Positions 1-64,000 of a DNA stretch of 64,000 nucleotides are shown in pieces; within the stretch, counting starts at the first letter, position 1, and the number at the start of each line of letters is the position of its first letter. The translations under genes were made by a program, and so were the position numbers. This stretch comes from an uncultured delta proteobacterium. Lineage in GTDB: Bacteria; Desulfobacterota; Desulfobacteria; Desulfobacterales; B30-G6. The notes beneath the pieces are model-generated. The model was given only the letters and a program-made list of their open reading frames with translations. It ran no database searches and was not told the origin of the DNA. The DNA is taken from the NCBI GenBank assembly GCA_963823335.1, contig CAWGLD010000004.1, positions 128,001 through 192,000 on the forward strand. The letters are read 5' to 3'.

Positions 1-1
1 G

Positions 2-1219
2 ATAAGCCTGATTCCGCAGCTACAGGCAAAAGGCATCCATCACATGCTTCTGATAACCTCAGGATTCTCCGAAACCGACAACGCCGGAAAAAAACGCGAA
101 AAAGAACTGGTCGCATCGGCGCGGCAGGCCGGAATCCAGATACTGGGTCCCAACACCATGGGTATCTGCAATCCCCACGTGGCTCTCAACTGCACCAGCC
201 TGCCCGTACAACCGAGACCGGGATCCACCGCTCTTGTATCCCAATCCGGGAACATGGGCACCCAGTTCCTGGCCTTTGCAGAACATCAGGGCATCGGTAT
301 CCGTGGTTTTTGTGGGTCCGGCAATGAAGCCATGACCACCATCGAAGACTTTCTGGAAGTTTTTGAAGCGGATGAGCTCACAAAAACCGTCATGCTCTAT
401 ATCGAAAGTGTCAAAAATGGCCGTCGCTTTTACGAGACCGCCAGGCGTCTGGGGAAAATAAAACCGATTATTCTGATGAAAGGCGGACAAACTCAAGCCG
501 GCATCAAGGCGGCAGCCAGCCATACCGGAGCGTTGAGTACCGATGCCAGAATTTTCAATTCGGTTTGCAGGCAGGCAGGCATTGTCAAGGTGGAACAGTC
601 CATGGATCTGCTCGATCTGGCTGCGGCCTTCTCTTCCCTGCCGCTGCCCAAAGGCAATCGTGCCGGTATCATGACCCTTGGGGGCGGCTGGGGTGTGGTC
701 ACCGCCGATCTGTGTAACGAATACCATATAGACGTTCCAGACCTGTCCCCCGGTCTGATCGAGCAGATCGACAAGTGGCTGCCCCCTTTCTGGAGCCGAT
801 CAAACCCCATCGATCTCGTTGGAGAACACAACGACACCCTGCCGCTGACAATTATCGAAGAACTCTTAAAATGGGACGGCTGTGATGCCGTTATCAATCT
901 CGGTATCATGGGTCGCAAACATCTGGCCGGACTCTATGTCGATGCTGTCAAGCGTTCTGACCCCATGTACGAGCCCTCATTTTTAGACAGCATTAAAGAA
1001 ACACTAGCGGCATTTGAAAAAAGATATGTCGAAGAAATCGCCAGACTCATGGAGATCTACCAGAAACCCGTTATCGGCGTCTCCCTCTTGACAGATGCCC
1101 TGGATCGTACCACGTATTTGGTTGAAAACTGCCCATACAAAGGTGTTTTCTACACAACCCCGGAGCGCGCCGTTAAAACGCTGGCTAAAATGGTGCAATA
1201 CAGTAAGTATAAAACGTAG
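2..1219 (+). CDS. Acyl-CoA/acetate-CoA ligase (ADP-forming) alpha-type subunit, 5'-truncated by window edge
   Basis: Motifs ILGPNTMG, SQSG and KGGQT..G..AAASHTGAL (phospho-His), plus GGGWGV and NPIDL; frame stays open back to base 2. Confidence 0.9.
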   Translation: MSLIPQLQAKGIHHMLLITSGFSETDNAGKKREKELVASARQAGIQILGPNTMGICNPHVALNCTSLPVQPRPGSTALVSQSGNMGTQFLAFAEHQGIGIRGFCGSGNEAMTTIEDFLEVFEADELTKTVMLYIESVKNGRRFYETARRLGKIKPIILMKGGQTQAGIKAAASHTGALSTDARIFNSVCRQAGIVKVEQSMDLLDLAAAFSSLPLPKGNRAGIMTLGGGWGVVTADLCNEYHIDVPDLSPGLIEQIDKWLPPFWSRSNPIDLVGEHNDTLPLTIIEELLKWDGCDAVINLGIMGRKHLAGLYVDAVKRSDPMYEPSFLDSIKETLAAFEKRYVEEIARLMEIYQKPVIGVSLLTDALDRTTYLVENCPYKGVFYTTPERAVKTLAKMVQYSKYKT

Positions 1220-1395
1220 GGTCCGAGGGTTCAAGGGTGATACAAGGGTTCGAGGGTAGCTGACGGCTATCGGCGGAGAGCAGCATCCCAGCCTCCGGGC
1301 GTTCCAGCATGCAAAGATGCAAGGACAAGCTATAAACCAGCGGCTATAGACTGTTAGCCGCCTACAGCCTAACAGTCTATCAGTCTAACAGCCTC
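1218..1395. repeat. 8-bp periodic repeat tracts (AGGGTTCR-like and CAGYCTAA-like)
   Basis: agggtccgagggttcaagggt...agggttcgagggt and cagcctaacagtctatcagtctaacagcct seen directly. Confidence 0.7.
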
Positions 1396-1471
1396 CCGTT
1401 AGGCAAAGCCTGTGGGATTAAATAGAGCGGCAAGACCGCGCTTCATAAAATTGCGGAGTGATTTTATTATT

Positions 1472-1639
1472 ATGTACAATAAATATCTCAAAACATTCGA
1501 CTTCGAAGTCGGTCATCTCATTAAAAGTCCCTGCAAGAACTGCAGGCATTATTATATCTTCCCTCGATGCATCGCTGAATGCACACTTCTGGATAAAATA
1601 CAGGATGTGTTGTCGACGGTGGTATCCAGTACACGATAA
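1472..1639 (+). CDS. Small Cys-containing hypothetical protein (FDFEVGHLIKSPCxxC)
   Basis: 55-aa ORF with CxxC...CxxxC and a GGAG upstream; resembles small conserved Desulfobacterales proteins (recollection, not searched). Confidence 0.6.
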   Translation: MYNKYLKTFDFEVGHLIKSPCKNCRHYYIFPRCIAECTLLDKIQDVLSTVVSSTR

Positions 1640-1643
1640 ACAG

Positions 1644-1980
1644 GTTTAAAAATGATGAACGTCGAACATCGAACGCTCAACATCGAATTTTGAATGGAGA
1701 GATGAAAAAACAGATGCGGGACTCGGGTTTAACTATTTCTTTTTATTCGACGTTGGACGTTGGATGTTCGATGTTGGACGTTCATCTTTAAGATCTTTTT
1801 AAACCCAAATCGGATACCTGCAAGAAAGCTTTATTCAATTGGCATAAATGATACTCCGATAGAAGTTTAAAAATGATGAACGTCGAACATCGAACGCTCA
1901 ACATCGAATTTTGAATGGAAAGATGAAAAAACAGATGCGGGACTCGGGTTTAACTATTTCTTTTTATTCGACGTTCATCT
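1644..1980. repeat. 221-bp unit with inverted heptamer arrays (TCGAACR)n, followed by a partial tandem copy
   Basis: gtttaaaaatgatgaacgtcgaacatcgaacgctcaacatcg starts at 1644 and again at 1865; inverse array ttcgacgttggacgttggatgttcgatg at ~1746-1785. Confidence 0.9.
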
Positions 1981-2061
1981 CAAGAAAACTTACTACAGCA
2001 AAAATCCTGGCTACTGCTCAGAGCTTACCCTCCGAACCTCCAACCCTACAAACCCCCGACC

Positions 2062-3444
2062 CTATCTCTTCCCCAATTTCGCCACCGTTTCAATATGATA
2101 TGTATGCGGAAACATATCCACCGGTTGTACTTCCAGCAAGTCATAGGATTCCCCTAAAAGGCCGACATCCCTTGCCAGCGAGGCCGGATTGCAGGAAACA
2201 TAGACAATCCTGGCCGGTGCCAGCCTGAGAACCTGTTGGATTACGTCCTTGTGCATACCGGCCCTGGGGGGGTCGATCACCACTACCTGTGGTTTTTCAG
2301 CGAGCTGGGGAAGTTTATCCTTGATGTCTCCCTGGACAAACCGACAATTGGATACATGGTTGATCCGACAATTTCTTTCGGCATCCCTCACTGCAGATTC
2401 GACCTGTTCAATACCGACAATCTGTTTTGCCGAATCCGCCAGATAAATGGCAATCGTGCCGGTGCCACTGTATAAATCAAGAACCGTTTCATGCCCCTGC
2501 AGTTCCGCATACTGCCTGGTCTTTTCATAGAGAGTTTGTGCACCCACGCTGTTTGTTTGAAAGAAGGAGTTCGCAGAGATAATATATTCGAAAGACCCGA
2601 TCCTTTCTTTGAAAAAAGGATCACCAGCCAGCAGGACTTCCGACTCTCCGATGGCCACGCTCGATTTCCGGCCGGTAATATTATTGATAACCGAGACGAC
2701 ATCGGAATATCGTTCCATCAGTTGGTGTGCCAGGGGTTTCAATACCCTGGTATTCTCGTAACTGGTGACGATGTTGACCATCCAGTGGCCATAGAAGGCT
2801 GAATTTCTGAGCATGACAAAACGCCAGAACCCCTCATGGCTTCTCAGTCCGTATGGCGGCAGTTCAGAACGCCTGATGGCCTGTCTGATAAATGCCAGAA
2901 TATCGTTCCCCAGGTTTGGATGCAGCAGACAGACTTCTGTATCGATCACTTTGTTAAACGTCCCCGGAACATGGAGCCCCAGAGCAAAGGTTCGATCCAG
3001 ATCATCTCTATCCATCTCGTTCGGCAGTACCCATCGCCTGTCCGAACACGAAAATTCCATTTTATTTCTGTACCCCAGCACTTGCTTAGATGGGATTGTC
3101 TTATGGACCAAAACCGTCTCGATCCGGCCTATGTGCGCCAGCGCTTCTGCCACATGCTGCCGTTTGTAGACAAGTTGTTTTTCATAATCCAGGAATTGCC
3201 ATTTGCAGCCACCGCAGTGACCACTGTAAGGACAGGCAGGATCGACTCTGTCCGGAGAAGGTGTCAACAGATCGATGATCCTTGCTTCAGCATAATTCTT
3301 CTTTTTACGGGTAATCTGGGCCAGAACCACATCACCGGGCACTGCCTTTTCCACAAACACGGCAAACCCATCCGGTTTTGCGAGTCCCCTTCCACCAAAC
3401 GCGATGTGGGATATTTCCAGGGTAATTTGCTGGCCTTTTTTCAT
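2062..3444 (-). CDS. rlmD: 23S rRNA (uracil-1939-C5)-methyltransferase
   Basis: TRAM domain, C-x5-CGGC Fe-S motif, SFFQTN, DLYSGTG, DPPRAG, YVSCNP, DMFPHTYHIE. Confidence 0.95.
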   Translation of the reverse strand: MKKGQQITLEISHIAFGGRGLAKPDGFAVFVEKAVPGDVVLAQITRKKKNYAEARIIDLLTPSPDRVDPACPYSGHCGGCKWQFLDYEKQLVYKRQHVAEALAHIGRIETVLVHKTIPSKQVLGYRNKMEFSCSDRRWVLPNEMDRDDLDRTFALGLHVPGTFNKVIDTEVCLLHPNLGNDILAFIRQAIRRSELPPYGLRSHEGFWRFVMLRNSAFYGHWMVNIVTSYENTRVLKPLAHQLMERYSDVVSVINNITGRKSSVAIGESEVLLAGDPFFKERIGSFEYIISANSFFQTNSVGAQTLYEKTRQYAELQGHETVLDLYSGTGTIAIYLADSAKQIVGIEQVESAVRDAERNCRINHVSNCRFVQGDIKDKLPQLAEKPQVVVIDPPRAGMHKDVIQQVLRLAPARIVYVSCNPASLARDVGLLGESYDLLEVQPVDMFPHTYHIETVAKLGKR

Positions 3445-3660
3445 AATTTTTTTCCAAATTTTTTTTTGGCGCGGCTTCGCTGCTTTAAGCCTTGCGCTAA
3501 AGCAAAAATTTCGTAATACCCTGCTTGTCCTGACGGAGCGCAATAAAAGTCCCGTTCAAGATCAAAGATCCCGATTTATGGGGCATTGCAGGGCATTACG
3601 AAAAGTTAGTCTTCTCAATATAAGCGACAAGGTCGCGTCAGATAAAATTGTGACACAAAT

Positions 3661-4224
3661 TTATTTATTGAGCAATTTGCTGACGGCCTGGCCTCGCCAC
3701 TTTCCTCTTCCCGAAGGTGTAGGAATATTATCCATATCCAGTTGGCGGGCGATTTTGTCATAGCTGAAGCCCTGTGCTCGCATATCCCTTATCATGTCTA
3801 ACGGTGTCGTTTCTACCAGGGCCGGGTCCTCATCCATGTTTTCCAAAACCGCAATGTTGGTTTGTCTTTCTGCCGTTTCATCCAGCAGGTCGGCAGGGTC
3901 GCTTTCTTCGCTTCCGGTTCCAGTCAGTTTTTTTAAATACAGGGCGATGGCTTCCATGGCTTTGGCCTTGCGCTTTTCGATTTCCAGAAAGTCTTTTTTG
4001 TCCGCAACCATCGTTTCAAGCAACGTCTTTACCGGTGGCAACAGTTTTGCTATGGTTACATACGCATTTTCCGCTATGTTGCCTTTGGTGTAATTGCCCC
4101 GTTTTCTTTTGTCCATACTGTTGTGCCTGTCACCGGGCCGATAAGGCATGTTGTCATTCCCTTTTCTGGTACGATCATAGCGCTTGTCTTTCCCGGTCCG
4201 AAGACTGTGGAGAAAGTCGTTCAT
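3661..4224 (-). CDS. Hypothetical protein with C-terminal recombinase-like HTH
   Basis: C-terminus G.SYDKIARQL...IPT.SGRGKW....V resembles the recombinase/HTH motif; no catalytic domain seen. Confidence 0.7.
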   Translation of the reverse strand: MNDFLHSLRTGKDKRYDRTRKGNDNMPYRPGDRHNSMDKRKRGNYTKGNIAENAYVTIAKLLPPVKTLLETMVADKKDFLEIEKRKAKAMEAIALYLKKLTGTGSEESDPADLLDETAERQTNIAVLENMDEDPALVETTPLDMIRDMRAQGFSYDKIARQLDMDNIPTPSGRGKWRGQAVSKLLNK

Positions 4225-4811
4225 AAAATACCCCCATTTTTTGGTTCAAATACTTGGATAAAGACTCCAGTCAAATATCCCGACTTGCGGGAATTAGAAA
4301 CAATTACCACATGCGGATTGAATCACAATACTTTCATTTCGAAACAAGAACAGCACAAAACCGGCAACGTCTAACCTAAGTTGAGCGATTGTCAAAGCCT
4401 GCCCCGTCGAAGTACGGGGTTGCCGTAGCTACAAGGAAGATGCCGTTCCGCTAAAGTGAACGATGCGGTATGGTATCTGACGGCGTAAATAGCGGTAAGA
4501 TCGGCAATCCCTACGGGTTTCAAATTTTAAGAATTGAAATAAATCAAATCCTTTGAAATTATGTCTAACTCCCATCTTCTAAAAATTTGAACAGCTCATC
4601 TTAGGTCTAAGTAGAATCTCTATTGATGTGATCTGAATTGAAGACCTTCACAATAAACAGCAGAAGTTCTTCGACCGTAGGGAAGGATACCATTGTTGAC
4701 GCAGACCATCACATAGCGGAAACGCTTTGTCAACCAAAAATAAAATCGTTTCACGATTTTATATGACGCGACTGTCGTCGCTCTTAAACACACGTACAAT
4801 AGCAAAATGAA

Positions 4812-5427
4812 CTAGGGATTTCCATTTATCGCGTCTTGTTTATTGGTGGCTGTCTGAACCGAAACAGCGAGTGCATTCCCCGTAACTTTCTGCGGGGAAT
4901 GTGCGATCTCTTCAAACCAGCGTTTATGATAGGAGACCGCATAGTCAGCAGGGACTTTTTCCCGTAAACATGGAAAGAAAAGCGGGCCTTTGCCCCTTGG
5001 CAATGCCTGCCATGTAAATGTGGACCAAGAGGCCGGCAAATACGACGCTCCCGCCCGTATTATAAATCCGGGATAACCGCCTTCATGCAAACCGCTGCAT
5101 CATCCTGGTTCCTGCCGTCATGCTGAGAATCTTTTTTAACAACCACTCGATATCGACCATAGCTGAAAAGGTCAGCATTTCTTTGATAAAAGGCAGGGTA
5201 GTACGTTTTAAGGGATAATCCTGAACAAACAATTGCCTTCCAAGCATGACCAGCAAACCAAGCCCGGTCATGCCGACAAGGGCCTTGAGCAGTGGTCCCA
5301 CTCCATTTCGCCACAATTGAATGGGCATTGGCGCTTCCGTCTTAACCGTCCAGTCCATCGGCCCTGTCTGGTGGATATAGTACAGTACCGGGTCCATGTC
5401 CGTCTCTTGATTGATCACACGAAGCAT
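4812..5427 (-). pseudogene. Decayed formate dehydrogenase beta C-terminus / gamma (cytochrome b) subunit remnant
   Basis: Past the TGA at 5083-5085 the frame reads LLVHIYMAGIAKGQRPAFLSMFTGK, then a frameshift gives VPADYAVSYHKRW, matching the FdnI C-terminal pattern; upstream LW..GV.PLLK plus a TM segment resembles the FdnH anchor. Confidence 0.6.
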
Positions 5428-5487
5428 TTTTTAGGCTTTCAACAGTTTTGCCACACGACTGAGGGGGTCATTCAGGTTTCCGAATGT

Positions 5488-6489
5488 TTAGGATGCTTTC
5501 TCCCCTTCCTCCACTGCTGCATCTTCTTTTCCGGGCAATACCATCTCGTCAAAAGCATTAATCACCTGGTCCGCCTGCCATTTTGGAACAAGAAACGGAT
5601 CGTCGTTCTGTGAAGAGATGGCCGGAAATTCAGAGGCGTCTTTTTCGAGTGACTCGAATATTTGCAAGGTATATTCTTGGGCGCCTTTGAACGTGATCGT
5701 GGCGATGGGATCCGTGAAATCGGCTTTTTGCCTGTCGTAGACAAACGCACGACACTTCAACGAGGAAAAGTCGTCAATCAGTTTGGTAATCTTGTTCTCT
5801 TTTACAATTTCACCGGCAGCATTCCTCCAAACGGAATTGGCGGATTTCATCTCCGGTACGTCACCATCGGCCGGTGTTTCGCTGGCGACCGGCAAAGGTG
5901 GGGTCTTGGAAAAAATAGCCCGCACATCCATTTTCGATACCTGAACCTGTTCGATCTGACCTGTCTCAAAAGACATGACGGTTTTATCCCTGAACATGTC
6001 TGCATTCCCTTGTATCCTGTTTCGAAAACCCTCTTGGGCTTGATATACCCGATGATCACCGACCAGCTTTACAAAGGTGTGGCGGTGGCTCGAAGCAGCT
6101 TTACCCACGTCAAATTCCCGTACCAGTTTATCTCCTTCCCATGCCTTGACTGTGATCGCATGCTCCGGGTCCAGGTCATAGCGCCCATAATTTTTTGATT
6201 CGGATATCAAGGTCGTCAAGGTCAGGTTCGCAACCATATCGGTTACCCGTTTGATATTGGTTTCGTCACCAGGATAGGCCTCTTCATCGATCGTCCATCC
6301 CCCTGCTTTTCTGATAAAAACGATAGAACCTTCCGAAGAATCCAAGGTCAGTTTTGATATCTTTGAAGGCAAAATTGGTTTTAGATCCGGCAGTTCATAA
6401 AGACTGCGATCACTCTTGTTGAAAATCAGATACAGTGACAATACAGCAATAACGATACCGAGAATGATGGCTTCTTTTCGCATTTTCAT
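5488..6489 (-). CDS. DUF4340 domain-containing protein
   Basis: N-terminal TM, Y..Y.L and FRDK motifs; typical position after gldG-like gene. Confidence 0.8.
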   Translation of the reverse strand: MKMRKEAIILGIVIAVLSLYLIFNKSDRSLYELPDLKPILPSKISKLTLDSSEGSIVFIRKAGGWTIDEEAYPGDETNIKRVTDMVANLTLTTLISESKNYGRYDLDPEHAITVKAWEGDKLVREFDVGKAASSHRHTFVKLVGDHRVYQAQEGFRNRIQGNADMFRDKTVMSFETGQIEQVQVSKMDVRAIFSKTPPLPVASETPADGDVPEMKSANSVWRNAAGEIVKENKITKLIDDFSSLKCRAFVYDRQKADFTDPIATITFKGAQEYTLQIFESLEKDASEFPAISSQNDDPFLVPKWQADQVINAFDEMVLPGKEDAAVEEGEKAS

Positions 6490-6534
6490 TTCTAGATCTT
6501 CTCCACAGCGGTAATATTTTTTTAAATAAGGTTC

Positions 6535-6552
6535 TTCTCCCAATTGGGAGAA
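6535..6552. other. Perfect 18-bp palindrome TTCTCCCAATTGGGAGAA
   Basis: Seen directly; a near copy lies at 14813-14830. Confidence 0.7.
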
Positions 6553-6608
6553 AGAGGATATTTTAAAAGATGAACGTCCAACTTCCAACATCGAACGTCC
6601 GGTGATGA

Positions 6609-6738
6609 GTCAACTACCACCCGTGAAACGGGTGGTTTGTTTTTGCCCCAAAATGGGGGAAAACAAAGGAGACGGCACGTCTCCGTAAGTTCAGGTTCGG
6701 AACCGCGTGCCAAGCACGCGGTTTGTAGAACAATCAAA
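6609..6738 (-). mobile_element. Non-autonomous IS200/IS605-type palindromic element, family 1, copy 1
   Basis: Near-identical to 57028-57158; GTCAACTACC end, four hairpins, no ORF. Confidence 0.75.
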
Positions 6739-6784
6739 AAAAATACTAACCCCCAGGTCTCACGCCTGTTTCTTCACCTTTTTC

Positions 6785-6886
6785 ATTCAAAATTCGATGT
6801 TGGACGTTCGATGTTCGACGTTCATTTTTTTTACTATTCGAGGTTCGATGTTCATTCCCCGGACCCCTGGAACCCTCGAACCCCTA
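6785..6886. repeat. Heptamer and octamer periodic arrays
   Basis: attcgatgttggacgttcgatgttcgacgttc and ccccggacccctggaaccctcgaacccct; the inverse partner array is at 6568-6600. Confidence 0.8.
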
Positions 6887-9091
6887 TTTACTGAACTTAT
6901 CCTGAATGGTCTTTTTCCGACGTGTCCGTCTGGCCCAGACCGCCAACCCGAAAAACACAACCACAACCGGTAGACCGACAATATTGAATGCTTTGACGGC
7001 TGTTTTGGTGAAAGCACCTGTTTCGTCCAGCGGTGTAAAGCGCTGCTGTTTGCTCCGCAAGCGGGCCACATCTTCCTGCTGGTTCAGGTAATCCAAAATG
7101 TTCATCACGAAGATATCGTTGACACCCCGGCCCTCCCTGTCCAGGAGATTGTCTTTGATCATGTCGCTGGACGCCAGGATGAATATCTTTCCGGGCTTGC
7201 CCTTTTCGATGATTTCACCCTCTCTTTGGATCATTTCCGTGGTATCCGCCGCTTTTTGCGGTTCTGTCCCGGTGAGGTCTTCATCTTTTCCCGACGGGTT
7301 GGCCGGTTCTTCCTGCTGGGGTCTTTCAGGCGCCGGCCTTCCCGCAAAATAGCTGGGAAATTCTCCCTCAAGCATGTATGCCAGATCAAATTTTTTCCTC
7401 TCAATATCCGGATCCGGGAGTTTAATGAAGTTGGGATTGAGATTGATATCCTCTTTCATCTCCCAGGCACGCGCTGAAGATTGAAACAGCAGCGTGGCTT
7501 TCAGGTTATGGGTCCTGATCTTTTCCAAATCGATGCTGATGGGTGAAACTTTCAGCGCGATAAGCGCTTTGATATTCTGCATATAGCCAGGTTGATTGTT
7601 GATATTGGCATTCTTGATCAGCGGTGCAAAATAAATCGGCCTTTCACCACCGCCCATTTCGCGTGGCATCGGTTGCTTGAAACATTCCTCGTCATTGACA
7701 ATCGAGGGGTGCACTTCGATCCCGTAATGAAACAGGAGCTTTTCAAGACCTGATTGCATGGGAACGAAATCAGAATTCGCTCCCGGCATCTGGAAACCGG
7801 TGTTGGCCGAGGGAACCTCACGCAGGCTGTCCATAAAGATTGCCAGGCTTTTTCCTTTCATCAAAAACTGATCGATCTGGAAAAGGTCGTAATCTGAAAA
7901 TTTTTCCTTGGGTCCGGGTATAACCAGACAGTTGACAGTGTCCGGCAAGGAGCCTTCTTTTAATGCCACCTCTTTCAACGAATAATTCTGGCTCGCCAGC
8001 GAGTTAAAGTTTGCAGCCTGCTCCGCTGGCGGCCCGAATTGACTCGCCTGGGGTGGCGAAACAATGGCAAGACTGTCAAAATCCGTCAGAACACCCAGAT
8101 TCTGATTGATATCGATGAGCGATTCCATATTGGCAGCGATGACTTCTTCCATCTGTTCAAGCCCGGCCAGTTGGTACTGCGTTCCGAAAATGGGAACATT
8201 TATGACCTGCATCAGCGGGGAGGTGATCGTCTTTTTACCGTAGGCCATCACGAGACCGATGGCACCCTGGCCGGCAGGTATCTTTCCATTGTCAAGCTCC
8301 GGCCAACTCAGGCTCAATATCCGCAACTTCTCCAGATCATCATTGAGGTCGGGATCCAGAGTGGGATCCTTGTGCTCGAAGACCAGCTTATCATAGCTGT
8401 TGATATTGATCCGGCCAACCATCTCCTCCAATTGCTGGGGCAAATTTTTCAAGTCCTCGAGTTTCATGAGAGGAGCCACATCCATGAGGGACGAAGACAT
8501 GAAGAGGTCAACGTGGATTTTGTCCTCCAAGGCCAGCAGGGCGCTGACTTTGTTGTTGAGCTTCCGCATGGCCATGGTCAGCTTGTATTCGAGTCCATCC
8601 GTGGTGGTTATGGTTGGAATACGCTCAATCTGGTCGCCATGAATCATCGCCAGGCCCATATATGCCTTTTGAAAGGTGACTTCATCTTTTTCGATGGCCT
8701 GTATCTGAATCGGATGGATTCCAAGATTGGTAGCCAAAGCCTGGTTCTGGGTTGTTTCATTGTTTAAATCGCCCTGGTCCGGGCTGACATCATAAAAGCG
8801 ATAGTTGAAATTTTTATTGGCCGAAGCAGCGTACTCCGACAACAGATCCTGAAGGTAGCGCTCGGTACTGTTGTGGGGCGCCGGAAGGTTCCTGGAGAAA
8901 AACACATTGATGGTGAGCGGTTCCTTGAGCGTCGACACAACCGTTTTGCTGACATCTGAAATGGAATAGAGTTTTCCTGCAGTCAGGTCCATTCTTTTAA
9001 AAAAAGTCAATCCCGCCGTATTCAACAGCACCACAACAACAGCATAGGTGATAAATTTGTAATATTTTGACGACTTATGCACTGGTTTCAT
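6884..9091 (-). CDS. GldG-family ABC transporter auxiliary/substrate-binding protein
   Basis: R.DLT..KLYS.S..S...V..L.EP N-terminus, IDQFLM.G motif, C-terminal TM. Confidence 0.88.
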   Translation of the reverse strand: MKPVHKSSKYYKFITYAVVVVLLNTAGLTFFKRMDLTAGKLYSISDVSKTVVSTLKEPLTINVFFSRNLPAPHNSTERYLQDLLSEYAASANKNFNYRFYDVSPDQGDLNNETTQNQALATNLGIHPIQIQAIEKDEVTFQKAYMGLAMIHGDQIERIPTITTTDGLEYKLTMAMRKLNNKVSALLALEDKIHVDLFMSSSLMDVAPLMKLEDLKNLPQQLEEMVGRININSYDKLVFEHKDPTLDPDLNDDLEKLRILSLSWPELDNGKIPAGQGAIGLVMAYGKKTITSPLMQVINVPIFGTQYQLAGLEQMEEVIAANMESLIDINQNLGVLTDFDSLAIVSPPQASQFGPPAEQAANFNSLASQNYSLKEVALKEGSLPDTVNCLVIPGPKEKFSDYDLFQIDQFLMKGKSLAIFMDSLREVPSANTGFQMPGANSDFVPMQSGLEKLLFHYGIEVHPSIVNDEECFKQPMPREMGGGERPIYFAPLIKNANINNQPGYMQNIKALIALKVSPISIDLEKIRTHNLKATLLFQSSARAWEMKEDINLNPNFIKLPDPDIERKKFDLAYMLEGEFPSYFAGRPAPERPQQEEPANPSGKDEDLTGTEPQKAADTTEMIQREGEIIEKGKPGKIFILASSDMIKDNLLDREGRGVNDIFVMNILDYLNQQEDVARLRSKQQRFTPLDETGAFTKTAVKAFNIVGLPVVVVFFGLAVWARRTRRKKTIQDKFSK

Positions 9092-9196
9092 ACATATCTC
9101 CTAGGAATAAATTCGTTTTACGAATTTATCTGTTTCTTCATCTTTTTAACCATTCGACAACAGAAATTGGGCCAAAAGACATTTTTTAGATGACTT

Positions 9197-9901
9197 CTAA
9201 CACCTTTCTTCAATAGATAGATGCGTCCCATAAAGTCCTATAAAAATTACACTCACGAAATAAAACAGATCTCTTGTGTCGATAATACCCTTTGAAATAT
9301 TGGCAAAGTGCGTATCGGCAGCCAGATAACCAAAGAAGCCCAAGAGTGCTTCAGGCATAAAAAACAGCATCTTGCTCAACATTGTCAGACCGAAGCAGAT
9401 GGCCAGGCCGATAATGAAAGCAATGATCTGATTGCGTGTCAGGGATGATGCAAACAACCCCACGCTGCAATAAGATCCTGCCAGAAAAAATGCCCCTATA
9501 TACCCGCCGAAAACTGGCCCCCAATCCAGCTCTCCCATAAAGGAAATGCTCAAGGGGTATGAAATTGTCGGCAGAAGCATCATGGCCATGAATATCGTTC
9601 CTGCCAGAAATTTGCCGAGCACGACCTGGCGAATGGTTACCGGCATGGTCAGCAAGAGCTCATATGATCCTACATTGAGCTCTTCCGAAAACAGCCTCAT
9701 GGTGACCGCCGGCGCCACAAAGGAAAAAATGATCGGCATCATGGTAAAAAAATTGCGCATGCTGGCCAGATCAAAAAGGAAAAAAGTCGAAAAGAAAAAC
9801 CATCCCGTGACCACGAGAAAAATAGAAATAACGATATAGGCGATGGGGGATAGAAAATATGCATAGAATTCTTTTTTGAATATTTGCACGACCTGCTTCA
9901 T
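9197..9901 (-). CDS. ABC-2 permease (GldF-like)
   Basis: YF.SPIAY, TMRLFSEE...GSYELLLTMP, S.TRNQI.A. Confidence 0.9.
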   Translation of the reverse strand: MKQVVQIFKKEFYAYFLSPIAYIVISIFLVVTGWFFFSTFFLFDLASMRNFFTMMPIIFSFVAPAVTMRLFSEELNVGSYELLLTMPVTIRQVVLGKFLAGTIFMAMMLLPTISYPLSISFMGELDWGPVFGGYIGAFFLAGSYCSVGLFASSLTRNQIIAFIIGLAICFGLTMLSKMLFFMPEALLGFFGYLAADTHFANISKGIIDTRDLFYFVSVIFIGLYGTHLSIEERC

Positions 9902-9902
9902 T

Positions 9903-10838
9903 TTAGCTCTCCAGTGTAATCTGTCTGAATATGGATTCCAGGGTTTGTGTTTCCATGGTCAATTCGGTCAAAATCCAGTCGGTCTCCCTGATTGCCAGAT
10001 AGACCGAACTCCTGATGTCCGTTCCTTTTTCATAACTCAGTTTTATTGAAAGGGCATTTTCAGGGGCATCCGTCATATCGACCTGCTGGACCCCGTCGAC
10101 ATTCCCCAGCAGCTTCCGGGCAGTCTCCGGATCTGCGTTGCGTATGGATAACTTGAGATGTTTTTTTTGTCCGCCGGCAAGCTTTAGATTCTCTGTTCGA
10201 TCATCGGCGGCGATCTTTCCTTTGTGAATAATCACCACACGATCACAGGTCGCCTCAGCTTCGCTCAGTATGTGGGTAGACAGGATAACGGTCTTTTCTT
10301 TTCCGATTTGTCGAATGATGTCACGAATCTCGACAATCTGGTTCGGGTCCAGCCCGGAAGTGGGCTCATCCAGAACCAGGATTTCCGGATCGTCCATCAT
10401 GGCATGTGCCAGCCCCACGCGTTGTTTGTATCCCTTGGAAAGCTCTCCGATAGGTTTGTGCATCATGCTGTCCAAGCCGCAGAGGTCGGATAAATACCTG
10501 ATCCGTGTTAGAACCTTGTCCGTGCCGATCCCCCGGATACCAGCCACATATTGCAGATAATCGTATGCCAGCATGTCCTTGTAGAGAGGGGCTGACTCAG
10601 GCAGGTAGCCCATCAGTTTTTTAATACCCAGGGCATCCGATGCAACCGAGAGCTCTTTGACCTGGATTGTACCCTCAGTGGGCTTCAGGAAACCGGTCAA
10701 CATGCGCAGAAAGGTGGTCTTCCCGGCACCGTTGGGGCCCAGTATTCCCAACACCTCCCCCCTGTGCACATCCAGATTGAAGTTATCGACAGCACAGAAG
10801 TCATGGTAATACTTGGTCAGATTTTCAACATGAATCAT
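9903..10838 (-). CDS. ABC transporter ATP-binding protein (GldA-like)
   Basis: GPNGAGKTT, LSKGYKQR, LDEPT; start placed at MIHVENL after a GGGGGG RBS-like run. Confidence 0.93.
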   Translation of the reverse strand: MIHVENLTKYYHDFCAVDNFNLDVHRGEVLGILGPNGAGKTTFLRMLTGFLKPTEGTIQVKELSVASDALGIKKLMGYLPESAPLYKDMLAYDYLQYVAGIRGIGTDKVLTRIRYLSDLCGLDSMMHKPIGELSKGYKQRVGLAHAMMDDPEILVLDEPTSGLDPNQIVEIRDIIRQIGKEKTVILSTHILSEAEATCDRVVIIHKGKIAADDRTENLKLAGGQKKHLKLSIRNADPETARKLLGNVDGVQQVDMTDAPENALSIKLSYEKGTDIRSSVYLAIRETDWILTELTMETQTLESIFRQITLES

Positions 10839-10869
10839 ACAGGTCCCCCCTATTTGAATTGGAACAAAT

Positions 10870-10925
10870 CCAAAATTCGGATTTTGTGTTTTGTCTTTCG
10901 TGTTTCGTGTTTGGTGTTTCGCTTT
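10870..10925. repeat. Heptamer tract (TTTYGTG-like)
   Basis: ttttgtgttttgtctttcgtgtttcgtgtttggtgtttcg. Confidence 0.7.
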
Positions 10926-10989
10926 TTGGCGAAATGAAAATTTGAATATGTATAGGACGGGAGGACAATAATCAATATTTTTTTGAGAT

Positions 10990-11470
10990 AAAAGATGAAC
11001 ATCGAACATCGAACGCTCAACATCGAATTTTGAATGGAAAAGATGAAGTAACAGAATCCCGACTTCCGACCTCTGACTTCTGACCTCCGACGCTGAATTA
11101 TGAATGGAAAGATGAAGAAACAGGTGCGTGCCTTTCAATCCCGCGTGTCTGCCCTTTCGCAGAAAGGGGTTAACTGTTTCTTTTCATTCGACGTTGGAAG
11201 TTCGATGTTCGATGTTGGACGTTCATCTTTAAAATCTTTTTAAACCCAAATCGAATACCTGCAAGAAAACTTTATTGAAGAACCGCGCAGCAAGCTACGA
11301 GGAATCTTCGACCGTAAGGAATTCTGTCTAATCTAGATTCGCTCGCTAACCCCGCAGCAAGCTACGGGGAATGCGCTCGCTTTTTCGGTTCAATTGGCAT
11401 AAATGCCACTCCGATAGAAGTTTCAAAATGATGAACATCGAATTATGAATGGAAAGATGAAGAAACAGGT
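10990..11470. repeat. Second locus of the 221-bp heptamer-array unit, carrying an insertion
   Basis: Shares atctttttaaacccaaatcgRatacctgcaagaaa...ttcaattggcataaatg...ctccgatagaagttt with 1790-1870. Confidence 0.88.
11275..11388 (-). mobile_element. 114-bp non-autonomous IS200/IS605-type element, family 2
   Basis: Absent from the homologous site at 1833/1834; on the minus strand it follows TTGAA and ends in TTCAA; hairpin ccccgcagcaagctacgggg. Confidence 0.8.
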
Positions 11471-11483
11471 GTATGCGTGCGTG

Positions 11484-12116
11484 TCAATACGTGAACGGGT
11501 TGTTCCTGATTTCGTCTGCGACGGTTGAATTGGGCGTCGGTCCATAATCATGACCCGGCCATACAATGGTGTCAGCGGGTAATGTATAGATCTTTTCCTT
11601 GATCGATCGCAGCAGCTGAGCGGATGATCCTCCTGGAAGATCGGTACGGCCCACGGCCTCGACAAACAAGCTGTCACCTGTAAACACATGGCCTTCGGCA
11701 TACAGACAGATGCCGCCCGGTGTATGCCCTGGCGTATGGATTGTTTTCAGGCTGGAAGCGCCGATGGTGATGACGTCATTGTCCTGGAGGAGAATATCCG
11801 GAGCTGGCGAGGACTTGCCGCCCAGAACGCGTGAAAACGCGCTGTTCATGATTTTGTTCAAACGTTTGGCGTCGACGGCGTGAATCAGGAGCTTTGCACC
11901 TGTTGCGGCAATAACTGCTTTATTCCCGGCAGTATGGTCAGAGTGGCAGTGGGTATTGATCACATGGGTAATCGTAAAGCCCTTCTCCCCTGCAATCCTG
12001 AGAATCCTGGGGGTGTCGAAGGCCGGATCGATAAGTGCGCAGGTCTTTGTATTCTCGTCTCCAACCAGGTAACAGAACGTGTCCATCCTCGAGAGCTTGA
12101 GCTGCTTGACAATCAT
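11484..12116 (-). CDS. MBL-fold metallo-hydrolase (glyoxalase II-like)
   Basis: THCHSDH, HTPGHTPG, TGDSLF, PGHDY. Confidence 0.93.
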   Translation of the reverse strand: MIVKQLKLSRMDTFCYLVGDENTKTCALIDPAFDTPRILRIAGEKGFTITHVINTHCHSDHTAGNKAVIAATGAKLLIHAVDAKRLNKIMNSAFSRVLGGKSSPAPDILLQDNDVITIGASSLKTIHTPGHTPGGICLYAEGHVFTGDSLFVEAVGRTDLPGGSSAQLLRSIKEKIYTLPADTIVWPGHDYGPTPNSTVADEIRNNPFTY

Positions 12117-14545
12117 GAGCTGGTTCCCTTTCCGACTTTTACAACGACAGGGTTGGTGTCACGCTTGAGCATTATCTCGCGATCAAGATATTTTTTCAGC
12201 TTCTTCTGTACCTTGCCGTAAATTGTCCCGTCAGGATAATTCCCGGCCGCGTCAGGTTCACCCACTGGGGTCCCTGTCAAGATCTGGATCCCTTCCTCGA
12301 TGGTGGCCACCTGATAGATGTGGAAATTACCCTCTTCCACGGCATCGACGACTTCCTTTTTCAACATGAGGTTTTTCACGTTGACAACCGGTATCAGGAC
12401 GCCCTGGTGGCCGGTGAGCCCTTTGGTTTTACAAACATCAAAAAAGCCTTCAATTTTCTGGTTTACGCCGCCGATGGCCTGAACCTTTCCCTTTTGATTG
12501 ACGGAACCCGTTACAGCGATTCCCTGATCGATCGGGCAGCCCGAAAGACTGGACAGAATGGCATACAGTTCGGTGGATGAAGCGCTGTCTCCATCCACTT
12601 CGTTATAATTCTGTTCAAATGTCAAACTGATGGAAAGATTCAGGGGTTGATTCTGGGCAAATGTTCGACCCAGATACCCGGAAAGTGTCAGCACCCCTTT
12701 ATCGTGCGCGCTTCCACTCAAATTTGCCTCCCGTTCAATATTGACGAGTCCTTTTTTGCCCATAAACGTTTCAACCGTAATACGGGATGGACGACCGAAT
12801 GAAATGTCTCCAATCTGGTGCACAGCCAAGCCGTTCACCTGCCCGGTAACAGCTCCGGCCACATCGATGAGAACGGTCCCATCGCTGTAGGATTCATGGA
12901 TCTTTTCCTCGTAAAGGTTATATCGAAATCGGTGCTCGTTGAATGCTTTAATGACATGTGTTTCGGAAACAAGTATGGCATTTTCTTTGCGTGCCCAGTA
13001 ATCGGCTTCCTTAACGATGCCGACAATTGCACCAAATCTCAGGGACAGCTTGTTTTTGTTGGAGGTATATTTTTCACCGAATTCCACCAGTGCTGCAACA
13101 CCATTCGGAGAAAACGGGAGCAGTGTTTCCACCTCACAAACCCTGGCAACAAACTGTGCATATTGCTGAATGCTCTTATCCGTCCGTTCGACTTCGTAAT
13201 CGAAATCGGCCCTGACCTTAAAGATTTTGTTGAACTTGGAATCATAGTTCTGAAGTGCCTGAAACGGCTCATACCCTCCGAGCAGAAGGACTTTCACATC
13301 GGTCGGAATCGACTGAGGACGTAGCGAAGACACCACAATACCTTGGCCGCCGGGCATGTCCTCAATAAAAATACGTTTGCTGCGCAATGCTCTTTTCAAT
13401 GACTCCCACACGACCGGATACATCAGCAACGATTCGATTTCCATGATAAGGAAACCGCCGTCAGCCTGAAGGAAGGAACCCGCCTTTACCATGGTGAAGT
13501 CGGTTGTCATGCCCCCCATATGCGGTTTTTTTTCGATATGACCAAAGACATTCTGATAGGTCGGGTTGGGCTCGAAAATAACGGGTGCGCCGAGAGTACC
13601 TTTACGGTCCACAAGCACATTGACTTTGTATTGCTGAAACGAAGGCGCAGTTTCAGGGAAGAAAACCGGCTGTGTCCTTTCAACCGGTTCCCGGCTCGGA
13701 AGAAAGTCACTGGCATTTTCCACTATATTCTCACGGGCCTCTTCAAGATAGGTTTTTATTTCCGGGCAGTCATCATAGGTTTCCATGATAAATTCCATCT
13801 GTTCACTGACCACCGACAACGCTATCTCGGTCATCAGCGCTTCAACGGCTTTTCCCTGCTCTTGTCGGATCTTGCTGACGTCCCTGAGGGCTGTTTCAAT
13901 TTCGCCCTGGAATGACTGCACCGTGGCTTCTATCTGTTCCTGTTCTTTCTTTGAAAGTTTCAGGAACGCCTCCTGAGTCAAGGGTTGACCATCCTTTAAG
14001 GGAATGGTTTGAAACCTTGCATCCGTTTTTTTGATCGCTACATTTTTTTCCTTTGCGCTTTGATCCAGCTTTAAAAAAAGTTCGGTCTCCTGTTTTTGGT
14101 AGCTGTCCTGGACGGTGCCGATTTTTTTCTGATAGGACGTGTCCTCAAATGTCTTGGGCAATTTGATCTTCAAGCTCTGGACCAGTCTATCCATCTGTCG
14201 GCTGAGAATCGATCCTTTGCCGGCGGGAACCATTAATGGTTTTGGATGATAGGGGTCCTGAAAGTTGTTCACCATACAACAGTCCTGCGGTGTCGGCAGG
14301 GTTCGGGCGTGTTTGCGAGTGATATCGGTGGTGATCGTTGACTTTCCGGTTCCCTCTATTCCGGTGACAAAAATGTTATACTCGGGATTTTTCATATTGA
14401 GTCCAAACTCGATGGCCTGGACAGCACGCTTCTGACCGATGACCTCATCCAGTGGTTCAATCTCTGCCGTACTTTTGAACTCGAATAGTTTCGGGTCGCA
14501 AAAATAGCGCAAATCAGATGATTTCAGTTCATGAGCTTTTTTCAT
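12113..14545 (-). CDS. Lon-like ATP-dependent protease (AAA_32 + Lon_C)
   Basis: IGQ.RA, G..GTGKS, DGDSAS catalytic Ser, IGGVNQKIEGF catalytic Lys. Confidence 0.93.
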   Translation of the reverse strand: MKKAHELKSSDLRYFCDPKLFEFKSTAEIEPLDEVIGQKRAVQAIEFGLNMKNPEYNIFVTGIEGTGKSTITTDITRKHARTLPTPQDCCMVNNFQDPYHPKPLMVPAGKGSILSRQMDRLVQSLKIKLPKTFEDTSYQKKIGTVQDSYQKQETELFLKLDQSAKEKNVAIKKTDARFQTIPLKDGQPLTQEAFLKLSKKEQEQIEATVQSFQGEIETALRDVSKIRQEQGKAVEALMTEIALSVVSEQMEFIMETYDDCPEIKTYLEEARENIVENASDFLPSREPVERTQPVFFPETAPSFQQYKVNVLVDRKGTLGAPVIFEPNPTYQNVFGHIEKKPHMGGMTTDFTMVKAGSFLQADGGFLIMEIESLLMYPVVWESLKRALRSKRIFIEDMPGGQGIVVSSLRPQSIPTDVKVLLLGGYEPFQALQNYDSKFNKIFKVRADFDYEVERTDKSIQQYAQFVARVCEVETLLPFSPNGVAALVEFGEKYTSNKNKLSLRFGAIVGIVKEADYWARKENAILVSETHVIKAFNEHRFRYNLYEEKIHESYSDGTVLIDVAGAVTGQVNGLAVHQIGDISFGRPSRITVETFMGKKGLVNIEREANLSGSAHDKGVLTLSGYLGRTFAQNQPLNLSISLTFEQNYNEVDGDSASSTELYAILSSLSGCPIDQGIAVTGSVNQKGKVQAIGGVNQKIEGFFDVCKTKGLTGHQGVLIPVVNVKNLMLKKEVVDAVEEGNFHIYQVATIEEGIQILTGTPVGEPDAAGNYPDGTIYGKVQKKLKKYLDREIMLKRDTNPVVVKVGKGTSS

Positions 14546-14830
14546 TTTTCATCCCTTCCTCCCTGTTTTTGCTTCAATTTGGGAGAGGCCATTGCAGATC
14601 CAATATGTAGATACCCGGGTCCAAAGAGCCTGGCACTGATTAAACCCTGAAGGGTTTTTAGGATCATGTTCGTTTGTAACAAATTCTAAATTCGAATATC
14701 GAAATACCACAATAAATCCAAATATCAAAACTTCTTTTTTATTGCTCCGCAGGTCTACTACGAATAAAGCCGTTAATATTTAGACACGATCAGTTGTAAA
14801 CATTTAAGATTTTTCTCTCAATTAGGAGAA

Positions 14831-15050
14831 AGGGTTCAAGGAGTCCAGGATTCAAGGGTTCAAGTGTTTGTTTTCCAGGGATTTGATCAACGTTTTTAGC
14901 ACGTTATCTAAATCCTCGATCTTTTCTCTTAATTCTTGAAGTCCTTATAAATATCCAAACAAAGTTTATACAATTTTTACTTAACGTTTAACTCTTCATA
15001 ATTTCTAAACACTCCACTCGAACCCTGGACCCCTTGAATCCTTGAACCCT
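14831..15050. mobile_element. Relic element: inverted octamer arrays flanking a deleted four-helix-bundle gene
   Basis: agggttcaaggagtccaggattcaagggttcaagtg on the left; cactcgaaccctggaccccttgaatccttgaaccct on the right. Confidence 0.7.
14852..15012 (-). pseudogene. Four-helix-bundle (23S IVS protein-like) gene with internal deletion
   Basis: N-terminal FRNYEELNVK*KLYKLCLDIYK joined by a frameshift to C-terminal LQELREKIEDLDNVLKTLIKSLENKHLNP*. Confidence 0.7.
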
Positions 15051-15156
15051 TCATTTTAATCAACTCTTTTGGAGAAGATCTACCTTTAATAATAGAGTTT
15101 TCAAACACAATTTATGTCTAAACAATTATGGTCTTATTAGTAAATAGGAATGCTGC

Positions 15157-15918
15157 TCAGCCGGCGATGCCGCCACCATCCACGACCAGTGCCGTGCCGG
15201 TCACGAAAGAGGAATCGTCCGAGGCCAGATACAGCACCGCCTCAGCGATCTCCTCGACAGTGCCGATGCGACCGAGAGGCCGGTCGGCGGCTTCGGCGGC
15301 GTAGGCTTCCCAGGACATGCCGCGCTTGGCCGCATCGGCGGGAAGCATGGGGGTCTGCACATCGCCGGGGCATATGCAGTTCACGCGAATCCCGTCGGGG
15401 CCGTGATCGATCGCCATGGCCTTGGCCATCACCACCAGCCCCCCCTTGGCAGCGCAGTACGCCGCTGCCTTGTGACCTCCCTGGATCCCCCAGCCGGAGC
15501 TGGTGTGGATAATCGAGCCGCTGCCGCGCGCGATCATCGACGGCAGAACGTATTTCGACATTAAGAAGGCGCCTTTGAGGCTGGTGTCGATGGTCTCGTC
15601 CCACTCCTCCTGGGTGCATTCCGGCACGGTTTTCGGATGGAATACCCCGGCGTTGTTGAACAGCACGTCGATCTTGCCGAAGCGCTCGAGGGTCTGTTCG
15701 ACCGCCTGGCGGCAGGCGTCGGCAAAGCGCACATCGGAGCGGATAAAAAGTGCCTCGACGCCATGCGCGGCGATGGCCTGGACCACCTGCTCCCCTCGCC
15801 CGGCATCGCGCCCGGTGATAGCGACCGCCGCCCCCTCGCGTGCGAAACGCACGGCGGTGGCACTGCCGATTCCCGAGGTTCCTCCGGTTATGAGGGCTAC
15901 CTTTCCTTTCAGTTTCAT
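15157..15918 (-). CDS. SDR family oxidoreductase
   Basis: TGGTSGIG, NNAG, YCAAK; start at MKLKGK. Confidence 0.93.
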   Translation of the reverse strand: MKLKGKVALITGGTSGIGSATAVRFAREGAAVAITGRDAGRGEQVVQAIAAHGVEALFIRSDVRFADACRQAVEQTLERFGKIDVLFNNAGVFHPKTVPECTQEEWDETIDTSLKGAFLMSKYVLPSMIARGSGSIIHTSSGWGIQGGHKAAAYCAAKGGLVVMAKAMAIDHGPDGIRVNCICPGDVQTPMLPADAAKRGMSWEAYAAEAADRPLGRIGTVEEIAEAVLYLASDDSSFVTGTALVVDGGGIAG

Positions 15919-15979
15919 ATCCCTACCCTTTCCATATCGGTCCAGGGGACCAAAGTACCGCGGCCCGCCCCCTGGCAGG

Positions 15980-16744
15980 TTACGTGTGTACCCACTGGCT
16001 GCAGAGGCCCCCGGTGGTTTCGGCACCGTCCATGACATAGACGTGGCCGGTGGCAAACGCGGCGTCCTCGGAGGCCAGGTACGCGAACAGCGCGGCGATC
16101 TCCTCGGGTTTCGCGTGCCGGCCCATCGGGATCTTCCGGTTCACCGCGTCCAGCATCGAATCCGTGTACTCGGCGCGCTGCATCGGGGTTAGCACGTACC
16201 CGGGAGAAATCGCATTCACGCGGACCACGGGGGCCAGCTCCAGCGCCATGGCCATCGTCAAGGCGATCACGCCGCCCTTGCTTGCGCTGTAGTCGGCGTA
16301 GTGCGGGTACCCGGTGGAACCGGCCGTGGAGGCGGTGTTGAGAATCACGCCGGAGCCCTTTTCCATCATGTGCCGTGCGGCGGTCTGTGCCACGTAGAAG
16401 ACCCCCTTGAGGTTGACGCCCAGCACCTGGTCCCACTCGTCCGGCGTGATATCCAGGAAATCGTGGCGGATGCTGATACCGGCGTTGTTGATCAGCACAT
16501 CGACCGATCCCATGCGATCGATAGCCTCGGCAAGTGCCGTCTGTACCTGTTCCAGGTTCGATACGTCTGCGTCGATCACCCCGGTCAACGCCGGAAGCTC
16601 TTGGGCCACCCGGGCCCGTGCCTCGGCACTGCGATCGAGGATGCAAACGGCGCAGCCCTCCTCCAGAAAGCGCGCCGCAGTGGCCTGCCCTATACCACTG
16701 GCGCCGCCGGTCACCAGCACATTCTTGCCGTTCAAACCGCGCAT
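15980..16744 (-). CDS. SDR family oxidoreductase
   Basis: TGGASGIG, NNAG, YSASK; GGAGG RBS. Confidence 0.93.
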   Translation of the reverse strand: MRGLNGKNVLVTGGASGIGQATAARFLEEGCAVCILDRSAEARARVAQELPALTGVIDADVSNLEQVQTALAEAIDRMGSVDVLINNAGISIRHDFLDITPDEWDQVLGVNLKGVFYVAQTAARHMMEKGSGVILNTASTAGSTGYPHYADYSASKGGVIALTMAMALELAPVVRVNAISPGYVLTPMQRAEYTDSMLDAVNRKIPMGRHAKPEEIAALFAYLASEDAAFATGHVYVMDGAETTGGLCSQWVHT

Positions 16745-16864
16745 AAGTCACCTCCCGTCACTCGATTTCTTCGTGTTCTCATTTTTCACCTATACAATAG
16801 GGGACGTTTGAGGCAGACCGTTCACAATTGAAGATCCGACCCCAATTACGCCGCTTATAATGTG

Positions 16865-17165
16865 TCAAGAATGAAGACCTGACTCCGTTGGCTTCACATG
16901 CCCCATTTTCCGGGCAAATTTACATTTGGGAAAGTTCGAACATCCCAAGAAATTCTGTCCGGCATACTGCCCTTTTTTTGCAACCCTTTCGATTAATTCG
17001 GCTCCGCATTTTGGACAAACCGGTGTTATCGTTACGGCAGTCGATTTGTCTGTCGCCTCAGCAATTTGTTTTTCTCTTGCTTCCTGTATGGCTTCCGGCG
17101 GGTCTGAATCTTTTTCCAAACGGGCGCCAACGTTAATATTGAAAGAAGAAGAAAGCGTTCCCTTA
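16865..17165 (-). pseudogene. 5'-truncated gene ending in a topoisomerase-type C4 zinc finger
   Basis: CPKCG..L..R.AKKG..AG..FLGCSNFPKC; no convincing start; abuts ICR copy A. Confidence 0.65.
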
Positions 17166-17169
17166 TTCC

Positions 17170-17240
17170 GCCTGTTGTGGTTATTTTCTCACATCGGTAA
17201 AATTATAGGAATCTGATATCTACCGGTTTGTTGGAGATAG
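17170..17240 (+). repeat. ICR copy A (right third only)
   Basis: gttgtggttattttctcacatcggtaaa...gatatctaccggtttgttggagatag. Confidence 0.85.
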
Positions 17241-17300
17241 TACAGATTTCGGATAGTATAATTTTCATGTGATATCAAAACGATATAAAAAAAATAGGGA

Positions 17301-18434
17301 CTACACTTGATCGCGCCATATCTCAAGCAGTGTTAAATCATCATTTACCTTAGCATTTCCGCGCCATATTTTGATTTCATCCAAAAGTCCCTTTCCCCTC
17401 GGCGATCCTTTATTCTCTTTAATATATCGAATCAATCGATTATTACCGAATAGCTCTTTATTTTCATTTTCTGCTTCGATAACGCCATCTGTGAAAAGAA
17501 GAACGGATTCTCCAGGAGATAGCATAATCTCTTGTTTTTCAAAAAGAACATTCGGCATTACGCCCAATGAAATTCCATTCAACTGAGGCAGGTTTCCAAT
17601 ACCGTCGTCAACGATCCACAAAGGCTGCAAATGACCGCCCAATGCTAATTGCATTTTTCCACTGACAGGCCAATATTTCACAAGAACAATTGTTGCAAAA
17701 AACCCTTCTTCGGATATCAGGCTGTACAGACTGTTATTAATGGATTCAAGGAGTTTACCAATTTCGATTTGAGTTTGGGCTTCACTACGGATTTTAGTTG
17801 ATAATGCAGCCATAATCAAAGCAGCAGGAACACCTTTATCTGAAACATCAGCTACATACGCCAGCAAGCTTCCATCATGCATTGGAATTACATCGTATAA
17901 ATCGCCGCCAACATATGTCGCAGGAACAGATACTGCCCAAATATGTCCCCCTGCTTCAAGTTCTGGAATTTCTGGCCAGAACAAAGATTGAATTTTGGTA
18001 GCAGTCTTAAGCTGTATTTTAAGCTGAGACGACTGCTCAATTACTGTGTCATGTAACAATTTAATCCGTAGCATCGACTTAACTCGAGCGACAAGTGCAG
18101 CGTGATCTACTGGCTTAGTTAAGTATTCATCACCACCTGCTTCAAGCCCAGCGACGACATCTTTTGAGTCCGATTTTGCGGTAACCAAGATGATCGGCAT
18201 AAAAGGCAAGGAAGGGTCTCCTTTAAGACGTCGACAAACCTCTAAACCATCTAATTTGGGCATCATAATGTCCAGCAGAATCAAATCGGGATGCTTTTCT
18301 CTAGCCATAGCCAGACCCAGTTGACCATCTGTCGCAGTGATAATATCATAATCATTTGCTAAAAGGCGCATTTGCAATATTTCTACATTCGCGGGACTAT
18401 CATCAACAATGAGGATCAGTGGTGGTTCTCTCAT
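17301..18434 (-). CDS. Response regulator with PP2C/SpoIIE phosphatase domain
   Basis: REC domain (DD, LLDIMMP, KP); VGGDLYD, ADVSDKG, FTDG, DDLT. Confidence 0.93.
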   Translation of the reverse strand: MREPPLILIVDDSPANVEILQMRLLANDYDIITATDGQLGLAMAREKHPDLILLDIMMPKLDGLEVCRRLKGDPSLPFMPIILVTAKSDSKDVVAGLEAGGDEYLTKPVDHAALVARVKSMLRIKLLHDTVIEQSSQLKIQLKTATKIQSLFWPEIPELEAGGHIWAVSVPATYVGGDLYDVIPMHDGSLLAYVADVSDKGVPAALIMAALSTKIRSEAQTQIEIGKLLESINNSLYSLISEEGFFATIVLVKYWPVSGKMQLALGGHLQPLWIVDDGIGNLPQLNGISLGVMPNVLFEKQEIMLSPGESVLLFTDGVIEAENENKELFGNNRLIRYIKENKGSPRGKGLLDEIKIWRGNAKVNDDLTLLEIWRDQV

Positions 18435-18453
18435 GTGTACCCTTTACTAAGGT

Positions 18454-18819
18454 CTATTGTAAAATATCACGGATTTTAATTAAGAGTGCTCGCGGACTAA
18501 ATGGTTTCGACACATATGCGTCGCAACCAGCCTCAAATGCCTTAACATCATCCCCGCTAAGGGCATATGAAGTGACTGCAATAATCGGAATTGAACTAAG
18601 AGCAGGCATGGCTTTGATCCTCCGTGTAGCTTCATATCCATCAAAGTCTGGTAATTGAATATCCATTAGAATTAGATCAGGGTGATGGGTCTCGGCTGCA
18701 CGAACCCCCTCCTCACCGGTGACCGCCTCTACTATTTCATAATCAGCGCTTGTAAGAAGATCTCGCATAATACGCCGATTATCCTCTTGGTCTTCGATAA
18801 CTAATATGAGCTTACTCAT
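18454..18819 (-). CDS. Single-domain response regulator (DivK-like)
   Basis: ED, LMDIQLP, KP. Confidence 0.93.
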   Translation of the reverse strand: MSKLILVIEDQEDNRRIMRDLLTSADYEIVEAVTGEEGVRAAETHHPDLILMDIQLPDFDGYEATRRIKAMPALSSIPIIAVTSYALSGDDVKAFEAGCDAYVSKPFSPRALLIKIRDILQ

Positions 18820-18820
18820 T

Positions 18821-20869
18821 TTACTTCATTTGCCTTTCGACTCGAATCGGCAACATAAACCAAAACCGAGAGCCTTCACCGAGAGCGGACTCCACTCCTA
18901 TCTGCCCCCCGTGCATTTCAACGATTTTTTTTGAGATGGAAAGTCCGAGACCAGTTCCACCTTTTACTCGAGTGCTGGATCCGTCAGCCTGTTGAAATTC
19001 TTCGAATATCTTTTCCTGGTTAACTTCAGAAAGCCCGATCCCTGTGTCAGTTACAGAGATCAAAAAAGATCCATTGAAAAGAGCTACTTCCACTTTAACT
19101 TCTCCTTGTTCGGTAAATTTAATTGCATTCCCGAGAAGGTTAAGTATCACTTGGGCTATGCGTTGTTCATCTCCCTTGCCTTTTTCGAGACTCTTTGGGA
19201 CTATAACCTTCAAATCAAGGTTCTTTTCCACCGCTAACGCCTCAACGGATGTGATGGCAGTCTGAATTGTATCCTGAATCGAATAGTCGTTTAAAGAAAG
19301 TGTAAGCCTGCCAGCTTCAATTTTGGAAAGATCGAGTACATCATTAATCAAGCTAAGGAGATGGCGCCCATTTTTTTCCACGCGTTCAAGGACCTCTCGA
19401 ATTTTTTCTGGGACCTCACCGTAAATGTTATCTATAATCAATTCCGAATAACCAAGAATGGCATTCAAAGGTGTTCTAAGTTCGTGGCTCATGTTGGCAA
19501 GAAACTCGGATTTATGTTTGTTGGCAATCTCAAGCTCTCGTCCCTTATGTTCGATTTCGCGGAAAAGTCGAGCATTATGAATAGCTACAACTGATTGGGC
19601 TGCAAATGTTTGAAGCATTTCAACAACCGGGGGTGGAAACTCACCTGACGTCTTTCTTCGGACGACCAAGCCTCCAATGATTCGGTTTTCGCGTAGCAAT
19701 GGAAAGGCAAGCAAGGCTCGGTAGCCTGCTTCTTGAACGGACTGAAGAAGAGGGTAATCTGGTACATTTGAAAGATCCGGAATTTGATCCGGTGCCCGAT
19801 TTTTAGCAGCTTGGCCGATTACTGTTTTGTCTCCCACTTGGAGTCTATACTCTCGCAATGTGTCGATGAACTCTTCATTCAGGCCGTAGTTTATCCGTGG
19901 TATAAAGATTTGCTCTGTTTCGTCAAATTCGTAAATCGTTCCGGCATCTGTCTTTGAAAGCAGTACCGCATGGCGAACAATGCTTGTCAACACCTTCTCA
20001 ATATCGAGAGTGGAACTAACCGCCTGGCTTACTTCCCCTAAAGCTTTCAATTCTTCTACTGATCGAGCAAGTTCTTTGGTACGCAATTCAACTTTTTCTT
20101 CTAAAGAGCGGCTGTAACCCTCTATTTTTATCTTGCTCTCACTCAGTTCTGTAAATAACTTCTTGATGGCATGCCGCATATCATCAAGATGCTGGGCCAG
20201 AGTCCCAATCTCGTCATTGCTGCTTTTGTCCACAAATGTTTCTAAATCTCCTTGTGCAATCAGAGCCGCTGATGCTTGTAATTTCTGCAATGGCGCAGAG
20301 ATATAACGTCTTGTGATGAAGATAGAAGTGAGCCAAATTGCGGTTATAATGAGGATTAATAAGGCAATCGTACCGTAAATTTGAAAAATCGCCTGCCTTT
20401 TTACTTCCTCACGCGACATTACGATTAAGATCTTGCTGATGATGTTTTTCTTATAGTAGATATCGGATGATTTGGCTATCAGGTCAGAATTTTGAACCAA
20501 AATCGGAGAGAACTCTGAATCAATATTTTTGTGTTGAAAACTGTGACGTTTTCGCTCAGTGATAATTTTGTTTTCCCAAGATATTTTTAAATAAACCATT
20601 GAGTCATCTAGAAACAATGCCTCGACAAAATCATTTACGACAATGTAGTTCAAATTCCACAGTGGTATAGGGAGACTATTCTCCGCAAACAAGATTGCGT
20701 TATCTAGTCGCTTTTGCATCACTGACTCAATTTTATTGACGTCATACATTATGACGATTACAGTAAATGCGATTAATAATAGGGCGATGATACTGATTAA
20801 GGTGTAGCTGAAACGGCGACTGATACTGCTGGCCTTAGAAGAGCTTGTAGATGAGAAGGGGTTCTGCAT
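18821..20869 (-). CDS. Membrane sensor histidine kinase (HAMP, GAF, HisKA, HATPase)
   Basis: Two TMs, DEIG.L, SHELRTPLN, NAIKFT, DTGIG, GTGLGL. Confidence 0.93.
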   Translation of the reverse strand: MQNPFSSTSSSKASSISRRFSYTLISIIALLLIAFTVIVIMYDVNKIESVMQKRLDNAILFAENSLPIPLWNLNYIVVNDFVEALFLDDSMVYLKISWENKIITERKRHSFQHKNIDSEFSPILVQNSDLIAKSSDIYYKKNIISKILIVMSREEVKRQAIFQIYGTIALLILIITAIWLTSIFITRRYISAPLQKLQASAALIAQGDLETFVDKSSNDEIGTLAQHLDDMRHAIKKLFTELSESKIKIEGYSRSLEEKVELRTKELARSVEELKALGEVSQAVSSTLDIEKVLTSIVRHAVLLSKTDAGTIYEFDETEQIFIPRINYGLNEEFIDTLREYRLQVGDKTVIGQAAKNRAPDQIPDLSNVPDYPLLQSVQEAGYRALLAFPLLRENRIIGGLVVRRKTSGEFPPPVVEMLQTFAAQSVVAIHNARLFREIEHKGRELEIANKHKSEFLANMSHELRTPLNAILGYSELIIDNIYGEVPEKIREVLERVEKNGRHLLSLINDVLDLSKIEAGRLTLSLNDYSIQDTIQTAITSVEALAVEKNLDLKVIVPKSLEKGKGDEQRIAQVILNLLGNAIKFTEQGEVKVEVALFNGSFLISVTDTGIGLSEVNQEKIFEEFQQADGSSTRVKGGTGLGLSISKKIVEMHGGQIGVESALGEGSRFWFMLPIRVERQMK

Positions 20870-20941
20870 GGACCTTATCCTCTATAGGGTAGAATATCAG
20901 CCATTTTTTAGTGGAATCTTTTTAAAAATGGTAATCATGTC

Positions 20942-21706
20942 CTAATTATTTATCTCTGGGAATGGATCATCGTCTAATCTTTTATTCCAATTTTTACGAA
21001 TCTGCAGAATAGTGCCATCAGATGACAAGGCATCAAAAGCATCCTTCCACCTTTTGACTATTAAATCTGAAGTCTTTTTTGAAAAAGCGATCATAAGATC
21101 AATTTCACGCAGATGATAGACCTCATGAAACTCAGTGTGATCAACACCAGCTAATTCACAGACCGTTCTCATGCCTGGTATTTTATAGGCCCATAGGTCT
21201 ATTCGTCCGAGCGCAAGCTTTTTTGCATTTAACTGTTCATCTGAAACAGGATCAAGATTTGTAAATCCATAGGATTCTAATAATCGCCCACGCGTATCAT
21301 CTCGCAGTGTCCCTATTTGTTTTACCTTTTTAGCATCTTCTATTGTATTAATCGTGATACCTGAGCCTTTTTTTGCGACGAGAATATCTCTTTTCGTTGC
21401 CAACGGTCCAACCCATTTGAATTTATCATGGCGTTCCTTGCTATACGTCATCCCAAACAATATTACATTTTTATTTTCCAGAGCCATTTTGTAAGCTCTT
21501 GACCATGGATAAACTTGTATTGGCTCCAAAGATCCTACCTTTTTCTGAATCTCTTTCACAATCTCCACAGAAGGACCAACTAGCACACCATTTTCTACAT
21601 AATTTAATGGTGGCAAATTTTCTGTTAAAATAGTGAGCTCTTCGCAATAGATAGATTGGCTTCCAAGTAGAACGATTGCCACAAGAATAAAAAAAGCTTT
21701 TTTCAT
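20942..21706 (-). CDS. Periplasmic substrate-binding protein (family 3)
   Basis: Signal peptide, TENLPPLNY, PW.RA, FKWVGP, G.I..I..W. Confidence 0.88.
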   Translation of the reverse strand: MKKAFFILVAIVLLGSQSIYCEELTILTENLPPLNYVENGVLVGPSVEIVKEIQKKVGSLEPIQVYPWSRAYKMALENKNVILFGMTYSKERHDKFKWVGPLATKRDILVAKKGSGITINTIEDAKKVKQIGTLRDDTRGRLLESYGFTNLDPVSDEQLNAKKLALGRIDLWAYKIPGMRTVCELAGVDHTEFHEVYHLREIDLMIAFSKKTSDLIVKRWKDAFDALSSDGTILQIRKNWNKRLDDDPFPEINN

Positions 21707-21890
21707 AACACCCCCCTGTAAAATTTACTATTTACAGCCAATAATATCGCCCCGTCTACTTGTGGATATTTATTCTTTGGAAATAATGAACAGCTTAATT
21801 ACTTGTGTATAAATGGATGATGATCTTTTTTGATAGATAAGACCAGATGAGAAGGAGCTCAGATTGAGAACAGTTTATGCGATTCAGTAC

Positions 21891-22188
21891 GAGATCAAAT
21901 GTAATTTTAGAGTGTTATAAGATTAATACATGACATGGGGGAACGGGTCAAGGATTTGCTGTTTCCAAGATGATTGATTGGGATATCTTGTCCGAAAACC
22001 AAATATCGCTGAACCTTTGATTGATGGAGACAAGTCCAGTTATCAAGTTCAACGGAAATATTGCCGATACCATTCGGTCATCCCCACGGTACCATGGGAA
22101 CCACTATTAATTCAAGATTCGGTCGGTTGTGATTATTTTCGCACACCGGTAATTTTTAGGGTGCCTGATATTTACCGTTTTGTTGGAG
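21891..22188 (+). repeat. ICR copy B (full length)
   Basis: Has the promoter part, atggagacaagtccagttatcaagttcaac, cccacggtaccatggg, tgtgattattttcgca and the end ccgttttgttggag. Confidence 0.92.
21923..21951 (-). promoter_or_regulatory. Sigma70-like promoter inside ICR (TTGACC-N17-TATTAA)
   Basis: The same 17-bp spacing is conserved in five ICR copies. Confidence 0.65.
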
Positions 22189-22328
22189 CAACCGTGTTCG
22201 GAGTCAAGTCCTAATTTTGCTGCCAAAGCTTTTGATCCCGAAGCATCGCGTTTGTGACTATCAGCAATTTACGCATGTCAAAAGAGTTAGAAACGATGCC
22301 TGTGTTGTTGTAACATCCCGCAAAAATT

Positions 22329-23225
22329 CTAATTAATATACACAGTCCCTTTTTTAAGACCCCTGCCATATTTGATCTGTGGATTCTCTTTCAATAATGG
22401 TCGATCAGCTTGTATCGGTATGCCTTCAATGTTTGGGTTACATTTGAGCATGTACTGGAAAGCATTGTAAACTGATTGTTTCTCCTCTTTTATACCATTG
22501 TGTAAAAACCCATCAAAAAGACACTTTACAAAGGGCCACTCATCCTGTTTCCATCTTAATGTTTTTATGGTTTGATGAATAGCTAAATCAGCTTGGCTGA
22601 TAATCACTGTGTTATCAAGTTTCAGCGCAATATCTGTGAATTGCCCAGAAAAACACTGGTTCAAGATCACAACAATTTGCTTGGCCTTAATTCTTGCCAA
22701 TCTCTCCTGAAATTCAAGACGACTTAGGGCACCATCTGGAAATATCATAACTCCTGTAGTTCCAACGCATTTAGATTTATCAAATTCAGGCACATGTTCT
22801 ATATTTGGTAATGTTTCATATTTTTTAAACACTAAATCAATATTGCCATGTCCAGATCTAAATATTACAAGCGAATCAGTTGAATCTATCATATTCTCAA
22901 GGCGGTTTAATTCGTCTAAAAATATTTTTTTTGTAGCATTCCTTTCAACAATGGAGTGGTTTGACTTTTTGCCGCCATAGAATAAAATTTTAATATTTTC
23001 TTCGCAATAACCCAATTTTATAAGGGTATTAGAAACATATACAATATTTTTGAAGAAAGAATCGTAATTATCCAATTCTGTAACCCCCCCACCAACCAAC
23101 AAGGCATACTTTTGGGATTCGTTATTTTTATGTTTTACTGTGGGATTAAACGAATAGACGGATACTGTTGAAATGATACTGATCAGCAGCATTAAAAGGA
23201 CAGCTTTGTTGACTGAATTGATCAT
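22329..23225 (-). CDS. Secreted clan CD cysteine peptidase (C13/caspase-like)
   Basis: Signal peptide, KYALLVGG, SGHG and NQCFSG catalytic dyad motifs. Confidence 0.75.
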   Translation of the reverse strand: MINSVNKAVLLMLLISIISTVSVYSFNPTVKHKNNESQKYALLVGGGVTELDNYDSFFKNIVYVSNTLIKLGYCEENIKILFYGGKKSNHSIVERNATKKIFLDELNRLENMIDSTDSLVIFRSGHGNIDLVFKKYETLPNIEHVPEFDKSKCVGTTGVMIFPDGALSRLEFQERLARIKAKQIVVILNQCFSGQFTDIALKLDNTVIISQADLAIHQTIKTLRWKQDEWPFVKCLFDGFLHNGIKEEKQSVYNAFQYMLKCNPNIEGIPIQADRPLLKENPQIKYGRGLKKGTVYIN

Positions 23226-23307
23226 AGTTATCAGTAATCCATATGTGACGTTGGTACTGACAGGTATAGTATGAGATTAGATCAGGTATATTTAATTGAA
23301 CCAGATT

Positions 23308-23405
23308 GAGGTCAGATGTGATTTAAGCGTGTAATAAAAACAATACATATTTGGTTAGGATATGTCAAGGATTAGCTATCTTAAAGGATGGTTCTTGGGG
23401 ATAAC
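23308..23405 (+). repeat. ICR copy C (promoter part; TTGACA-N17-TATTGT on minus strand)
   Basis: gtgatttaagcgtg...tacat...tgtcaaggattagct aligns with copies B and O. Confidence 0.75.
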
Positions 23406-23673
23406 GAGAAATTGACTCGGCGTTGGCTCTCACCAGGTATTCACGACACCCGAAAATCGTTGATCCTTGACCCTCGAAATCTTCATGCGTGAGGCCAGTA
23501 TCTTCGATGGTTGCGGCGAAGACCTCAGGTGGCCGGGGCGCAAAAGGTGGGCAGTCAATCTGGATAGACAGACGTGCTGGATCTCCCCATGTCTGATAGC
23601 GCACTTGGTCCTCTGGGCAAACTGGCTGCCTCCCCTCCTCATCAGCTGGAACCATATTATAACCCCCTCTCAT
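23365..23673 (-). CDS. Hypothetical protein, probably 3'-truncated (runs into ICR copy C)
   Basis: ORF only; last codons lie inside the repeat. Confidence 0.35.
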   Translation of the reverse strand: MRGGYNMVPADEEGRQPVCPEDQVRYQTWGDPARLSIQIDCPPFAPRPPEVFAATIEDTGLTHEDFEGQGSTIFGCREYLVRANAESISRYPQEPSFKIANP

Positions 23674-23769
23674 AGTTAATGTATAACTTTAGATATTATT
23701 CATATATTACTGATTATATTATTGAGCCTGCATGACACTGACAGGCTTATCAGATAGGCTTGTAACAGG

Positions 23770-24090
23770 TTATATTGATGGTGTTGCGCCCCCTGTCAAC
23801 CCATTCAGCAGGTTTACAGCATTACGTTTGTGATCAGAACTCAGATGGGAATACCGCAGGGTCATGGTCATGGTTTTATGGCCCAGCAACTCCTGGACAT
23901 CCTTCAGCGATCCACCCCGCATGATAACCTGTGATGAAAAAGTATGCCTGAGGTCGTGGAAACGAAAATCCTGGAGGCCTGACCTCACCACAGCGGCCTT
24001 GAACCCTTTTTTGATATTACCCAAGGGCTTGTCATTGAACGTGAAAACATATTCAGACGTCAAGTGCTGCTCTTTCCGAATCGTTCGAAA
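23770..24090 (-). pseudogene. C-terminal fragment of a phage-type tyrosine integrase
   Basis: FRFHDLRHTF, VQELLGH and T.RYSHL (H-x-x-R, H, Y); the N-terminal domains and first catalytic Arg are missing. Confidence 0.88.
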
Positions 24091-24214
24091 TACAATACAC
24101 CAATGTTTCGACATTACAGTAAGAGATTAAACCAAACACTATTTGTCTAATTTATAACGTAATATTATATTGTTATGTTCATTTTAATATGTTTTATTTT
24201 TTTAAAATTCTATA

Positions 24215-24243
24215 TTGACATGTGCATGTATGTGCATTAATGT
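24215..24243 (+). promoter_or_regulatory. arsR promoter TTGACA-N17-TAATGT with TGCA-N6-TGCA operator-like site in the spacer
   Basis: Seen directly; the same TGCA-N6-TGCA recurs at 24626-24639 before arsM. Confidence 0.65.
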
Positions 24244-24603
24244 ATGTTTATGAAATTGATAACCGCCCCACAAAAAAGAGTTGCCGCAGAAGACCTGATC
24301 AACGCATTCGATTCGAAATTCTTCAAAACGATGAGCGAGCCAGTTCGAATGCAGATCATGAAGTTTTTATTGCTGAACGGACGGTCTGACATAGCAACCA
24401 TTGCCGACAACATGCCCCAGGATCGGTCCGTGATTTCCAGGCATTTAAATCTGATGTCCGAAGTGGGTATTTTAAAGTGTGAAAAAGAAACCCGGCATGT
24501 ATTCTACGAAATCGATGGAAATGTCTTTCTTGACAAATTAGAAAGCATGACTCAACAGATTCGAAAATGCATGCCTCTCTGTTGTCCCGACTGTTTGAAA
24601 TGA
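24244..24603 (+). CDS. arsR: ArsR/SmtB family repressor with C-terminal Cys cluster
   Basis: FK..S.P.R..I, S.ISRHL..M...G; C-terminus CMPLCCPDC; adjacent to arsM; start may be 24250. Confidence 0.85.
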   Translation: MFMKLITAPQKRVAAEDLINAFDSKFFKTMSEPVRMQIMKFLLLNGRSDIATIADNMPQDRSVISRHLNLMSEVGILKCEKETRHVFYEIDGNVFLDKLESMTQQIRKCMPLCCPDCLK

Positions 24604-24662
24604 AGTGTTTTTTTGTCTAAATTTATGCATATGGGTGCATATAAACACAAAAGGAGCAAAGA

Positions 24663-25538
24663 ATGGCATCACAGAGTAAGAGTGAGGTAAGACGGAATGT
24701 AAGAGCATACTACGGCAAAATAGCCGAGTCCGCAAAACTGAATCCGGTTGGATTTCAATATTCATCCTGTTGCGACCCCTCATCCAGTAATGTGGATACT
24801 GTGGAATCTGGATCGTGCTGCGCTGGCAACAAGGATTTCCCCGCAAAAGAGATATCAAGGGCACTGGGATACTCCAAAAAGGATATGAATCATGTTCCCA
24901 AAGGATCGAACATGGGTCTTGGCTGTGGTAACCCCAAGGCCATTGCGGCATTAAAATTCGGGGAGGCTGTATTGGATCTGGGAAGCGGCGGTGGATTCGA
25001 CTGCTTCCTGGCTTCACGGGAAGTCGGAGAAACCGGGAAAGTGATCGGCGTGGACATGACACCTGACATGCTGGAAAAGGCAAGGCAAAACATAGTGAAG
25101 TCCGGTGTGACCAATGTAGAGTTCAGGCTGGGTGAGATCGAACATCTGCCTGTAGCAAACGCCAGCATCGATGTCATCATGTCCAATTGCGTCATCAACC
25201 TGTCACCTGATAAGCAACAGGTATTCGACGACGCCTTCAGGGTACTGAAACCGGGTGGTAGGTTGGCCATCTCGGATGTCGTCGCTAAAACCCAACTACC
25301 AGAGTCTTTGAAATGCAGTGTGACGATGATCTCATCCTGTATCGGTGGAGCGGAAACCATCGAGAATCTGTCGACAATGTTGAGAAAATCCGGATTTAAA
25401 GATGTGCGCATTCGACCGGTTGATGAAAGCGTTGAATTCATACGCACATGGGTCCCAGGTCGGAATATTGAGGATTATGTAATATCAGCAACGATAGAGG
25501 CGATAAAACCTGCTGAAGGAGAAAATGAAAATGAATAA
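24663..25538 (+). CDS. arsM: Arsenite S-adenosylmethionine methyltransferase
   Basis: LGCGNP, VLDLGSGGGFDCF, GVDMTP.M, SNCVINLSPDK, CIGGA. Confidence 0.93.
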   Translation: MASQSKSEVRRNVRAYYGKIAESAKLNPVGFQYSSCCDPSSSNVDTVESGSCCAGNKDFPAKEISRALGYSKKDMNHVPKGSNMGLGCGNPKAIAALKFGEAVLDLGSGGGFDCFLASREVGETGKVIGVDMTPDMLEKARQNIVKSGVTNVEFRLGEIEHLPVANASIDVIMSNCVINLSPDKQQVFDDAFRVLKPGGRLAISDVVAKTQLPESLKCSVTMISSCIGGAETIENLSTMLRKSGFKDVRIRPVDESVEFIRTWVPGRNIEDYVISATIEAIKPAEGENENE

Positions 25539-25989
25539 AAGCATGCGAACACCTGATGAGGTCGTCACCCGAATGATAGAATTATCCGAAAAACAATACA
25601 ACTGCAGCCAGATCATCATGGCCCTTTTTTTGGAGCAGGAGAAAGAGGAAAATCCAGATCTTATGCGAGCGATGGCAGGTCTTGGCAATGGCTGCGGTTT
25701 TTTTATGGAAACCTGTGGTATCATGACAGGAGGGGCTAGTGTAATGGCCTTCTACGGCGGGAAAGGGGCAGATAACGAGATCGAGTCCGATCATTTGCTG
25801 CCGATGCTTGAAGACCTGGGCGACTGGTTCCGCAGAAAAACTGCGAAAAAATGCAATGGTACACGCTGCAAGGATATCGCAGGTGATTTGGTTGGGACGC
25901 CCGAAGTAAAGCAAATTTGCGGTGGATTGATATTTCAGGGTTATATCAAAATCAATGAAATCCTGACCACCTACAATGTAAACCGGTGA
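25531..25989 (+). CDS. C-GCAxxG-C-C family putative redox protein
   Basis: YNCSQI, GLG.G....TCG..TGG, two further Cys. Confidence 0.85.
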   Translation: MNKSMRTPDEVVTRMIELSEKQYNCSQIIMALFLEQEKEENPDLMRAMAGLGNGCGFFMETCGIMTGGASVMAFYGGKGADNEIESDHLLPMLEDLGDWFRRKTAKKCNGTRCKDIAGDLVGTPEVKQICGGLIFQGYIKINEILTTYNVNR

Positions 25990-26017
25990 ACACCGGATAT
26001 CGCTGACGGATTAAACC

Positions 26018-26755
26018 ATGCCCAAAGTAACATTCCGCTTTTATGAGGAATTAAATGATTTTCTTCCAATGTATAGAAGAAAAACTGATTTTGAAGCAAT
26101 GTTTAAAGGAAAAAGGTCAATAAAAGATATGATAGAATCTCTTGGCGTTCCCCATACAGAAGTTGACCTTATATTGGTGGATGGAGAATCAGTAGATTTT
26201 AATTATATTCTCCAAGATAAAGACCGCGTAAGCGTATATCCTGTTTTTGAATCTTTCAATATTACCAATGTTACTCATCTTAGAAAGATCCCTCTTCGCA
26301 GGAATAAATTTATAGCCGATATCAACCTTGGGAATATCGTTAAATACATGCGAGCCCTGGGACTTGATCTATTTTACGATTCCTCGTTCTCCACTCGTGA
26401 AATAATTGAAATATCCAAAAGAGAAAACAGGATAATCCTGACGAAAGACAGCAAGCTCCTTAAATTCAAAGATGTAAGCCATGGAATTTATATACATCCT
26501 GGTACAACGATAGAACAGATAAGACGAATCCTCAATTACCTGGATATTAAAGATGACATCAAGCCTTTTTCAAGATGTCTTCAATGCAATACCCTTTTAG
26601 ATGTTGTACCAAAAAATAAAATCTTAGATAAAATCCCTCCAATGACAAAAGAGTTCTGCGATAAATATGTTCAATGCGGATCCTGTGATAAAATTTATTG
26701 GGAAGGAACTCATTTTATAAATATGAAAAAGGTTTTAAAACAAATACTCGCTTAA
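26018..26755 (+). CDS. Mut7-C RNase domain protein with N-terminal ubiquitin-like domain
   Basis: FRFYEELNDFL, GVPHTEVD, FSRC..CN, C..C.KIYW.G.H. Confidence 0.9.
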   Translation: MPKVTFRFYEELNDFLPMYRRKTDFEAMFKGKRSIKDMIESLGVPHTEVDLILVDGESVDFNYILQDKDRVSVYPVFESFNITNVTHLRKIPLRRNKFIADINLGNIVKYMRALGLDLFYDSSFSTREIIEISKRENRIILTKDSKLLKFKDVSHGIYIHPGTTIEQIRRILNYLDIKDDIKPFSRCLQCNTLLDVVPKNKILDKIPPMTKEFCDKYVQCGSCDKIYWEGTHFINMKKVLKQILA

Positions 26756-26988
26756 TCTTTTTCAAATTTCTGTTATTAGACTATTTCTTCATTAAACTTA
26801 TATGTTATGCTAATGCCGGTTTTATCAGAAATCGGATTTTTTGCGTTTTGTGACCCACTCGTGCCCAACAGGATTTGGAGGGTGTCATGGCCGGCGCCCA
26901 GATACAAACCGTCAATTTGATCGAAGCGTTAGAGCAAAGTGCCAAGCGACATGGACTAACTGCTCGTTCCACAAGAAAGGATCCCAAT

Positions 26989-28014
26989 ATGCCGATACCT
27001 GGAAAGCTGCTTACCACCGCCATGGCTGTCATGCCTCACATCGATGTGGATCAAGCACTCGATGCCGCCCTCTCTCTAGATATACCCTTCTGGCCGCAGC
27101 TGCCGAATTACAACTATTATGAAGACATGTACGTTCAGGCCTCAGAACATTTTCCTGGCATCCTGCTGGATTTAGAAAAGCGAACCCTGAGGTTTTCGTT
27201 GGATAAATTTATCGAAGAATTTGAAGAATCCCAAGCCCGTTTCGATGATCCGTCCTATTTTGACATCAGCCCGACATTCTCTGCCGTATATCATCGGTTT
27301 TTAGAACTCGATCTATCAAACAGGACTGCAATTAGAGGACAATTGGAAGGACCCATCAGTTTTGGGTTCAACATTCTCGACCAGAATGAACGGCCAATTC
27401 TATTTGATGATACGATTCGCCCGTTCATGTTTGAATTCATGACCAAACGCATTAACGTACAATTAAAACGCCTAAAAAAGCGAAATGCTAATGCATTTAT
27501 GTTTGTTGATGAACCGGGCCTGCAGTTTCTGTTTTCAGCCATGTCGGGTTATGATGATCGAAAGGCCAAAAAGGACATGGATGATTTTTTTGCCATGATC
27601 GATCGTCCACGTGGTGTCCATCTATGTGGAAACCCTGACTGGGACTTTTTGCTGAACACGGATCTGGACGTGCTTTCCTTGGATGTGTTCACCAATGGAG
27701 AAATCTTTGCTTCCTATGGGGACAGCATCCTGCGCTATCTGAAACGGGGTGGTGTTCTGGTGTGGGGTATCGTGCCAACCGGCTTTGAAGACTTCTCAAC
27801 CGCGAACATAAGTGCACTGGGAAAGCAGCTTGAATACATATGGGATCACCTAGCCCGAAAAGGCATCGATTTGGACATGCTACTGCACCAAAGCCTGTTG
27901 TCGCCGGCAACCTGCTGTCTGGTCAACCCGGACAAGGAGAAAACGGTAGAAAAGGCGTTTGCCATGATCAATGAGCTTTCACAGTTTTTAAGAAAGAAGT
28001 TTGGATTCGCCTGA
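26989..28014 (+). CDS. Cobalamin-independent methionine synthase-like (URO-D/MetE fold) protein
   Basis: PFWPQLP, GQL.GP.S, DEP, GVHLCGN.DW, WGIVPT. Confidence 0.8.
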   Translation: MPIPGKLLTTAMAVMPHIDVDQALDAALSLDIPFWPQLPNYNYYEDMYVQASEHFPGILLDLEKRTLRFSLDKFIEEFEESQARFDDPSYFDISPTFSAVYHRFLELDLSNRTAIRGQLEGPISFGFNILDQNERPILFDDTIRPFMFEFMTKRINVQLKRLKKRNANAFMFVDEPGLQFLFSAMSGYDDRKAKKDMDDFFAMIDRPRGVHLCGNPDWDFLLNTDLDVLSLDVFTNGEIFASYGDSILRYLKRGGVLVWGIVPTGFEDFSTANISALGKQLEYIWDHLARKGIDLDMLLHQSLLSPATCCLVNPDKEKTVEKAFAMINELSQFLRKKFGFA

Positions 28015-28283
28015 AACAGTAATTGACTTGATCAACATCCATTATTCCAAATCGTATCAACCGATTTGCGAATCATGTGGTTTCCTACCTCAATCGTATT
28101 TTGTCCAGTGAAGAAGCATGCAAATGCAAATATCAATGTAGCAAGGATACGAGTTTATAAAGACGTCATCAAATTCAGGGATTATGAGAAATTCGAGGTT
28201 TTATGATTTAACTTAATATTCTGTTTTCATTCTTGTAAATGATCTAATCAACAGTCGGATAGTGTCTTTCAGTGGCGTTGATT

Positions 28284-28389
28284 ACCATATCTTGCATTGA
28301 TAGGGACCTCCGTGGTACGCTGGGCATAACCAAATGGTATCGGCAATAATTTGGTTGGGCTTGATAACTGGGCATCTCTCCATCTATCA
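28284..28389 (-). repeat. ICR copy D (inverted, central part)
   Basis: Reverse complement reads atggagagatgcccagttatcaagcccaaccaaattattgccgatacc...gtaccacggaggtccc...gcaagat. Confidence 0.9.
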
Positions 28390-28549
28390 CCACTTGACCA
28401 ATAATCCTATAATTTGTTTAACAAAAAAGTAAAGATGGTGTAAAAGGTTTTGTGGAGAAAGCGCTTAAGTGAAATAATTTAGCTTTTACATATTGCAATA
28501 TCTTTCCAATTTAGAAACACTGTGATTTAGCAATGAAAGGAGGAGAAAG

Positions 28550-29005
28550 ATGTTTAAAGAATTTAAAGAATTTGCGATGAAGGGGAATGTTGTTGATATG
28601 GCGGTCGGTATTATTATTGGTGCCGCTTTCGGTAGCATTATCAAATCACTGGTTGCCGATGTGATCATGCCGCCCATTGGTTTGTTACTTGGCAATGTGG
28701 ATTTTTCAAATCTTTTTCTGGTTATCAAACAGGCCTCTGTTGACGGAACATTTGCCACTGTTGCAGAAGCCCAGAAAGCTGGAGCCGTCACCATTAATTA
28801 TGGAATGTTTATCAATACCCTAATTAGCTTTTTAATTGTCTCTTTTGCTATTTTTATTGTCATTAAGAATTTAAACGCATTAAAAAGAAAAGAAGAGACT
28901 CCGCCAGCAGAACCCAAAACCAAGGAATGCCCTCACTGTTTTTCAGAAATTCCAATTAAGGCAACTCGATGTGGCTTTTGTACCTCAGAGTTACAGGCAA
29001 CTTAA
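28550..29005 (+). CDS. mscL: Large-conductance mechanosensitive channel with C-terminal zinc ribbon
   Basis: [30 protein letters not shown]...C..C tail. Confidence 0.96.
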
Positions 29006-29086
29006 GAATTGAAAGTTTTATTGACCGTATGAAAGCTGGAAAAGGGGGCGTAAGGCAGGGTTTCTTAGCATCTCTGACTTTTAATT

Positions 29087-29251
29087 TTAGCTGCGGATAC
29101 CTGCATCAGGGTGAAGCTTGCGCGCGCATTCAGGACAAAGACCATGGGTGAACTCTACCCCTGCACGATTCCTAAGATAATCTGCAGTTTCTTCCCAATA
29201 ATTTTCATCGTTACGTATTTTTTTACAGCCAAAAGTTCACGATAGGACCAT
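29087..29251 (-). pseudogene. Small Cys/His domain gene (CKKIR...W...FTHGLCPEC), interrupted near its start
   Basis: Manual translation MVLS*TFGCKKIRNDENYWEETADYLRNRAGVEFTHGLCPECARKLHPD; absent from the ORF track. Confidence 0.6.
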
Positions 29252-29518
29252 GGACGGATTTATAATTCCCTGCTACTAACTGTGCGATGCCTCCTACGTT
29301 CACACATATTCTATGTAAAATAGTTCACATTGTGAATGTATTTCCTTAATTTCAGGCCTGTTTTAACACCACTATAAATTATATATCATGCTGTTATAAT
29401 AGAGTTTTTATGCTTATAATAAATGCCACGAAACTTGCATGATTTATGCATGTACTAATATGCTGAGTTCTGCGAACTCCATTGACTTTAATTTCAGGGT
29501 ATTCTAACGTGGTAACTT

Positions 29519-29707
29519 ATGGATGCCCTGGCAATCATAATTGTCTTATCATTAGTTGGACTTTTTCTTGTTATATTATTTTATAAGCGAAAAGTACTTT
29601 TCCGTGATATAAATATAAAGCGTTCAGAAAGAGATCGACGTAGAAGTTTTATTGCTTCAAAAAATCGCATGCGGAGGTCTGGTAAAGATCGCAGACAAAA
29701 GGGTTAA
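29519..29707 (+). CDS. Small membrane-anchored Arg-rich protein (RS..DRR repeats)
   Basis: N-terminal TM, then RSERDRR and RSGKDRR. Confidence 0.6.
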   Translation: MDALAIIIVLSLVGLFLVILFYKRKVLFRDINIKRSERDRRRSFIASKNRMRRSGKDRRQKG

Positions 29708-29812
29708 CAATCTTGAAGTTCTATAGCGCACTGCTTCAAGATTGTGCTTCTACGAAAAATCAGCCCAAAGCCTAAGTTATAATAAACCCTAATTGTTATT
29801 TAGAGGTCTCGA

Positions 29813-30097
29813 ATGGTTGAAATGCGGAGCGGCAAAGATCGCAGGGTCAATAAAGATAGGAGAAAAGGAGGTATTTCTTCATACAGTGGCCCAGAAAATA
29901 GAGGCACAAGATACCGTAGGAGTGACAAAGATAGAAGAGAAATAAATAAAGATTCATTTACGAAAAGAACTTTGTCACTTAGCAATGAAGGTAGGCGCGC
30001 TGGAATTGATCAGCGTGTATTTTCATATGCTATTCATTTACCAGAAAGAAGAATAACGAAGGACCGAAGAGCTTGCATAGATAGACGCACCTCTTAA
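29813..30097 (+). CDS. Small Arg-rich protein with repeated R.G.DRR motifs
   Basis: GAGG RBS; RSGKDRR, YSGPE.R, RS.KDRR, HLPERR...DRR. Confidence 0.65.
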   Translation: MVEMRSGKDRRVNKDRRKGGISSYSGPENRGTRYRRSDKDRREINKDSFTKRTLSLSNEGRRAGIDQRVFSYAIHLPERRITKDRRACIDRRTS

Positions 30098-30131
30098 GAA
30101 TAGTTACGTACAAAAAATATTTATAAAGTGT

Positions 30132-30160
30132 AAGCAGGGTCAATTTGGCCCTGCTTTTTT
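30132..30160 (+). terminator. Rho-independent terminator
   Basis: aagcagggtc-aattt-ggccctgctt followed by a T run. Confidence 0.8.
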
Positions 30161-30203
30161 ATTATCTCCCGAAGAGGTATGGACTTATAACGATCTTTTG
30201 GTT

Positions 30204-30217
30204 TCTCCAACAAAACG
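30204..30217 (-). repeat. ICR copy E (inverted terminal 14 bp only)
   Basis: tctccaacaaaacg is the reverse complement of the conserved end cgttttgttggaga. Confidence 0.55.
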
Positions 30218-30300
30218 CAGGCCATATTAGATGTCATATATAATCCCTTGCGGACTCAAAAAACCGCTGCTATCGGAACGTTATTATGACAAATGCTCAA
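30218..30300 (+). mobile_element. IS630-family 3' end fragment
   Basis: Nearly identical to 48893-48975. Confidence 0.85.
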
Positions 30301-30313
30301 ATTTTATAAATCT

Positions 30314-30673
30314 TCAAGAAACGATTGTTACGGGCTTTTTTACGACCGTCAAGATCATTTTAAACCGCTTGACAGCGGTAACCGCATGGGGAACATTGGC
30401 CGGCATCACCACCACCTGGCCTGTACCAACGGTCATCTTTTTCCCGTCAATATTTACCATTGCCTCCCCATCGAGCACCTGCACCATCGCGTCTCCGGGC
30501 GCCGTATGGGTACTAACTCCTTCACCCTTATCGAAGGCGAAAAGGGTCAGACTGAGTGCCGGGTTCTGGGCAAAGGTCCTGCTGACAACCCGGCCTTCCT
30601 CGTATTCCACCAATTCAGCCAACTGCTGTGGTTCCGAAAACGGTATATTCTTTATAAATAATTGTTTGTCCAT
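30314..30673 (-). CDS. Cupin domain protein
   Basis: VVSRT, LTLFAFDKGEG.S.HTAPGDA, MPANVPHA; own AGGGAG RBS. Confidence 0.9.
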   Translation of the reverse strand: MDKQLFIKNIPFSEPQQLAELVEYEEGRVVSRTFAQNPALSLTLFAFDKGEGVSTHTAPGDAMVQVLDGEAMVNIDGKKMTVGTGQVVVMPANVPHAVTAVKRFKMILTVVKKPVTIVS

Positions 30674-31190
30674 TTTATCTCCCTTGGGTTTATTGTAACC
30701 GGCCTCTTCCAACCATTTCCTGATTTCGTGATTTGACGGGTTTCTACCCGTGCACAGTACCCTTCCATTGATTACCAGAGCAGGAGTTCCCTTAACCCGG
30801 TATTTCGAAATCCGCTCAGCTTCCCGGACATGTTCAAGGTCAGCCGCCAGTCCCATTGTCGCCAGCGTCTCCATGACCGTGTTTTCAAGGCCGTCACAGA
30901 TAGCACAGCCAGCGCCCAAAACTTTTATAACAAGACCTTCAGCTTCTTCATCCTCAACAGCATGGCCGAGAAACCTACTGAATTCCCGGACAAAAGCCCG
31001 GCCGTAATCTTCCCTGACATTTTCGGGAATATAATTTTTCTTCGCCAATCGCTCTATAAGCATACGGGAAAGGGCGGCATCCGTCTGATCCGCATAACCC
31101 CTGGCCATCTCTTCGAAGGTGCCCTTAAGGCCCACAATGCCGATCATATGTTTGCCGATCTTTATCTGTTTTACATCTTGTGTGGTCAGC
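30674..31190 (-). CDS. Thioredoxin-family (MTH895-like) protein with N-terminal extension, in frame with the cupin (no stop)
   Basis: IKVLGAGCAIC, TPALVING; KNYIP...DY..A..REF extension; start uncertain. Confidence 0.75.
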
Positions 31191-31208
31191 CTACTGGAAA
31201 GGCGGGTT

Positions 31209-31862
31209 CTATCTTCCTATGAGCTTATCTTTCTTCAATTGACCCATAACTGCTTTGATCAATTGATTAAAAATGGTGTCTGCCGATGTCTCATCAACAG
31301 ATGCCGAGGACGCAGACCACATCAGTTTCTCGCTGGCCGTATCGTAAATAGTTGTCCTCAGCCGGACAAATTGGCGCGTTACAGTCCGAATTGGGTTTCT
31401 ATCCGCTTCTCGAAAAACAAAGACACTGTAAGACCCCATGTCTCTGTAGCTACGGTTGGGTCCGGCATCCGCTTTTTGCCCATCCAAGTCTTTCTGCTCT
31501 TCTCCCATACGAACCAGGTGGGTGAACAATACAGCTCCTAAATGATTATTGGCGGCAGTTTCTTTGATGATCTCCTTGTGGTCCATTATATTCTCTGTGG
31601 TCAGTTTTCTGCTCTCCGGCATAATTTTGTATGCGCAGACAGCGTTGACACCTTTCTTTTGGAAGGCGTCGACAAATAGATCTTCAAAATGCTGACGGAC
31701 ATCGTCATGCTTTGCGACACCGAGCACCATGATACTGTCTATGGATCTATCTTTAAACGTGTCATTTTTCCGGACGTTTGTTAAGGAGGTCGATGGGGCG
31801 CAGGCTGCCAAAAGCAGTATTGTGAGTGCTATAAATATTTTTACAAATACCTTTCTGTTCAT
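31209..31862 (-). CDS. Lipoprotein of unknown function
   Basis: Lipobox LAAC; R..FED.F and IYD...KL.WS motifs. Confidence 0.75.
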   Translation of the reverse strand: MNRKVFVKIFIALTILLLAACAPSTSLTNVRKNDTFKDRSIDSIMVLGVAKHDDVRQHFEDLFVDAFQKKGVNAVCAYKIMPESRKLTTENIMDHKEIIKETAANNHLGAVLFTHLVRMGEEQKDLDGQKADAGPNRSYRDMGSYSVFVFREADRNPIRTVTRQFVRLRTTIYDTASEKLMWSASSASVDETSADTIFNQLIKAVMGQLKKDKLIGR

Positions 31863-32119
31863 AAAAAAGCTCCTATATCCCAAACTGAGCGGTTTTGTGT
31901 TTGAACAACAAAAAGCCTTGTCGGCGAGAGGCAAAAAGCGAAGAGACCTTGTTATCGGACGCGATAGTTCATCTCTAATCAACAACGCATATTATTTTTA
32001 GCACGATTTGGTCAAATATCCCAGATTTTTTGCGCACTTCACCTTACGATTTATGTGCTTGATTCTATGTATCAGCCAGCCCTAAGTTATGGCCGGCGCA
32101 TATTGACAGCGTTTAAAAA

Positions 32120-32410
32120 GTTCAGGTGTAATTTGAACGCAATATAAGGTACATATATGAATTGGGGAAATGGGTCAAGAAATGGGGTGTTTTAAACGTT
32201 TTGAACAGGATGTTTTGGAGCTAAACCTGCCATGTCCGGCCGGTGATGTATGGAATCTTAGTTCCTGACATTACAAGAAATATTGCCGATACCATCTAGT
32301 TATCACCACGGTATCATGGCAGGGCTTATGAATGCAAGATTTGGCCTGTTGTGATTATAATCGCACACCGGTGAAATTTGAGGGGCCTAATAACCTTGTT
32401 TTTGTTAGAG
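32120..32410 (+). repeat. ICR copy F (full length, diverged)
   Basis: gggtcaag promoter part, aaatattgccgataccat, ccacggtatcatgg, tgtgattataatcgca, end ttttgttagag. Confidence 0.88.
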
Positions 32411-32570
32411 TTACCAAAGTTATTTGCAGATCAAAATTATTACAGATATGTCAACTTAAAGGAATCTTGGACATGACTTAAGAGTTGCTCTTGTTAAGAT
32501 TTATTAAATTTGGAGTTAATAATAACTCACATTAAATGCCCCTTAAACAGAACAGAGCTATCCCTTATAA

Positions 32571-33167
32571 TTATTTCGCTATGTTGTCTCTTAAAAGTGT
32601 CAGCCCTTCTTCACGGGCTTTGAGAATAGTTTTCAGGCTAACACCTTTCATCTCCTGGCGGAGGATGACAAAATCTTTCAATACTTGGCGATATATTAGA
32701 TATTCATCTTTTCCCGAGATATTCGCTGCGACCTTTGAGTTGAAAAGAAAATTATCGATCGGCCCGTTTTTTCCGTTTCGATTTCCCTCGGAAAGATCGA
32801 CACAATGATCCTGATAAACCAGAAAACAGTGCACCATCGGAAGGTAGGGAAGATTATATCTGTCTAGAATTTTTCCTGTCCCACTAACAATCTCTTCTGT
32901 CATCGCGTAGATACCGATGTTCTTTACAATCTTTAAATTTAGTTCGGCCGCCAGGGTTCCGATGACCGCATGTTTGGTCGTGCAGCTCCCCATTTTCTCC
33001 TTAAAAAGAATCATTACGTCGTCTCGATTTGAGTTGTAGCCGTAAGGCAGTTCATACACATAGCGGCAAGCACTCTGGAAATCTTTTATCCCCAGATCCA
33101 GAAAAGTCTGTGCAATTAAGCCCGCTTTTTCTATCGGTTTGTTTGGGAAAACAGTATGTTTTTTCAT
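32571..33167 (-). CDS. Hypothetical protein (possible transglutaminase-like fold)
   Basis: LPYGYNS, GSCTTKH, HCFL....DL pattern of a Cys-His-Asp triad. Confidence 0.65.
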   Translation of the reverse strand: MKKHTVFPNKPIEKAGLIAQTFLDLGIKDFQSACRYVYELPYGYNSNRDDVMILFKEKMGSCTTKHAVIGTLAAELNLKIVKNIGIYAMTEEIVSGTGKILDRYNLPYLPMVHCFLVYQDHCVDLSEGNRNGKNGPIDNFLFNSKVAANISGKDEYLIYRQVLKDFVILRQEMKGVSLKTILKAREEGLTLLRDNIAK

Positions 33168-33257
33168 TTGCTAATATTGATACTCAAATAACCTTACCGA
33201 CGTTTCTTTCAAAAATGATACTGATTCTTTAATAATTTTTTAGCTGCATCCATAAAG

Positions 33258-35033
33258 TTAAGCAGGGTGATGGATAGTAAAGGTACTTCCTTTACCGAGC
33301 TCGCTCTGCACGGAAACCCTGCCGCCGTGTGCCTTGACGATATGTTTCACGATGGCCAACCCCAGGCCAGTGCCTCCCAGGGTCCGGCTTCTGGATTTGT
33401 CGACCCGGTAAAATCTTTCAAACAGTCTGGGTTGGTGTTTTAGAGAAATTCCAGAGCCATGGTCAATTACGTGGATGCGCATCTCATGATCACGAATTTC
33501 CACAGTAATATGCACGGTTTCATTTTCAGGGCTGTAGGTTACGGCATTGTCCAGCAGGTTGATCAATGCCTGTTCGAAGATAGAAGAATCGACTTGAATT
33601 GGGGTGTCTGGTTCACAGGCAATATCAAACGATATATTTTTTTTCTCAGCTTTCAACTGGACCACATGGATGGCGTTTTCAATGAGGCGCTTCAAACCCC
33701 TTTTTTCGATCTTGATTTGTTCTATATTGTCAAATTGCTCAAGTCTGGACAGCATTAACAGGTCTTCAATAATGGCGTTCAACCGATCCACCTGGCGCAT
33801 GATGATCACAAAGAATTTTTCAGTATCAGCCGAAGGTTGGGGCATGTTTTCATGCAGGGTTTCAACAAATCCTTTGATGGCGGTCAGCGGTGTTTTTAAC
33901 TCGTGGGACACATTGGCCACAAAATCTTTACGAACGTTTTCAAGATGACGGATCTTGGTGACGTCGTTGAGAACCAGAAGGGATCCGATGCGAAGGTTTT
34001 TCGCGTCCTTCAGCGGTGCGCTGCGGATATTGATAAGTGTTGTATGGTTGCCTTCCAGAATCTCAAAGTCTTTATCTTCCATCTCTTTGCCGGCGAGCGA
34101 ATCGGATACATATTCAAGAAATTCCGGTATTCGCAGGGTTTCCTGGATGGTCCGTCCCTTGGCTATTGCGGTATCGATTTTCAGCATATCCAGCGCCGCC
34201 TGGTTGATGCTCAGCAAACGCTCGTCGCTGTCCACGGCGATAACCCCTTCTTTCATGCTCGACAAAACCGCTTCATATTCGTTGCGCTGGCTGATAACAG
34301 TTTTGATCCGTTCTTGCAGTTGGCCCGCCATCTGATTCATGGCTTCTGCCAAGCTGGCAAGTTCCGATGAAACAGGAGTGGGAAGTCTGAGGTCCAACTC
34401 GCCTTTTGCGAAACGTTCGGCGCCTTTCTTCATTTGTTCGATAGGCTGGGTAATTCTTCTGGCGATGAACAGCGTCACGATTGAAGACAAAAATGCAATA
34501 ATCAGGCCGCCGAAAATAATTTTCAGCTGAATCGATTTCAGCTTTTTGTCGATGGCGGTAACCGGGATGGATGTCCGCAGGATGCCGATGAGCCTTCCGG
34601 CAGGGTCTTTCAGTTGAATGGCTTCATACATCAGGGTTTGACCGAGCGTGCCGCTGTATCTTAGCGAAGTTCCCATACCGTCATGTATCGCCTGCATGAC
34701 CTCTGGCCGATCGATGTGGCTGTCCATTTGGCTTGGATTTTTTTCGGAATCGCCGACAACCCGTCCATCGGGAAGGATAACGGTAATGCGTGTTGAGGCC
34801 TCGATTCCGAATTCTTTGCATAAATAATCGACGCTCTCAAACTCCCTGCTTATGAGGATTTTTGTAATTTGCGGCTTCAACAGCAGGCTTTGGTTTTGAA
34901 GATCGAACTGGGTTCTTTGGAGAAAAAAAGTTCGGGAGGTACTGGATGTGTACCACGCAAGTGAAAAAATGGCAACCAGGGTGGTAATGAGAAACCAGGG
35001 ATAAAAATGCCAGATGAGTCTGCGATGGATCAT
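33258..35033 (-). CDS. phoR: Phosphate regulon sensor histidine kinase
   Basis: [37 protein letters not shown]; operon context. Confidence 0.9.
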
Positions 35034-35725
35034 GATGTTTTCTCTTTGAATCGATAGCCGACACCACGCACCGTTTCAATATAATGGGCAAAGGTGTCAA
35101 ATTTTTTTCTAAGACCGACGATTTGAACATCTACGCTCCGGTCGGTGACCGGATAATCGTCACCCTTTACGGCATCCACGATTTGCGATCTCGTAAAGAC
35201 CCAGCCTGGCCGTCTGGCCAGAAAATAGAGAATTTGAAACTCGGAAAGAGTCAAGTCAATGGATTTGCTGCCTGCCAGAACGTGATGCCGGCGGGGATCG
35301 ATGGTCAACTGGTGAATGTGAATGATCTTTTCAGGGTTTTCTTCTTCGGCCGTTTGTCTGCGAAGCACGGACTTCACTCTTGCCATGAGGATCCGGAGGC
35401 TGAAGGGCTTGGTGACATAATCATCCGCACCCAGTTCCAGCCCGATGACAATATCCGCTTCCTCGCCCTTGGCTGTCAGCATGATGATGGGTATATGCGA
35501 GGTCTTCTGATGCTGTTTCAACCGCCTTGCCACTTCCAGGCCATCGATGCCGGGGAGCATGAGATCGAGGATCATGAGCTCTATGTTTTCGTTTTTTGCT
35601 TTTTCCAGCGCTTTCTCGCCGGAAATCGCGCAGATGACCTGGTACCCTTCCCTTGCGAGATTGTACCGGACCAGTTCTAAAATATCTTCTTCATCATCAA
35701 CGACCAGAATGGTTTCTTTTGCCAT
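35030..35725 (-). CDS. phoB: Phosphate regulon response regulator (OmpR family)
   Basis: REC plus winged helix (R.VDVQI..LR, ETVRGVGY); between phoU and phoR. Confidence 0.88.
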   Translation of the reverse strand: MAKETILVVDDEEDILELVRYNLAREGYQVICAISGEKALEKAKNENIELMILDLMLPGIDGLEVARRLKQHQKTSHIPIIMLTAKGEEADIVIGLELGADDYVTKPFSLRILMARVKSVLRRQTAEEENPEKIIHIHQLTIDPRRHHVLAGSKSIDLTLSEFQILYFLARRPGWVFTRSQIVDAVKGDDYPVTDRSVDVQIVGLRKKFDTFAHYIETVRGVGYRFKEKTS

Positions 35726-35753
35726 GGGCTGCCTTTTTAAAAATCAGATTTTG

Positions 35754-36413
35754 TTACTCCAGGACACCGTGTCGGACAATATCACCTTCGATCAGGTATA
35801 TGACCTCTTCGGCAATGTTGGTGGAATGATCCGCCAGTCGCTCCACATGGCGGGAAATCAGCAGCAGGTTGATGTAATAACCCAAATGATTCGGATCGCT
35901 TTTCATGGCCTGCTTGATCCTGTCGTAAGCCAGATCTTTTAATTCATCCACTTCATCATCCATTGTGCAGACCTTTAACGCAAGGTCAATATCCAGGTTC
36001 ACCAGGGAATCAAGACTCATTTTGAGCATCACCTGAGCTTTTTCCGACATGACCGAATAATCAAATACAACATTTTCAATATCCTGTTTAGCGATGGTGA
36101 GGACCCGCTGGGCAATATTTACGGCCTGGTCGCCGATCCTTTCCAGATCATTGTTTATTTTAATTACGGCGATCAGAAATCGAAGATCCACCGCTACCGG
36201 TTGATGCAGTGCGAGCACTTTGAGACATTCTTCCTCCACTTCGACTTCCATTTCATCAATTTCAAAGTCGTTCTTGATAATTTTTTCCGCCAGGGCCGCA
36301 TTTTTTTCATCGACGGCCGTTCGGGCCATCTGAACCCGTTCTTCCACCAGCGCGCCAAGAGCGAGTATCCTTTGTTTTATCTTTTCCAGTTCTCTATGAA
36401 AATGTTTTGTCAT
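35754..36413 (-). CDS. phoU: Phosphate signalling complex protein
   Basis: QPVA.DLR, DLERIGD.A.NIA, ER.ADH.TNIAE. Confidence 0.95.
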   Translation of the reverse strand: MTKHFHRELEKIKQRILALGALVEERVQMARTAVDEKNAALAEKIIKNDFEIDEMEVEVEEECLKVLALHQPVAVDLRFLIAVIKINNDLERIGDQAVNIAQRVLTIAKQDIENVVFDYSVMSEKAQVMLKMSLDSLVNLDIDLALKVCTMDDEVDELKDLAYDRIKQAMKSDPNHLGYYINLLLISRHVERLADHSTNIAEEVIYLIEGDIVRHGVLE

Positions 36414-36459
36414 GGCTTTTCCTCAAAAACCGTTTATTGTTATGTCCGATTCGAACGGG

Positions 36460-37245
36460 TTAGCCGAACCGTCCCGTAATATAATCTTCCGTCTGTTTCA
36501 GCCTGGGTCTTGTGAATAGTGTGTCTGTTTTATCCACCTCAATAAGTTTCCCGATGTAAAAAAATGCGGTACTATCGGAGACCCTGGCTGCCTGCTGCAT
36601 GTTGTGGGTTACAATAATAATGGTATAACTTTTTTTGAGTTCATGAATTAGTTCTTCAATCTTCTGGGTGGCTATCGGGTCCAAGGCGGAGCAGGGTTCG
36701 TCCATCAGCACGACTTCAGGTTGTATGGCCAGCGCGCGGGCCATGCACAAGCGTTGCTGCTGGCCGCCGGAGAGCCCAAGAGCGGATTCATGAAGCCTGT
36801 CTTTGACCTCATCCCACAGGGCAGCTTGTTTCAAGCTTTCTTCCACACGTGCTTCAACAAGGGCTTTGTTTTTAACACCGTTTACCAAAAGACCGTAGGC
36901 CACATTTTCAAATGTAGTTTTCGGAAACGGATTCGGTTTTTGGAACACCATGCCCACCCGCTTTCTCAATAATACGACATCCAGACCGGCCGCGTAGATA
37001 TCTTCACTTTCCAGTCGGATATTGCCCTCCACACGGGTTGCGGGAATCAAATCATTCATCCGGTTAAGACACCGCAAAAATGTGCTCTTCCCACAGCCGG
37101 AAGGTCCGATGAGCGCAGTTACCTCGCATTCATTAAAGTATAGATCAACGTCATAGAGCGCCTGTGAAGCACCATAATAGAAATTCAGGTTTTCCACGGA
37201 CATTTTAGGTTTTTTCTTTTTCATGTTGTTGGATTCCATTTTCAT
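36460..37245 (-). CDS. pstB: Phosphate ABC transporter ATPase
   Basis: [37 protein letters not shown]. Confidence 0.96.
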
Positions 37246-38114
37246 TACTGTCTCAATCGTTTCCGAAGATATGAGCGATAGATGATTGCAATCAGGTTCA
37301 TTCCCAGAACCAGGGCGATCAAAACAAGGGCGGTGCCGTATTGAAGGTGGCGTGTTTTTTCAATTTCAGTGCCGGCCGTTGCCAGTACATAAATATGATA
37401 GGGCAGGGCCATGACTTCGTCAAAGATGGATTTCGGCAGATGGGGCGTAAAGAAAACCGCGCCGGTAAACATAATGGGCGCTGTTTCACCGGCGGCGCGG
37501 CTAAGACCCAGTATCGTACCGGTGAGAATGCCCGGCATGGCAGAAGGCAACACCACCCGCCAGATGGTCTGCCATTTGGTGGCGCCGAGGCCCAAAGAGG
37601 CTTCTCTGTATGTATCCGGAACCGACTTCAATGCTTCTTCGGTTGAGCCGATGATGACCGGCAAAGACATGACGCCCAATGTCAATCCGCCGGCGAGGAT
37701 GCTGACGCCCATGTTTAAAATTACCACAAAAAAGGCCAGCCCGAACAGACCGAAGACCACAGAGGGAACACCTGCCAGGCTGCTGATGCCCAGCCGAATA
37801 ATGCGGATATATTTTCCCCGGCCGGCGTACTCGTTTAAAAAAATGGCCGATGCAACGCCGATAGGCAGCGCAACAATGATGGCGCAGATGCTGAGAGAAA
37901 GAGTGCCGACAATACAGGGGAGGATACCTCCCTGGGTCATGGAATCCGTGGGTGGCTGCGATAAAAAAGTCCAGTTGATGGCACGCCAGCCATTGATCAC
38001 CATGAAATAGAGAATAATGAACAATGCGATGCCATTGACAAAGGAGGCTGTCCGAAAAATCGAAAATGACAGAAATTGCGTGAGATTCTTGCGCCGGTGA
38101 TAGGTTGAATCCAT
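37245..38114 (-). CDS. pstA: Phosphate ABC transporter permease
   Basis: LAGVPS.V.GLFG, EAS..LGA.KW, R..GETAP; start may be 38204. Confidence 0.92.
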
Positions 38115-38250
38115 GATCAGATCTTTGGCCAACCCCTTCTTTGGGTTTTCTTCTGATCGCTTGTTTTGAGAATTTTTAATATGCAAGGCTTGACTGGTAT
38201 CCATCTTCATTTTGGTGCACGCGCATCCTTCATGCGTATAAACGTCGAAT

Positions 38251-39147
38251 TTAAAGCGAGGCTTCACCCACCCGCCGATATTTTGTGGCAATATGGTCGG
38301 CAATAATATTGAAAATCAGTGTAAAGATAAACAATACAATGCCGGTAGCAAAGAGTGCATAATAATGATCACTGCCCACCGGTGCTTCCGCCATCTCAGA
38401 TGCAATGCTCGCAGGCATGGGTCTTACCGGATCGAAAATGGATTCCGGTATCATTGCGGCACCGCCTGCCACCATGAGCACCACCATGGTTTCACCGATG
38501 GCTCTTGAAAGGCCGAGAATGATGGCTGTACTGATGCCTGAAATGGATGCGGGCAATATGACCCGGATGATGGTCTGCAGGTGCGATGCGCCCAGGGCAA
38601 CGGAGGCCTCTTTTAAGGCAGCGGGCACGCTGTGGATGGCGTCTTCGGATATGCTGCAAATGGTCGGAATCGACATGAACGCCAGCATGATGGACGCGTT
38701 GAACAGGTTCAATCCTGTGGGAATGTCGAATACACGTTGGAGAAATGGCGCCACCAAGACCATGCCGAAAAACCCGATGACCACCGAAGGCAGCGCTGCC
38801 AAGAGTTCCACCATTGGTTTGACGATTTCGCTTACCCGGTCCGAAGCGATTTCAGCAATATAAATCGCCGTCATGACCCCCAGGGGGATGGAAATCAAGC
38901 CGGAAATAAAAGTGACCAACAGGGATGCGACAATCAGAGAGAGAATACCGAAATCAGCGGGATCGGATGTCGGGTACCAGTATTTTCCGAAAACGAACTC
39001 CTTGACAGAAACGGTCTTGAATATGGGCAGCCCTTCCTTGAAGAGAAACAGGGTGATCAACAAGAGAACGGTCAAAGACGTCAGAGCCACCATGAAAAAC
39101 AGGGTGTGCATAGATCGTTCGGTAATAATCCGCTTGTTTTGTTTCAT
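38251..39147 (-). CDS. pstC: Phosphate ABC transporter permease
   Basis: KP.VELLA..PSV..G, RAIGETM.V.M. Confidence 0.94.
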   Translation of the reverse strand: MKQNKRIITERSMHTLFFMVALTSLTVLLLITLFLFKEGLPIFKTVSVKEFVFGKYWYPTSDPADFGILSLIVASLLVTFISGLISIPLGVMTAIYIAEIASDRVSEIVKPMVELLAALPSVVIGFFGMVLVAPFLQRVFDIPTGLNLFNASIMLAFMSIPTICSISEDAIHSVPAALKEASVALGASHLQTIIRVILPASISGISTAIILGLSRAIGETMVVLMVAGGAAMIPESIFDPVRPMPASIASEMAEAPVGSDHYYALFATGIVLFIFTLIFNIIADHIATKYRRVGEASL

Positions 39148-39250
39148 AAGGAAAGGACCGGGTGCTTTCTTAATTTCGATCTAAATCCGCTCTGCGGGCG
39201 GATGTTCAGTTGATGGGGCCCAGACCCTGATGGGCCGGGGTCCCGTTATG

Positions 39251-40069
39251 TTAATACAGCGGTACATAGCCACTGTCTGCTACGTGTTTCTGGCCTTTTT
39301 CAGGATTCAGCATGTAATTGATGAAGTTCAAGGTGTCGCCTTCGGGCCAGCCGTTGGTGAACATGAAAAGGGGCCTGCTGATGGGAAACGTACCGTTGAG
39401 AGTGGTCTCGTTGGTGCCCTGGACGCCATTGACCGTCAGCACTTTGACGCTGCTGTTCACATAGCCGATGCCGATGTAGCCGATGGCATACTTGTTGTTG
39501 GATACGGCCTGCACGATGGCGCCGTTGGAAGCCATGATCTGGGCCCTGGGAGTGACGCGCTCGCCTTTCAAGACTTTCCCTTCCCATGTTTCATACGTTC
39601 CGGAAGATGTATCGCGTGAGCATACAACAATTTTGAGATCCGGTCCACCCAGTTCTTTAAAATTGGTGATGTCGCCCTTGTAGATGGCTTTGAGCTGATC
39701 CAGGGTAATGTCGATCAGGGAATTGCTGGGATGAACCACCGGAATAATCGAGTCGTAGGCGACGGCGTAAGGTACCGGATAGACACCTTTCCCAACGGCC
39801 ATGGTGACTTCTTTATCCTTGATAAAACGGGATGCATTGGCGATGTCCGTGGAGCCGTCGATAATGGCCTTGATGCCGTTGCTGGAACCACCCCCGGACA
39901 GCGAAATGCTCACACCCGGGTTGGCTTTCATGTAGGCTTCCACTGCCTTTTGGGCAATGGGCAGCACGGTGGTCGATCCCTTTATGACCAAATTGCCTGC
40001 AAAAGCACCGTTTGCAAAGATCAATCCCAACGCGCCGATCATAATCATGACTGTTAACTGTTTCTTCAT
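39251..40069 (-). CDS. pstS: Phosphate-binding protein
   Basis: Signal peptide, GSTTV.P, GGGS..G, RD.SSGT, P.SRPL; GGAGG RBS. Confidence 0.93.
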   Translation of the reverse strand: MKKQLTVMIMIGALGLIFANGAFAGNLVIKGSTTVLPIAQKAVEAYMKANPGVSISLSGGGSSNGIKAIIDGSTDIANASRFIKDKEVTMAVGKGVYPVPYAVAYDSIIPVVHPSNSLIDITLDQLKAIYKGDITNFKELGGPDLKIVVCSRDTSSGTYETWEGKVLKGERVTPRAQIMASNGAIVQAVSNNKYAIGYIGIGYVNSSVKVLTVNGVQGTNETTLNGTFPISRPLFMFTNGWPEGDTLNFINYMLNPEKGQKHVADSGYVPLY

Positions 40070-40175
40070 TTCTTTCCTCCATTTTGTAATGAATTTATAT
40101 TGAAAAATTGACCTAAATAAGAACAACAAGCAAACATAGTCGTTTAATAACAGTTGGAGGAAAATAGCATGGGAT

Positions 40176-40214
40176 TGTTAGAATTTTGTTAGGACTCGGT
40201 TAATTTTTGATTAA
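40176..40214 (-). promoter_or_regulatory. Putative Pho boxes: four direct repeats with 11-bp period
   Basis: Minus strand TTAATC-aaaaa-TTAACC-gagtc-CTAACA-aaatt-CTAACA upstream of pstS. Confidence 0.7.
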
Positions 40215-40420
40215 TATTATCGTTTCACATACTTTTGATTAAGGAAATAAACATTGAATTCCCTTAAACCTACAAAAATGACCAAGTCACCACCGAACCA
40301 GCACCATCAGTGACACAAGATTTACTTTATGAAGTCATGGAATGCGAATTTTTTCAGACAAAGAACTTTAAAGAGGGGGCAGATTGTGAGGATATCACAA
40401 CATCCATCAAAGTGGTGAGC

Positions 40421-40456
40421 GGAGAATATTCCCAGTTAGGCCGATCTGCAGATATC
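40421..40456 (+). repeat. ICR-related variant segment G
   Basis: ggagaatattcccagttaggccgatctgcagatatc, nearly identical to 51219-51254; resembles the GGAGA..CCAGTTA part of ICR. Confidence 0.65.
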
Positions 40457-40556
40457 TATTAGGTGTTTTATCCATAGTTCCGCCGCAGACGTATAACCAA
40501 GTTAAAACCTTTGTTGGTATCTTATCAAGTGAAGAGTTGATTTCTATGTGTCCCCA

Positions 40557-41126
40557 TTATTCCACGTAACCGCTACCAATAGCAGAAAAGGGGAGATCCA
40601 GGTCCAGTTCCGGTACCTGTTTGGCGATCCAAGCGATAAAGGTATTGCTGTTGGGCCCTGGAAAGGCTTTGTAGGTTGTTTTCCATGGGTAAGCATAGGC
40701 TGCCTTTTCTATGGCAGAAATCAGTTCGTCGACCCCCTTTCCCCTATGCTCTTTTAGAACCCGGGGCTTCTCGCCGTACCAGTAGCGGTCGGGTACGTCC
40801 TGGGTAATCCTAATAACCGGCTGGCCACGATTGCCACGCCAACCAACCACATCGTACACAGTATAAGACGTTTCTCCGGTACGCTTGGCGGCGATCCAGG
40901 TATGAATTGCAAACCAGCCGCGCCAACCCCAAGCATCGGCACCATAGACATAAAGGATTGCCTCATTTGTGGTGGAAGGGTCAGGTGCAATCCCGGCAGA
41001 TTCGCGACTGGCGTTACGCCAATCTTTATCAGCACAACCATTCGACAAAATCAACATAATCAGAACAAATGCTGATATTAGTTTTACGTTTTCCACAATT
41101 TGATACTTCACGACATCATCGCACAA
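40557..41126 (-). CDS. DUF3750 domain lipoprotein
   Basis: W..ASR.SAG.AP.P, WRG.FA.HTWI, Y...PGPNSNTF; start uncertain. Confidence 0.85.
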   Translation of the reverse strand: MCDDVVKYQIVENVKLISAFVLIMLILSNGCADKDWRNASRESAGIAPDPSTTNEAILYVYGADAWGWRGWFAIHTWIAAKRTGETSYTVYDVVGWRGNRGQPVIRITQDVPDRYWYGEKPRVLKEHRGKGVDELISAIEKAAYAYPWKTTYKAFPGPNSNTFIAWIAKQVPELDLDLPFSAIGSGYVE

Positions 41127-41240
41127 ATTAAAAGGACATTTCAGAAAGCAATATATTGGGAACCATCAATACCACAACTTATTCGTCCAAACAATTTTCA
41201 GATATGATATCCATTTGCCCGGTATAACCTAACTTGAGGT

Positions 41241-41406
41241 ATATGGAGATAAGTCCAGTTATCAAGTTCAACGGCAATATTACCGATACCATATGGTAAT
41301 GCACACGGTAGCATGGCAGATACTATGACTGCAAGATTTGGTCGATTGTAATAATTTTCGCACACCGGTAATATTTTAGAGGGTTGATATCTACCTTTTT
41401 GTTGGT
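41241..41406 (+). repeat. ICR copy H
   Basis: atggagataagtccagttatcaagttcaacggcaatattaccgatacc...gatatctacctttttgttgg. Confidence 0.92.
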
Positions 41407-41536
41407 ATCAAAGGAATCTTTGGCAGTTGATTTTAAGTGATAATTCGACCTTATCTCAACGTTAGCGACTGCACTACAAAAATCTAACTATATTCAAGAT
41501 GTCCCTTAGAATCTGAATAACGCCCGGCAGATACGG

Positions 41537-42565
41537 TCAAGCGTCTTCTGGCGGTTCCGGAAAACGGTTCGTGGATTGGGTTTTGATCATCCAGCCGGGA
41601 TATTCTGCGGGCAGTTCGCTGACCTTTTGCAAGCGATCCAAGTCAGCGTCGGACAACGTCACATCCGATGCGGCGAGGTTGTCCGCCAACTGTTCCGTGG
41701 TTTTGGCACCGATGATCACGCTGGTGACCACCGGCTGGTGCAGCAGCCATGCCAAGGCGATCCGGGCCACGGACACATTCTTTTCGCGAGCGATTTCTCG
41801 CATCACATCGACGGTGTTAAAGGCGCGTTCCCTATTCACCGGTGGAAAATCGAAATCAACACGACGGGTACCTGCCGGGCCCTTTCCTTCGCGATCGAAT
41901 TTTCCGGACAGCAGGCCGCCGGCCAGGGGGCTCCAGACCATCAGGCCCAGGTTCTGATCCTGCAAGACCGGCACGATATCCCTCTCGAGATCCCGGCCGG
42001 CGATGGTGTAGTAGGCTTGCAAGCTCTCAAAGCGGTAAAGGTTGTATTTGTCGGAGAGCCACAGTGATTTCATCAATTGCCAGGCGGCCAGATTGGAACA
42101 GCCGATGTAGCGGACCTTTCCCGCATGCACCAGGTCGTCCAGGGCCCGAAGGGTCTGTTCCATGGGGGTGACGGCGTCGAACCCGTGAATCTGATACAGG
42201 TCGATGTAATCGGTCCCCAACCGGGTCAGGCTGTCTTCAACCGCCTGCATGATATGACTGCGTGACAGACCGGTTTGGTTGGGTCCGGGCCCCATGCGGC
42301 CGAATACTTTCGTTGCCAGCACCACATCTTTGCGGCGATTTCCCAGGGCTTTGCCCAGCATCTTCTCGGATTCTCCTTCGGAGTACACATCGGCCGTATC
42401 GATAAAGTTGACCCCCGCTTCGAGCACACTGCCGACAAGGTTGTCCGCTGCATCCTGGGTCAGTTGACCGATCGCACTCCAGAATCCTCTGCCGCCGAAT
42501 GTCATGGTTCCAAAACACAATTCCGAGACGAGCAATCCGGTTCTTCCAAGTTGTTTGTATTTCAT
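41537..42565 (-). CDS. Aldo/keto reductase
   Basis: LG.TGL.VS.LC.GTMTFG, DTADVY, L.RLGTDYIDLYQIH, WSPLAGG. Confidence 0.95.
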   Translation of the reverse strand: MKYKQLGRTGLLVSELCFGTMTFGGRGFWSAIGQLTQDAADNLVGSVLEAGVNFIDTADVYSEGESEKMLGKALGNRRKDVVLATKVFGRMGPGPNQTGLSRSHIMQAVEDSLTRLGTDYIDLYQIHGFDAVTPMEQTLRALDDLVHAGKVRYIGCSNLAAWQLMKSLWLSDKYNLYRFESLQAYYTIAGRDLERDIVPVLQDQNLGLMVWSPLAGGLLSGKFDREGKGPAGTRRVDFDFPPVNRERAFNTVDVMREIAREKNVSVARIALAWLLHQPVVTSVIIGAKTTEQLADNLAASDVTLSDADLDRLQKVSELPAEYPGWMIKTQSTNRFPEPPEDA

Positions 42566-42708
42566 CTTTAATGTCCTTCCATGTTCCTATGTGCTGCACA
42601 AAACAGGTGCATCCGTGATCCTAATTCGGCAATGACCTATAATAATCCCTATCTAAGCTTTTTAAATAGAACCTATCGCAAAAATGCATCATACAGGATC
42701 GTCGAACG

Positions 42709-42876
42709 TGATATATGGAATCGTGCGTTTTTGAATTTATCGAAATTTTACCGATACCATATGTTCATCACCACGGTACCATGTAAGGGCTTATGAATGC
42801 AAGATTTGGTCGATTGTGATTATTTTCGCACATCGGTAAATTTTTCAGGCACCTGATATCTACCGTCTTGTTGGAG
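42709..42876 (+). repeat. ICR copy I
   Basis: ttaccgataccatatg...ccacggtaccatg...tgtgattattttcgca...gatatctaccgtcttgttggag. Confidence 0.92.
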
Positions 42877-42877
42877 C

Positions 42878-42928
42878 GTTGTGGAGGCTCCGCGAGCTAC
42901 ACCCTACGGGCTCGCTCGCCTCCACAAC
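42878..42928. repeat. GC-rich hairpin abutting the ICR end
   Basis: gttgtggaggc...gcctccacaac arms with inner gcgagc/gctcgc. Confidence 0.65.
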
Positions 42929-43006
42929 ACCTACCTATAGGAAAGGTACCAGCTATCACAGGTAGGGGAAAAGCTGCTTATAGATAGGCGCTTTGGTTCT
43001 GGTTAT

Positions 43007-46000
43007 TTACTTTGTCATCCTCTCGTGCAACCGTTCCGCCTGTAGGCAGAAGGCCTCCAGCTTTGCGTGGATGAGCTGCGGAAAAGGTGACCCGTCACTT
43101 TCAAGTGCCAGAAAGGGCAATGCTTCAATGGTTTCGAGTGTTTTTTGCAAATGGGTATCTGAGGGGGTCAACTGAAGTTTGTCCTCTCGTTGCATAGCTT
43201 TGCTTAGTATTGCCTCCGACAGTCGATTGGGCATGCATCCAAAGGGTCCTATGGCGATGACGCCACAGACATGGGATGCGATTTCGAGTAGGGAACTCCC
43301 AATGGTCAATATGGCCTCGCCTGTCAAGTCGGGTGATATATAAGGGGTGGCATGCCGGATAATATCCTTCATGACCAAAGGCGTGCTTGCCAGGAGTCCG
43401 GATCCTGCGAGAATGGACCGGATGCTATGCTCGTCATGTGCCATGATTTTTTTTCGAAGCTTGAAGCGTAATTTCTCCATCATCGACATGCCACCTCCGA
43501 CAATCCCTTTTTGGATAAGGAAATCGGTGTAGTGAATCCATTCCGCCACGGGTGAACAGATGGTTGCCATCCCCATTTCAGCCAGCTGTTCCGGGATGTT
43601 TTGACGAGAAAGTGTATCCTTTCTCACAAATATTTCACCGGTCAGTAAGACTTTTGATACGCATGCCACAGGCCGTTTTAACGGAATGCCGGCGAGATCG
43701 CCCGCTCCTGCGCTTAAACGTATGAGGAGCTGATTAAAATCGACTGTCTTGAGGCTGTCCAGGAGGCCTTCCCAGATCGTTTGAAACAGGTGTAGCGCTT
43801 CAGACACATGCACGGCATTTGCCAAAAGCATGGACCGGATGTCTTCCATCATGTCAGATACAACGACTGCCCACCAGGCTGCCCGGTCGAAAGTTTTGTG
43901 CAACCCGAGATAGGCATTTTCGGATGAAAGGGAGAGCATGGCTACATCGGGTATGCCAAGCCTCTTTATCAGATCCTCCATGAAGATATAATACTGACCG
44001 AACCGGCAGGGGCCGGTACCGGTAGCCATGAAATAGACCAAAATTTCACCCGGCTTTTGGCGGGTATGGATATAGTTCAGCAGGGACCCCGTGGTCAGGA
44101 TCAATGGAAGGCATTCCTTGCAAGAGGTATGGCCTCTCCCCAGCTTTAAAATCGATTCATCCGCCGGAGGATGAGCAATGGCATTGATGCCAAGGCCATT
44201 AAAGACGGCGGTTATGGCCTCTGAAGCCAGTTTACCCATGGACGGCAGCAGGACCGTGACACGGGGATCTGTGAGTATAACCTTTTCACCGGCGGCAGTC
44301 ACGACGGTTACCCTGCCGTTGACAAGGGATGTTCCGGTCATCTTGAAAGGGTGTTCCGCCATGTCGATTTTCTGACGCTTGACGAGCTGCCTGAAGGCTG
44401 AGACAATATCGGTAAAGGCTTCGATTCTGGTGTCGATCCCGGCATCCGCCGTATGGCTGTCCAGTTCCAGGGTCAGGGATGGTTTTTTCCCCATTATTGA
44501 TCTGAAATAACCCACCAGAAACGAGTCGGGTCCGCATGAAAAATTGGTGATAAACACACCGAAAAGCTGGGGGTGCTGCTTGACGAACCGCGCAGCTTTC
44601 AGGATCATCTGACCCATTCCCCAATACATGTGGCGTTTAGGCTTCTCGTTATCGAAGGGGATAAAATCGAAGGGTATGACAAGGATTCCTCGGGATGCCA
44701 GTTTGCGTGGGATCCCCATATTGGCTTCTTCCACCAATCCATTGTAGGACCGCGAAAAAATGACGACACCGATTTTTTCAGAATCCGATTCGAGCTCGGC
44801 CAAGGCTTGTTGCCCGAGCATTTTCATTTCAGTCATGCATCGCATTTGTTGAGTATATGCCTCATCAAACGCTCTCTTGGCGGCCTTTCCGGAAAATCCC
44901 ATTTTCAACGCTGTCGTGACCATGGGGGTCCTGGCATCTTCCAGACCGTTTTTCAGATCCAGGAGCGGTTGGAGAATCCGGGTGCCTCTTTTCTGTAAAC
45001 CCCGAAGCTGTTCTCTGAAAGTCGTTTGCAGAAAAAATGTTTCACCTTGCACAAATGGACAGACTTGTGAAGACCGGTCGCCATTTTGTGCAGGAATGGA
45101 TTTGAAATGGGGTAAAAAAAGATGTTCGGGTGGCGGGTCGGCTGTAATCAGGGAGTGAAAAAAACCATGCGAAAGCTCGGCCGGATAACAGAACGGCGCA
45201 TTGCGCTGGTCGATCCCGCTATACGAGATGCCTTCCGGCAGAACCGGCCGGTAACCGAGTAAAGAAAAAAAGGTCGAATACAGCGGATAATAGGTGTTGA
45301 CCATGAAACTCCTGTTGATGCCGATGGATCCTTTTTCCGCCTGCCTGTAACGTTGCGGACCGTTGACCCCATATTTTTCAAAAACAAGCCGCTGGCGGAT
45401 TCTCACCAGATCGAGCGTGTCAACAGGATGTTTTACCTTGTGCCGGAGGTTGTCATATCGATTGCACGCACCGCCGAACGGGTAGCGCCTTCCTTCGATT
45501 TCGATCAATTCAATGGGGCATTGCCGATCACATTTTTCCTTACCTCCTTTGCAGATGAAGGGTTTCCCATAAGCAACACGTCGATGGGCAAGGGTTTTCA
45601 GCGAGAAGGCTTTCACCGCTGTCATTCCGGCTTCGATACGCTTTTTGACCACCAGCGCCACACCAAAAGCACCCATGAGTCCTGGCTCCGGGGGAACGAT
45701 AATAGGCTTTCCGGTAATCGACGCCATGGCCATGGGGACTGCCCTGTTGTAACACACGCCCCCCTGTAGAAAGATTTTATTGCCGATGGGTCTGTTTCCT
45801 TTGACACGATTGGCATAATTCATACAGATGGCGTAGACTAGCCCGGCCACGATGTCCTCGTGTCGAATGTCTTCATGGATGGCATTTTTGATGTCCGATG
45901 ATATGAATGCAGCACATTGATCATTGAAATTCGGCGGCTTTTCTCCTTTTAATGCTACGGAAGCGATATCTTCCATGCCGAGACCGAGAGATTCCATGGC

Positions 46001-47338
46001 GGATTCTTCCAGAAAGGAGCCGGTTCCGGCAGAACAGGCTTCGTTCATGGCATAATCAGAGGGAACACCATTGTTAATATAGGTATATTTGGCATCCTGG
46101 CCTCCGATTTCAAATATCGTATCGACCTGGGGATCAAAGTATACCGCAGCCGTTGCGTGAGCGATAATTTCATTGATGACACAGTCGGTTAACGCATGGA
46201 GCCCGGCTATTTGTCGACCTGAACCGCATACACCAAGCCCGATGATCGATAGGTCGGAAGGTTCCACCCGGTGTTGAACCTGTTCCAGAATCCGGGCATA
46301 ACATTTACGGCTGGCCCCTACCGGGTCTCCATTTGTTCGCAGGTATACAGATGCCAGCAGGGCCTGATCCGACTTTCTTAACAATACTGCCTTGGTTGTT
46401 GTGGAGCCTACGTCGAGTCCGAGGATACAGGTATCGCCGGGTACGATCATACCCATGGCCATTGATTTAAACGTTACCCGATCTTTGAAAGGAATCAGCG
46501 GTGGTAGTGACTGGAATGAAGCCATTCCTGTCTTAAAGATGTCGTTAGCGTCCGTTATCGGGATCGTTTCGTTTTTGAGTGCCCACAAGGCGGCTCCCAT
46601 GGCTTCAAAATAGGGACCGGTTTCAGGTACGATGAGACCGGGAATTTTCTGCCGTAGGTACGCCACCATCATATGGTTTTTAACCGAACCTCCGGTGATC
46701 ATAATGTCGCGTTTTTCAACTTTTTTAAGAAGCTCTATAATTTTGCCCGCCATCATTTTACAGAGACCGGCTGTGACCTTTGATTTGGGGGTGCCCCTGT
46801 TGGTGGCATGTGTGCAATCGGATTTACAGAAAACAGAACAACGACCCGAGACGTGGTGAGGGGTCGCTTCAACCGCCCATTGAGCTGCCTCATCCAGGCT
46901 GACGTTCATTCTTTTGATTTGCTGCAGAAAGAATTCACCTGTTCCGGAGGCGCATTTGTTGCCAGTCAGTACATTAGATATTCGGCCTGAACTGTCCAAG
47001 ACGTAGACCATAAAGGTTTCACCACCGGCCGATACAATCGCAGGGCACGAAATACCCTTTGGTTTGATGTAGCCATAGGCGTGCTCTACGGACTCAGGCT
47101 CGGAAATGGATGAAAGGTGGATAAACTTACGGAATTTTCTGCCTGTAGCGGCAATCCTATCGAAAGAAGTCAGATCCAGCGCGCCAAGTGCCGATCTAAG
47201 TGTTTTTTTTGGATTGCCGTCATGGGGGTGGCGTGAGAAATTGACGATATTTGGCCGGTCAATACCAGCCGTGGTATTCTGTTCCAACTGGACCATGGAA
47301 ACGGTTGATGCACCAAGACATATGCCGAGAGTTTTCAT
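43007..47338 (-). CDS. Acyl-CoA dehydratase activase fusion (two BcrAD/BadFG ASKHA domains + DUF2229-like)
   Basis: KCASGTG, GLDVGSTTTK, EIGGQDAKY, MNEACSAGTG, NFSCGPDSF, PFGCMPN. Confidence 0.9.
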   Translation of the reverse strand: MKTLGICLGASTVSMVQLEQNTTAGIDRPNIVNFSRHPHDGNPKKTLRSALGALDLTSFDRIAATGRKFRKFIHLSSISEPESVEHAYGYIKPKGISCPAIVSAGGETFMVYVLDSSGRISNVLTGNKCASGTGEFFLQQIKRMNVSLDEAAQWAVEATPHHVSGRCSVFCKSDCTHATNRGTPKSKVTAGLCKMMAGKIIELLKKVEKRDIMITGGSVKNHMMVAYLRQKIPGLIVPETGPYFEAMGAALWALKNETIPITDANDIFKTGMASFQSLPPLIPFKDRVTFKSMAMGMIVPGDTCILGLDVGSTTTKAVLLRKSDQALLASVYLRTNGDPVGASRKCYARILEQVQHRVEPSDLSIIGLGVCGSGRQIAGLHALTDCVINEIIAHATAAVYFDPQVDTIFEIGGQDAKYTYINNGVPSDYAMNEACSAGTGSFLEESAMESLGLGMEDIASVALKGEKPPNFNDQCAAFISSDIKNAIHEDIRHEDIVAGLVYAICMNYANRVKGNRPIGNKIFLQGGVCYNRAVPMAMASITGKPIIVPPEPGLMGAFGVALVVKKRIEAGMTAVKAFSLKTLAHRRVAYGKPFICKGGKEKCDRQCPIELIEIEGRRYPFGGACNRYDNLRHKVKHPVDTLDLVRIRQRLVFEKYGVNGPQRYRQAEKGSIGINRSFMVNTYYPLYSTFFSLLGYRPVLPEGISYSGIDQRNAPFCYPAELSHGFFHSLITADPPPEHLFLPHFKSIPAQNGDRSSQVCPFVQGETFFLQTTFREQLRGLQKRGTRILQPLLDLKNGLEDARTPMVTTALKMGFSGKAAKRAFDEAYTQQMRCMTEMKMLGQQALAELESDSEKIGVVIFSRSYNGLVEEANMGIPRKLASRGILVIPFDFIPFDNEKPKRHMYWGMGQMILKAARFVKQHPQLFGVFITNFSCGPDSFLVGYFRSIMGKKPSLTLELDSHTADAGIDTRIEAFTDIVSAFRQLVKRQKIDMAEHPFKMTGTSLVNGRVTVVTAAGEKVILTDPRVTVLLPSMGKLASEAITAVFNGLGINAIAHPPADESILKLGRGHTSCKECLPLILTTGSLLNYIHTRQKPGEILVYFMATGTGPCRFGQYYIFMEDLIKRLGIPDVAMLSLSSENAYLGLHKTFDRAAWWAVVVSDMMEDIRSMLLANAVHVSEALHLFQTIWEGLLDSLKTVDFNQLLIRLSAGAGDLAGIPLKRPVACVSKVLLTGEIFVRKDTLSRQNIPEQLAEMGMATICSPVAEWIHYTDFLIQKGIVGGGMSMMEKLRFKLRKKIMAHDEHSIRSILAGSGLLASTPLVMKDIIRHATPYISPDLTGEAILTIGSSLLEIASHVCGVIAIGPFGCMPNRLSEAILSKAMQREDKLQLTPSDTHLQKTLETIEALPFLALESDGSPFPQLIHAKLEAFCLQAERLHERMTK

Positions 47339-47507
47339 GGCCCCTCATTCTTGTGTTATTTTGGGGGTAGATGGAGTTTTCGATAATTATTTTCTAAAAA
47401 TCTATCATTCCATAAAGCTGCAAAGGTTGTGATGTTTTGAAATTCTGGGATTATAAGTACATAAAGATACTGACACCATACCTCAGTTTTTGTCGTTTTT
47501 TTACGGC

Positions 47508-47680
47508 ATATGGAGAAAATCTTTATAATTTGGGAATTTGGAAATATTACCGATACCATCTGGTCATGCCCACGGTACCATGGGAGCCCCTATCAATGCA
47601 AGATTTGGTCGATTGTGATTATTTTCGCACATCGGTAAATTTTCAGGGGTATGATATCTACCGTTTTGTTGGAGATAGTG
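47508..47680 (+). repeat. ICR copy J
   Basis: gaaatattaccgataccatctggtcatgcccacggtaccatggg...gatatctaccgttttgttggagatag. Confidence 0.93.
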
Positions 47681-47693
47681 CAAGTTTCATTTA

Positions 47694-48380
47694 CTAACAA
47701 TTAAAAGGGTAAAGGTAACGTTCACTAGGGCTCCATAAAAACGTCACTTCTGCAGGTTGAAATTCGACTCCATTAACACACATTGGAGGAAGCATAATGC
47801 TAAATTCTTGAGGATTACCAAACATCCCATCTGTCTCTATGTCTATATACATATGTGTGCCATATTCCCCTTTTCCTTGAAGTGTCCACCCAAATGGCGC
47901 CAATTTCAAATTATTCTCATCACGAGAAGACCTAACATATACAAGCCAGTTAGGGCATATATTTCGGTATCGAGTTTCTCTAATTTCCACTTTTTTTATT
48001 CTAAACTCGTATTCGTTTTCTGCCTGCGGATTTTTTAATACAATGATATTTGATTTAAAATCCAAAACACTTCCTGTCGGCACATATATTCCTATCTCTC
48101 CAAAAACACCCTTGCCCGTTGCACCGCTTATCAGTCCTTCGATTCCCTTTTCCCCATTCCATGCGGCCAAGAATAACTGAACTCCTTTAGGCCCCTCAAT
48201 TACAAGGACTTCCTCAGGGCCAGTACCACCACAGCAATCTCTCCTCGCAACATGGTGTTCAACTCCGTTGTAAATAGGGTGAAAGTATGGACCCATCTCA
48301 ATATAAGCACACGCTGACAACCATACGGGTGCCAGTGGTAAAAGAAGTAAAATCGAGATGAATTTTAACATAACCACCAC
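47694..48380 (-). CDS. Hypothetical lipoprotein
   Basis: Signal with LSAC lipobox; the sole gene between ICR copies J and K. Confidence 0.65.
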   Translation of the reverse strand: MVVMLKFISILLLLPLAPVWLSACAYIEMGPYFHPIYNGVEHHVARRDCCGGTGPEEVLVIEGPKGVQLFLAAWNGEKGIEGLISGATGKGVFGEIGIYVPTGSVLDFKSNIIVLKNPQAENEYEFRIKKVEIRETRYRNICPNWLVYVRSSRDENNLKLAPFGWTLQGKGEYGTHMYIDIETDGMFGNPQEFSIMLPPMCVNGVEFQPAEVTFLWSPSERYLYPFNC

Positions 48381-48413
48381 ATCTTGGGCCTATCTTTGTT
48401 ATTGTCAAACCGT

Positions 48414-48472
48414 TGATACATGGAGAGATGTCCAGTTATCATACTCAACAAAATTATTACCGATACCATCTG
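48414..48472 (+). repeat. ICR copy K, left piece
   Basis: atggagagatgtccagttatcatactcaacaaaattattaccgataccatctg. Confidence 0.88.
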
Positions 48473-48637
48473 AATATATGCAGTCTATCGTAATTTTGAA
48501 ACACGTGTCAAATGGTAGCGGCTAATAACGCTGCTTTGTTCCAATAAACAAAATGCTTTTAGCAGGCGCCAGTAGACAGCTTGTCTGTGATACTTTGTTG
48601 GTCTCCAATCGCATATTAAGAAAATGGATTGACTGTC

Positions 48638-48975
48638 TCGGTAACCTATCAGGCATTTTTGGATGAAGCGAGTAAAACCGTTTCATTTCAAAGAACGATC
48701 AATATCTTGATTATGGACAATGCCTCATGGCATCGAAAAATATCGACCAAATGGCATGGATGACAACCAAAATATTTGCCACCATATTCGCCAGATTTAA
48801 ATCCTATCGAAAGAATCTGGCTTACAATGAAAGCACGCTGGTTCAATAATCATGTTTGTAAAAACGAAGAACAACTATTAGAGCGCTTGGGTCAGGCCAT
48901 ATTAGATGTCATATATACTCCCTTGCGGACTCAAAAAACCGCCGCTATCGGAACGTTATTATGACAAACGCTCTA
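48638..48975 (+). mobile_element. IS630-family transposase 3' remnant with terminal repeat
   Basis: IMDNASWH...G*QPKYLPPYSPDLNPIERIW (DDE_3 motifs, in-frame TGA); ends tgacaaacgctcTA. Confidence 0.88.
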
Positions 48976-48978
48976 ATT

Positions 48979-49040
48979 TATGATTATCTTCGCACATCGG
49001 CAGTTTTTCAGGCGCCTGATATCTACCGTTTTGTTTGAGA
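48979..49040 (+). repeat. ICR copy K, right piece
   Basis: tgattatcttcgcacatcgg...gatatctaccgttttgtttgaga. Confidence 0.85.
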
Positions 49041-49188
49041 AATTACCGGTTTTGAGAGGAATCTTTTTCGAGTGACCACGATGATGTGTCGTAGGTTCAA
49101 GGCAACACGCATGAATGATACTACCATAATGGCCATGTGATAGAAATTGTAAATGGGATCATTCGGGTCATATGGCCCGGCTGATCCT

Positions 49189-50919
49189 TCACTCGGCCTC
49201 TTGAGCCTCCTCTCTTAATAATAAATCTCTGAGCTCTCGCTTTAATACCTTCCCGACACCACTGACTGGTATCGCATCTATAAAGCGGACCTCCCTGATT
49301 TTTTTATATGCTGCAATCTGGCTGTTGGTAAATTCCATCAATTGACCTGCAGTGATTTCACCACCCGCCATCAGTTGAACAAAGGCCACTGGCGATTCCC
49401 CCACTTCCAGGTCGGGCTTCCCTACTACTGCGCACTGCTCGACATCGGGATGCGAAAAGATGACTTCTTCCAGTTCTCTCGGATAGACATTGTAACCCTT
49501 GTAAATGATCATGTCTTTTTCACGATCGGTAATGTAAAAGTACCCATCATCATCCATATAACCGATGTCACCGGAATGAAGCCAACCCTCTTTCAGAACC
49601 CGACCGGTCTCTTCAGGTTTGTTCCAGTATCCCTGCATCACCTGGGGGCCTTTTATACAGATTTCACCCCTTTCACCAGGCGGCAGGTCTTGTCCCGTTC
49701 CAAGATCCACGACTTTGCACTCTGTGTCGAAGACAGGAATCCCGACCGATCCCTGCCGGATGGCGGTTCTTTCCGGCGGGTTGGCTGTAGCTCCCATGGT
49801 GCATTCAGTCATACCGTAACCCTCGCACACTACGCCGGAAAATGCAGAAAGCATTTGTTCGAGTACCGACATGGCCAGCGGTGCGGCACCCGAGGAGACC
49901 AGTTTAACACCGGAAAGATCATATTTTTTAAAATCCGGCAAGTTGATCAGAGGGATAAAAAGCTGAGGGGCACCACCCAGGGCCGTGGCGCTGTATTTTT
50001 GAATGCCGTCCAGAAATTCCTGGGGTTCAAAGCGGGGATACACCACCATTGTGGACCCGCCAAAGACGGGATTGTTCAGATAGCCGACGGTGCCCATGGC
50101 ATGAAACCATGGGACGACCACCAGGGCAGTCTCCCGGTCCTTTGCGGTGATGCGATCCGCTATTGGATCGACTCCCGGGGGAAACACAGTGATGGGTACG
50201 CCGTCCTGAATTTCTATCTGTGCCCCGGAAAACCAGTTGGCATACTGACATGTATTTGCGACCACATTATAATGCGTCAGCATGACTCCCTTTGAGAGCC
50301 CAGTGGTACCGCCTGTATAAGCCAGGTGGGCCAGATCATTGAATACGTCTATCTCAACACCGGGTACGTCGGGTTCATTGTTTTGGAGAAGGTCGGCCAT
50401 GTCCATGGTATCCGGAACGGCTATTTTTGAAAGCGGCTTCAGGGGTTGAATCACGGGATTGTAACAATCTGCAATGCTGGTAGTTATCACATGTTTGACG
50501 TTGGTTTCAGTAATAATCTCCGCTATGCTGGGATAGATCAAGTCTAAGGAGACTAGTACTCGGGCATCAGCATCGTTAAGTTGGTAAACAATCTCTTTAG
50601 GTGCCAAAAGCGGGCTCAAAGGTGTGAATACGGCCCCCACTTTGAGTATGCCATAATAGGCGATTGCGAATTGGGGGCAATTTGGCAGATGAATGGCCAC
50701 CTTGTCGCTCTTTTTCAATCCCAAGGAAACCAGTGCAGCTGCAAAGCGGTCTGCCAAGTTTCTCAACTCGCTGAAGGTCAGCTCCATGCCGCCAAAGATA
50801 ATGGCCAGGCGATTCGGAACCCGATCCGATGTGTGATCCAGAAATTTGAATACAGGCTGCTCGGGATAATTGAGGCTTTTAGGCCATTGATCGGGCCATG
50901 CATTGAAGTTTTTTGCCAT
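49189..50919 (-). CDS. Long-chain fatty acid-CoA ligase (ANL superfamily)
   Basis: YTGGTTGLSKG, EGYGMTE, SGDIG, R.KDMI, GK.L.R.L. Confidence 0.93.
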   Translation of the reverse strand: MAKNFNAWPDQWPKSLNYPEQPVFKFLDHTSDRVPNRLAIIFGGMELTFSELRNLADRFAAALVSLGLKKSDKVAIHLPNCPQFAIAYYGILKVGAVFTPLSPLLAPKEIVYQLNDADARVLVSLDLIYPSIAEIITETNVKHVITTSIADCYNPVIQPLKPLSKIAVPDTMDMADLLQNNEPDVPGVEIDVFNDLAHLAYTGGTTGLSKGVMLTHYNVVANTCQYANWFSGAQIEIQDGVPITVFPPGVDPIADRITAKDRETALVVVPWFHAMGTVGYLNNPVFGGSTMVVYPRFEPQEFLDGIQKYSATALGGAPQLFIPLINLPDFKKYDLSGVKLVSSGAAPLAMSVLEQMLSAFSGVVCEGYGMTECTMGATANPPERTAIRQGSVGIPVFDTECKVVDLGTGQDLPPGERGEICIKGPQVMQGYWNKPEETGRVLKEGWLHSGDIGYMDDDGYFYITDREKDMIIYKGYNVYPRELEEVIFSHPDVEQCAVVGKPDLEVGESPVAFVQLMAGGEITAGQLMEFTNSQIAAYKKIREVRFIDAIPVSGVGKVLKRELRDLLLREEAQEAE

Positions 50920-50959
50920 AATAACCTCCTTTCGTTCTTTGAATTGCTTGCCTGTTGTT

Positions 50960-51122
50960 CTATGCCGGTATGCTGCTCAATCTGTTCAGAAATCACCGCC
51001 CTATATGCTTTAAGCGTCTTAACCGTAAAGGCTTCATCGTCAGACATCAGGAGAGAGTAGCTCTTGACATCAGCAGACAGGATGGCCCTGAGTTTCCTTG
51101 TAACTTTATCTTCAGTGGGCAT
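50960..51122 (-). pseudogene. N-terminal stub of a class III adenylate/guanylate cyclase
   Basis: MPTEDKVTRKLRAILSADVKSYSLLMSDDE..T...L..YR...I.QH; breaks off before the GD motif. Confidence 0.8.
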
Positions 51123-51218
51123 GAAGATCACCTTCGGTATAGCAGGTTGTGGTTCAAAGAATTCAGGTGTTTCGGACAAGGCATTTCGCGAGAAATCCTA
51201 CCATGGCTTCACCGTTGA

Positions 51219-51254
51219 GGAGAATATTCCCAGTTAGGCCAACCTGCAGATATC
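51219..51254 (+). repeat. ICR-related variant segment L
   Basis: Nearly identical to 40421-40456; a weaker match lies at 51721-51755. Confidence 0.65.
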
Positions 51255-51311
51255 ATGTACAATGAGGTTTTTTTCGGTATGGTTATGGAAACAGTCAAAG
51301 AAAGATTCGCC

Positions 51312-51659
51312 TCAAGCGATTCTGACATTTTCTGCCCCTTTAAACAACTGAATAATCTCCCTTATATAGGCGCATTCGCATTTAGCCGTACAAGGTCTCA
51401 ATTCCTCCTTGTTCAAGCAGTACTCGGGGCACTCATCAGTTCCAGTCTTTGCCTCCTTAAATATTGGACCATCATAAAGATCGACAAATCGATTGGCGGA
51501 TAAAATAATGGTATTCTTACAACTGTGGTTGAAATATAAGAATCCAGCTTCCAGTTTTTTAAAATTCGCTTGATAGCCGATGATTTCAATGTCCCGGTCG
51601 ATAATAAAATCTTGACGAGAATACCATATATATTTACAAACGTTACAATTCTTAAACAT
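51312..51659 (-). CDS. Small Cys-rich hypothetical protein
   Basis: FK.C..C...W, GYQ, FNHSC, CP.YCL, C...CECA..RE. Confidence 0.7.
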   Translation of the reverse strand: MFKNCNVCKYIWYSRQDFIIDRDIEIIGYQANFKKLEAGFLYFNHSCKNTIILSANRFVDLYDGPIFKEAKTGTDECPEYCLNKEELRPCTAKCECAYIREIIQLFKGAENVRIA

Positions 51660-51778
51660 AAAAGTGCCTTCATTTTCTATTGTATCAGCTGAAAATAAAA
51701 TATGAGTCGCAATACAGATTTATGGAATCTACAGTTTGGCCTATATGCAGATAACATCAAACCATCGTCCATATGTAT

Positions 51779-52105
51779 TTACATTTTAATTTTTCGTGGA
51801 GAAGTTTCTATTTTTTCAGGTAACGAATCTGGATCATATAAAGATCGCATGATTCGCCATTGAAGAATTCTCTTTTTTCTTAGTTTGATAGGATCTTTCC
51901 ATACATTAAATTCTGAATTGTAACCATTTCTAAGTCTCGCTCTTAAAACTTTTTCCCTCTCCCAAACAATTATTTCATAGTGTATTTTATCAATGACAAG
52001 ACCATCAGAGTCAAAATGAACCGTGTCTCCAAATACAAATGGAACTTGGTAAATTAACGCAATACAAATGATTGTTAAAATCATAAATATTAAATTTTTT
52101 TTCAA
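51779..52105 (-). CDS. Hypothetical exported protein
   Basis: GAGGG RBS, TTG start, N-terminal hydrophobic segment. Confidence 0.5.
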   Translation of the reverse strand: MKKNLIFMILTIICIALIYQVPFVFGDTVHFDSDGLVIDKIHYEIIVWEREKVLRARLRNGYNSEFNVWKDPIKLRKKRILQWRIMRSLYDPDSLPEKIETSPRKIKM

Positions 52106-52162
52106 ATTAATCCCTCAGTATCTATCTTACAACCTTCACAATGTTAACATTGATCGATCCAT

Positions 52163-52363
52163 GTATGATTTGGAAGCAAGGTTAAATAGATACATGATTT
52201 TGTAGGATGGGTCAAGAAAACGAAAGGTCAGACATTTCGTATGGCCTTTTTGGGAGTTAATCCTTATAGGCTCGAGCCTTTGATATATGGAGAGATGTTT
52301 AGTTATCAAGCCCAACCAAATTATTGCCGATACCATCTGGTCATGTCCACGGTACCACGGAGG
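52163..52363 (+). repeat. ICR copy M (promoter + central part, right end missing)
   Basis: tacatga...gggtcaag; atggagagatg..agttatcaagcccaaccaaattattgccgataccatctggtcatgtccacggtacc. Confidence 0.88.
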
Positions 52364-52410
52364 GGGATATGAATATTGGGAGTATATTCCATTTGTATGT
52401 ATCTCGCAAA

Positions 52411-53037
52411 TTAAGAAGATCGTTGCATAGCAGCAGTAAATATACCAGCTCCAATTAACGCACTCCCACCAAACCGGTTGAACCATCTACGGACTTTATC
52501 CTTTTTCATCTGATCACCCAATTTACCTGCAAATATCGCATATAGGGATGCATTGATAGTCGCTAATATCAAAAATGTTCCGCCAAGCAACATTAATTGA
52601 GAAAAAGCTGGCTTGAAAGGATCGATAAACTGTGGGAGGAAGGCTACAAAAAAAGCAATGCCTTTGGGGTTAAGGGCCGTCACGATGAAAGAACTCCTGA
52701 GGAATGATCGTGCTGAATTATTTTTTGTATTATATTGGATAGAACTATTTTCAGGGTTTAACTTCCATAATTTTATCCCAAGATAGACCAGATAAATTGC
52801 GCCAATCCATTTGAAAATAGTGAACATGGCTGCCGAAGTAGACATTAGCGCCCCAAGCCCTAAAAGCGAAAGCATCATTGCCGTTAAATCTCCCAAGAGA
52901 ACCCCTATTACAAGCGGAACCACTGACCTACGCCCATGGGTTACAGCCTGGCTTATTACTAAAAGAATTGTGGGGCCTGGTATAATGAGTATTAAAGTTG
53001 CCGCAAAGACAAAAGGAATCCAAAGTTCCATATTCAT
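52411..53037 (-). CDS. LysE/RhtB family translocator
   Basis: PGP, GA.YL.YLG, NPK...FF.AF.PQF. Confidence 0.93.
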   Translation of the reverse strand: MNMELWIPFVFAATLILIIPGPTILLVISQAVTHGRRSVVPLVIGVLLGDLTAMMLSLLGLGALMSTSAAMFTIFKWIGAIYLVYLGIKLWKLNPENSSIQYNTKNNSARSFLRSSFIVTALNPKGIAFFVAFLPQFIDPFKPAFSQLMLLGGTFLILATINASLYAIFAGKLGDQMKKDKVRRWFNRFGGSALIGAGIFTAAMQRSS

Positions 53038-53094
53038 TATTCCCTCCTAAAGGAATCCAATATCTCAGATATCTTTGTCATATTACCCAGCTAA

Positions 53095-53196
53095 AAGGAA
53101 TTCTGCCTAATTTAGATTCGCTCGCTAACCCCGCAGCATGCGAAGCACTGCCGGACGGCAGAACCTACGGGTAATGCACTCGCTGTTTCGGTTCAA
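53095..53196 (-). mobile_element. Partial family-2 IS200/IS605-type element with a small insertion in its hairpin
   Basis: Matches 11317-11393 (aaggaattctg...gattcgctcgctaaccccgcagca...ctcgct.tttcggttcaa). Confidence 0.75.
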
Positions 53197-53249
53197 GGCT
53201 TAAGGGTATTCAGTATAAAATCAATAAGACAAAACATCGTTAACATACC

Positions 53250-53432
53250 GATATATTTAGATAAACTTAGTTATCGAGTTTGAGGTAAACTTTACCGATG
53301 TCATCGGGTCATGCCCAGCGTACCACGGAGGTCCCCATCAACGCAAGATTTGGTCTGTTGCGATTATTTTCGCACATCGGAAAAATTCAGGGGTCTGATA
53401 TCTACCGTTTTGTTGGAGATGTCACCGGTTTC
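53250..53432 (+). repeat. ICR copy N
   Basis: tttaccgat...gcccagcgtaccacggagg...tgcgattattttcgca...gatatctaccgttttgttggagat. Confidence 0.92.
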
Positions 53433-53655
53433 ACACCTACTCCCTACACCCCAATATATTGCATTTCTTTTTATTATGAAACGCGCTGGATTTTATCACT
53501 GATTCACGATTTCTCATTAATAGGTCTTATTGGTAATGAAAGTAGCGCAAGGAATATAATATAGTTAGGCAAGCAGTAGTTACACGACTTGCAAAACATC
53601 CAAAAAGATGCATAATTGGGAGCTCGGATTTCAAGAGATACAAGACTCAAGGGAA

Positions 53656-55503
53656 ATGAGCATGGAACATCACATCGCAATTATCGGAGTGGGGCCAAGG
53701 GGCGCCTATTGCTTTCGAAGACTGGGCATCTATCTGAAAAAACATCCGCTCAAATACCCGGTTAACATCCACCTCATCGAAAAATCGGGCAAATTTGGCG
53801 GCGGCGGTATCCATTCTGTCACACAGCCGGACTATTTATTGCTGAATACCATCGGCAGCCAGATAACTGCTTTTGGCGATGATGACCAAGAAGCACGTTC
53901 TTCGGCAGCCAGAAGGACTCTTTACGGGTACCTATCGGACAAAGGTTTTACCATCAGCCCCAATGACTATCCCTCTCGAGCGCAGCATGGCCGATATCTT
54001 GCCGACATGGTGAACTGGACCGAAATAAATCTACCGCCGGGTGTCACTGTTCATCGGCACACGGCCACGGCTATAGACATCGAACCCGGACCGATCACTA
54101 AACAGCAAGTTGTTCTCGAAAACTTTGGTTCCATTCCCGCTGACGAAGTTTTGCTGCTGACCGGGCACGCCAAAAACCGGATCCCACCCGGTTCGGGCCC
54201 AGAAGCCTGGACGACTTTTACCAAAGCCCAGCAGAAGAAGGGCAAGCGCACAAGTTACGTCCATCTGGTTTATCCAATAGATGAAAAGACGCGACACATC
54301 GAACCCAGGGATTCTGTCTATGTCATCGGTATGGGGTTGACCGCCGTTGACGTTGTCAAAACGTTTACCATCGGCAGGGGTGGCAGGTTTGAAAACAGCA
54401 GATATATACCGAGCGGTGACGAGCCTTTTATCGTCCTCGGTTCCCGTTTAGGTCTTCCTTACTCCGCTAGGTCTCACAATCAAAAAACCATACAGTACAA
54501 GGGTAAGATACTTTTGCCGGAGTTGATCCAAGAACTGAAAAAGCAAAAACCCAAAATCGATTTTGTAACGGATTTGATGCCGTGTATCATCAGAGAAATG
54601 GAATATGTCTATTACACGACCCTCAAGGGAGAGAGATTCGGAAACCAATTACTGGCGACTTCTTCGAAAGAAGTTCGAAAACAATTGATCCGTGACAACG
54701 TCGTACCGAAAGACCGGTTTTCATGGGAGGATCTCGAGAACCCGTTCAGGACAATCGAGTCCCGAACATTGTCCGGTCAACCTTGGTTTTCTTCGATGGC
54801 CGAATACTCCGGTTTTGTAGCGGATTACATTCGGCGGGACATCACGGAAGCGGAGAAAGGCAACCTTACTAGTCCGGTAAAAACTGCTGTTGACTCGGTG
54901 TTACGGGATTTGCGGGACACATTGCGTTTGGCCGTGGACCGCGGCGGACTGACGGCCGCTTCTCATCGCTATCTTGATAAAGTGTTTAACCGAACCAATA
55001 ACCGAATTGCCGTAGGGCCACCGGTGTCAAGCACGCGAGAATTGTTGATACTGGCGAAGATTGGAATTATATCCTTTTCTGGGCCCATGCCAAATCTGAC
55101 CGTGAGAGAGAACACCGGTGATTTTTTCATTGAGAGCAAACAGGTGGCAGGGTCTGGACGGTCCGTACAACATGTACTTAATGGTAGGATTCACAGCGTT
55201 GACTACAAGAACGACAGTTCACAATTGATTCAAAATCTTTATAAACGCGGTTTGGTACGAAATTTTGTCAATGCGGATGATACGGGGTTCTATGAACTCG
55301 GCGGTTTGGATGTCACCAATGATTTCAACATTATTAACGAAGAAGGGCAACCACATCCTCACGTGTGCGCCATCGGCATTCCAGTTGAAGGTAAATTCTG
55401 GTTCAATGCGGTAGATGCCCGACCCGATGTAGACTCCAACGCAATTGCCCAGTTGAGCAGATGGGTCGAAAAAGCGATTTGCCGAATAAGGTCCTGTGAA
55501 TAA
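53656..55503 (+). CDS. FAD/NAD(P)-binding protein (NAD_binding_9-like)
   Basis: IAIIG.GPRG, LLNT, YP.RA..G.YL, LLTGH, GMGLT.VD, G.P.EG. Confidence 0.85.
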   Translation: MSMEHHIAIIGVGPRGAYCFRRLGIYLKKHPLKYPVNIHLIEKSGKFGGGGIHSVTQPDYLLLNTIGSQITAFGDDDQEARSSAARRTLYGYLSDKGFTISPNDYPSRAQHGRYLADMVNWTEINLPPGVTVHRHTATAIDIEPGPITKQQVVLENFGSIPADEVLLLTGHAKNRIPPGSGPEAWTTFTKAQQKKGKRTSYVHLVYPIDEKTRHIEPRDSVYVIGMGLTAVDVVKTFTIGRGGRFENSRYIPSGDEPFIVLGSRLGLPYSARSHNQKTIQYKGKILLPELIQELKKQKPKIDFVTDLMPCIIREMEYVYYTTLKGERFGNQLLATSSKEVRKQLIRDNVVPKDRFSWEDLENPFRTIESRTLSGQPWFSSMAEYSGFVADYIRRDITEAEKGNLTSPVKTAVDSVLRDLRDTLRLAVDRGGLTAASHRYLDKVFNRTNNRIAVGPPVSSTRELLILAKIGIISFSGPMPNLTVRENTGDFFIESKQVAGSGRSVQHVLNGRIHSVDYKNDSSQLIQNLYKRGLVRNFVNADDTGFYELGGLDVTNDFNIINEEGQPHPHVCAIGIPVEGKFWFNAVDARPDVDSNAIAQLSRWVEKAICRIRSCE

Positions 55504-55568
55504 TTAAATCCATAACCGGCTATTTGCCTATTGTGGGACCTAATTCACAGGGTCCCCAGAGTGTATCT

Positions 55569-55647
55569 ACTTGCGTTTCTCCCTTAACATCGAAGCGACA
55601 GGTTCCCAGGTTCCATGCAAAAGGCTAACTCAGATTCATGCCACCTA
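55569..55647 (-). mobile_element. Short internal fragment resembling group II intron RNA
   Basis: Minus strand ggtggcatgaatctg...tggaacctgggaacctgtcgcttcgatgttaagggagaaacgcaagt recalls the domain I/II junction of bacterial group II introns; no RT and no domain V. Confidence 0.55.
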
Positions 55648-55844
55648 CGGAGATCGTTGCCGACGATTCTGCCATTGGCGTGATGTGCAACGATGTCTTT
55701 GGCGAAGGCTGGGGCAGTTTCCAGAGCATGAAAAAACCTGCGATACCCTAAATCTTCACAATATTTTTGGCCACGGCAACAGATACACATATCAATCCAT
55801 TCTGGACATTCAAACGAAGGACTATCGGTAACTATTCTTTTCAT
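55648..55844 (-). pseudogene. Possible truncated gene translationally coupled to the upstream gene
   Basis: ATGA overlap with the stop at 55841; frame runs into the intron-like fragment. Confidence 0.3.
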
Positions 55845-56938
55845 AATCCTATTTTATCTTTTTCAATACGTCCGAGAACTGGTGCTACAAGGCTTCCAAT
55901 ATAAAGATAATCGTTTGTTTCTGTTACGCTGGTGTTGATAGGGTAGCCTCCATCGGAATCCTGCAGATCTTCAATCACCAACCCTGTTTCATCAATCGCG
56001 ATGATATGGCCGTAAGCTATGGCTTTAGGGCGTAAAAAGGCCGGCATGCGCTGTATGACTTTTCGCATAAAAGGCTTTGCAGAAAGGTTGTCCATCAATT
56101 TATTTCTGGGGGAGACAAAAGCTACCCAATAACGTCCATTCATGCCCGTCGATATATTATCTGGAAACGATGGCAACGAGTGGATAAAGACCTCTGATTG
56201 TCCCATTCTAAGGCCTGAAATCCAATATCGAATTACTTGATACCCGCCAGTTTCGTTCACCAAGACATATTTTTGATCATGGCTAATAGCAACACCATTG
56301 GCAAACATGAGCCCATCCAGCAGTGTCCTGGTATCCTTCGTAGTTGGGTCATATACCAGCAATCTGCCATGACCACCATGTTCCATTAAAGCAAGCAGGC
56401 TCCCTTCGTACGTCCCTCCTGATTCTTTCGCACCGAATTTAGTTGATGCATCCGAGAAATAAATCTTACCATCAGCAGCAATATCTACATCATCTGCATA
56501 GCGGATCGGAATACCATCAGCGATTGTAGATAATTCTGAAATCATTCCGTCTGGGCGTATCGACAACAACCCCCGAAAGGCGTCAGCTACAATTAAATTC
56601 CCATTGCTGTCAAAGTCTATCCCAAGGGGACGGCCATTGGTATTGACCCAGTTTTCTGCGTTTGATCCATCAGGATTTAAACGTACAATATTTCCTTCAT
56701 GAGTGGCTGCATAAATACGGCCCTGTTGGTCAAGAGCTATATCTTCCGGTCCATGATTGCCCGCTATTGGAAAGGTTTCAATGCTCTTTAATCGGTCATT
56801 GACTGCAAAAGGACCTGTATAGCCAGGGTTAGGAGGGGCTTCCCATGCAACAGGAGCAATGGGAACTGGCCAAGCGATAAAATATAGAATGAGGACGCCG
56901 ATGATTACCATAGCTGTTAACAGAATCTTTTTGAGCAT
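55841..56938 (-). CDS. SMP-30/gluconolactonase / strictosidine synthase family protein
   Basis: GPED, GRPLG, YFSDAS, GRLL.YDP, FANGV, PDNI. Confidence 0.92.
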   Translation of the reverse strand: MLKKILLTAMVIIGVLILYFIAWPVPIAPVAWEAPPNPGYTGPFAVNDRLKSIETFPIAGNHGPEDIALDQQGRIYAATHEGNIVRLNPDGSNAENWVNTNGRPLGIDFDSNGNLIVADAFRGLLSIRPDGMISELSTIADGIPIRYADDVDIAADGKIYFSDASTKFGAKESGGTYEGSLLALMEHGGHGRLLVYDPTTKDTRTLLDGLMFANGVAISHDQKYVLVNETGGYQVIRYWISGLRMGQSEVFIHSLPSFPDNISTGMNGRYWVAFVSPRNKLMDNLSAKPFMRKVIQRMPAFLRPKAIAYGHIIAIDETGLVIEDLQDSDGGYPINTSVTETNDYLYIGSLVAPVLGRIEKDKIGL

Positions 56939-57027
56939 GGTTTTCTCCTTTGTTACAGGTGTTCAGCATTCAAAAGTGTTTATTTGTGGTGTTACGCCTT
57001 CGGTAGATTGGTATAAATAGTAAAATA

Positions 57028-57158
57028 GTCAACTACCACCCGTGAAACGGGTGGCTTGGATTTCCCCCAAAATGGGGGAAAAACAAAGGAGACGGCACGT
57101 CTCCGTAAGTTCAGGTTCGGAACCGCGTGCCAAGCACGCGGTTTGTAGAACAATCAAA
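57028..57158 (-). mobile_element. Non-autonomous IS200/IS605-type palindromic element, family 1, copy 2
   Basis: Near-identical to 6609-6738 with unrelated flanks. Confidence 0.75.
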
Positions 57159-57270
57159 TATTTATAAAGATCAGAATCGGCAAGGCCAACTATCGATCTA
57201 AAGATAACGCATGGAGATGATCGACAGAGTCGGAATGCACTTTTTATGGATGTTTAGCAAATCTTTATTA

Positions 57271-58026
57271 TCACCATACGCCTCCAAGGGCTACGGTAAT
57301 GGCTTCTCCATTGACGCCACTGGATTCTTCAGATACCAGGAAGGCGATCACCTCCGCCACTTCTTGGGGTGTCACCACTCGGCCCGCCGGATAAAGCGCA
57401 GCTCTTTCTGCCCACACCTCGTCCGGGGTAACACCACGCTGTTCGGCTTCGGCTCTGGCCGAAGTCTCAGCCATTGTTGTTCGTACCCAGCCGGGCAGCA
57501 CCGCGTTGGAAGTTACGCCATGCGGTCCGGCATCCTGGGCAACCGAGCGCATCAGGCCCAGAAGACCGTGTTTTGAGCTGTTGTAAGCACTGCTAGCGTA
57601 TTCCGCCACCTGTCCGGCTGTCGAACTTGTGAACACAAGCCGGCCGTAATTCTGTTCAATCATATCTTTGACAACTATCTGTGAAAGAAAATAAGGCCCG
57701 TCCAGATTGATGCGCATCGTTTCGCGCCAGAGCGCCGGCTCGTGCTCCCAGATAACCCGCTCATGAGCCGAACCAATACCATGATTGCACACCAGGATTG
57801 AAACAAGCCCCAGGCGATCATGTGTTTCCTCCACCGCTAGTGAACAACCGTCAGGCGTACCCAGATCAGCGACAACGTAGTCCAGGCCCAGCGTCAGCAA
57901 TTCATTTTCGCTGCGCGCAACAGCCATCACCCGTGCACCGCGTGAGGCCAGCAGATTGGCCGCTATCCGCCCAATTCCACGTCCCGCACCCGTTACCAGC
58001 GCCACCCGTCCTTCTACTCCCGGCAT
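57271..58026 (-). CDS. SDR family oxidoreductase
   Basis: TGAGRGIG, YNSSKHG, PGWVRT. Confidence 0.92.
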   Translation of the reverse strand: MPGVEGRVALVTGAGRGIGRIAANLLASRGARVMAVARSENELLTLGLDYVVADLGTPDGCSLAVEETHDRLGLVSILVCNHGIGSAHERVIWEHEPALWRETMRINLDGPYFLSQIVVKDMIEQNYGRLVFTSSTAGQVAEYASSAYNSSKHGLLGLMRSVAQDAGPHGVTSNAVLPGWVRTTMAETSARAEAEQRGVTPDEVWAERAALYPAGRVVTPQEVAEVIAFLVSEESSGVNGEAITVALGGVW

Positions 58027-58298
58027 AACGCACTTCCATTTCGATAGCTAATCCGCGTTCCCAATGCTCTATCCTCCTATAGTTGATATCATTTTAAAAA
58101 ACCGATAGCTGCAGTTTTGTTATCGGAAATTGTCCGTTGAAGACTTATGCCAGTCATCTTCAATTTTTCTTGATATTTCCTGCCATATTTTAAGTGCCCA
58201 ACAATGCTAAGAAACCACTTTGGATCAGATTGGCCCTGCCATCTGGTTAAGGCAGGTAATACTCTATGAGAGATGAATAAATATTTTTAACCTTTTCA

Positions 58299-59981
58299 CT
58301 ATTCCTGCCACACGACTGGCCTATTCTCCTCATACCAAGCGTTGGAGTAAGGGCCATAGACTTCTTCTAGCTTGGAACGCTTGAGTTTCATGGTGGGTGT
58401 CAGAAAGCCATTTTCCGGGAGCCATTCATCCTTGGCCACAGCCACAAATGCCAGTCGCTCGTGATGAGGGAGCTCGCGATTAATACTATTTAGATGCTCT
58501 GCAAGATCCCCTTCGATTGCTGTTTTTTTTCCCTGATCGATGGCTTCCCGGGCACCTTCCGATAACATCACTAACGCATGCGGTTGAGGATATCCCGAGC
58601 CAGTTACACAACACGCCTCGACATGCTGGTTTAAGGCGAGCTGATTTTCGATGGGTGCGGGCGCAACGTACTTTCCTTTAGATGTTTTAAACTGTTCTTT
58701 TGCACGGCCGGTGATCTTGAGGCGCCCCTTCTCATCAATCTCTCCAAGATCCCCTGTTTTAAAAAATCCGTCCTCAGTAAACTCCTCTTTGGTCTTTTCC
58801 GGCATCTTGTAGTAACCCATCATGTTTCCGGGGCTCTTGACCAGGATTTCGCCTGCCTCGCTAATTCTCTGTTGCACATCCGGATATGGAGGGCCTACGT
58901 AGCCGGGACGCACCTCTCCGGGTTTGGTGCAGTGTGAGTAAGCGAAGTTTTCGGTCATGGCATACCCTTCAAGCAGTTCAAGCCCCAGGTTACGATACCA
59001 CTCGATGATTTCTTTGGGGATCGGAGCAGAGCCAGAACCAGCAAACCTTACATGGTCCAGTCCCAGTTGGGCAAGGATCTTCTTTTTTACAAGACCTTTA
59101 ATAATTGGAATCTTAAAAAGGAGATCAAGTTTTTTCGGAGGTATTTTCTGAAAGATACCGAGCTGGAACTTGAGCCACAGCCGCGGTACCGAAATGAACA
59201 GTGTCGGGCGCGCGCGTTGCAAATCCGCAATGAAGGTTTCAAGACTCTCGGCAAAATACAGCGGAAAGCCGACATATAGAGAATGCGACTCAACGACCCA
59301 GCGCTCAAATGCATGTGATAAGGGCAGATATGACAGAAATCGGTCACGTTCATGGGTCTTGAGATACTCTGAAATACCTTTGGCGCTATGGTGCATGGTA
59401 CCGAAGCTAATCATGGCACCCTTAGGTTTGCCGGTACTTCCCGATGTGTAAATGATCGTGGCTAACTCATCAGGTAATCGTTCGGCCGGCTCTGTCAGAG
59501 GTTCGTGATCGGCGACAATACCATCCCACTGATCCAAATTACTTTCAGGAGCGAGGGGAAAAGCGATCTGGGGCATGTCAGCGGGCACACCTTTTTTCAT
59601 TTCGTCCCAGACCGGGTCGAGTTTGCCGACAAAGAGAAGCTTGGAGTCCGAATGCTCGAGGGTATATTGGACAATATCAGCCGTTAGAATCGGGAAAATC
59701 GGGATGCTGACGTGTCCTGCCATCCAGATGGCCAAATCCGCTAAAACCCAATGGGCGCAGTTTTTGGAGCATATGGCGATGTGGCTCGGCTCAGGTAAAT
59801 TGAGGCTTTTGAGGTAGGTGGCCATGCGCCGGGCCTCGCCAACCGCTTCTTTCCAGGTCCAGGTCTTGAGGTTGGCATCACCGCCACCGAGGGGTTGGGT
59901 GAGGTACATCTGATCCGGAGTAACACGTTCCCAGTAATAAGCACATTCCAGCAGGTTTTTACTATCTGTCATGGGTATCAT
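58299..59981 (-). CDS. AMP-binding long-chain acyl-CoA synthetase
   Basis: YTSGSTGKPKG, SYLPLSH..ER, EGYAMTE, TGDLG, LTPTMKLKR. Confidence 0.93.
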   Translation of the reverse strand: MIPMTDSKNLLECAYYWERVTPDQMYLTQPLGGGDANLKTWTWKEAVGEARRMATYLKSLNLPEPSHIAICSKNCAHWVLADLAIWMAGHVSIPIFPILTADIVQYTLEHSDSKLLFVGKLDPVWDEMKKGVPADMPQIAFPLAPESNLDQWDGIVADHEPLTEPAERLPDELATIIYTSGSTGKPKGAMISFGTMHHSAKGISEYLKTHERDRFLSYLPLSHAFERWVVESHSLYVGFPLYFAESLETFIADLQRARPTLFISVPRLWLKFQLGIFQKIPPKKLDLLFKIPIIKGLVKKKILAQLGLDHVRFAGSGSAPIPKEIIEWYRNLGLELLEGYAMTENFAYSHCTKPGEVRPGYVGPPYPDVQQRISEAGEILVKSPGNMMGYYKMPEKTKEEFTEDGFFKTGDLGEIDEKGRLKITGRAKEQFKTSKGKYVAPAPIENQLALNQHVEACCVTGSGYPQPHALVMLSEGAREAIDQGKKTAIEGDLAEHLNSINRELPHHERLAFVAVAKDEWLPENGFLTPTMKLKRSKLEEVYGPYSNAWYEENRPVVWQE

Positions 59982-60029
59982 GGTTTTCCTCCTTGTACTT
60001 TTTAGCAGATGTTACCGATTTTACGCTCC

Positions 60030-60093
60030 GGTCTTTGGCATAATAAGAAAGAATGGCTCTACGTTTGCGAGTGACTTTTTGTTCGTTTGGCAT
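60030..60093 (-). pseudogene. Very short adenylate-cyclase N-terminal stub
   Basis: MPNEQKVTRKRRAILS with the same GAAGGTGATC RBS as the stub at 51122. Confidence 0.6.
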
Positions 60094-60201
60094 CGGATCA
60101 CCTTCAACAGTTGGAGTGAATAGAAGATGATATTTCTTGGAGAGGATCTTACAAATTGAAAAGGAGGTCAGGACAGGCACCAGTTCTTTTTTCAGTATCA
60201 C

Positions 60202-60318
60202 GTCAGCAGTGATTTAAGCGTGCTTTAAAATTTATATATGACATGCTAGAACAGGTCAAGAGATTTACTGTTTCCACGATGGTTGATATGGATATCTTGT
60301 CTGAAAATCAATTATCGG
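60202..60318 (+). repeat. ICR copy O (promoter part; TTGACC-N17-TATAAA on minus strand)
   Basis: atgacatg...ggtcaag...ctgtttcca.gatg.ttgat..ggatatcttgtc.gaaaa closely matches copy B. Confidence 0.85.
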
Positions 60319-60335
60319 TCAGGGTACAGACTGCC

Positions 60336-60800
60336 TTATTGCGTTGATGCTGATTTTGCTATGCTGGCCAGCGCTTTTTCTATTTTTGATATGACTTCTT
60401 CGCAACCGGCAATATTATGCCTTTTTTCTAAATATCTTGGATCGTTATACGATATCCACACATTAGCCCTATCATCTTCCCAAATTAATGCTTTTTGGGG
60501 TAAATCAATAGCAACACTTTGCCGACATTTCATAAGAGGGCTTCCCACCTTTGGATTCCCGAATATAATTAGTTCTGTATCTCGCAGTTCGATACCGACA
60601 TTGTCAGCACCTTCGGAATGCTTTATTCGATTGAATACAGTCATTCCATTCTCTTTCAAGATGCTCTCCATTCGATCCGCAGTTTCTTTTACATTAAAGG
60701 TGCTTTGGACATGAACCACTCCATCTGCTGCCACTACAGGAAGTGCAATGGATAATATCAACAGTGCAGCGAAAATTGATCTTTTCATTTTTTTCTCCAT
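60336..60800 (-). CDS. DUF302 domain exported protein
   Basis: G..VF..I.H, LIIFGNPKVG.PLM, IDLP.K.L.WED. Confidence 0.9.
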   Translation of the reverse strand: MEKKMKRSIFAALLILSIALPVVAADGVVHVQSTFNVKETADRMESILKENGMTVFNRIKHSEGADNVGIELRDTELIIFGNPKVGSPLMKCRQSVAIDLPQKALIWEDDRANVWISYNDPRYLEKRHNIAGCEEVISKIEKALASIAKSASTQ

Positions 60801-61039
60801 TCGTCAGTCTGAAGTTTGAGCTGTGCGGCGAGGGAACCGAGCCCGCTGAAGAAAAAGGTCATGTTGCCATTACTGATTATTCTGTGAATCCTTGTTCCCT
60901 CATATATTCACTTTTTTTAAAATGCGCCATTCCAGCAGACTTCAAAGTTTCCGAAACTTTCTTCCAGTCTACTCCGACACAATCTTGTTTAACGTCAATT
61001 TCCATTAAAGGCCTCGTTAGCGATTTCTATCTTCTGAGA

Positions 61040-61315
61040 CTATTGTTGGCCTTGTTCTTTTTTAAGGCTTTTGCTCAGTTTCTCCAGCGTATCGACGGTT
61101 TCACTGCGCATCCTGTCTATCTTTTTTGAGGTTTCTTGCTTCATAACCTCAATTGTGGTCTGCAGGTCCTTGATCCTATCTTTTAGATCCTCTTCCTTCC
61201 CGGTTGAATTATAAGCCATAAATGAAAGAATAAGTGCAATTACCGAAATGATAAGAGCAAGCGTTGCCCTGAAGCCTCCCTTTACTACTTTGGTCTCCTG
61301 CGTCATGGTTTGCAT
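61040..61315 (-). CDS. Small membrane-anchored coiled-coil protein
   Basis: AGGAGG RBS, one TM, charged helix. Confidence 0.65.
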   Translation of the reverse strand: MQTMTQETKVVKGGFRATLALIISVIALILSFMAYNSTGKEEDLKDRIKDLQTTIEVMKQETSKKIDRMRSETVDTLEKLSKSLKKEQGQQ

Positions 61316-61532
61316 ACCTCCTGGTATTTGTATTTTCTCGTCATATAAAATGGTTCAAATAGCTCGGGTCTTCATTGTTAATATCTCGAATTTTCTCTTT
61401 TTCTGAAATGCAACGATAACGACAGCAGATTTCAAATTCTAAATTGGTCCCCGGGGGTATCCCCGTGGTCCCATTAAAATACCCGTCTTCGCTTTTGGCT
61501 ACGCAGTGGTTATCACGTCCTGGCAGCAGCGT

Positions 61533-62042
61533 CTATATCGCTTCCATATCGATCTCGGCAAAATCGAACCAAAAACCACTCTGGGCAGCAAAGTCCAGTT
61601 CTGCTTGAACCAGTTGCAGATGGTCGTTTTCGATCTCAAGAAAACGGGCAAACATTCGTTGGCCATCATTTGAGAGTTCTGCCACAAGAGTCTCGTAAAA
61701 TTTGCTCGTTTCGATCTCCGCTTTGAGAGCCCGTTCCAGGATCTGCCGCTCCTTTTCCAGGGAAGTGCCGGAAAAGGTACCCCTGATCTTGTTCGCGTTG
61801 GCACATATGAGGTTGGCCGGGGGCAGTCGCGAAGGAAGCCCATCGAATCGAAGCACACCGTTATCCTGCCACGTTCTCAATTTGTCCTGGAGATAAGCCA
61901 CATGTCCCTGCTCTTCGTCGGCCAGCATGAGCAAGACTTTTTTTCCCCTTGCATCTTCCACTTCGTCGGCCGCCTGGGTGTAGACGGCAAGTATTTTATT
62001 TTCATATTCTATGGCCGTATTGATGGCTTCTTCGATTTTCAT
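61533..62042 (-). CDS. Rubrerythrin/ferritin-like protein
   Basis: AI..E, LA.EE..H, AL..E, FY, E..H di-iron motifs. Confidence 0.88.
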   Translation of the reverse strand: MKIEEAINTAIEYENKILAVYTQAADEVEDARGKKVLLMLADEEQGHVAYLQDKLRTWQDNGVLRFDGLPSRLPPANLICANANKIRGTFSGTSLEKERQILERALKAEIETSKFYETLVAELSNDGQRMFARFLEIENDHLQLVQAELDFAAQSGFWFDFAEIDMEAI

Positions 62043-62208
62043 TCTGCCTCCTTTGGGTTGTCTTCACCCTGGTGTTATAGAAGATTACCATTATTAACAG
62101 CTTGTTTTCATTCTTGGCAATACGAAAATAATATTAGGTCGTGATTTCGGTATGTTGTGTTGTCAGCTGGATATAAAGTTTAATCCTGGCAGGTTCGGAG
62201 AATGGAAT

Positions 62209-62781
62209 TCAAGCCTCGCTTTTCTTGTTTTTTCGATCTTGCAACCTGGCAATGAGTTTCTTTATTTTTCTTCTTATGAGCATGGCAAGTGTGAACAACA
62301 GGACAAAAAAGACAATATTGAAGATCGGGATATGTGTATAATCTCTATCAACCTGCTTTAAATCCAGCACATTGGGAAACGTTGAAAAAACAGTAAGCCG
62401 CCAACCATAGTACTTGACAAGTACCCACGGTTCGTCTTGATTTGTGGCAAATGCCTGCGCTTTGGCTGTAATATCGGCGCTGCGAAACTTAAAGTAAGGG
62501 GGCCATCCCCATCCGGTGTCCTGGTTTCTGAATACCATGGGTTTACCCTTGCGGGACACCGAGTTGATAAATCTGACATCCGTTGTTAGATGGGCTTCTT
62601 TCACCTCTTCTTGCGGCCCGGCCTCTTTATCCTTGACCTTTACAGTCTTGTCAATTCGTTTGGTATCCGTTCCGGATATTTGTACCACTGCCGTTCTGGG
62701 CAGATGATAGTGAAAAAATAACCCCAAAATGACAACCAGAATAATTCCGATGCTGATTTTAATTTTTTTACTTGTCTTCAT
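62209..62781 (-). CDS. DUF1523 family protein
   Basis: FHY.LP, DVRFI, FRN.DTGWGWPPYFKF, YGWR. Confidence 0.85.
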   Translation of the reverse strand: MKTSKKIKISIGIILVVILGLFFHYHLPRTAVVQISGTDTKRIDKTVKVKDKEAGPQEEVKEAHLTTDVRFINSVSRKGKPMVFRNQDTGWGWPPYFKFRSADITAKAQAFATNQDEPWVLVKYYGWRLTVFSTFPNVLDLKQVDRDYTHIPIFNIVFFVLLFTLAMLIRRKIKKLIARLQDRKNKKSEA

Positions 62782-62792
62782 GCTTGCTCTCT

Positions 62793-62897
62793 TTAATCTC
62801 TGCACGAAATGGGAATGACAATTTCATGCTTTTTTTGAAAATGAGCGTTCACCCTTTTTCCAATTGTACCTTTGCCGCCTATGATCAATAGCTTCAT
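62793..62897 (-). pseudogene. N-terminal stub of a short-chain dehydrogenase
   Basis: MKLLIIGGKGTIG...F...HE.. then stops after 34 aa. Confidence 0.65.
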
Positions 62898-63135
62898 TTT
62901 GTCTTCTTTCCTATATTGGAAAGAGCTGTTCTCTCTTGTCCTGCACTGTAAAGCCATATCGTATGCAGGATATTCATACCTATCAAAAAAAAACAGAAAA
63001 TACAAATAGATCAGAGCTCTTGTAATGACCTGATCTTTCAGGGAACCGATTGTCTCGGGACAAGCCTGCGACAAACAGATTATGGTTGCTCGCAAAAAGA
63101 AAATGGGCAGCAGAATACCAAAAATAAAATATATG

Positions 63136-63618
63136 TTAGTAAAGGATATCCATTTCTTCTCTGTGTCCGAATCCTGATGAATTATCGAGATAATATATCC
63201 TTAGCGGCTGAATTTTATAAAATTTCACATTCGATACCTTTTGCGCGATCCCTCTGCCCAGTTTATGCGGAGATGTCAGGAAATCGGCAACATTCGGAAA
63301 TTTCTTAACATACGCTTTAACGATTCGTGCATGTTTTAAAATGCCGCCGATACATTCAACCCGTCCTTCAAGTTGAATCCCCTTTATTTGAAGCCAATTT
63401 GAATAATCTTCATTGATGGTTCCAGAAACCATAGGGTTTTGGATCATATTTCCACCATGCCGGCTGGTTGGATTGCTTAAAAAATAAAGGTTGAATCCTA
63501 TGTTGACATAGAATACCGATGCAGCGTGCGGGATACCTCCCACCGCCGTTGCCAGCGATATCGTGTTGCACGATTCCAGATAGGAAGTAATTTTTTGTGC
63601 CAGTTGCTGGTCTTTCAT
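63136..63618 (-). CDS. Pyridoxamine 5'-phosphate oxidase-like FMN-binding protein
   Basis: SLAT, P.AA.VFY, SRH..N...NP.VSGTI, GIQL.G, DNS.GFG. Confidence 0.85.
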   Translation of the reverse strand: MKDQQLAQKITSYLESCNTISLATAVGGIPHAASVFYVNIGFNLYFLSNPTSRHGGNMIQNPMVSGTINEDYSNWLQIKGIQLEGRVECIGGILKHARIVKAYVKKFPNVADFLTSPHKLGRGIAQKVSNVKFYKIQPLRIYYLDNSSGFGHREEMDILY

Positions 63619-63805
63619 AACCATATTGTAACAAAATAGACCCAAAAAGTATTCTTTTTTTTCATGATTGGCATGCAGTCCCGAGGCGCCAATAGAAAAG
63701 ATGACAAAGCAAAAACGAGATGATATGCTGCGATGGGTGAAGAGTGATCGACCCGGGAACATTTCTTGAAACGGAACCGTTGCAATGGAGGGAAAAAGAA
63801 AGAAT

Positions 63806-64000
63806 ATGAGGGAGACAAGCAAATTGTTATTGATCATCCCTATGCTACTGTTGTGCACTATGGGGCTGTGGATTGCAGCCGAAACCGGACTGGCGGCTGC
63901 ACCCGGAGAACAAACACCTTTCCCGCGCAGTCTGGAAAGCTATGGTGATCGGGACATGACCGGTATCGTTGAGATTCTGTGGAACCGTGCCCGGAAAGAA
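63806..64000 (+). CDS. Membrane protein N-terminus (possibly putative Na+/H+ antiporter family), cut by window edge
   Basis: GGAGGG RBS, signal-like segment, FPRSLESY.D; open to base 64000. Confidence 0.45.
   Translation, partial: MRETSKLLLIIPMLLLCTMGLWIAAETGLAAAPGEQTPFPRSLESYGDRDMTGIVEILWNRARKE

Follow-up and report, generated by a model that had tools for sequence, protein, structure and literature searches.

Which element separates the unrelated gene blocks of this region, and does it have a part in assembling them? The window, i.e. the whole 64,000-nucleotide stretch of DNA analysed here, belongs to an uncultured Desulfobacterales bacterium with a Desulfosarcina-type, sulfate-reducer-type genome. 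A first-pass annotation had described a repeat lying between its gene blocks and had interpreted the copies as recombination sites of a gene-capture platform, a reading to which our sequence comparisons lend partial support. Among systems that use site-specific recombination to stack unrelated genes into arrays, integrons are to our knowledge the only one that is well understood, and we know of no solution to the question of how their sites become attached to genes.

We collected the copies of the window by repeat search and nhmmer, also with relaxed settings, and those of the whole genome by an iterated nhmmer profile search. The family was recovered at the positions listed initially. The copy reported at 30204 is reduced to a 17-nt inverted remnant (nhmmer E = 1.2 for 30202-30235), yet its motif match is exact. 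Three presumed variants, at 40421, 51219 and 51721, all fell under the HMM threshold, although the first two share a ~36-nt block by eye. As the annotation had stated, the first 15 kb is free of copies, with no match before 17165 even at relaxed settings. The features of the array are as follows, with HMM coordinates running from the leader (low numbers) to the sharp end (~298).

17165..17239, minus strand: partial core, sharp end and module A only (HMM 224-298; nhmmer), 64 nt past the stop codon of the response-regulator/SpoIIE gene (17304-18434); it marks the array's left-hand limit within the window
21895..22191, minus strand: full element (core ~22017-22191, sharp end 22188-22191, promoter-like leader 21895-22016), standing before the SBP/two-component block 20945-17304
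23312..23395, minus strand: leader-only fragment (HMM 2-85; E = 2e-4)
23773..24114, minus strand: C-terminal fragment of a tyrosine recombinase, 114 aa, inside the array (Pfam PF00589, 59 bits)
28284..28405, plus strand: inverted partial core, modules B-C (HMM 109-230; repeat search and nhmmer)
30202..30304, plus strand: inverted 17-nt sharp-end remnant (exact motif match) and an 87-nt repeat, which recurs at 48893-48979, flanking the insert there
32122..32413, minus strand: full element, core and leader, between genes 32574-33167 and 31212-31985
41199..41405, minus strand: core and leader start (HMM 87-293), following the aldo-keto reductase gene (41540-42565)
42654..42876, minus strand: core and leader start (HMM 73-295), behind the activase gene 43010-47338
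42877..42950, minus strand: fragment resembling the left end of the IS110-family element described below; it abuts the sharp end on the upstream side
47508..47677, minus strand: core (HMM 129-298), behind gene 47697-48380
48382..49042, minus strand: single core (halves 48382-48531 and 48978-49042) split at junction J1 by a ~446-bp insert (48532-48977)
52160..52374, minus strand: leader and modules C-B (HMM 3-218), module A missing (nhmmer)
53166..53420, minus strand: core and part of the leader (HMM 49-297; nhmmer)
60203..60321, minus strand: leader-only fragment (HMM 2-119; nhmmer); it marks the array's right-hand limit within the window

The genome harbours 99 copies in total, 94 of which have a neighbour at less than 10 kb, compared with a mean of 35.6 and a maximum of 55 under random placement (500 trials). 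These 94 copies form 14 clusters that together represent 4.8% of the genome; the even scatter that the annotation had set against its own reading was not found. Neighbouring copies are co-oriented in 74 of 80 pairs, and the ORFs next to them run in the same direction in 62 of 67 cases upstream and 54 of 66 downstream, with a median of 77.5 nt from stop codon to sharp end. Approximately 100 unrelated genes, confined to a few variable islands, each have the element behind them in a single fixed direction, in agreement with the initial description of copies between unrelated gene blocks. Some of the intervening 'cassettes' are ordinary operons, such as pst-phoU-phoBR. The element is present in 11 of 14 other genomes of the family, and a blastn search in distant mode with one core yielded no match among 72,556 plasmid and 50,697 phage records.

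In gene direction, one unit reads from the stop codon through the sharp start and the core, with TCTCCATGTATC at its end, to the following gene, in front of which a promoter-like leader may stand. The ~172-bp core starts with T-n-T-CTCCAAC, from a few to ~100 nt past the stop codon, and ends with TCTCCATGTATC, so that both edges share an 8-nt word, T-n-T-CT-CCA, in direct orientation. Of 92 copies, 69 measure 161 nt to the distal motif and 88 fall within 159-163 nt. At the C of CTCC, information content rises abruptly from <=0.7 to >=1.3 bits (63 copies), and more than 60 unrelated genes are joined to the core at this identical base. The sharp end described at first sight is real: its 14-mer occurs 8 times at <=2 mismatches, 7 of them at element ends, against 0.74 expected, and none of 100 shuffles reached 8. 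The genes lie on the strand opposite to the one then read, which makes the sharp end the one nearest the preceding gene (upstream). The other end looks ragged since what follows the distal 12-mer is already the leader of the next cassette.

The element is built of modules A, B and C and the leader, with fixed internal junctions (J1 after ...AATAATCACAA and J2 before GATGGTATC) and alternative middle parts. Such swappable units in intergenic DNA are also what characterizes mosaic repeats, and the main rival to the reading that we prefer below is that of a passive intergenic repeat similar to neisserial NIME arrays, BIME or BOX, a serious contender that we nevertheless hold to be improbable rather than probable. 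The element would then be a transcription-punctuation module, ending one unit and providing the next promoter-like leader, without recombination machinery of its own. It would accumulate in flexible islands, where homologous or microhomology recombination in conserved blocks would shuffle genes, and mobile elements would use it as a safe landing pad. The swappable middle parts, which in five copies include a clear intrinsic terminator and a promoter-like block, the CTTGACC box and A/T boxes that the leaders have in common and the ordinary operons between copies are consistent with this role. However, the standard core has no terminator, and a consensus promoter scan did not call the leader. 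The palindromic or stem-loop blocks and genome-wide spread of mosaic repeats were not found either, as there is no conserved pairing and 94 of the 99 copies lie within 4.8% of the genome. The passive reading also leaves unexplained why so many unrelated genes are joined to the core at the same base, and why its length is constant within +-2 nt without RNA structure or coding.

Coding was considered as a small gene (42-codon frame on the opposite strand) in many copies, together with a small structured RNA; we regard both as very improbable. Most copies have an ATG at a distance of exactly 168 nt from the sharp end, two variants of module C have equal lengths and similar residues, and synonymous changes are somewhat enriched (176 versus 252 non-synonymous, with 81 versus 280 possible). 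Nevertheless, the frame is kept open by just 16 of the 53 copies, there is no depletion of stop codons (23/451 observed versus 17/378 possible) and no 3-periodicity (rank 27 of 64); the core is not coding. As to RNA, there is no consensus structure, and Rfam gave no match at gathering score for the window or even at E <= 1 for one full copy.

The annotation had seen in the repeat the pattern of neither an integron attC site nor a classical MITE, which our analyses bear out. MITEs have terminal inverted repeats and target duplications, and attC sites are shorter single hairpins (~55-141 nt). By eye, the consensus shows no inverted repeat between the core termini, and among 73 copies a single one has matching 4-mers on its two flanks (0.9 expected), indicating no target-site duplication. 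With copies clustered rather than dispersed, a classical DDE-type MITE was rejected.

There are resemblances to an integron, or to a CALIN (an attC cluster without integrase). In both cases, one-way arrays are composed of genes with unrelated accessory contents, each followed by a conserved 3' site that begins sharply just past the stop codon, and the cassette boundary is the distal end of the site. CTCCAAC at the sharp end differs from RYYYAAC by a single mismatch, with GTTGAAC ~142 nt further on in some copies. IS1111-attC elements target attC. The site described here is the target of a group II intron and of an IS110-family element, the former recalling the group IIC-attC introns at attC in the account given by PMC3001079. 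The reading as a genuine integron or CALIN, with attC sites of exceptional length, is nonetheless highly unlikely and was refuted on the features tested. IntI was not found in the whole genome (TIGR02249, cut-off 265 bits; best match 88.5 bits), the matches being Xer-type genes far from the arrays. RNAalifold on 84 non-identical copies gave no pair on either strand, and single-strand DNA folding z-scores were -1.10 and -1.11 for the two strands, which argues against an imperfect hairpin. The position of GTTGAAC is not conserved, with no covariation with the start or between the two variable stretches of the core. GTTRRRY is absent from the cassette boundary, the junctions being at TCTCCATGTATC, and the intron lies in the direction of the genes, not opposite to it. 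Unlike integrons, moreover, the element lacks R and L boxes, and its ~172-bp site is of fixed length with a conserved primary sequence. The cassettes often carry their own promoter-like leader and are sometimes whole operons, and 14 arrays coexist in one genome, whose cores are not homogenised.

Comparison with relatives, proposed initially as a check, revealed that gene order differs, with breakpoints at the repeat. A fixed base had been predicted for these breakpoints; they do fall at the repeat, but at four preferred positions rather than one. The gene blocks of the window are placed on different contigs in congeners. In one of them, G007, the response-regulator/SpoIIE block is followed by a complete core, unlike the partial core at 17165, the leader of the 21895..22191 element goes along with the downstream genes, and the core at 42654..42876 together with the reductase gene follows another gene block. 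The left flank of the C7 array is kept in five congeners, and its content past ~C7:198,990 is specific to this genome.

As far as aligned genomes can tell, these comparisons show that gene units have been duplicated and swapped between species at the edges of the element. The single clean cassette duplication of the genome (C7:213590-214686 and 227000-228096, ~100% identical, non-tandem) has both junctions within the TCTCCATGTATC 12-mer, and the upstream core variants differ. In two clean pairs with a common upstream gene, the cores are 99-100% identical and the downstream DNA is unrelated. The junction coincides with the distal motif or is at most 8 nt away in L061/C4, L048/C7 (Ni-SOD cassette), L020/window 22036 and L032/C1, whereas L046/C7, L020/window 42876 and L020/C10 have it at the sharp end (-10 to +3 nt); six match ends fall 19-74 nt within module A. 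A C7/C4 block was rejected as a cassette junction, as it is an IS with a DDE transposase. Genes joined in a fixed direction and units swapped at edges resemble a cassette system unlike integrons.

The median identity between cores is 74% within the genome and 72.8% between species, and for 18 of 35 cores the nearest relative is in another genome. At ~74% identity, the core is a poor RecA-type substrate outside its conserved blocks, which runs counter to the passive reading, as does a non-tandem duplication with both junctions in a 12-nt word beside dissimilar core variants. In its favour, the preferred junctions are the ends of the best-conserved blocks (mean conservation 86% for module A and 92% for the distal 12-mer), a pattern also expected if exchange took place within short stretches of identity.

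Three mobile elements, unrelated to one another, make use of fixed core positions. In G012, an IS110-family element is inserted at the CT of the sharp end (ACAT-CT-[IS]-CT-CCAAC), and in G000 CT-CCAAC likewise follows such an element; the same dinucleotide on both sides and a conserved target word correspond to IS110 targeting. Its transposase matches Pfam PF01548 above the cut-off (70 bits) and NF033542 under it (129 bits, cut-off 140). Three of the four IS110 matches in this genome are inside arrays, and just 2 of the 14 other family genomes were found to have the lineage. According to PMC11208160, the recombination of IS110 elements takes place at a short core (CT in IS621), their excision leaves no scar and their targets are intergenic repeats. 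The group II intron homes immediately beyond the distal motif, and a gene for an Xer-like tyrosine recombinase is nested within some cores.

The latter raises the possibility that the element is a miniature, non-autonomous derivative of a small mobile element, whose full form would comprise module C, the Xer-like gene and module A (~1.1 kb, C1:163.7-164.85k), the ~172-bp cores being internally deleted copies inserted singly behind genes. This we deem unlikely. The gene with its terminator does lie exactly between J2 and J1 in G000 (two copies) and G001, with homology between these copies ending 6 nt from the distal motif, and the same direct word on both edges is as expected of attL/attR. Nevertheless, no empty-versus-filled site pair was found, and the bases beside the CTCC words at the two ends match no more than by chance. 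Module B has no clear derivation, by eye, from the ends of the recombinase gene, which is frameshifted or truncated in this genome. Since unrelated inserts also occupy J1 and J2, the Xer-like recombinase may be one more guest. It occurs in 7 of 14 other family genomes, versus 11 for the element, and the fetched loci of its distant homologues contain no element. In the test for linkage proposed initially, no recombinase was consistently tied to the arrays; tyrosine recombinases located inside or close to them are only 26-34% identical to one another and mostly fragments, which is a point in favour of the passive reading.

Our preferred reading, which we advance tentatively at slightly less than even confidence, is that the cores are duplex-DNA junction sites of a cassette-shuffling system with a recombinase in trans. 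The element would be a double-stranded 'junction element' closing accessory-gene cassettes in variable islands, one cassette comprising a promoter-like leader, one or more genes and the core. Its edges would undergo conservative, site-specific recombination as duplex DNA, not as folded single strands, and the fixed 161-bp body may be a phased protein-binding scaffold. The recombinase provided in trans might be the RNA-guided one of the IS110 family, which demonstrably joins DNA at the sharp-end CT, or else the small Xer-like enzyme; exchange within the few well-conserved core blocks probably adds to the shuffling. In its most specific form, which is rather unlikely, this would be a hairpin-free counterpart of integrons: leader-gene-core cassettes would be captured, duplicated and exchanged between species by recombination at the T-n-T-CT-CCA words flanking the scaffold, through an IS110-type (or Xer-like) recombinase taken over from mobile elements resident in the arrays, whether domesticated or borrowed.

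Modules bounded by repeated sites or elements and moved by conservative duplex recombination are known from pdif modules of Acinetobacter plasmids and from IS26 translocatable-unit arrays. The XerC/D sites of pdif modules measure 28 bp and alternate in orientation, and IS26 carries the gene for its own transposase; the element was seen to have neither of these features. According to PMC1797815, NIME arrays (dRS3 repeats flanking RS elements) similarly have a short word flanking a 50-150-bp body, are mosaic and clustered, are targeted by the recombinase of a mobile element and are proposed to promote the exchange of neighbouring genes by a recombinase or homologous recombination, which agrees with the passive reading. 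NIMEs contain many units per intergenic region and an inverted-repeat word, whereas here there is one unit per gene junction, with direct-repeat words, an orientation following the genes and a fixed length. In REP elements (PMC11208160; bioRxiv 10.64898/2026.03.19.712850), IS110 insertion likewise occurs at CT in a conserved intergenic repeat without terminal inverted repeats or target duplication, and IS copies mark rearrangement borders; REPs are short palindromes spread genome-wide, unlike the long, unstructured, polar and island-confined element of this study.

This repeat family shows an integron-like architecture in a different lineage, and even the kinds of mobile elements targeting its site correspond. 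It differs from integrons in its long, unstructured duplex site of fixed length and in the absence of the integron integrase. If recombination does take place at the edge motifs, cassette platforms arose more than once, by different chemistry. The variable islands of abundant sulfate reducers of marine sediments would then have a defined assembly mechanism, and an RNA-guided IS110-type recombinase would provide a natural case of such an enzyme shaping gene order. If the element is passive, it still provides a clear illustration, beyond Neisseria, of gene exchange organised by an intergenic repeat.

The first-pass annotation had described an array of unrelated gene blocks separated by a ~300-bp non-coding element, as a candidate integron-analogous cassette system. 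The repeat family is real: a repeat search of the window recovered direct repeat families where the element had been placed, with inverted arms at 28284, and nhmmer agreed. The terminal 14-mer of the element occurs eight times in the window at no more than two mismatches (0.74 expected), seven of them at element ends. An nhmmer profile seeded with one full copy (21891-22200) gave 13 matches in the window, and a relaxed scan found none before 17165, in keeping with the reported absence of the element from the first 15 kb. The copy at 30204 is present but amounts to a 17-nt remnant, and the proposed variants at 40421, 51219 and 51721 have diverged too far for the profile to match, although, as judged by eye, a ~36-nt block is common to two of them. 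No tRNA was found in the window.

Three rounds of nhmmer collected 99 copies from the whole genome (G000), which comprises 4.37 Mb in 11 contigs and in which the window corresponds to C4:128001-192000. A neighbour lies within 10 kb of 94 of these, compared with a mean of 35.6 and a maximum of 55 under random placement (500 trials), and in 74 of 80 neighbour pairs both copies share a strand. The copies form 14 clusters of 2-20 copies each that together cover 207.5 kb (4.8% of the genome); the largest is an array of 20 copies in a single orientation on contig C7 (199.8-236.0k).

The strand on which the element was first described is opposite to the direction of the genes. Read in gene direction, a unit comprises a gene stop, a spacer (median 77.5 nt), the sharp start of the element, the core, an optional leader and the next gene. 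Neighbouring ORFs are co-directional in 62 of 67 cases upstream and 54 of 66 downstream, and the sequences upstream of different copies are mutually unrelated. Over 63 copies, information content rises from at most 0.7 to at least 1.3 bits, and this step coincides precisely with the C of CTCCAAC, a start preceded by a weak G-A-T-n-T preference. Conservation then stays high for ~172 nt and terminates in ...GGACTT-n-TCTCCATGTATC (58 copies), so that T-n-T-CT-CCA is found at both edges in direct orientation. Core length is nearly constant: among 92 non-redundant copies from G000 and its relatives, sharp end and distal motif are 161 nt apart in 69 and 159-163 nt apart in 88. In about thirteen copies the core continues into a ~110-nt leader with a conserved CTTGACC box and A/T-rich boxes ~17 nt further on. 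A consensus promoter and terminator scan of one full copy made no call within the element, so the promoter function of the leader is putative.

The core itself is a mosaic with four fixed junctions, namely the sharp end, J1 (after ...AATAATCACAA, 65 nt into the core), J2 (before GATGGTATC) and the distal motif. The usual J1-J2 middle of ~45 nt has three kinds of replacement: an intrinsic terminator with a promoter-like block (five copies), a terminator with a convergent tyrosine-recombinase gene (C1:164k and C9:36.3k), and a ~446-bp insert (window 48532-48977).

Comparisons with known classes bore out the view that the element is neither an attC site nor a MITE. The integron-integrase model reached at best 88.5 bits against a cut-off of 265, on Xer-type genes elsewhere, and the attC model was discarded for lack of R''/R' or L''/L' pairing, the variable stretches showing no covariation. 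The RNAalifold consensus of 84 copies contains zero base pairs on either strand, the DNA fold of one full copy has z = -1.1 on both strands, and the GTTGAAC that some copies have ~142 nt after the start lacks conservation and shows no covariation with it. A true integron is thus very improbable, even if the guests described below are of the kinds found in integrons. Target-site duplication as in a classical MITE was also rejected, the 4-mers flanking the two CTCC words matching in 1 of 73 copies with 0.9 expected. The element matches no Rfam family at gathering score or E <= 1, and it has no match in plasmid and phage records. Nothing of this kind is described in the papers reached by a literature search that left supplementary files aside.

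A small gene or RNA was considered too, and a 42-codon frame does exist on the reverse strand. It is open in 16 of 53 copies only, there is no deficit of stop codons (23 of 451 changes, compared with 17 of 378 possible) and 3-periodicity is absent, which leaves this explanation highly unlikely. That the frame runs on into the nested recombinase gene was rejected as well, since this gene carries an RBS and a start of its own. With core length fixed in the absence of structure or coding, these data suggest a protein-DNA architecture on duplex DNA.

We tentatively favour, with somewhat less than even confidence, the reading in which the element serves as junction site for a system that shuffles cassettes on duplex DNA. 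On contig C7, ~213590-214686 is duplicated at 227000-228096 with ~100% identity. Each of the two copies is preceded by a different core variant, and the match begins at TCTCCATGTATC; at the other end it runs through the whole next core and stops right after its TCTCCATGTATC. Bounded in this way on both sides, the duplicated unit consists of leader, gene and core. Three pairs among the 92 copies have a common upstream gene: in two, the cores are 99-100% identical and the downstream DNA is unrelated, and the third is out of register through a small deletion.

Comparisons between genomes gave similar pictures. The ends of intergenome matches of at least 500 bp, locus edges excluded, lie within 300 nt of a core edge in 26 of 95 cases. 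After removal of loci fetched twice, ~8 of ~20 match ends lie at most 10 nt from a core edge, and another six fall within module A, the highly conserved part of the core at the sharp end, at a depth of 19-74 nt. Homology between locus L061 and contig C4 breaks right after TCTCC, and a Ni-SOD cassette (L048/C7) begins at the distal motif and extends as far as J1 in the following core. In two comparisons (L046/C7 and L020/C10), the same gene lacks a core in the relative, and homology stops 2-10 nt before the sharp end. The window core at 42876 and its aldo-keto reductase gene are found behind a different gene block in the related genome G007, where the leader at window 21891-22036 goes with its downstream genes, the core being absent. 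Blocks of the window sit on different contigs in congeners. Breakpoints between relatives do occur at the repeat, which the first-pass annotation had proposed to look for, but not at one fixed base: they involve the four junctions as well as ends inside module A.

Five congeners retain the flank to the left of the C7 array, but everything past ~C7:198,990 differs. A fixed platform with conserved flanks was rejected, as just this flank is conserved and relatives have the right flank on other contigs. The left flank also harbours a ~133-bp repeat (L029:1178-1311, corresponding to C7:196177-196310) that recurs at 95-98% identity in at least 12 places of G007 and in several of the relative G001; this small repeat is distinct from the junction element and highly mobile.

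The cores are not homogenised, with a median identity of 74% within the genome and 72.8% to relatives. The nearest relative of a core lies in another genome in 18 of 35 cases, and its nearest own-genome relative lies within the same array in only 8 of 35. The joints listed for contigs from public runs (4 of 24 runs; ~300-1,000 nt long and breaking at repeats) rest on 21-50-nt sides inside the repeat family and count neither for nor against circles, deletions or a particular habitat.

Several observations count against the cassette reading. A single clean duplication was found, the junctions fall where the best-conserved blocks end, ordinary operons such as pst-phoU-phoBR make up some of the units, and one supposed junction proved to be an IS (C7:231150/C4:537268, at TTGTCTCC, where the block encodes a DDE transposase). 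The main rival is that of a passive mosaic repeat, which would channel homologous or microhomology recombination and attract mobile elements; we regard it as a serious possibility that falls well short of probable.

Mobile elements of several kinds and a recombinase gene sit in the cores or at their edges.

Guests of the junction element in G000 and relatives
C1:164k, nested tyrosine-recombinase gene, frameshifted in an A-run
C9:36.3k, nested tyrosine-recombinase gene, truncated
C1:96.4-98.5k (L083:12390-14480), group II intron, with eight loci in relatives (L021, L046, L053, L058, L069)
C7:217.2-218.8k (L089:1257-2829), IS110-family element, with a counterpart in the relative G012 (L090, contig C309)

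The nested recombinase is Xer-like, its best NCBIfam match being of the XerA type (100 bits, against a 220-bit cut-off), and in G001 module C, the recombinase and module A are arranged as in G000. An origin of the element as a miniature derivative of a recombinase-bearing element may be envisaged from this arrangement and is, in our view, unlikely. The genome has 11 tyrosine-recombinase matches, including two Xer; three of the nine others lie inside arrays and two further ones within 5 kb, with mutual identities of 26-34% only. Among 14 other family genomes, the nested gene was found in seven and the IS110 lineage in two. Of the clustering and recombinase linkage that had been proposed for testing, clustering was confirmed (94 of 99 copies) but linkage was not: no single enzyme tracks the element, and any dedicated recombinase must therefore act in trans. 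The frameshift on C1 (L027:5900-5965, C1:163.9k) lies in a run of nine A, and 97%-identical genes in G001 and the relative G002 have the same 277-codon open frame from this run onward; it may reflect a sequencing error, a mutation of decay or a slippery site.

The group II intron (Rfam RF02012, group-II-D1D4-7, 79.5 bits; Pfam RVT_N, RVT_1 and GIIM) encodes a 481-aa RT/maturase, and its insertion point is 15-16 nt beyond the distal motif's TCTCC, with the intron oriented like the genes. Eight copies in several genomes follow different core variants and different upstream genes; their common downstream block represents the intron insertions and not a cassette. Contig C20 of G007 has three copies within 18 kb, and all three maturase matches of G000 are in arrays. 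As described in PMC3001079, class C-attC introns insert into the attC bottom strand, opposite to the genes, whereas the present intron runs with them. The parallel with integrons is therefore one of guest kind, not of orientation.

The IS110-family element scores over the cut-off for Pfam PF01548 and at 129 bits, against 140, for NF033542. In G012 it interrupts the sharp end (ACAT-CT-[IS]-CT-CCAAC), and in G000 it is directly followed by CT-CCAAC. Three of the four IS110 matches of G000 are in arrays, and IS110-type left-end fragments precede sharp ends at window 42877, C1:117129 and C9:36155. No transposase among eight IS200-type (Y1) and one IS91-type (Y2) matches lies in an array. According to PMC11208160 and bioRxiv 10.64898/2026.03.19.712850, IS110 elements have no TIRs, excise without scars, target intergenic repeats and use a short recombination core, CT in IS621. 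The ~240-nt left end of the present element has hairpin arms (GTTGTGGAG and CTCCACAAC) that resemble its sharp-end insertion word and may belong to a bridge RNA guide. Rfam searches of this element at a relaxed threshold returned a chance-level RsaD match only (28 bits, against 50).

Units of the window (43 ORFs scanned) include two-component systems, a pst operon, an aldo-keto reductase, a BcrAD-type activase, acyl-CoA synthetases, LysE and MscL. The C7 array (31 ORFs scanned) harbours mostly single genes, among them those for Ni-SOD, a GDSL lipase, an MFS transporter, YceI/rhodanese, an acyltransferase and esterases, together with the IS110-type element, a DDE IS and a second intron.

Other features of the window were recorded as follows.

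33261-40129 (-), complete pstSCAB-phoU-phoBR-type operon forming one unit between two elements
32527-36872, contiguous in G001 at 88-95% identity until that contig ends
26875-28011 (+), 379-aa ORF without Pfam, NCBIfam or PDB-sequence match, adjoining an inverted core fragment
1644-1975, 6565-6833 and 10980-11471, hairpin elements of short tandem words (…CGAACATCGAAC…), unrelated to the junction element
6608-6738 and 57027-57158, ~130-bp repeat, 92-93% identical and 50 kb apart, opening with a small hairpin (CCACCCGTGAAACGGGTGG)

The 379-aa ORF is single-copy in G000, occurs in two or more places in G007 and is also present in G001 and G002; it may be a mobile-element protein that has gone unrecognised.

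Scanning the species collection for an exact pattern retrieved 40 stretches, whose record titles name uncultured delta proteobacterium, Desulfobacterales, Desulfosarcina sp. and Thermodesulfobacteriota, with two exceptions, very short contigs binned as Chloroflexota and Zixiibacteriota. We found the element in 2 of 26 genomes of the order's other families and in 11 of 14 further genomes from its own family, in which it may, on our tentative reading, serve the shuffling of gene cassettes.
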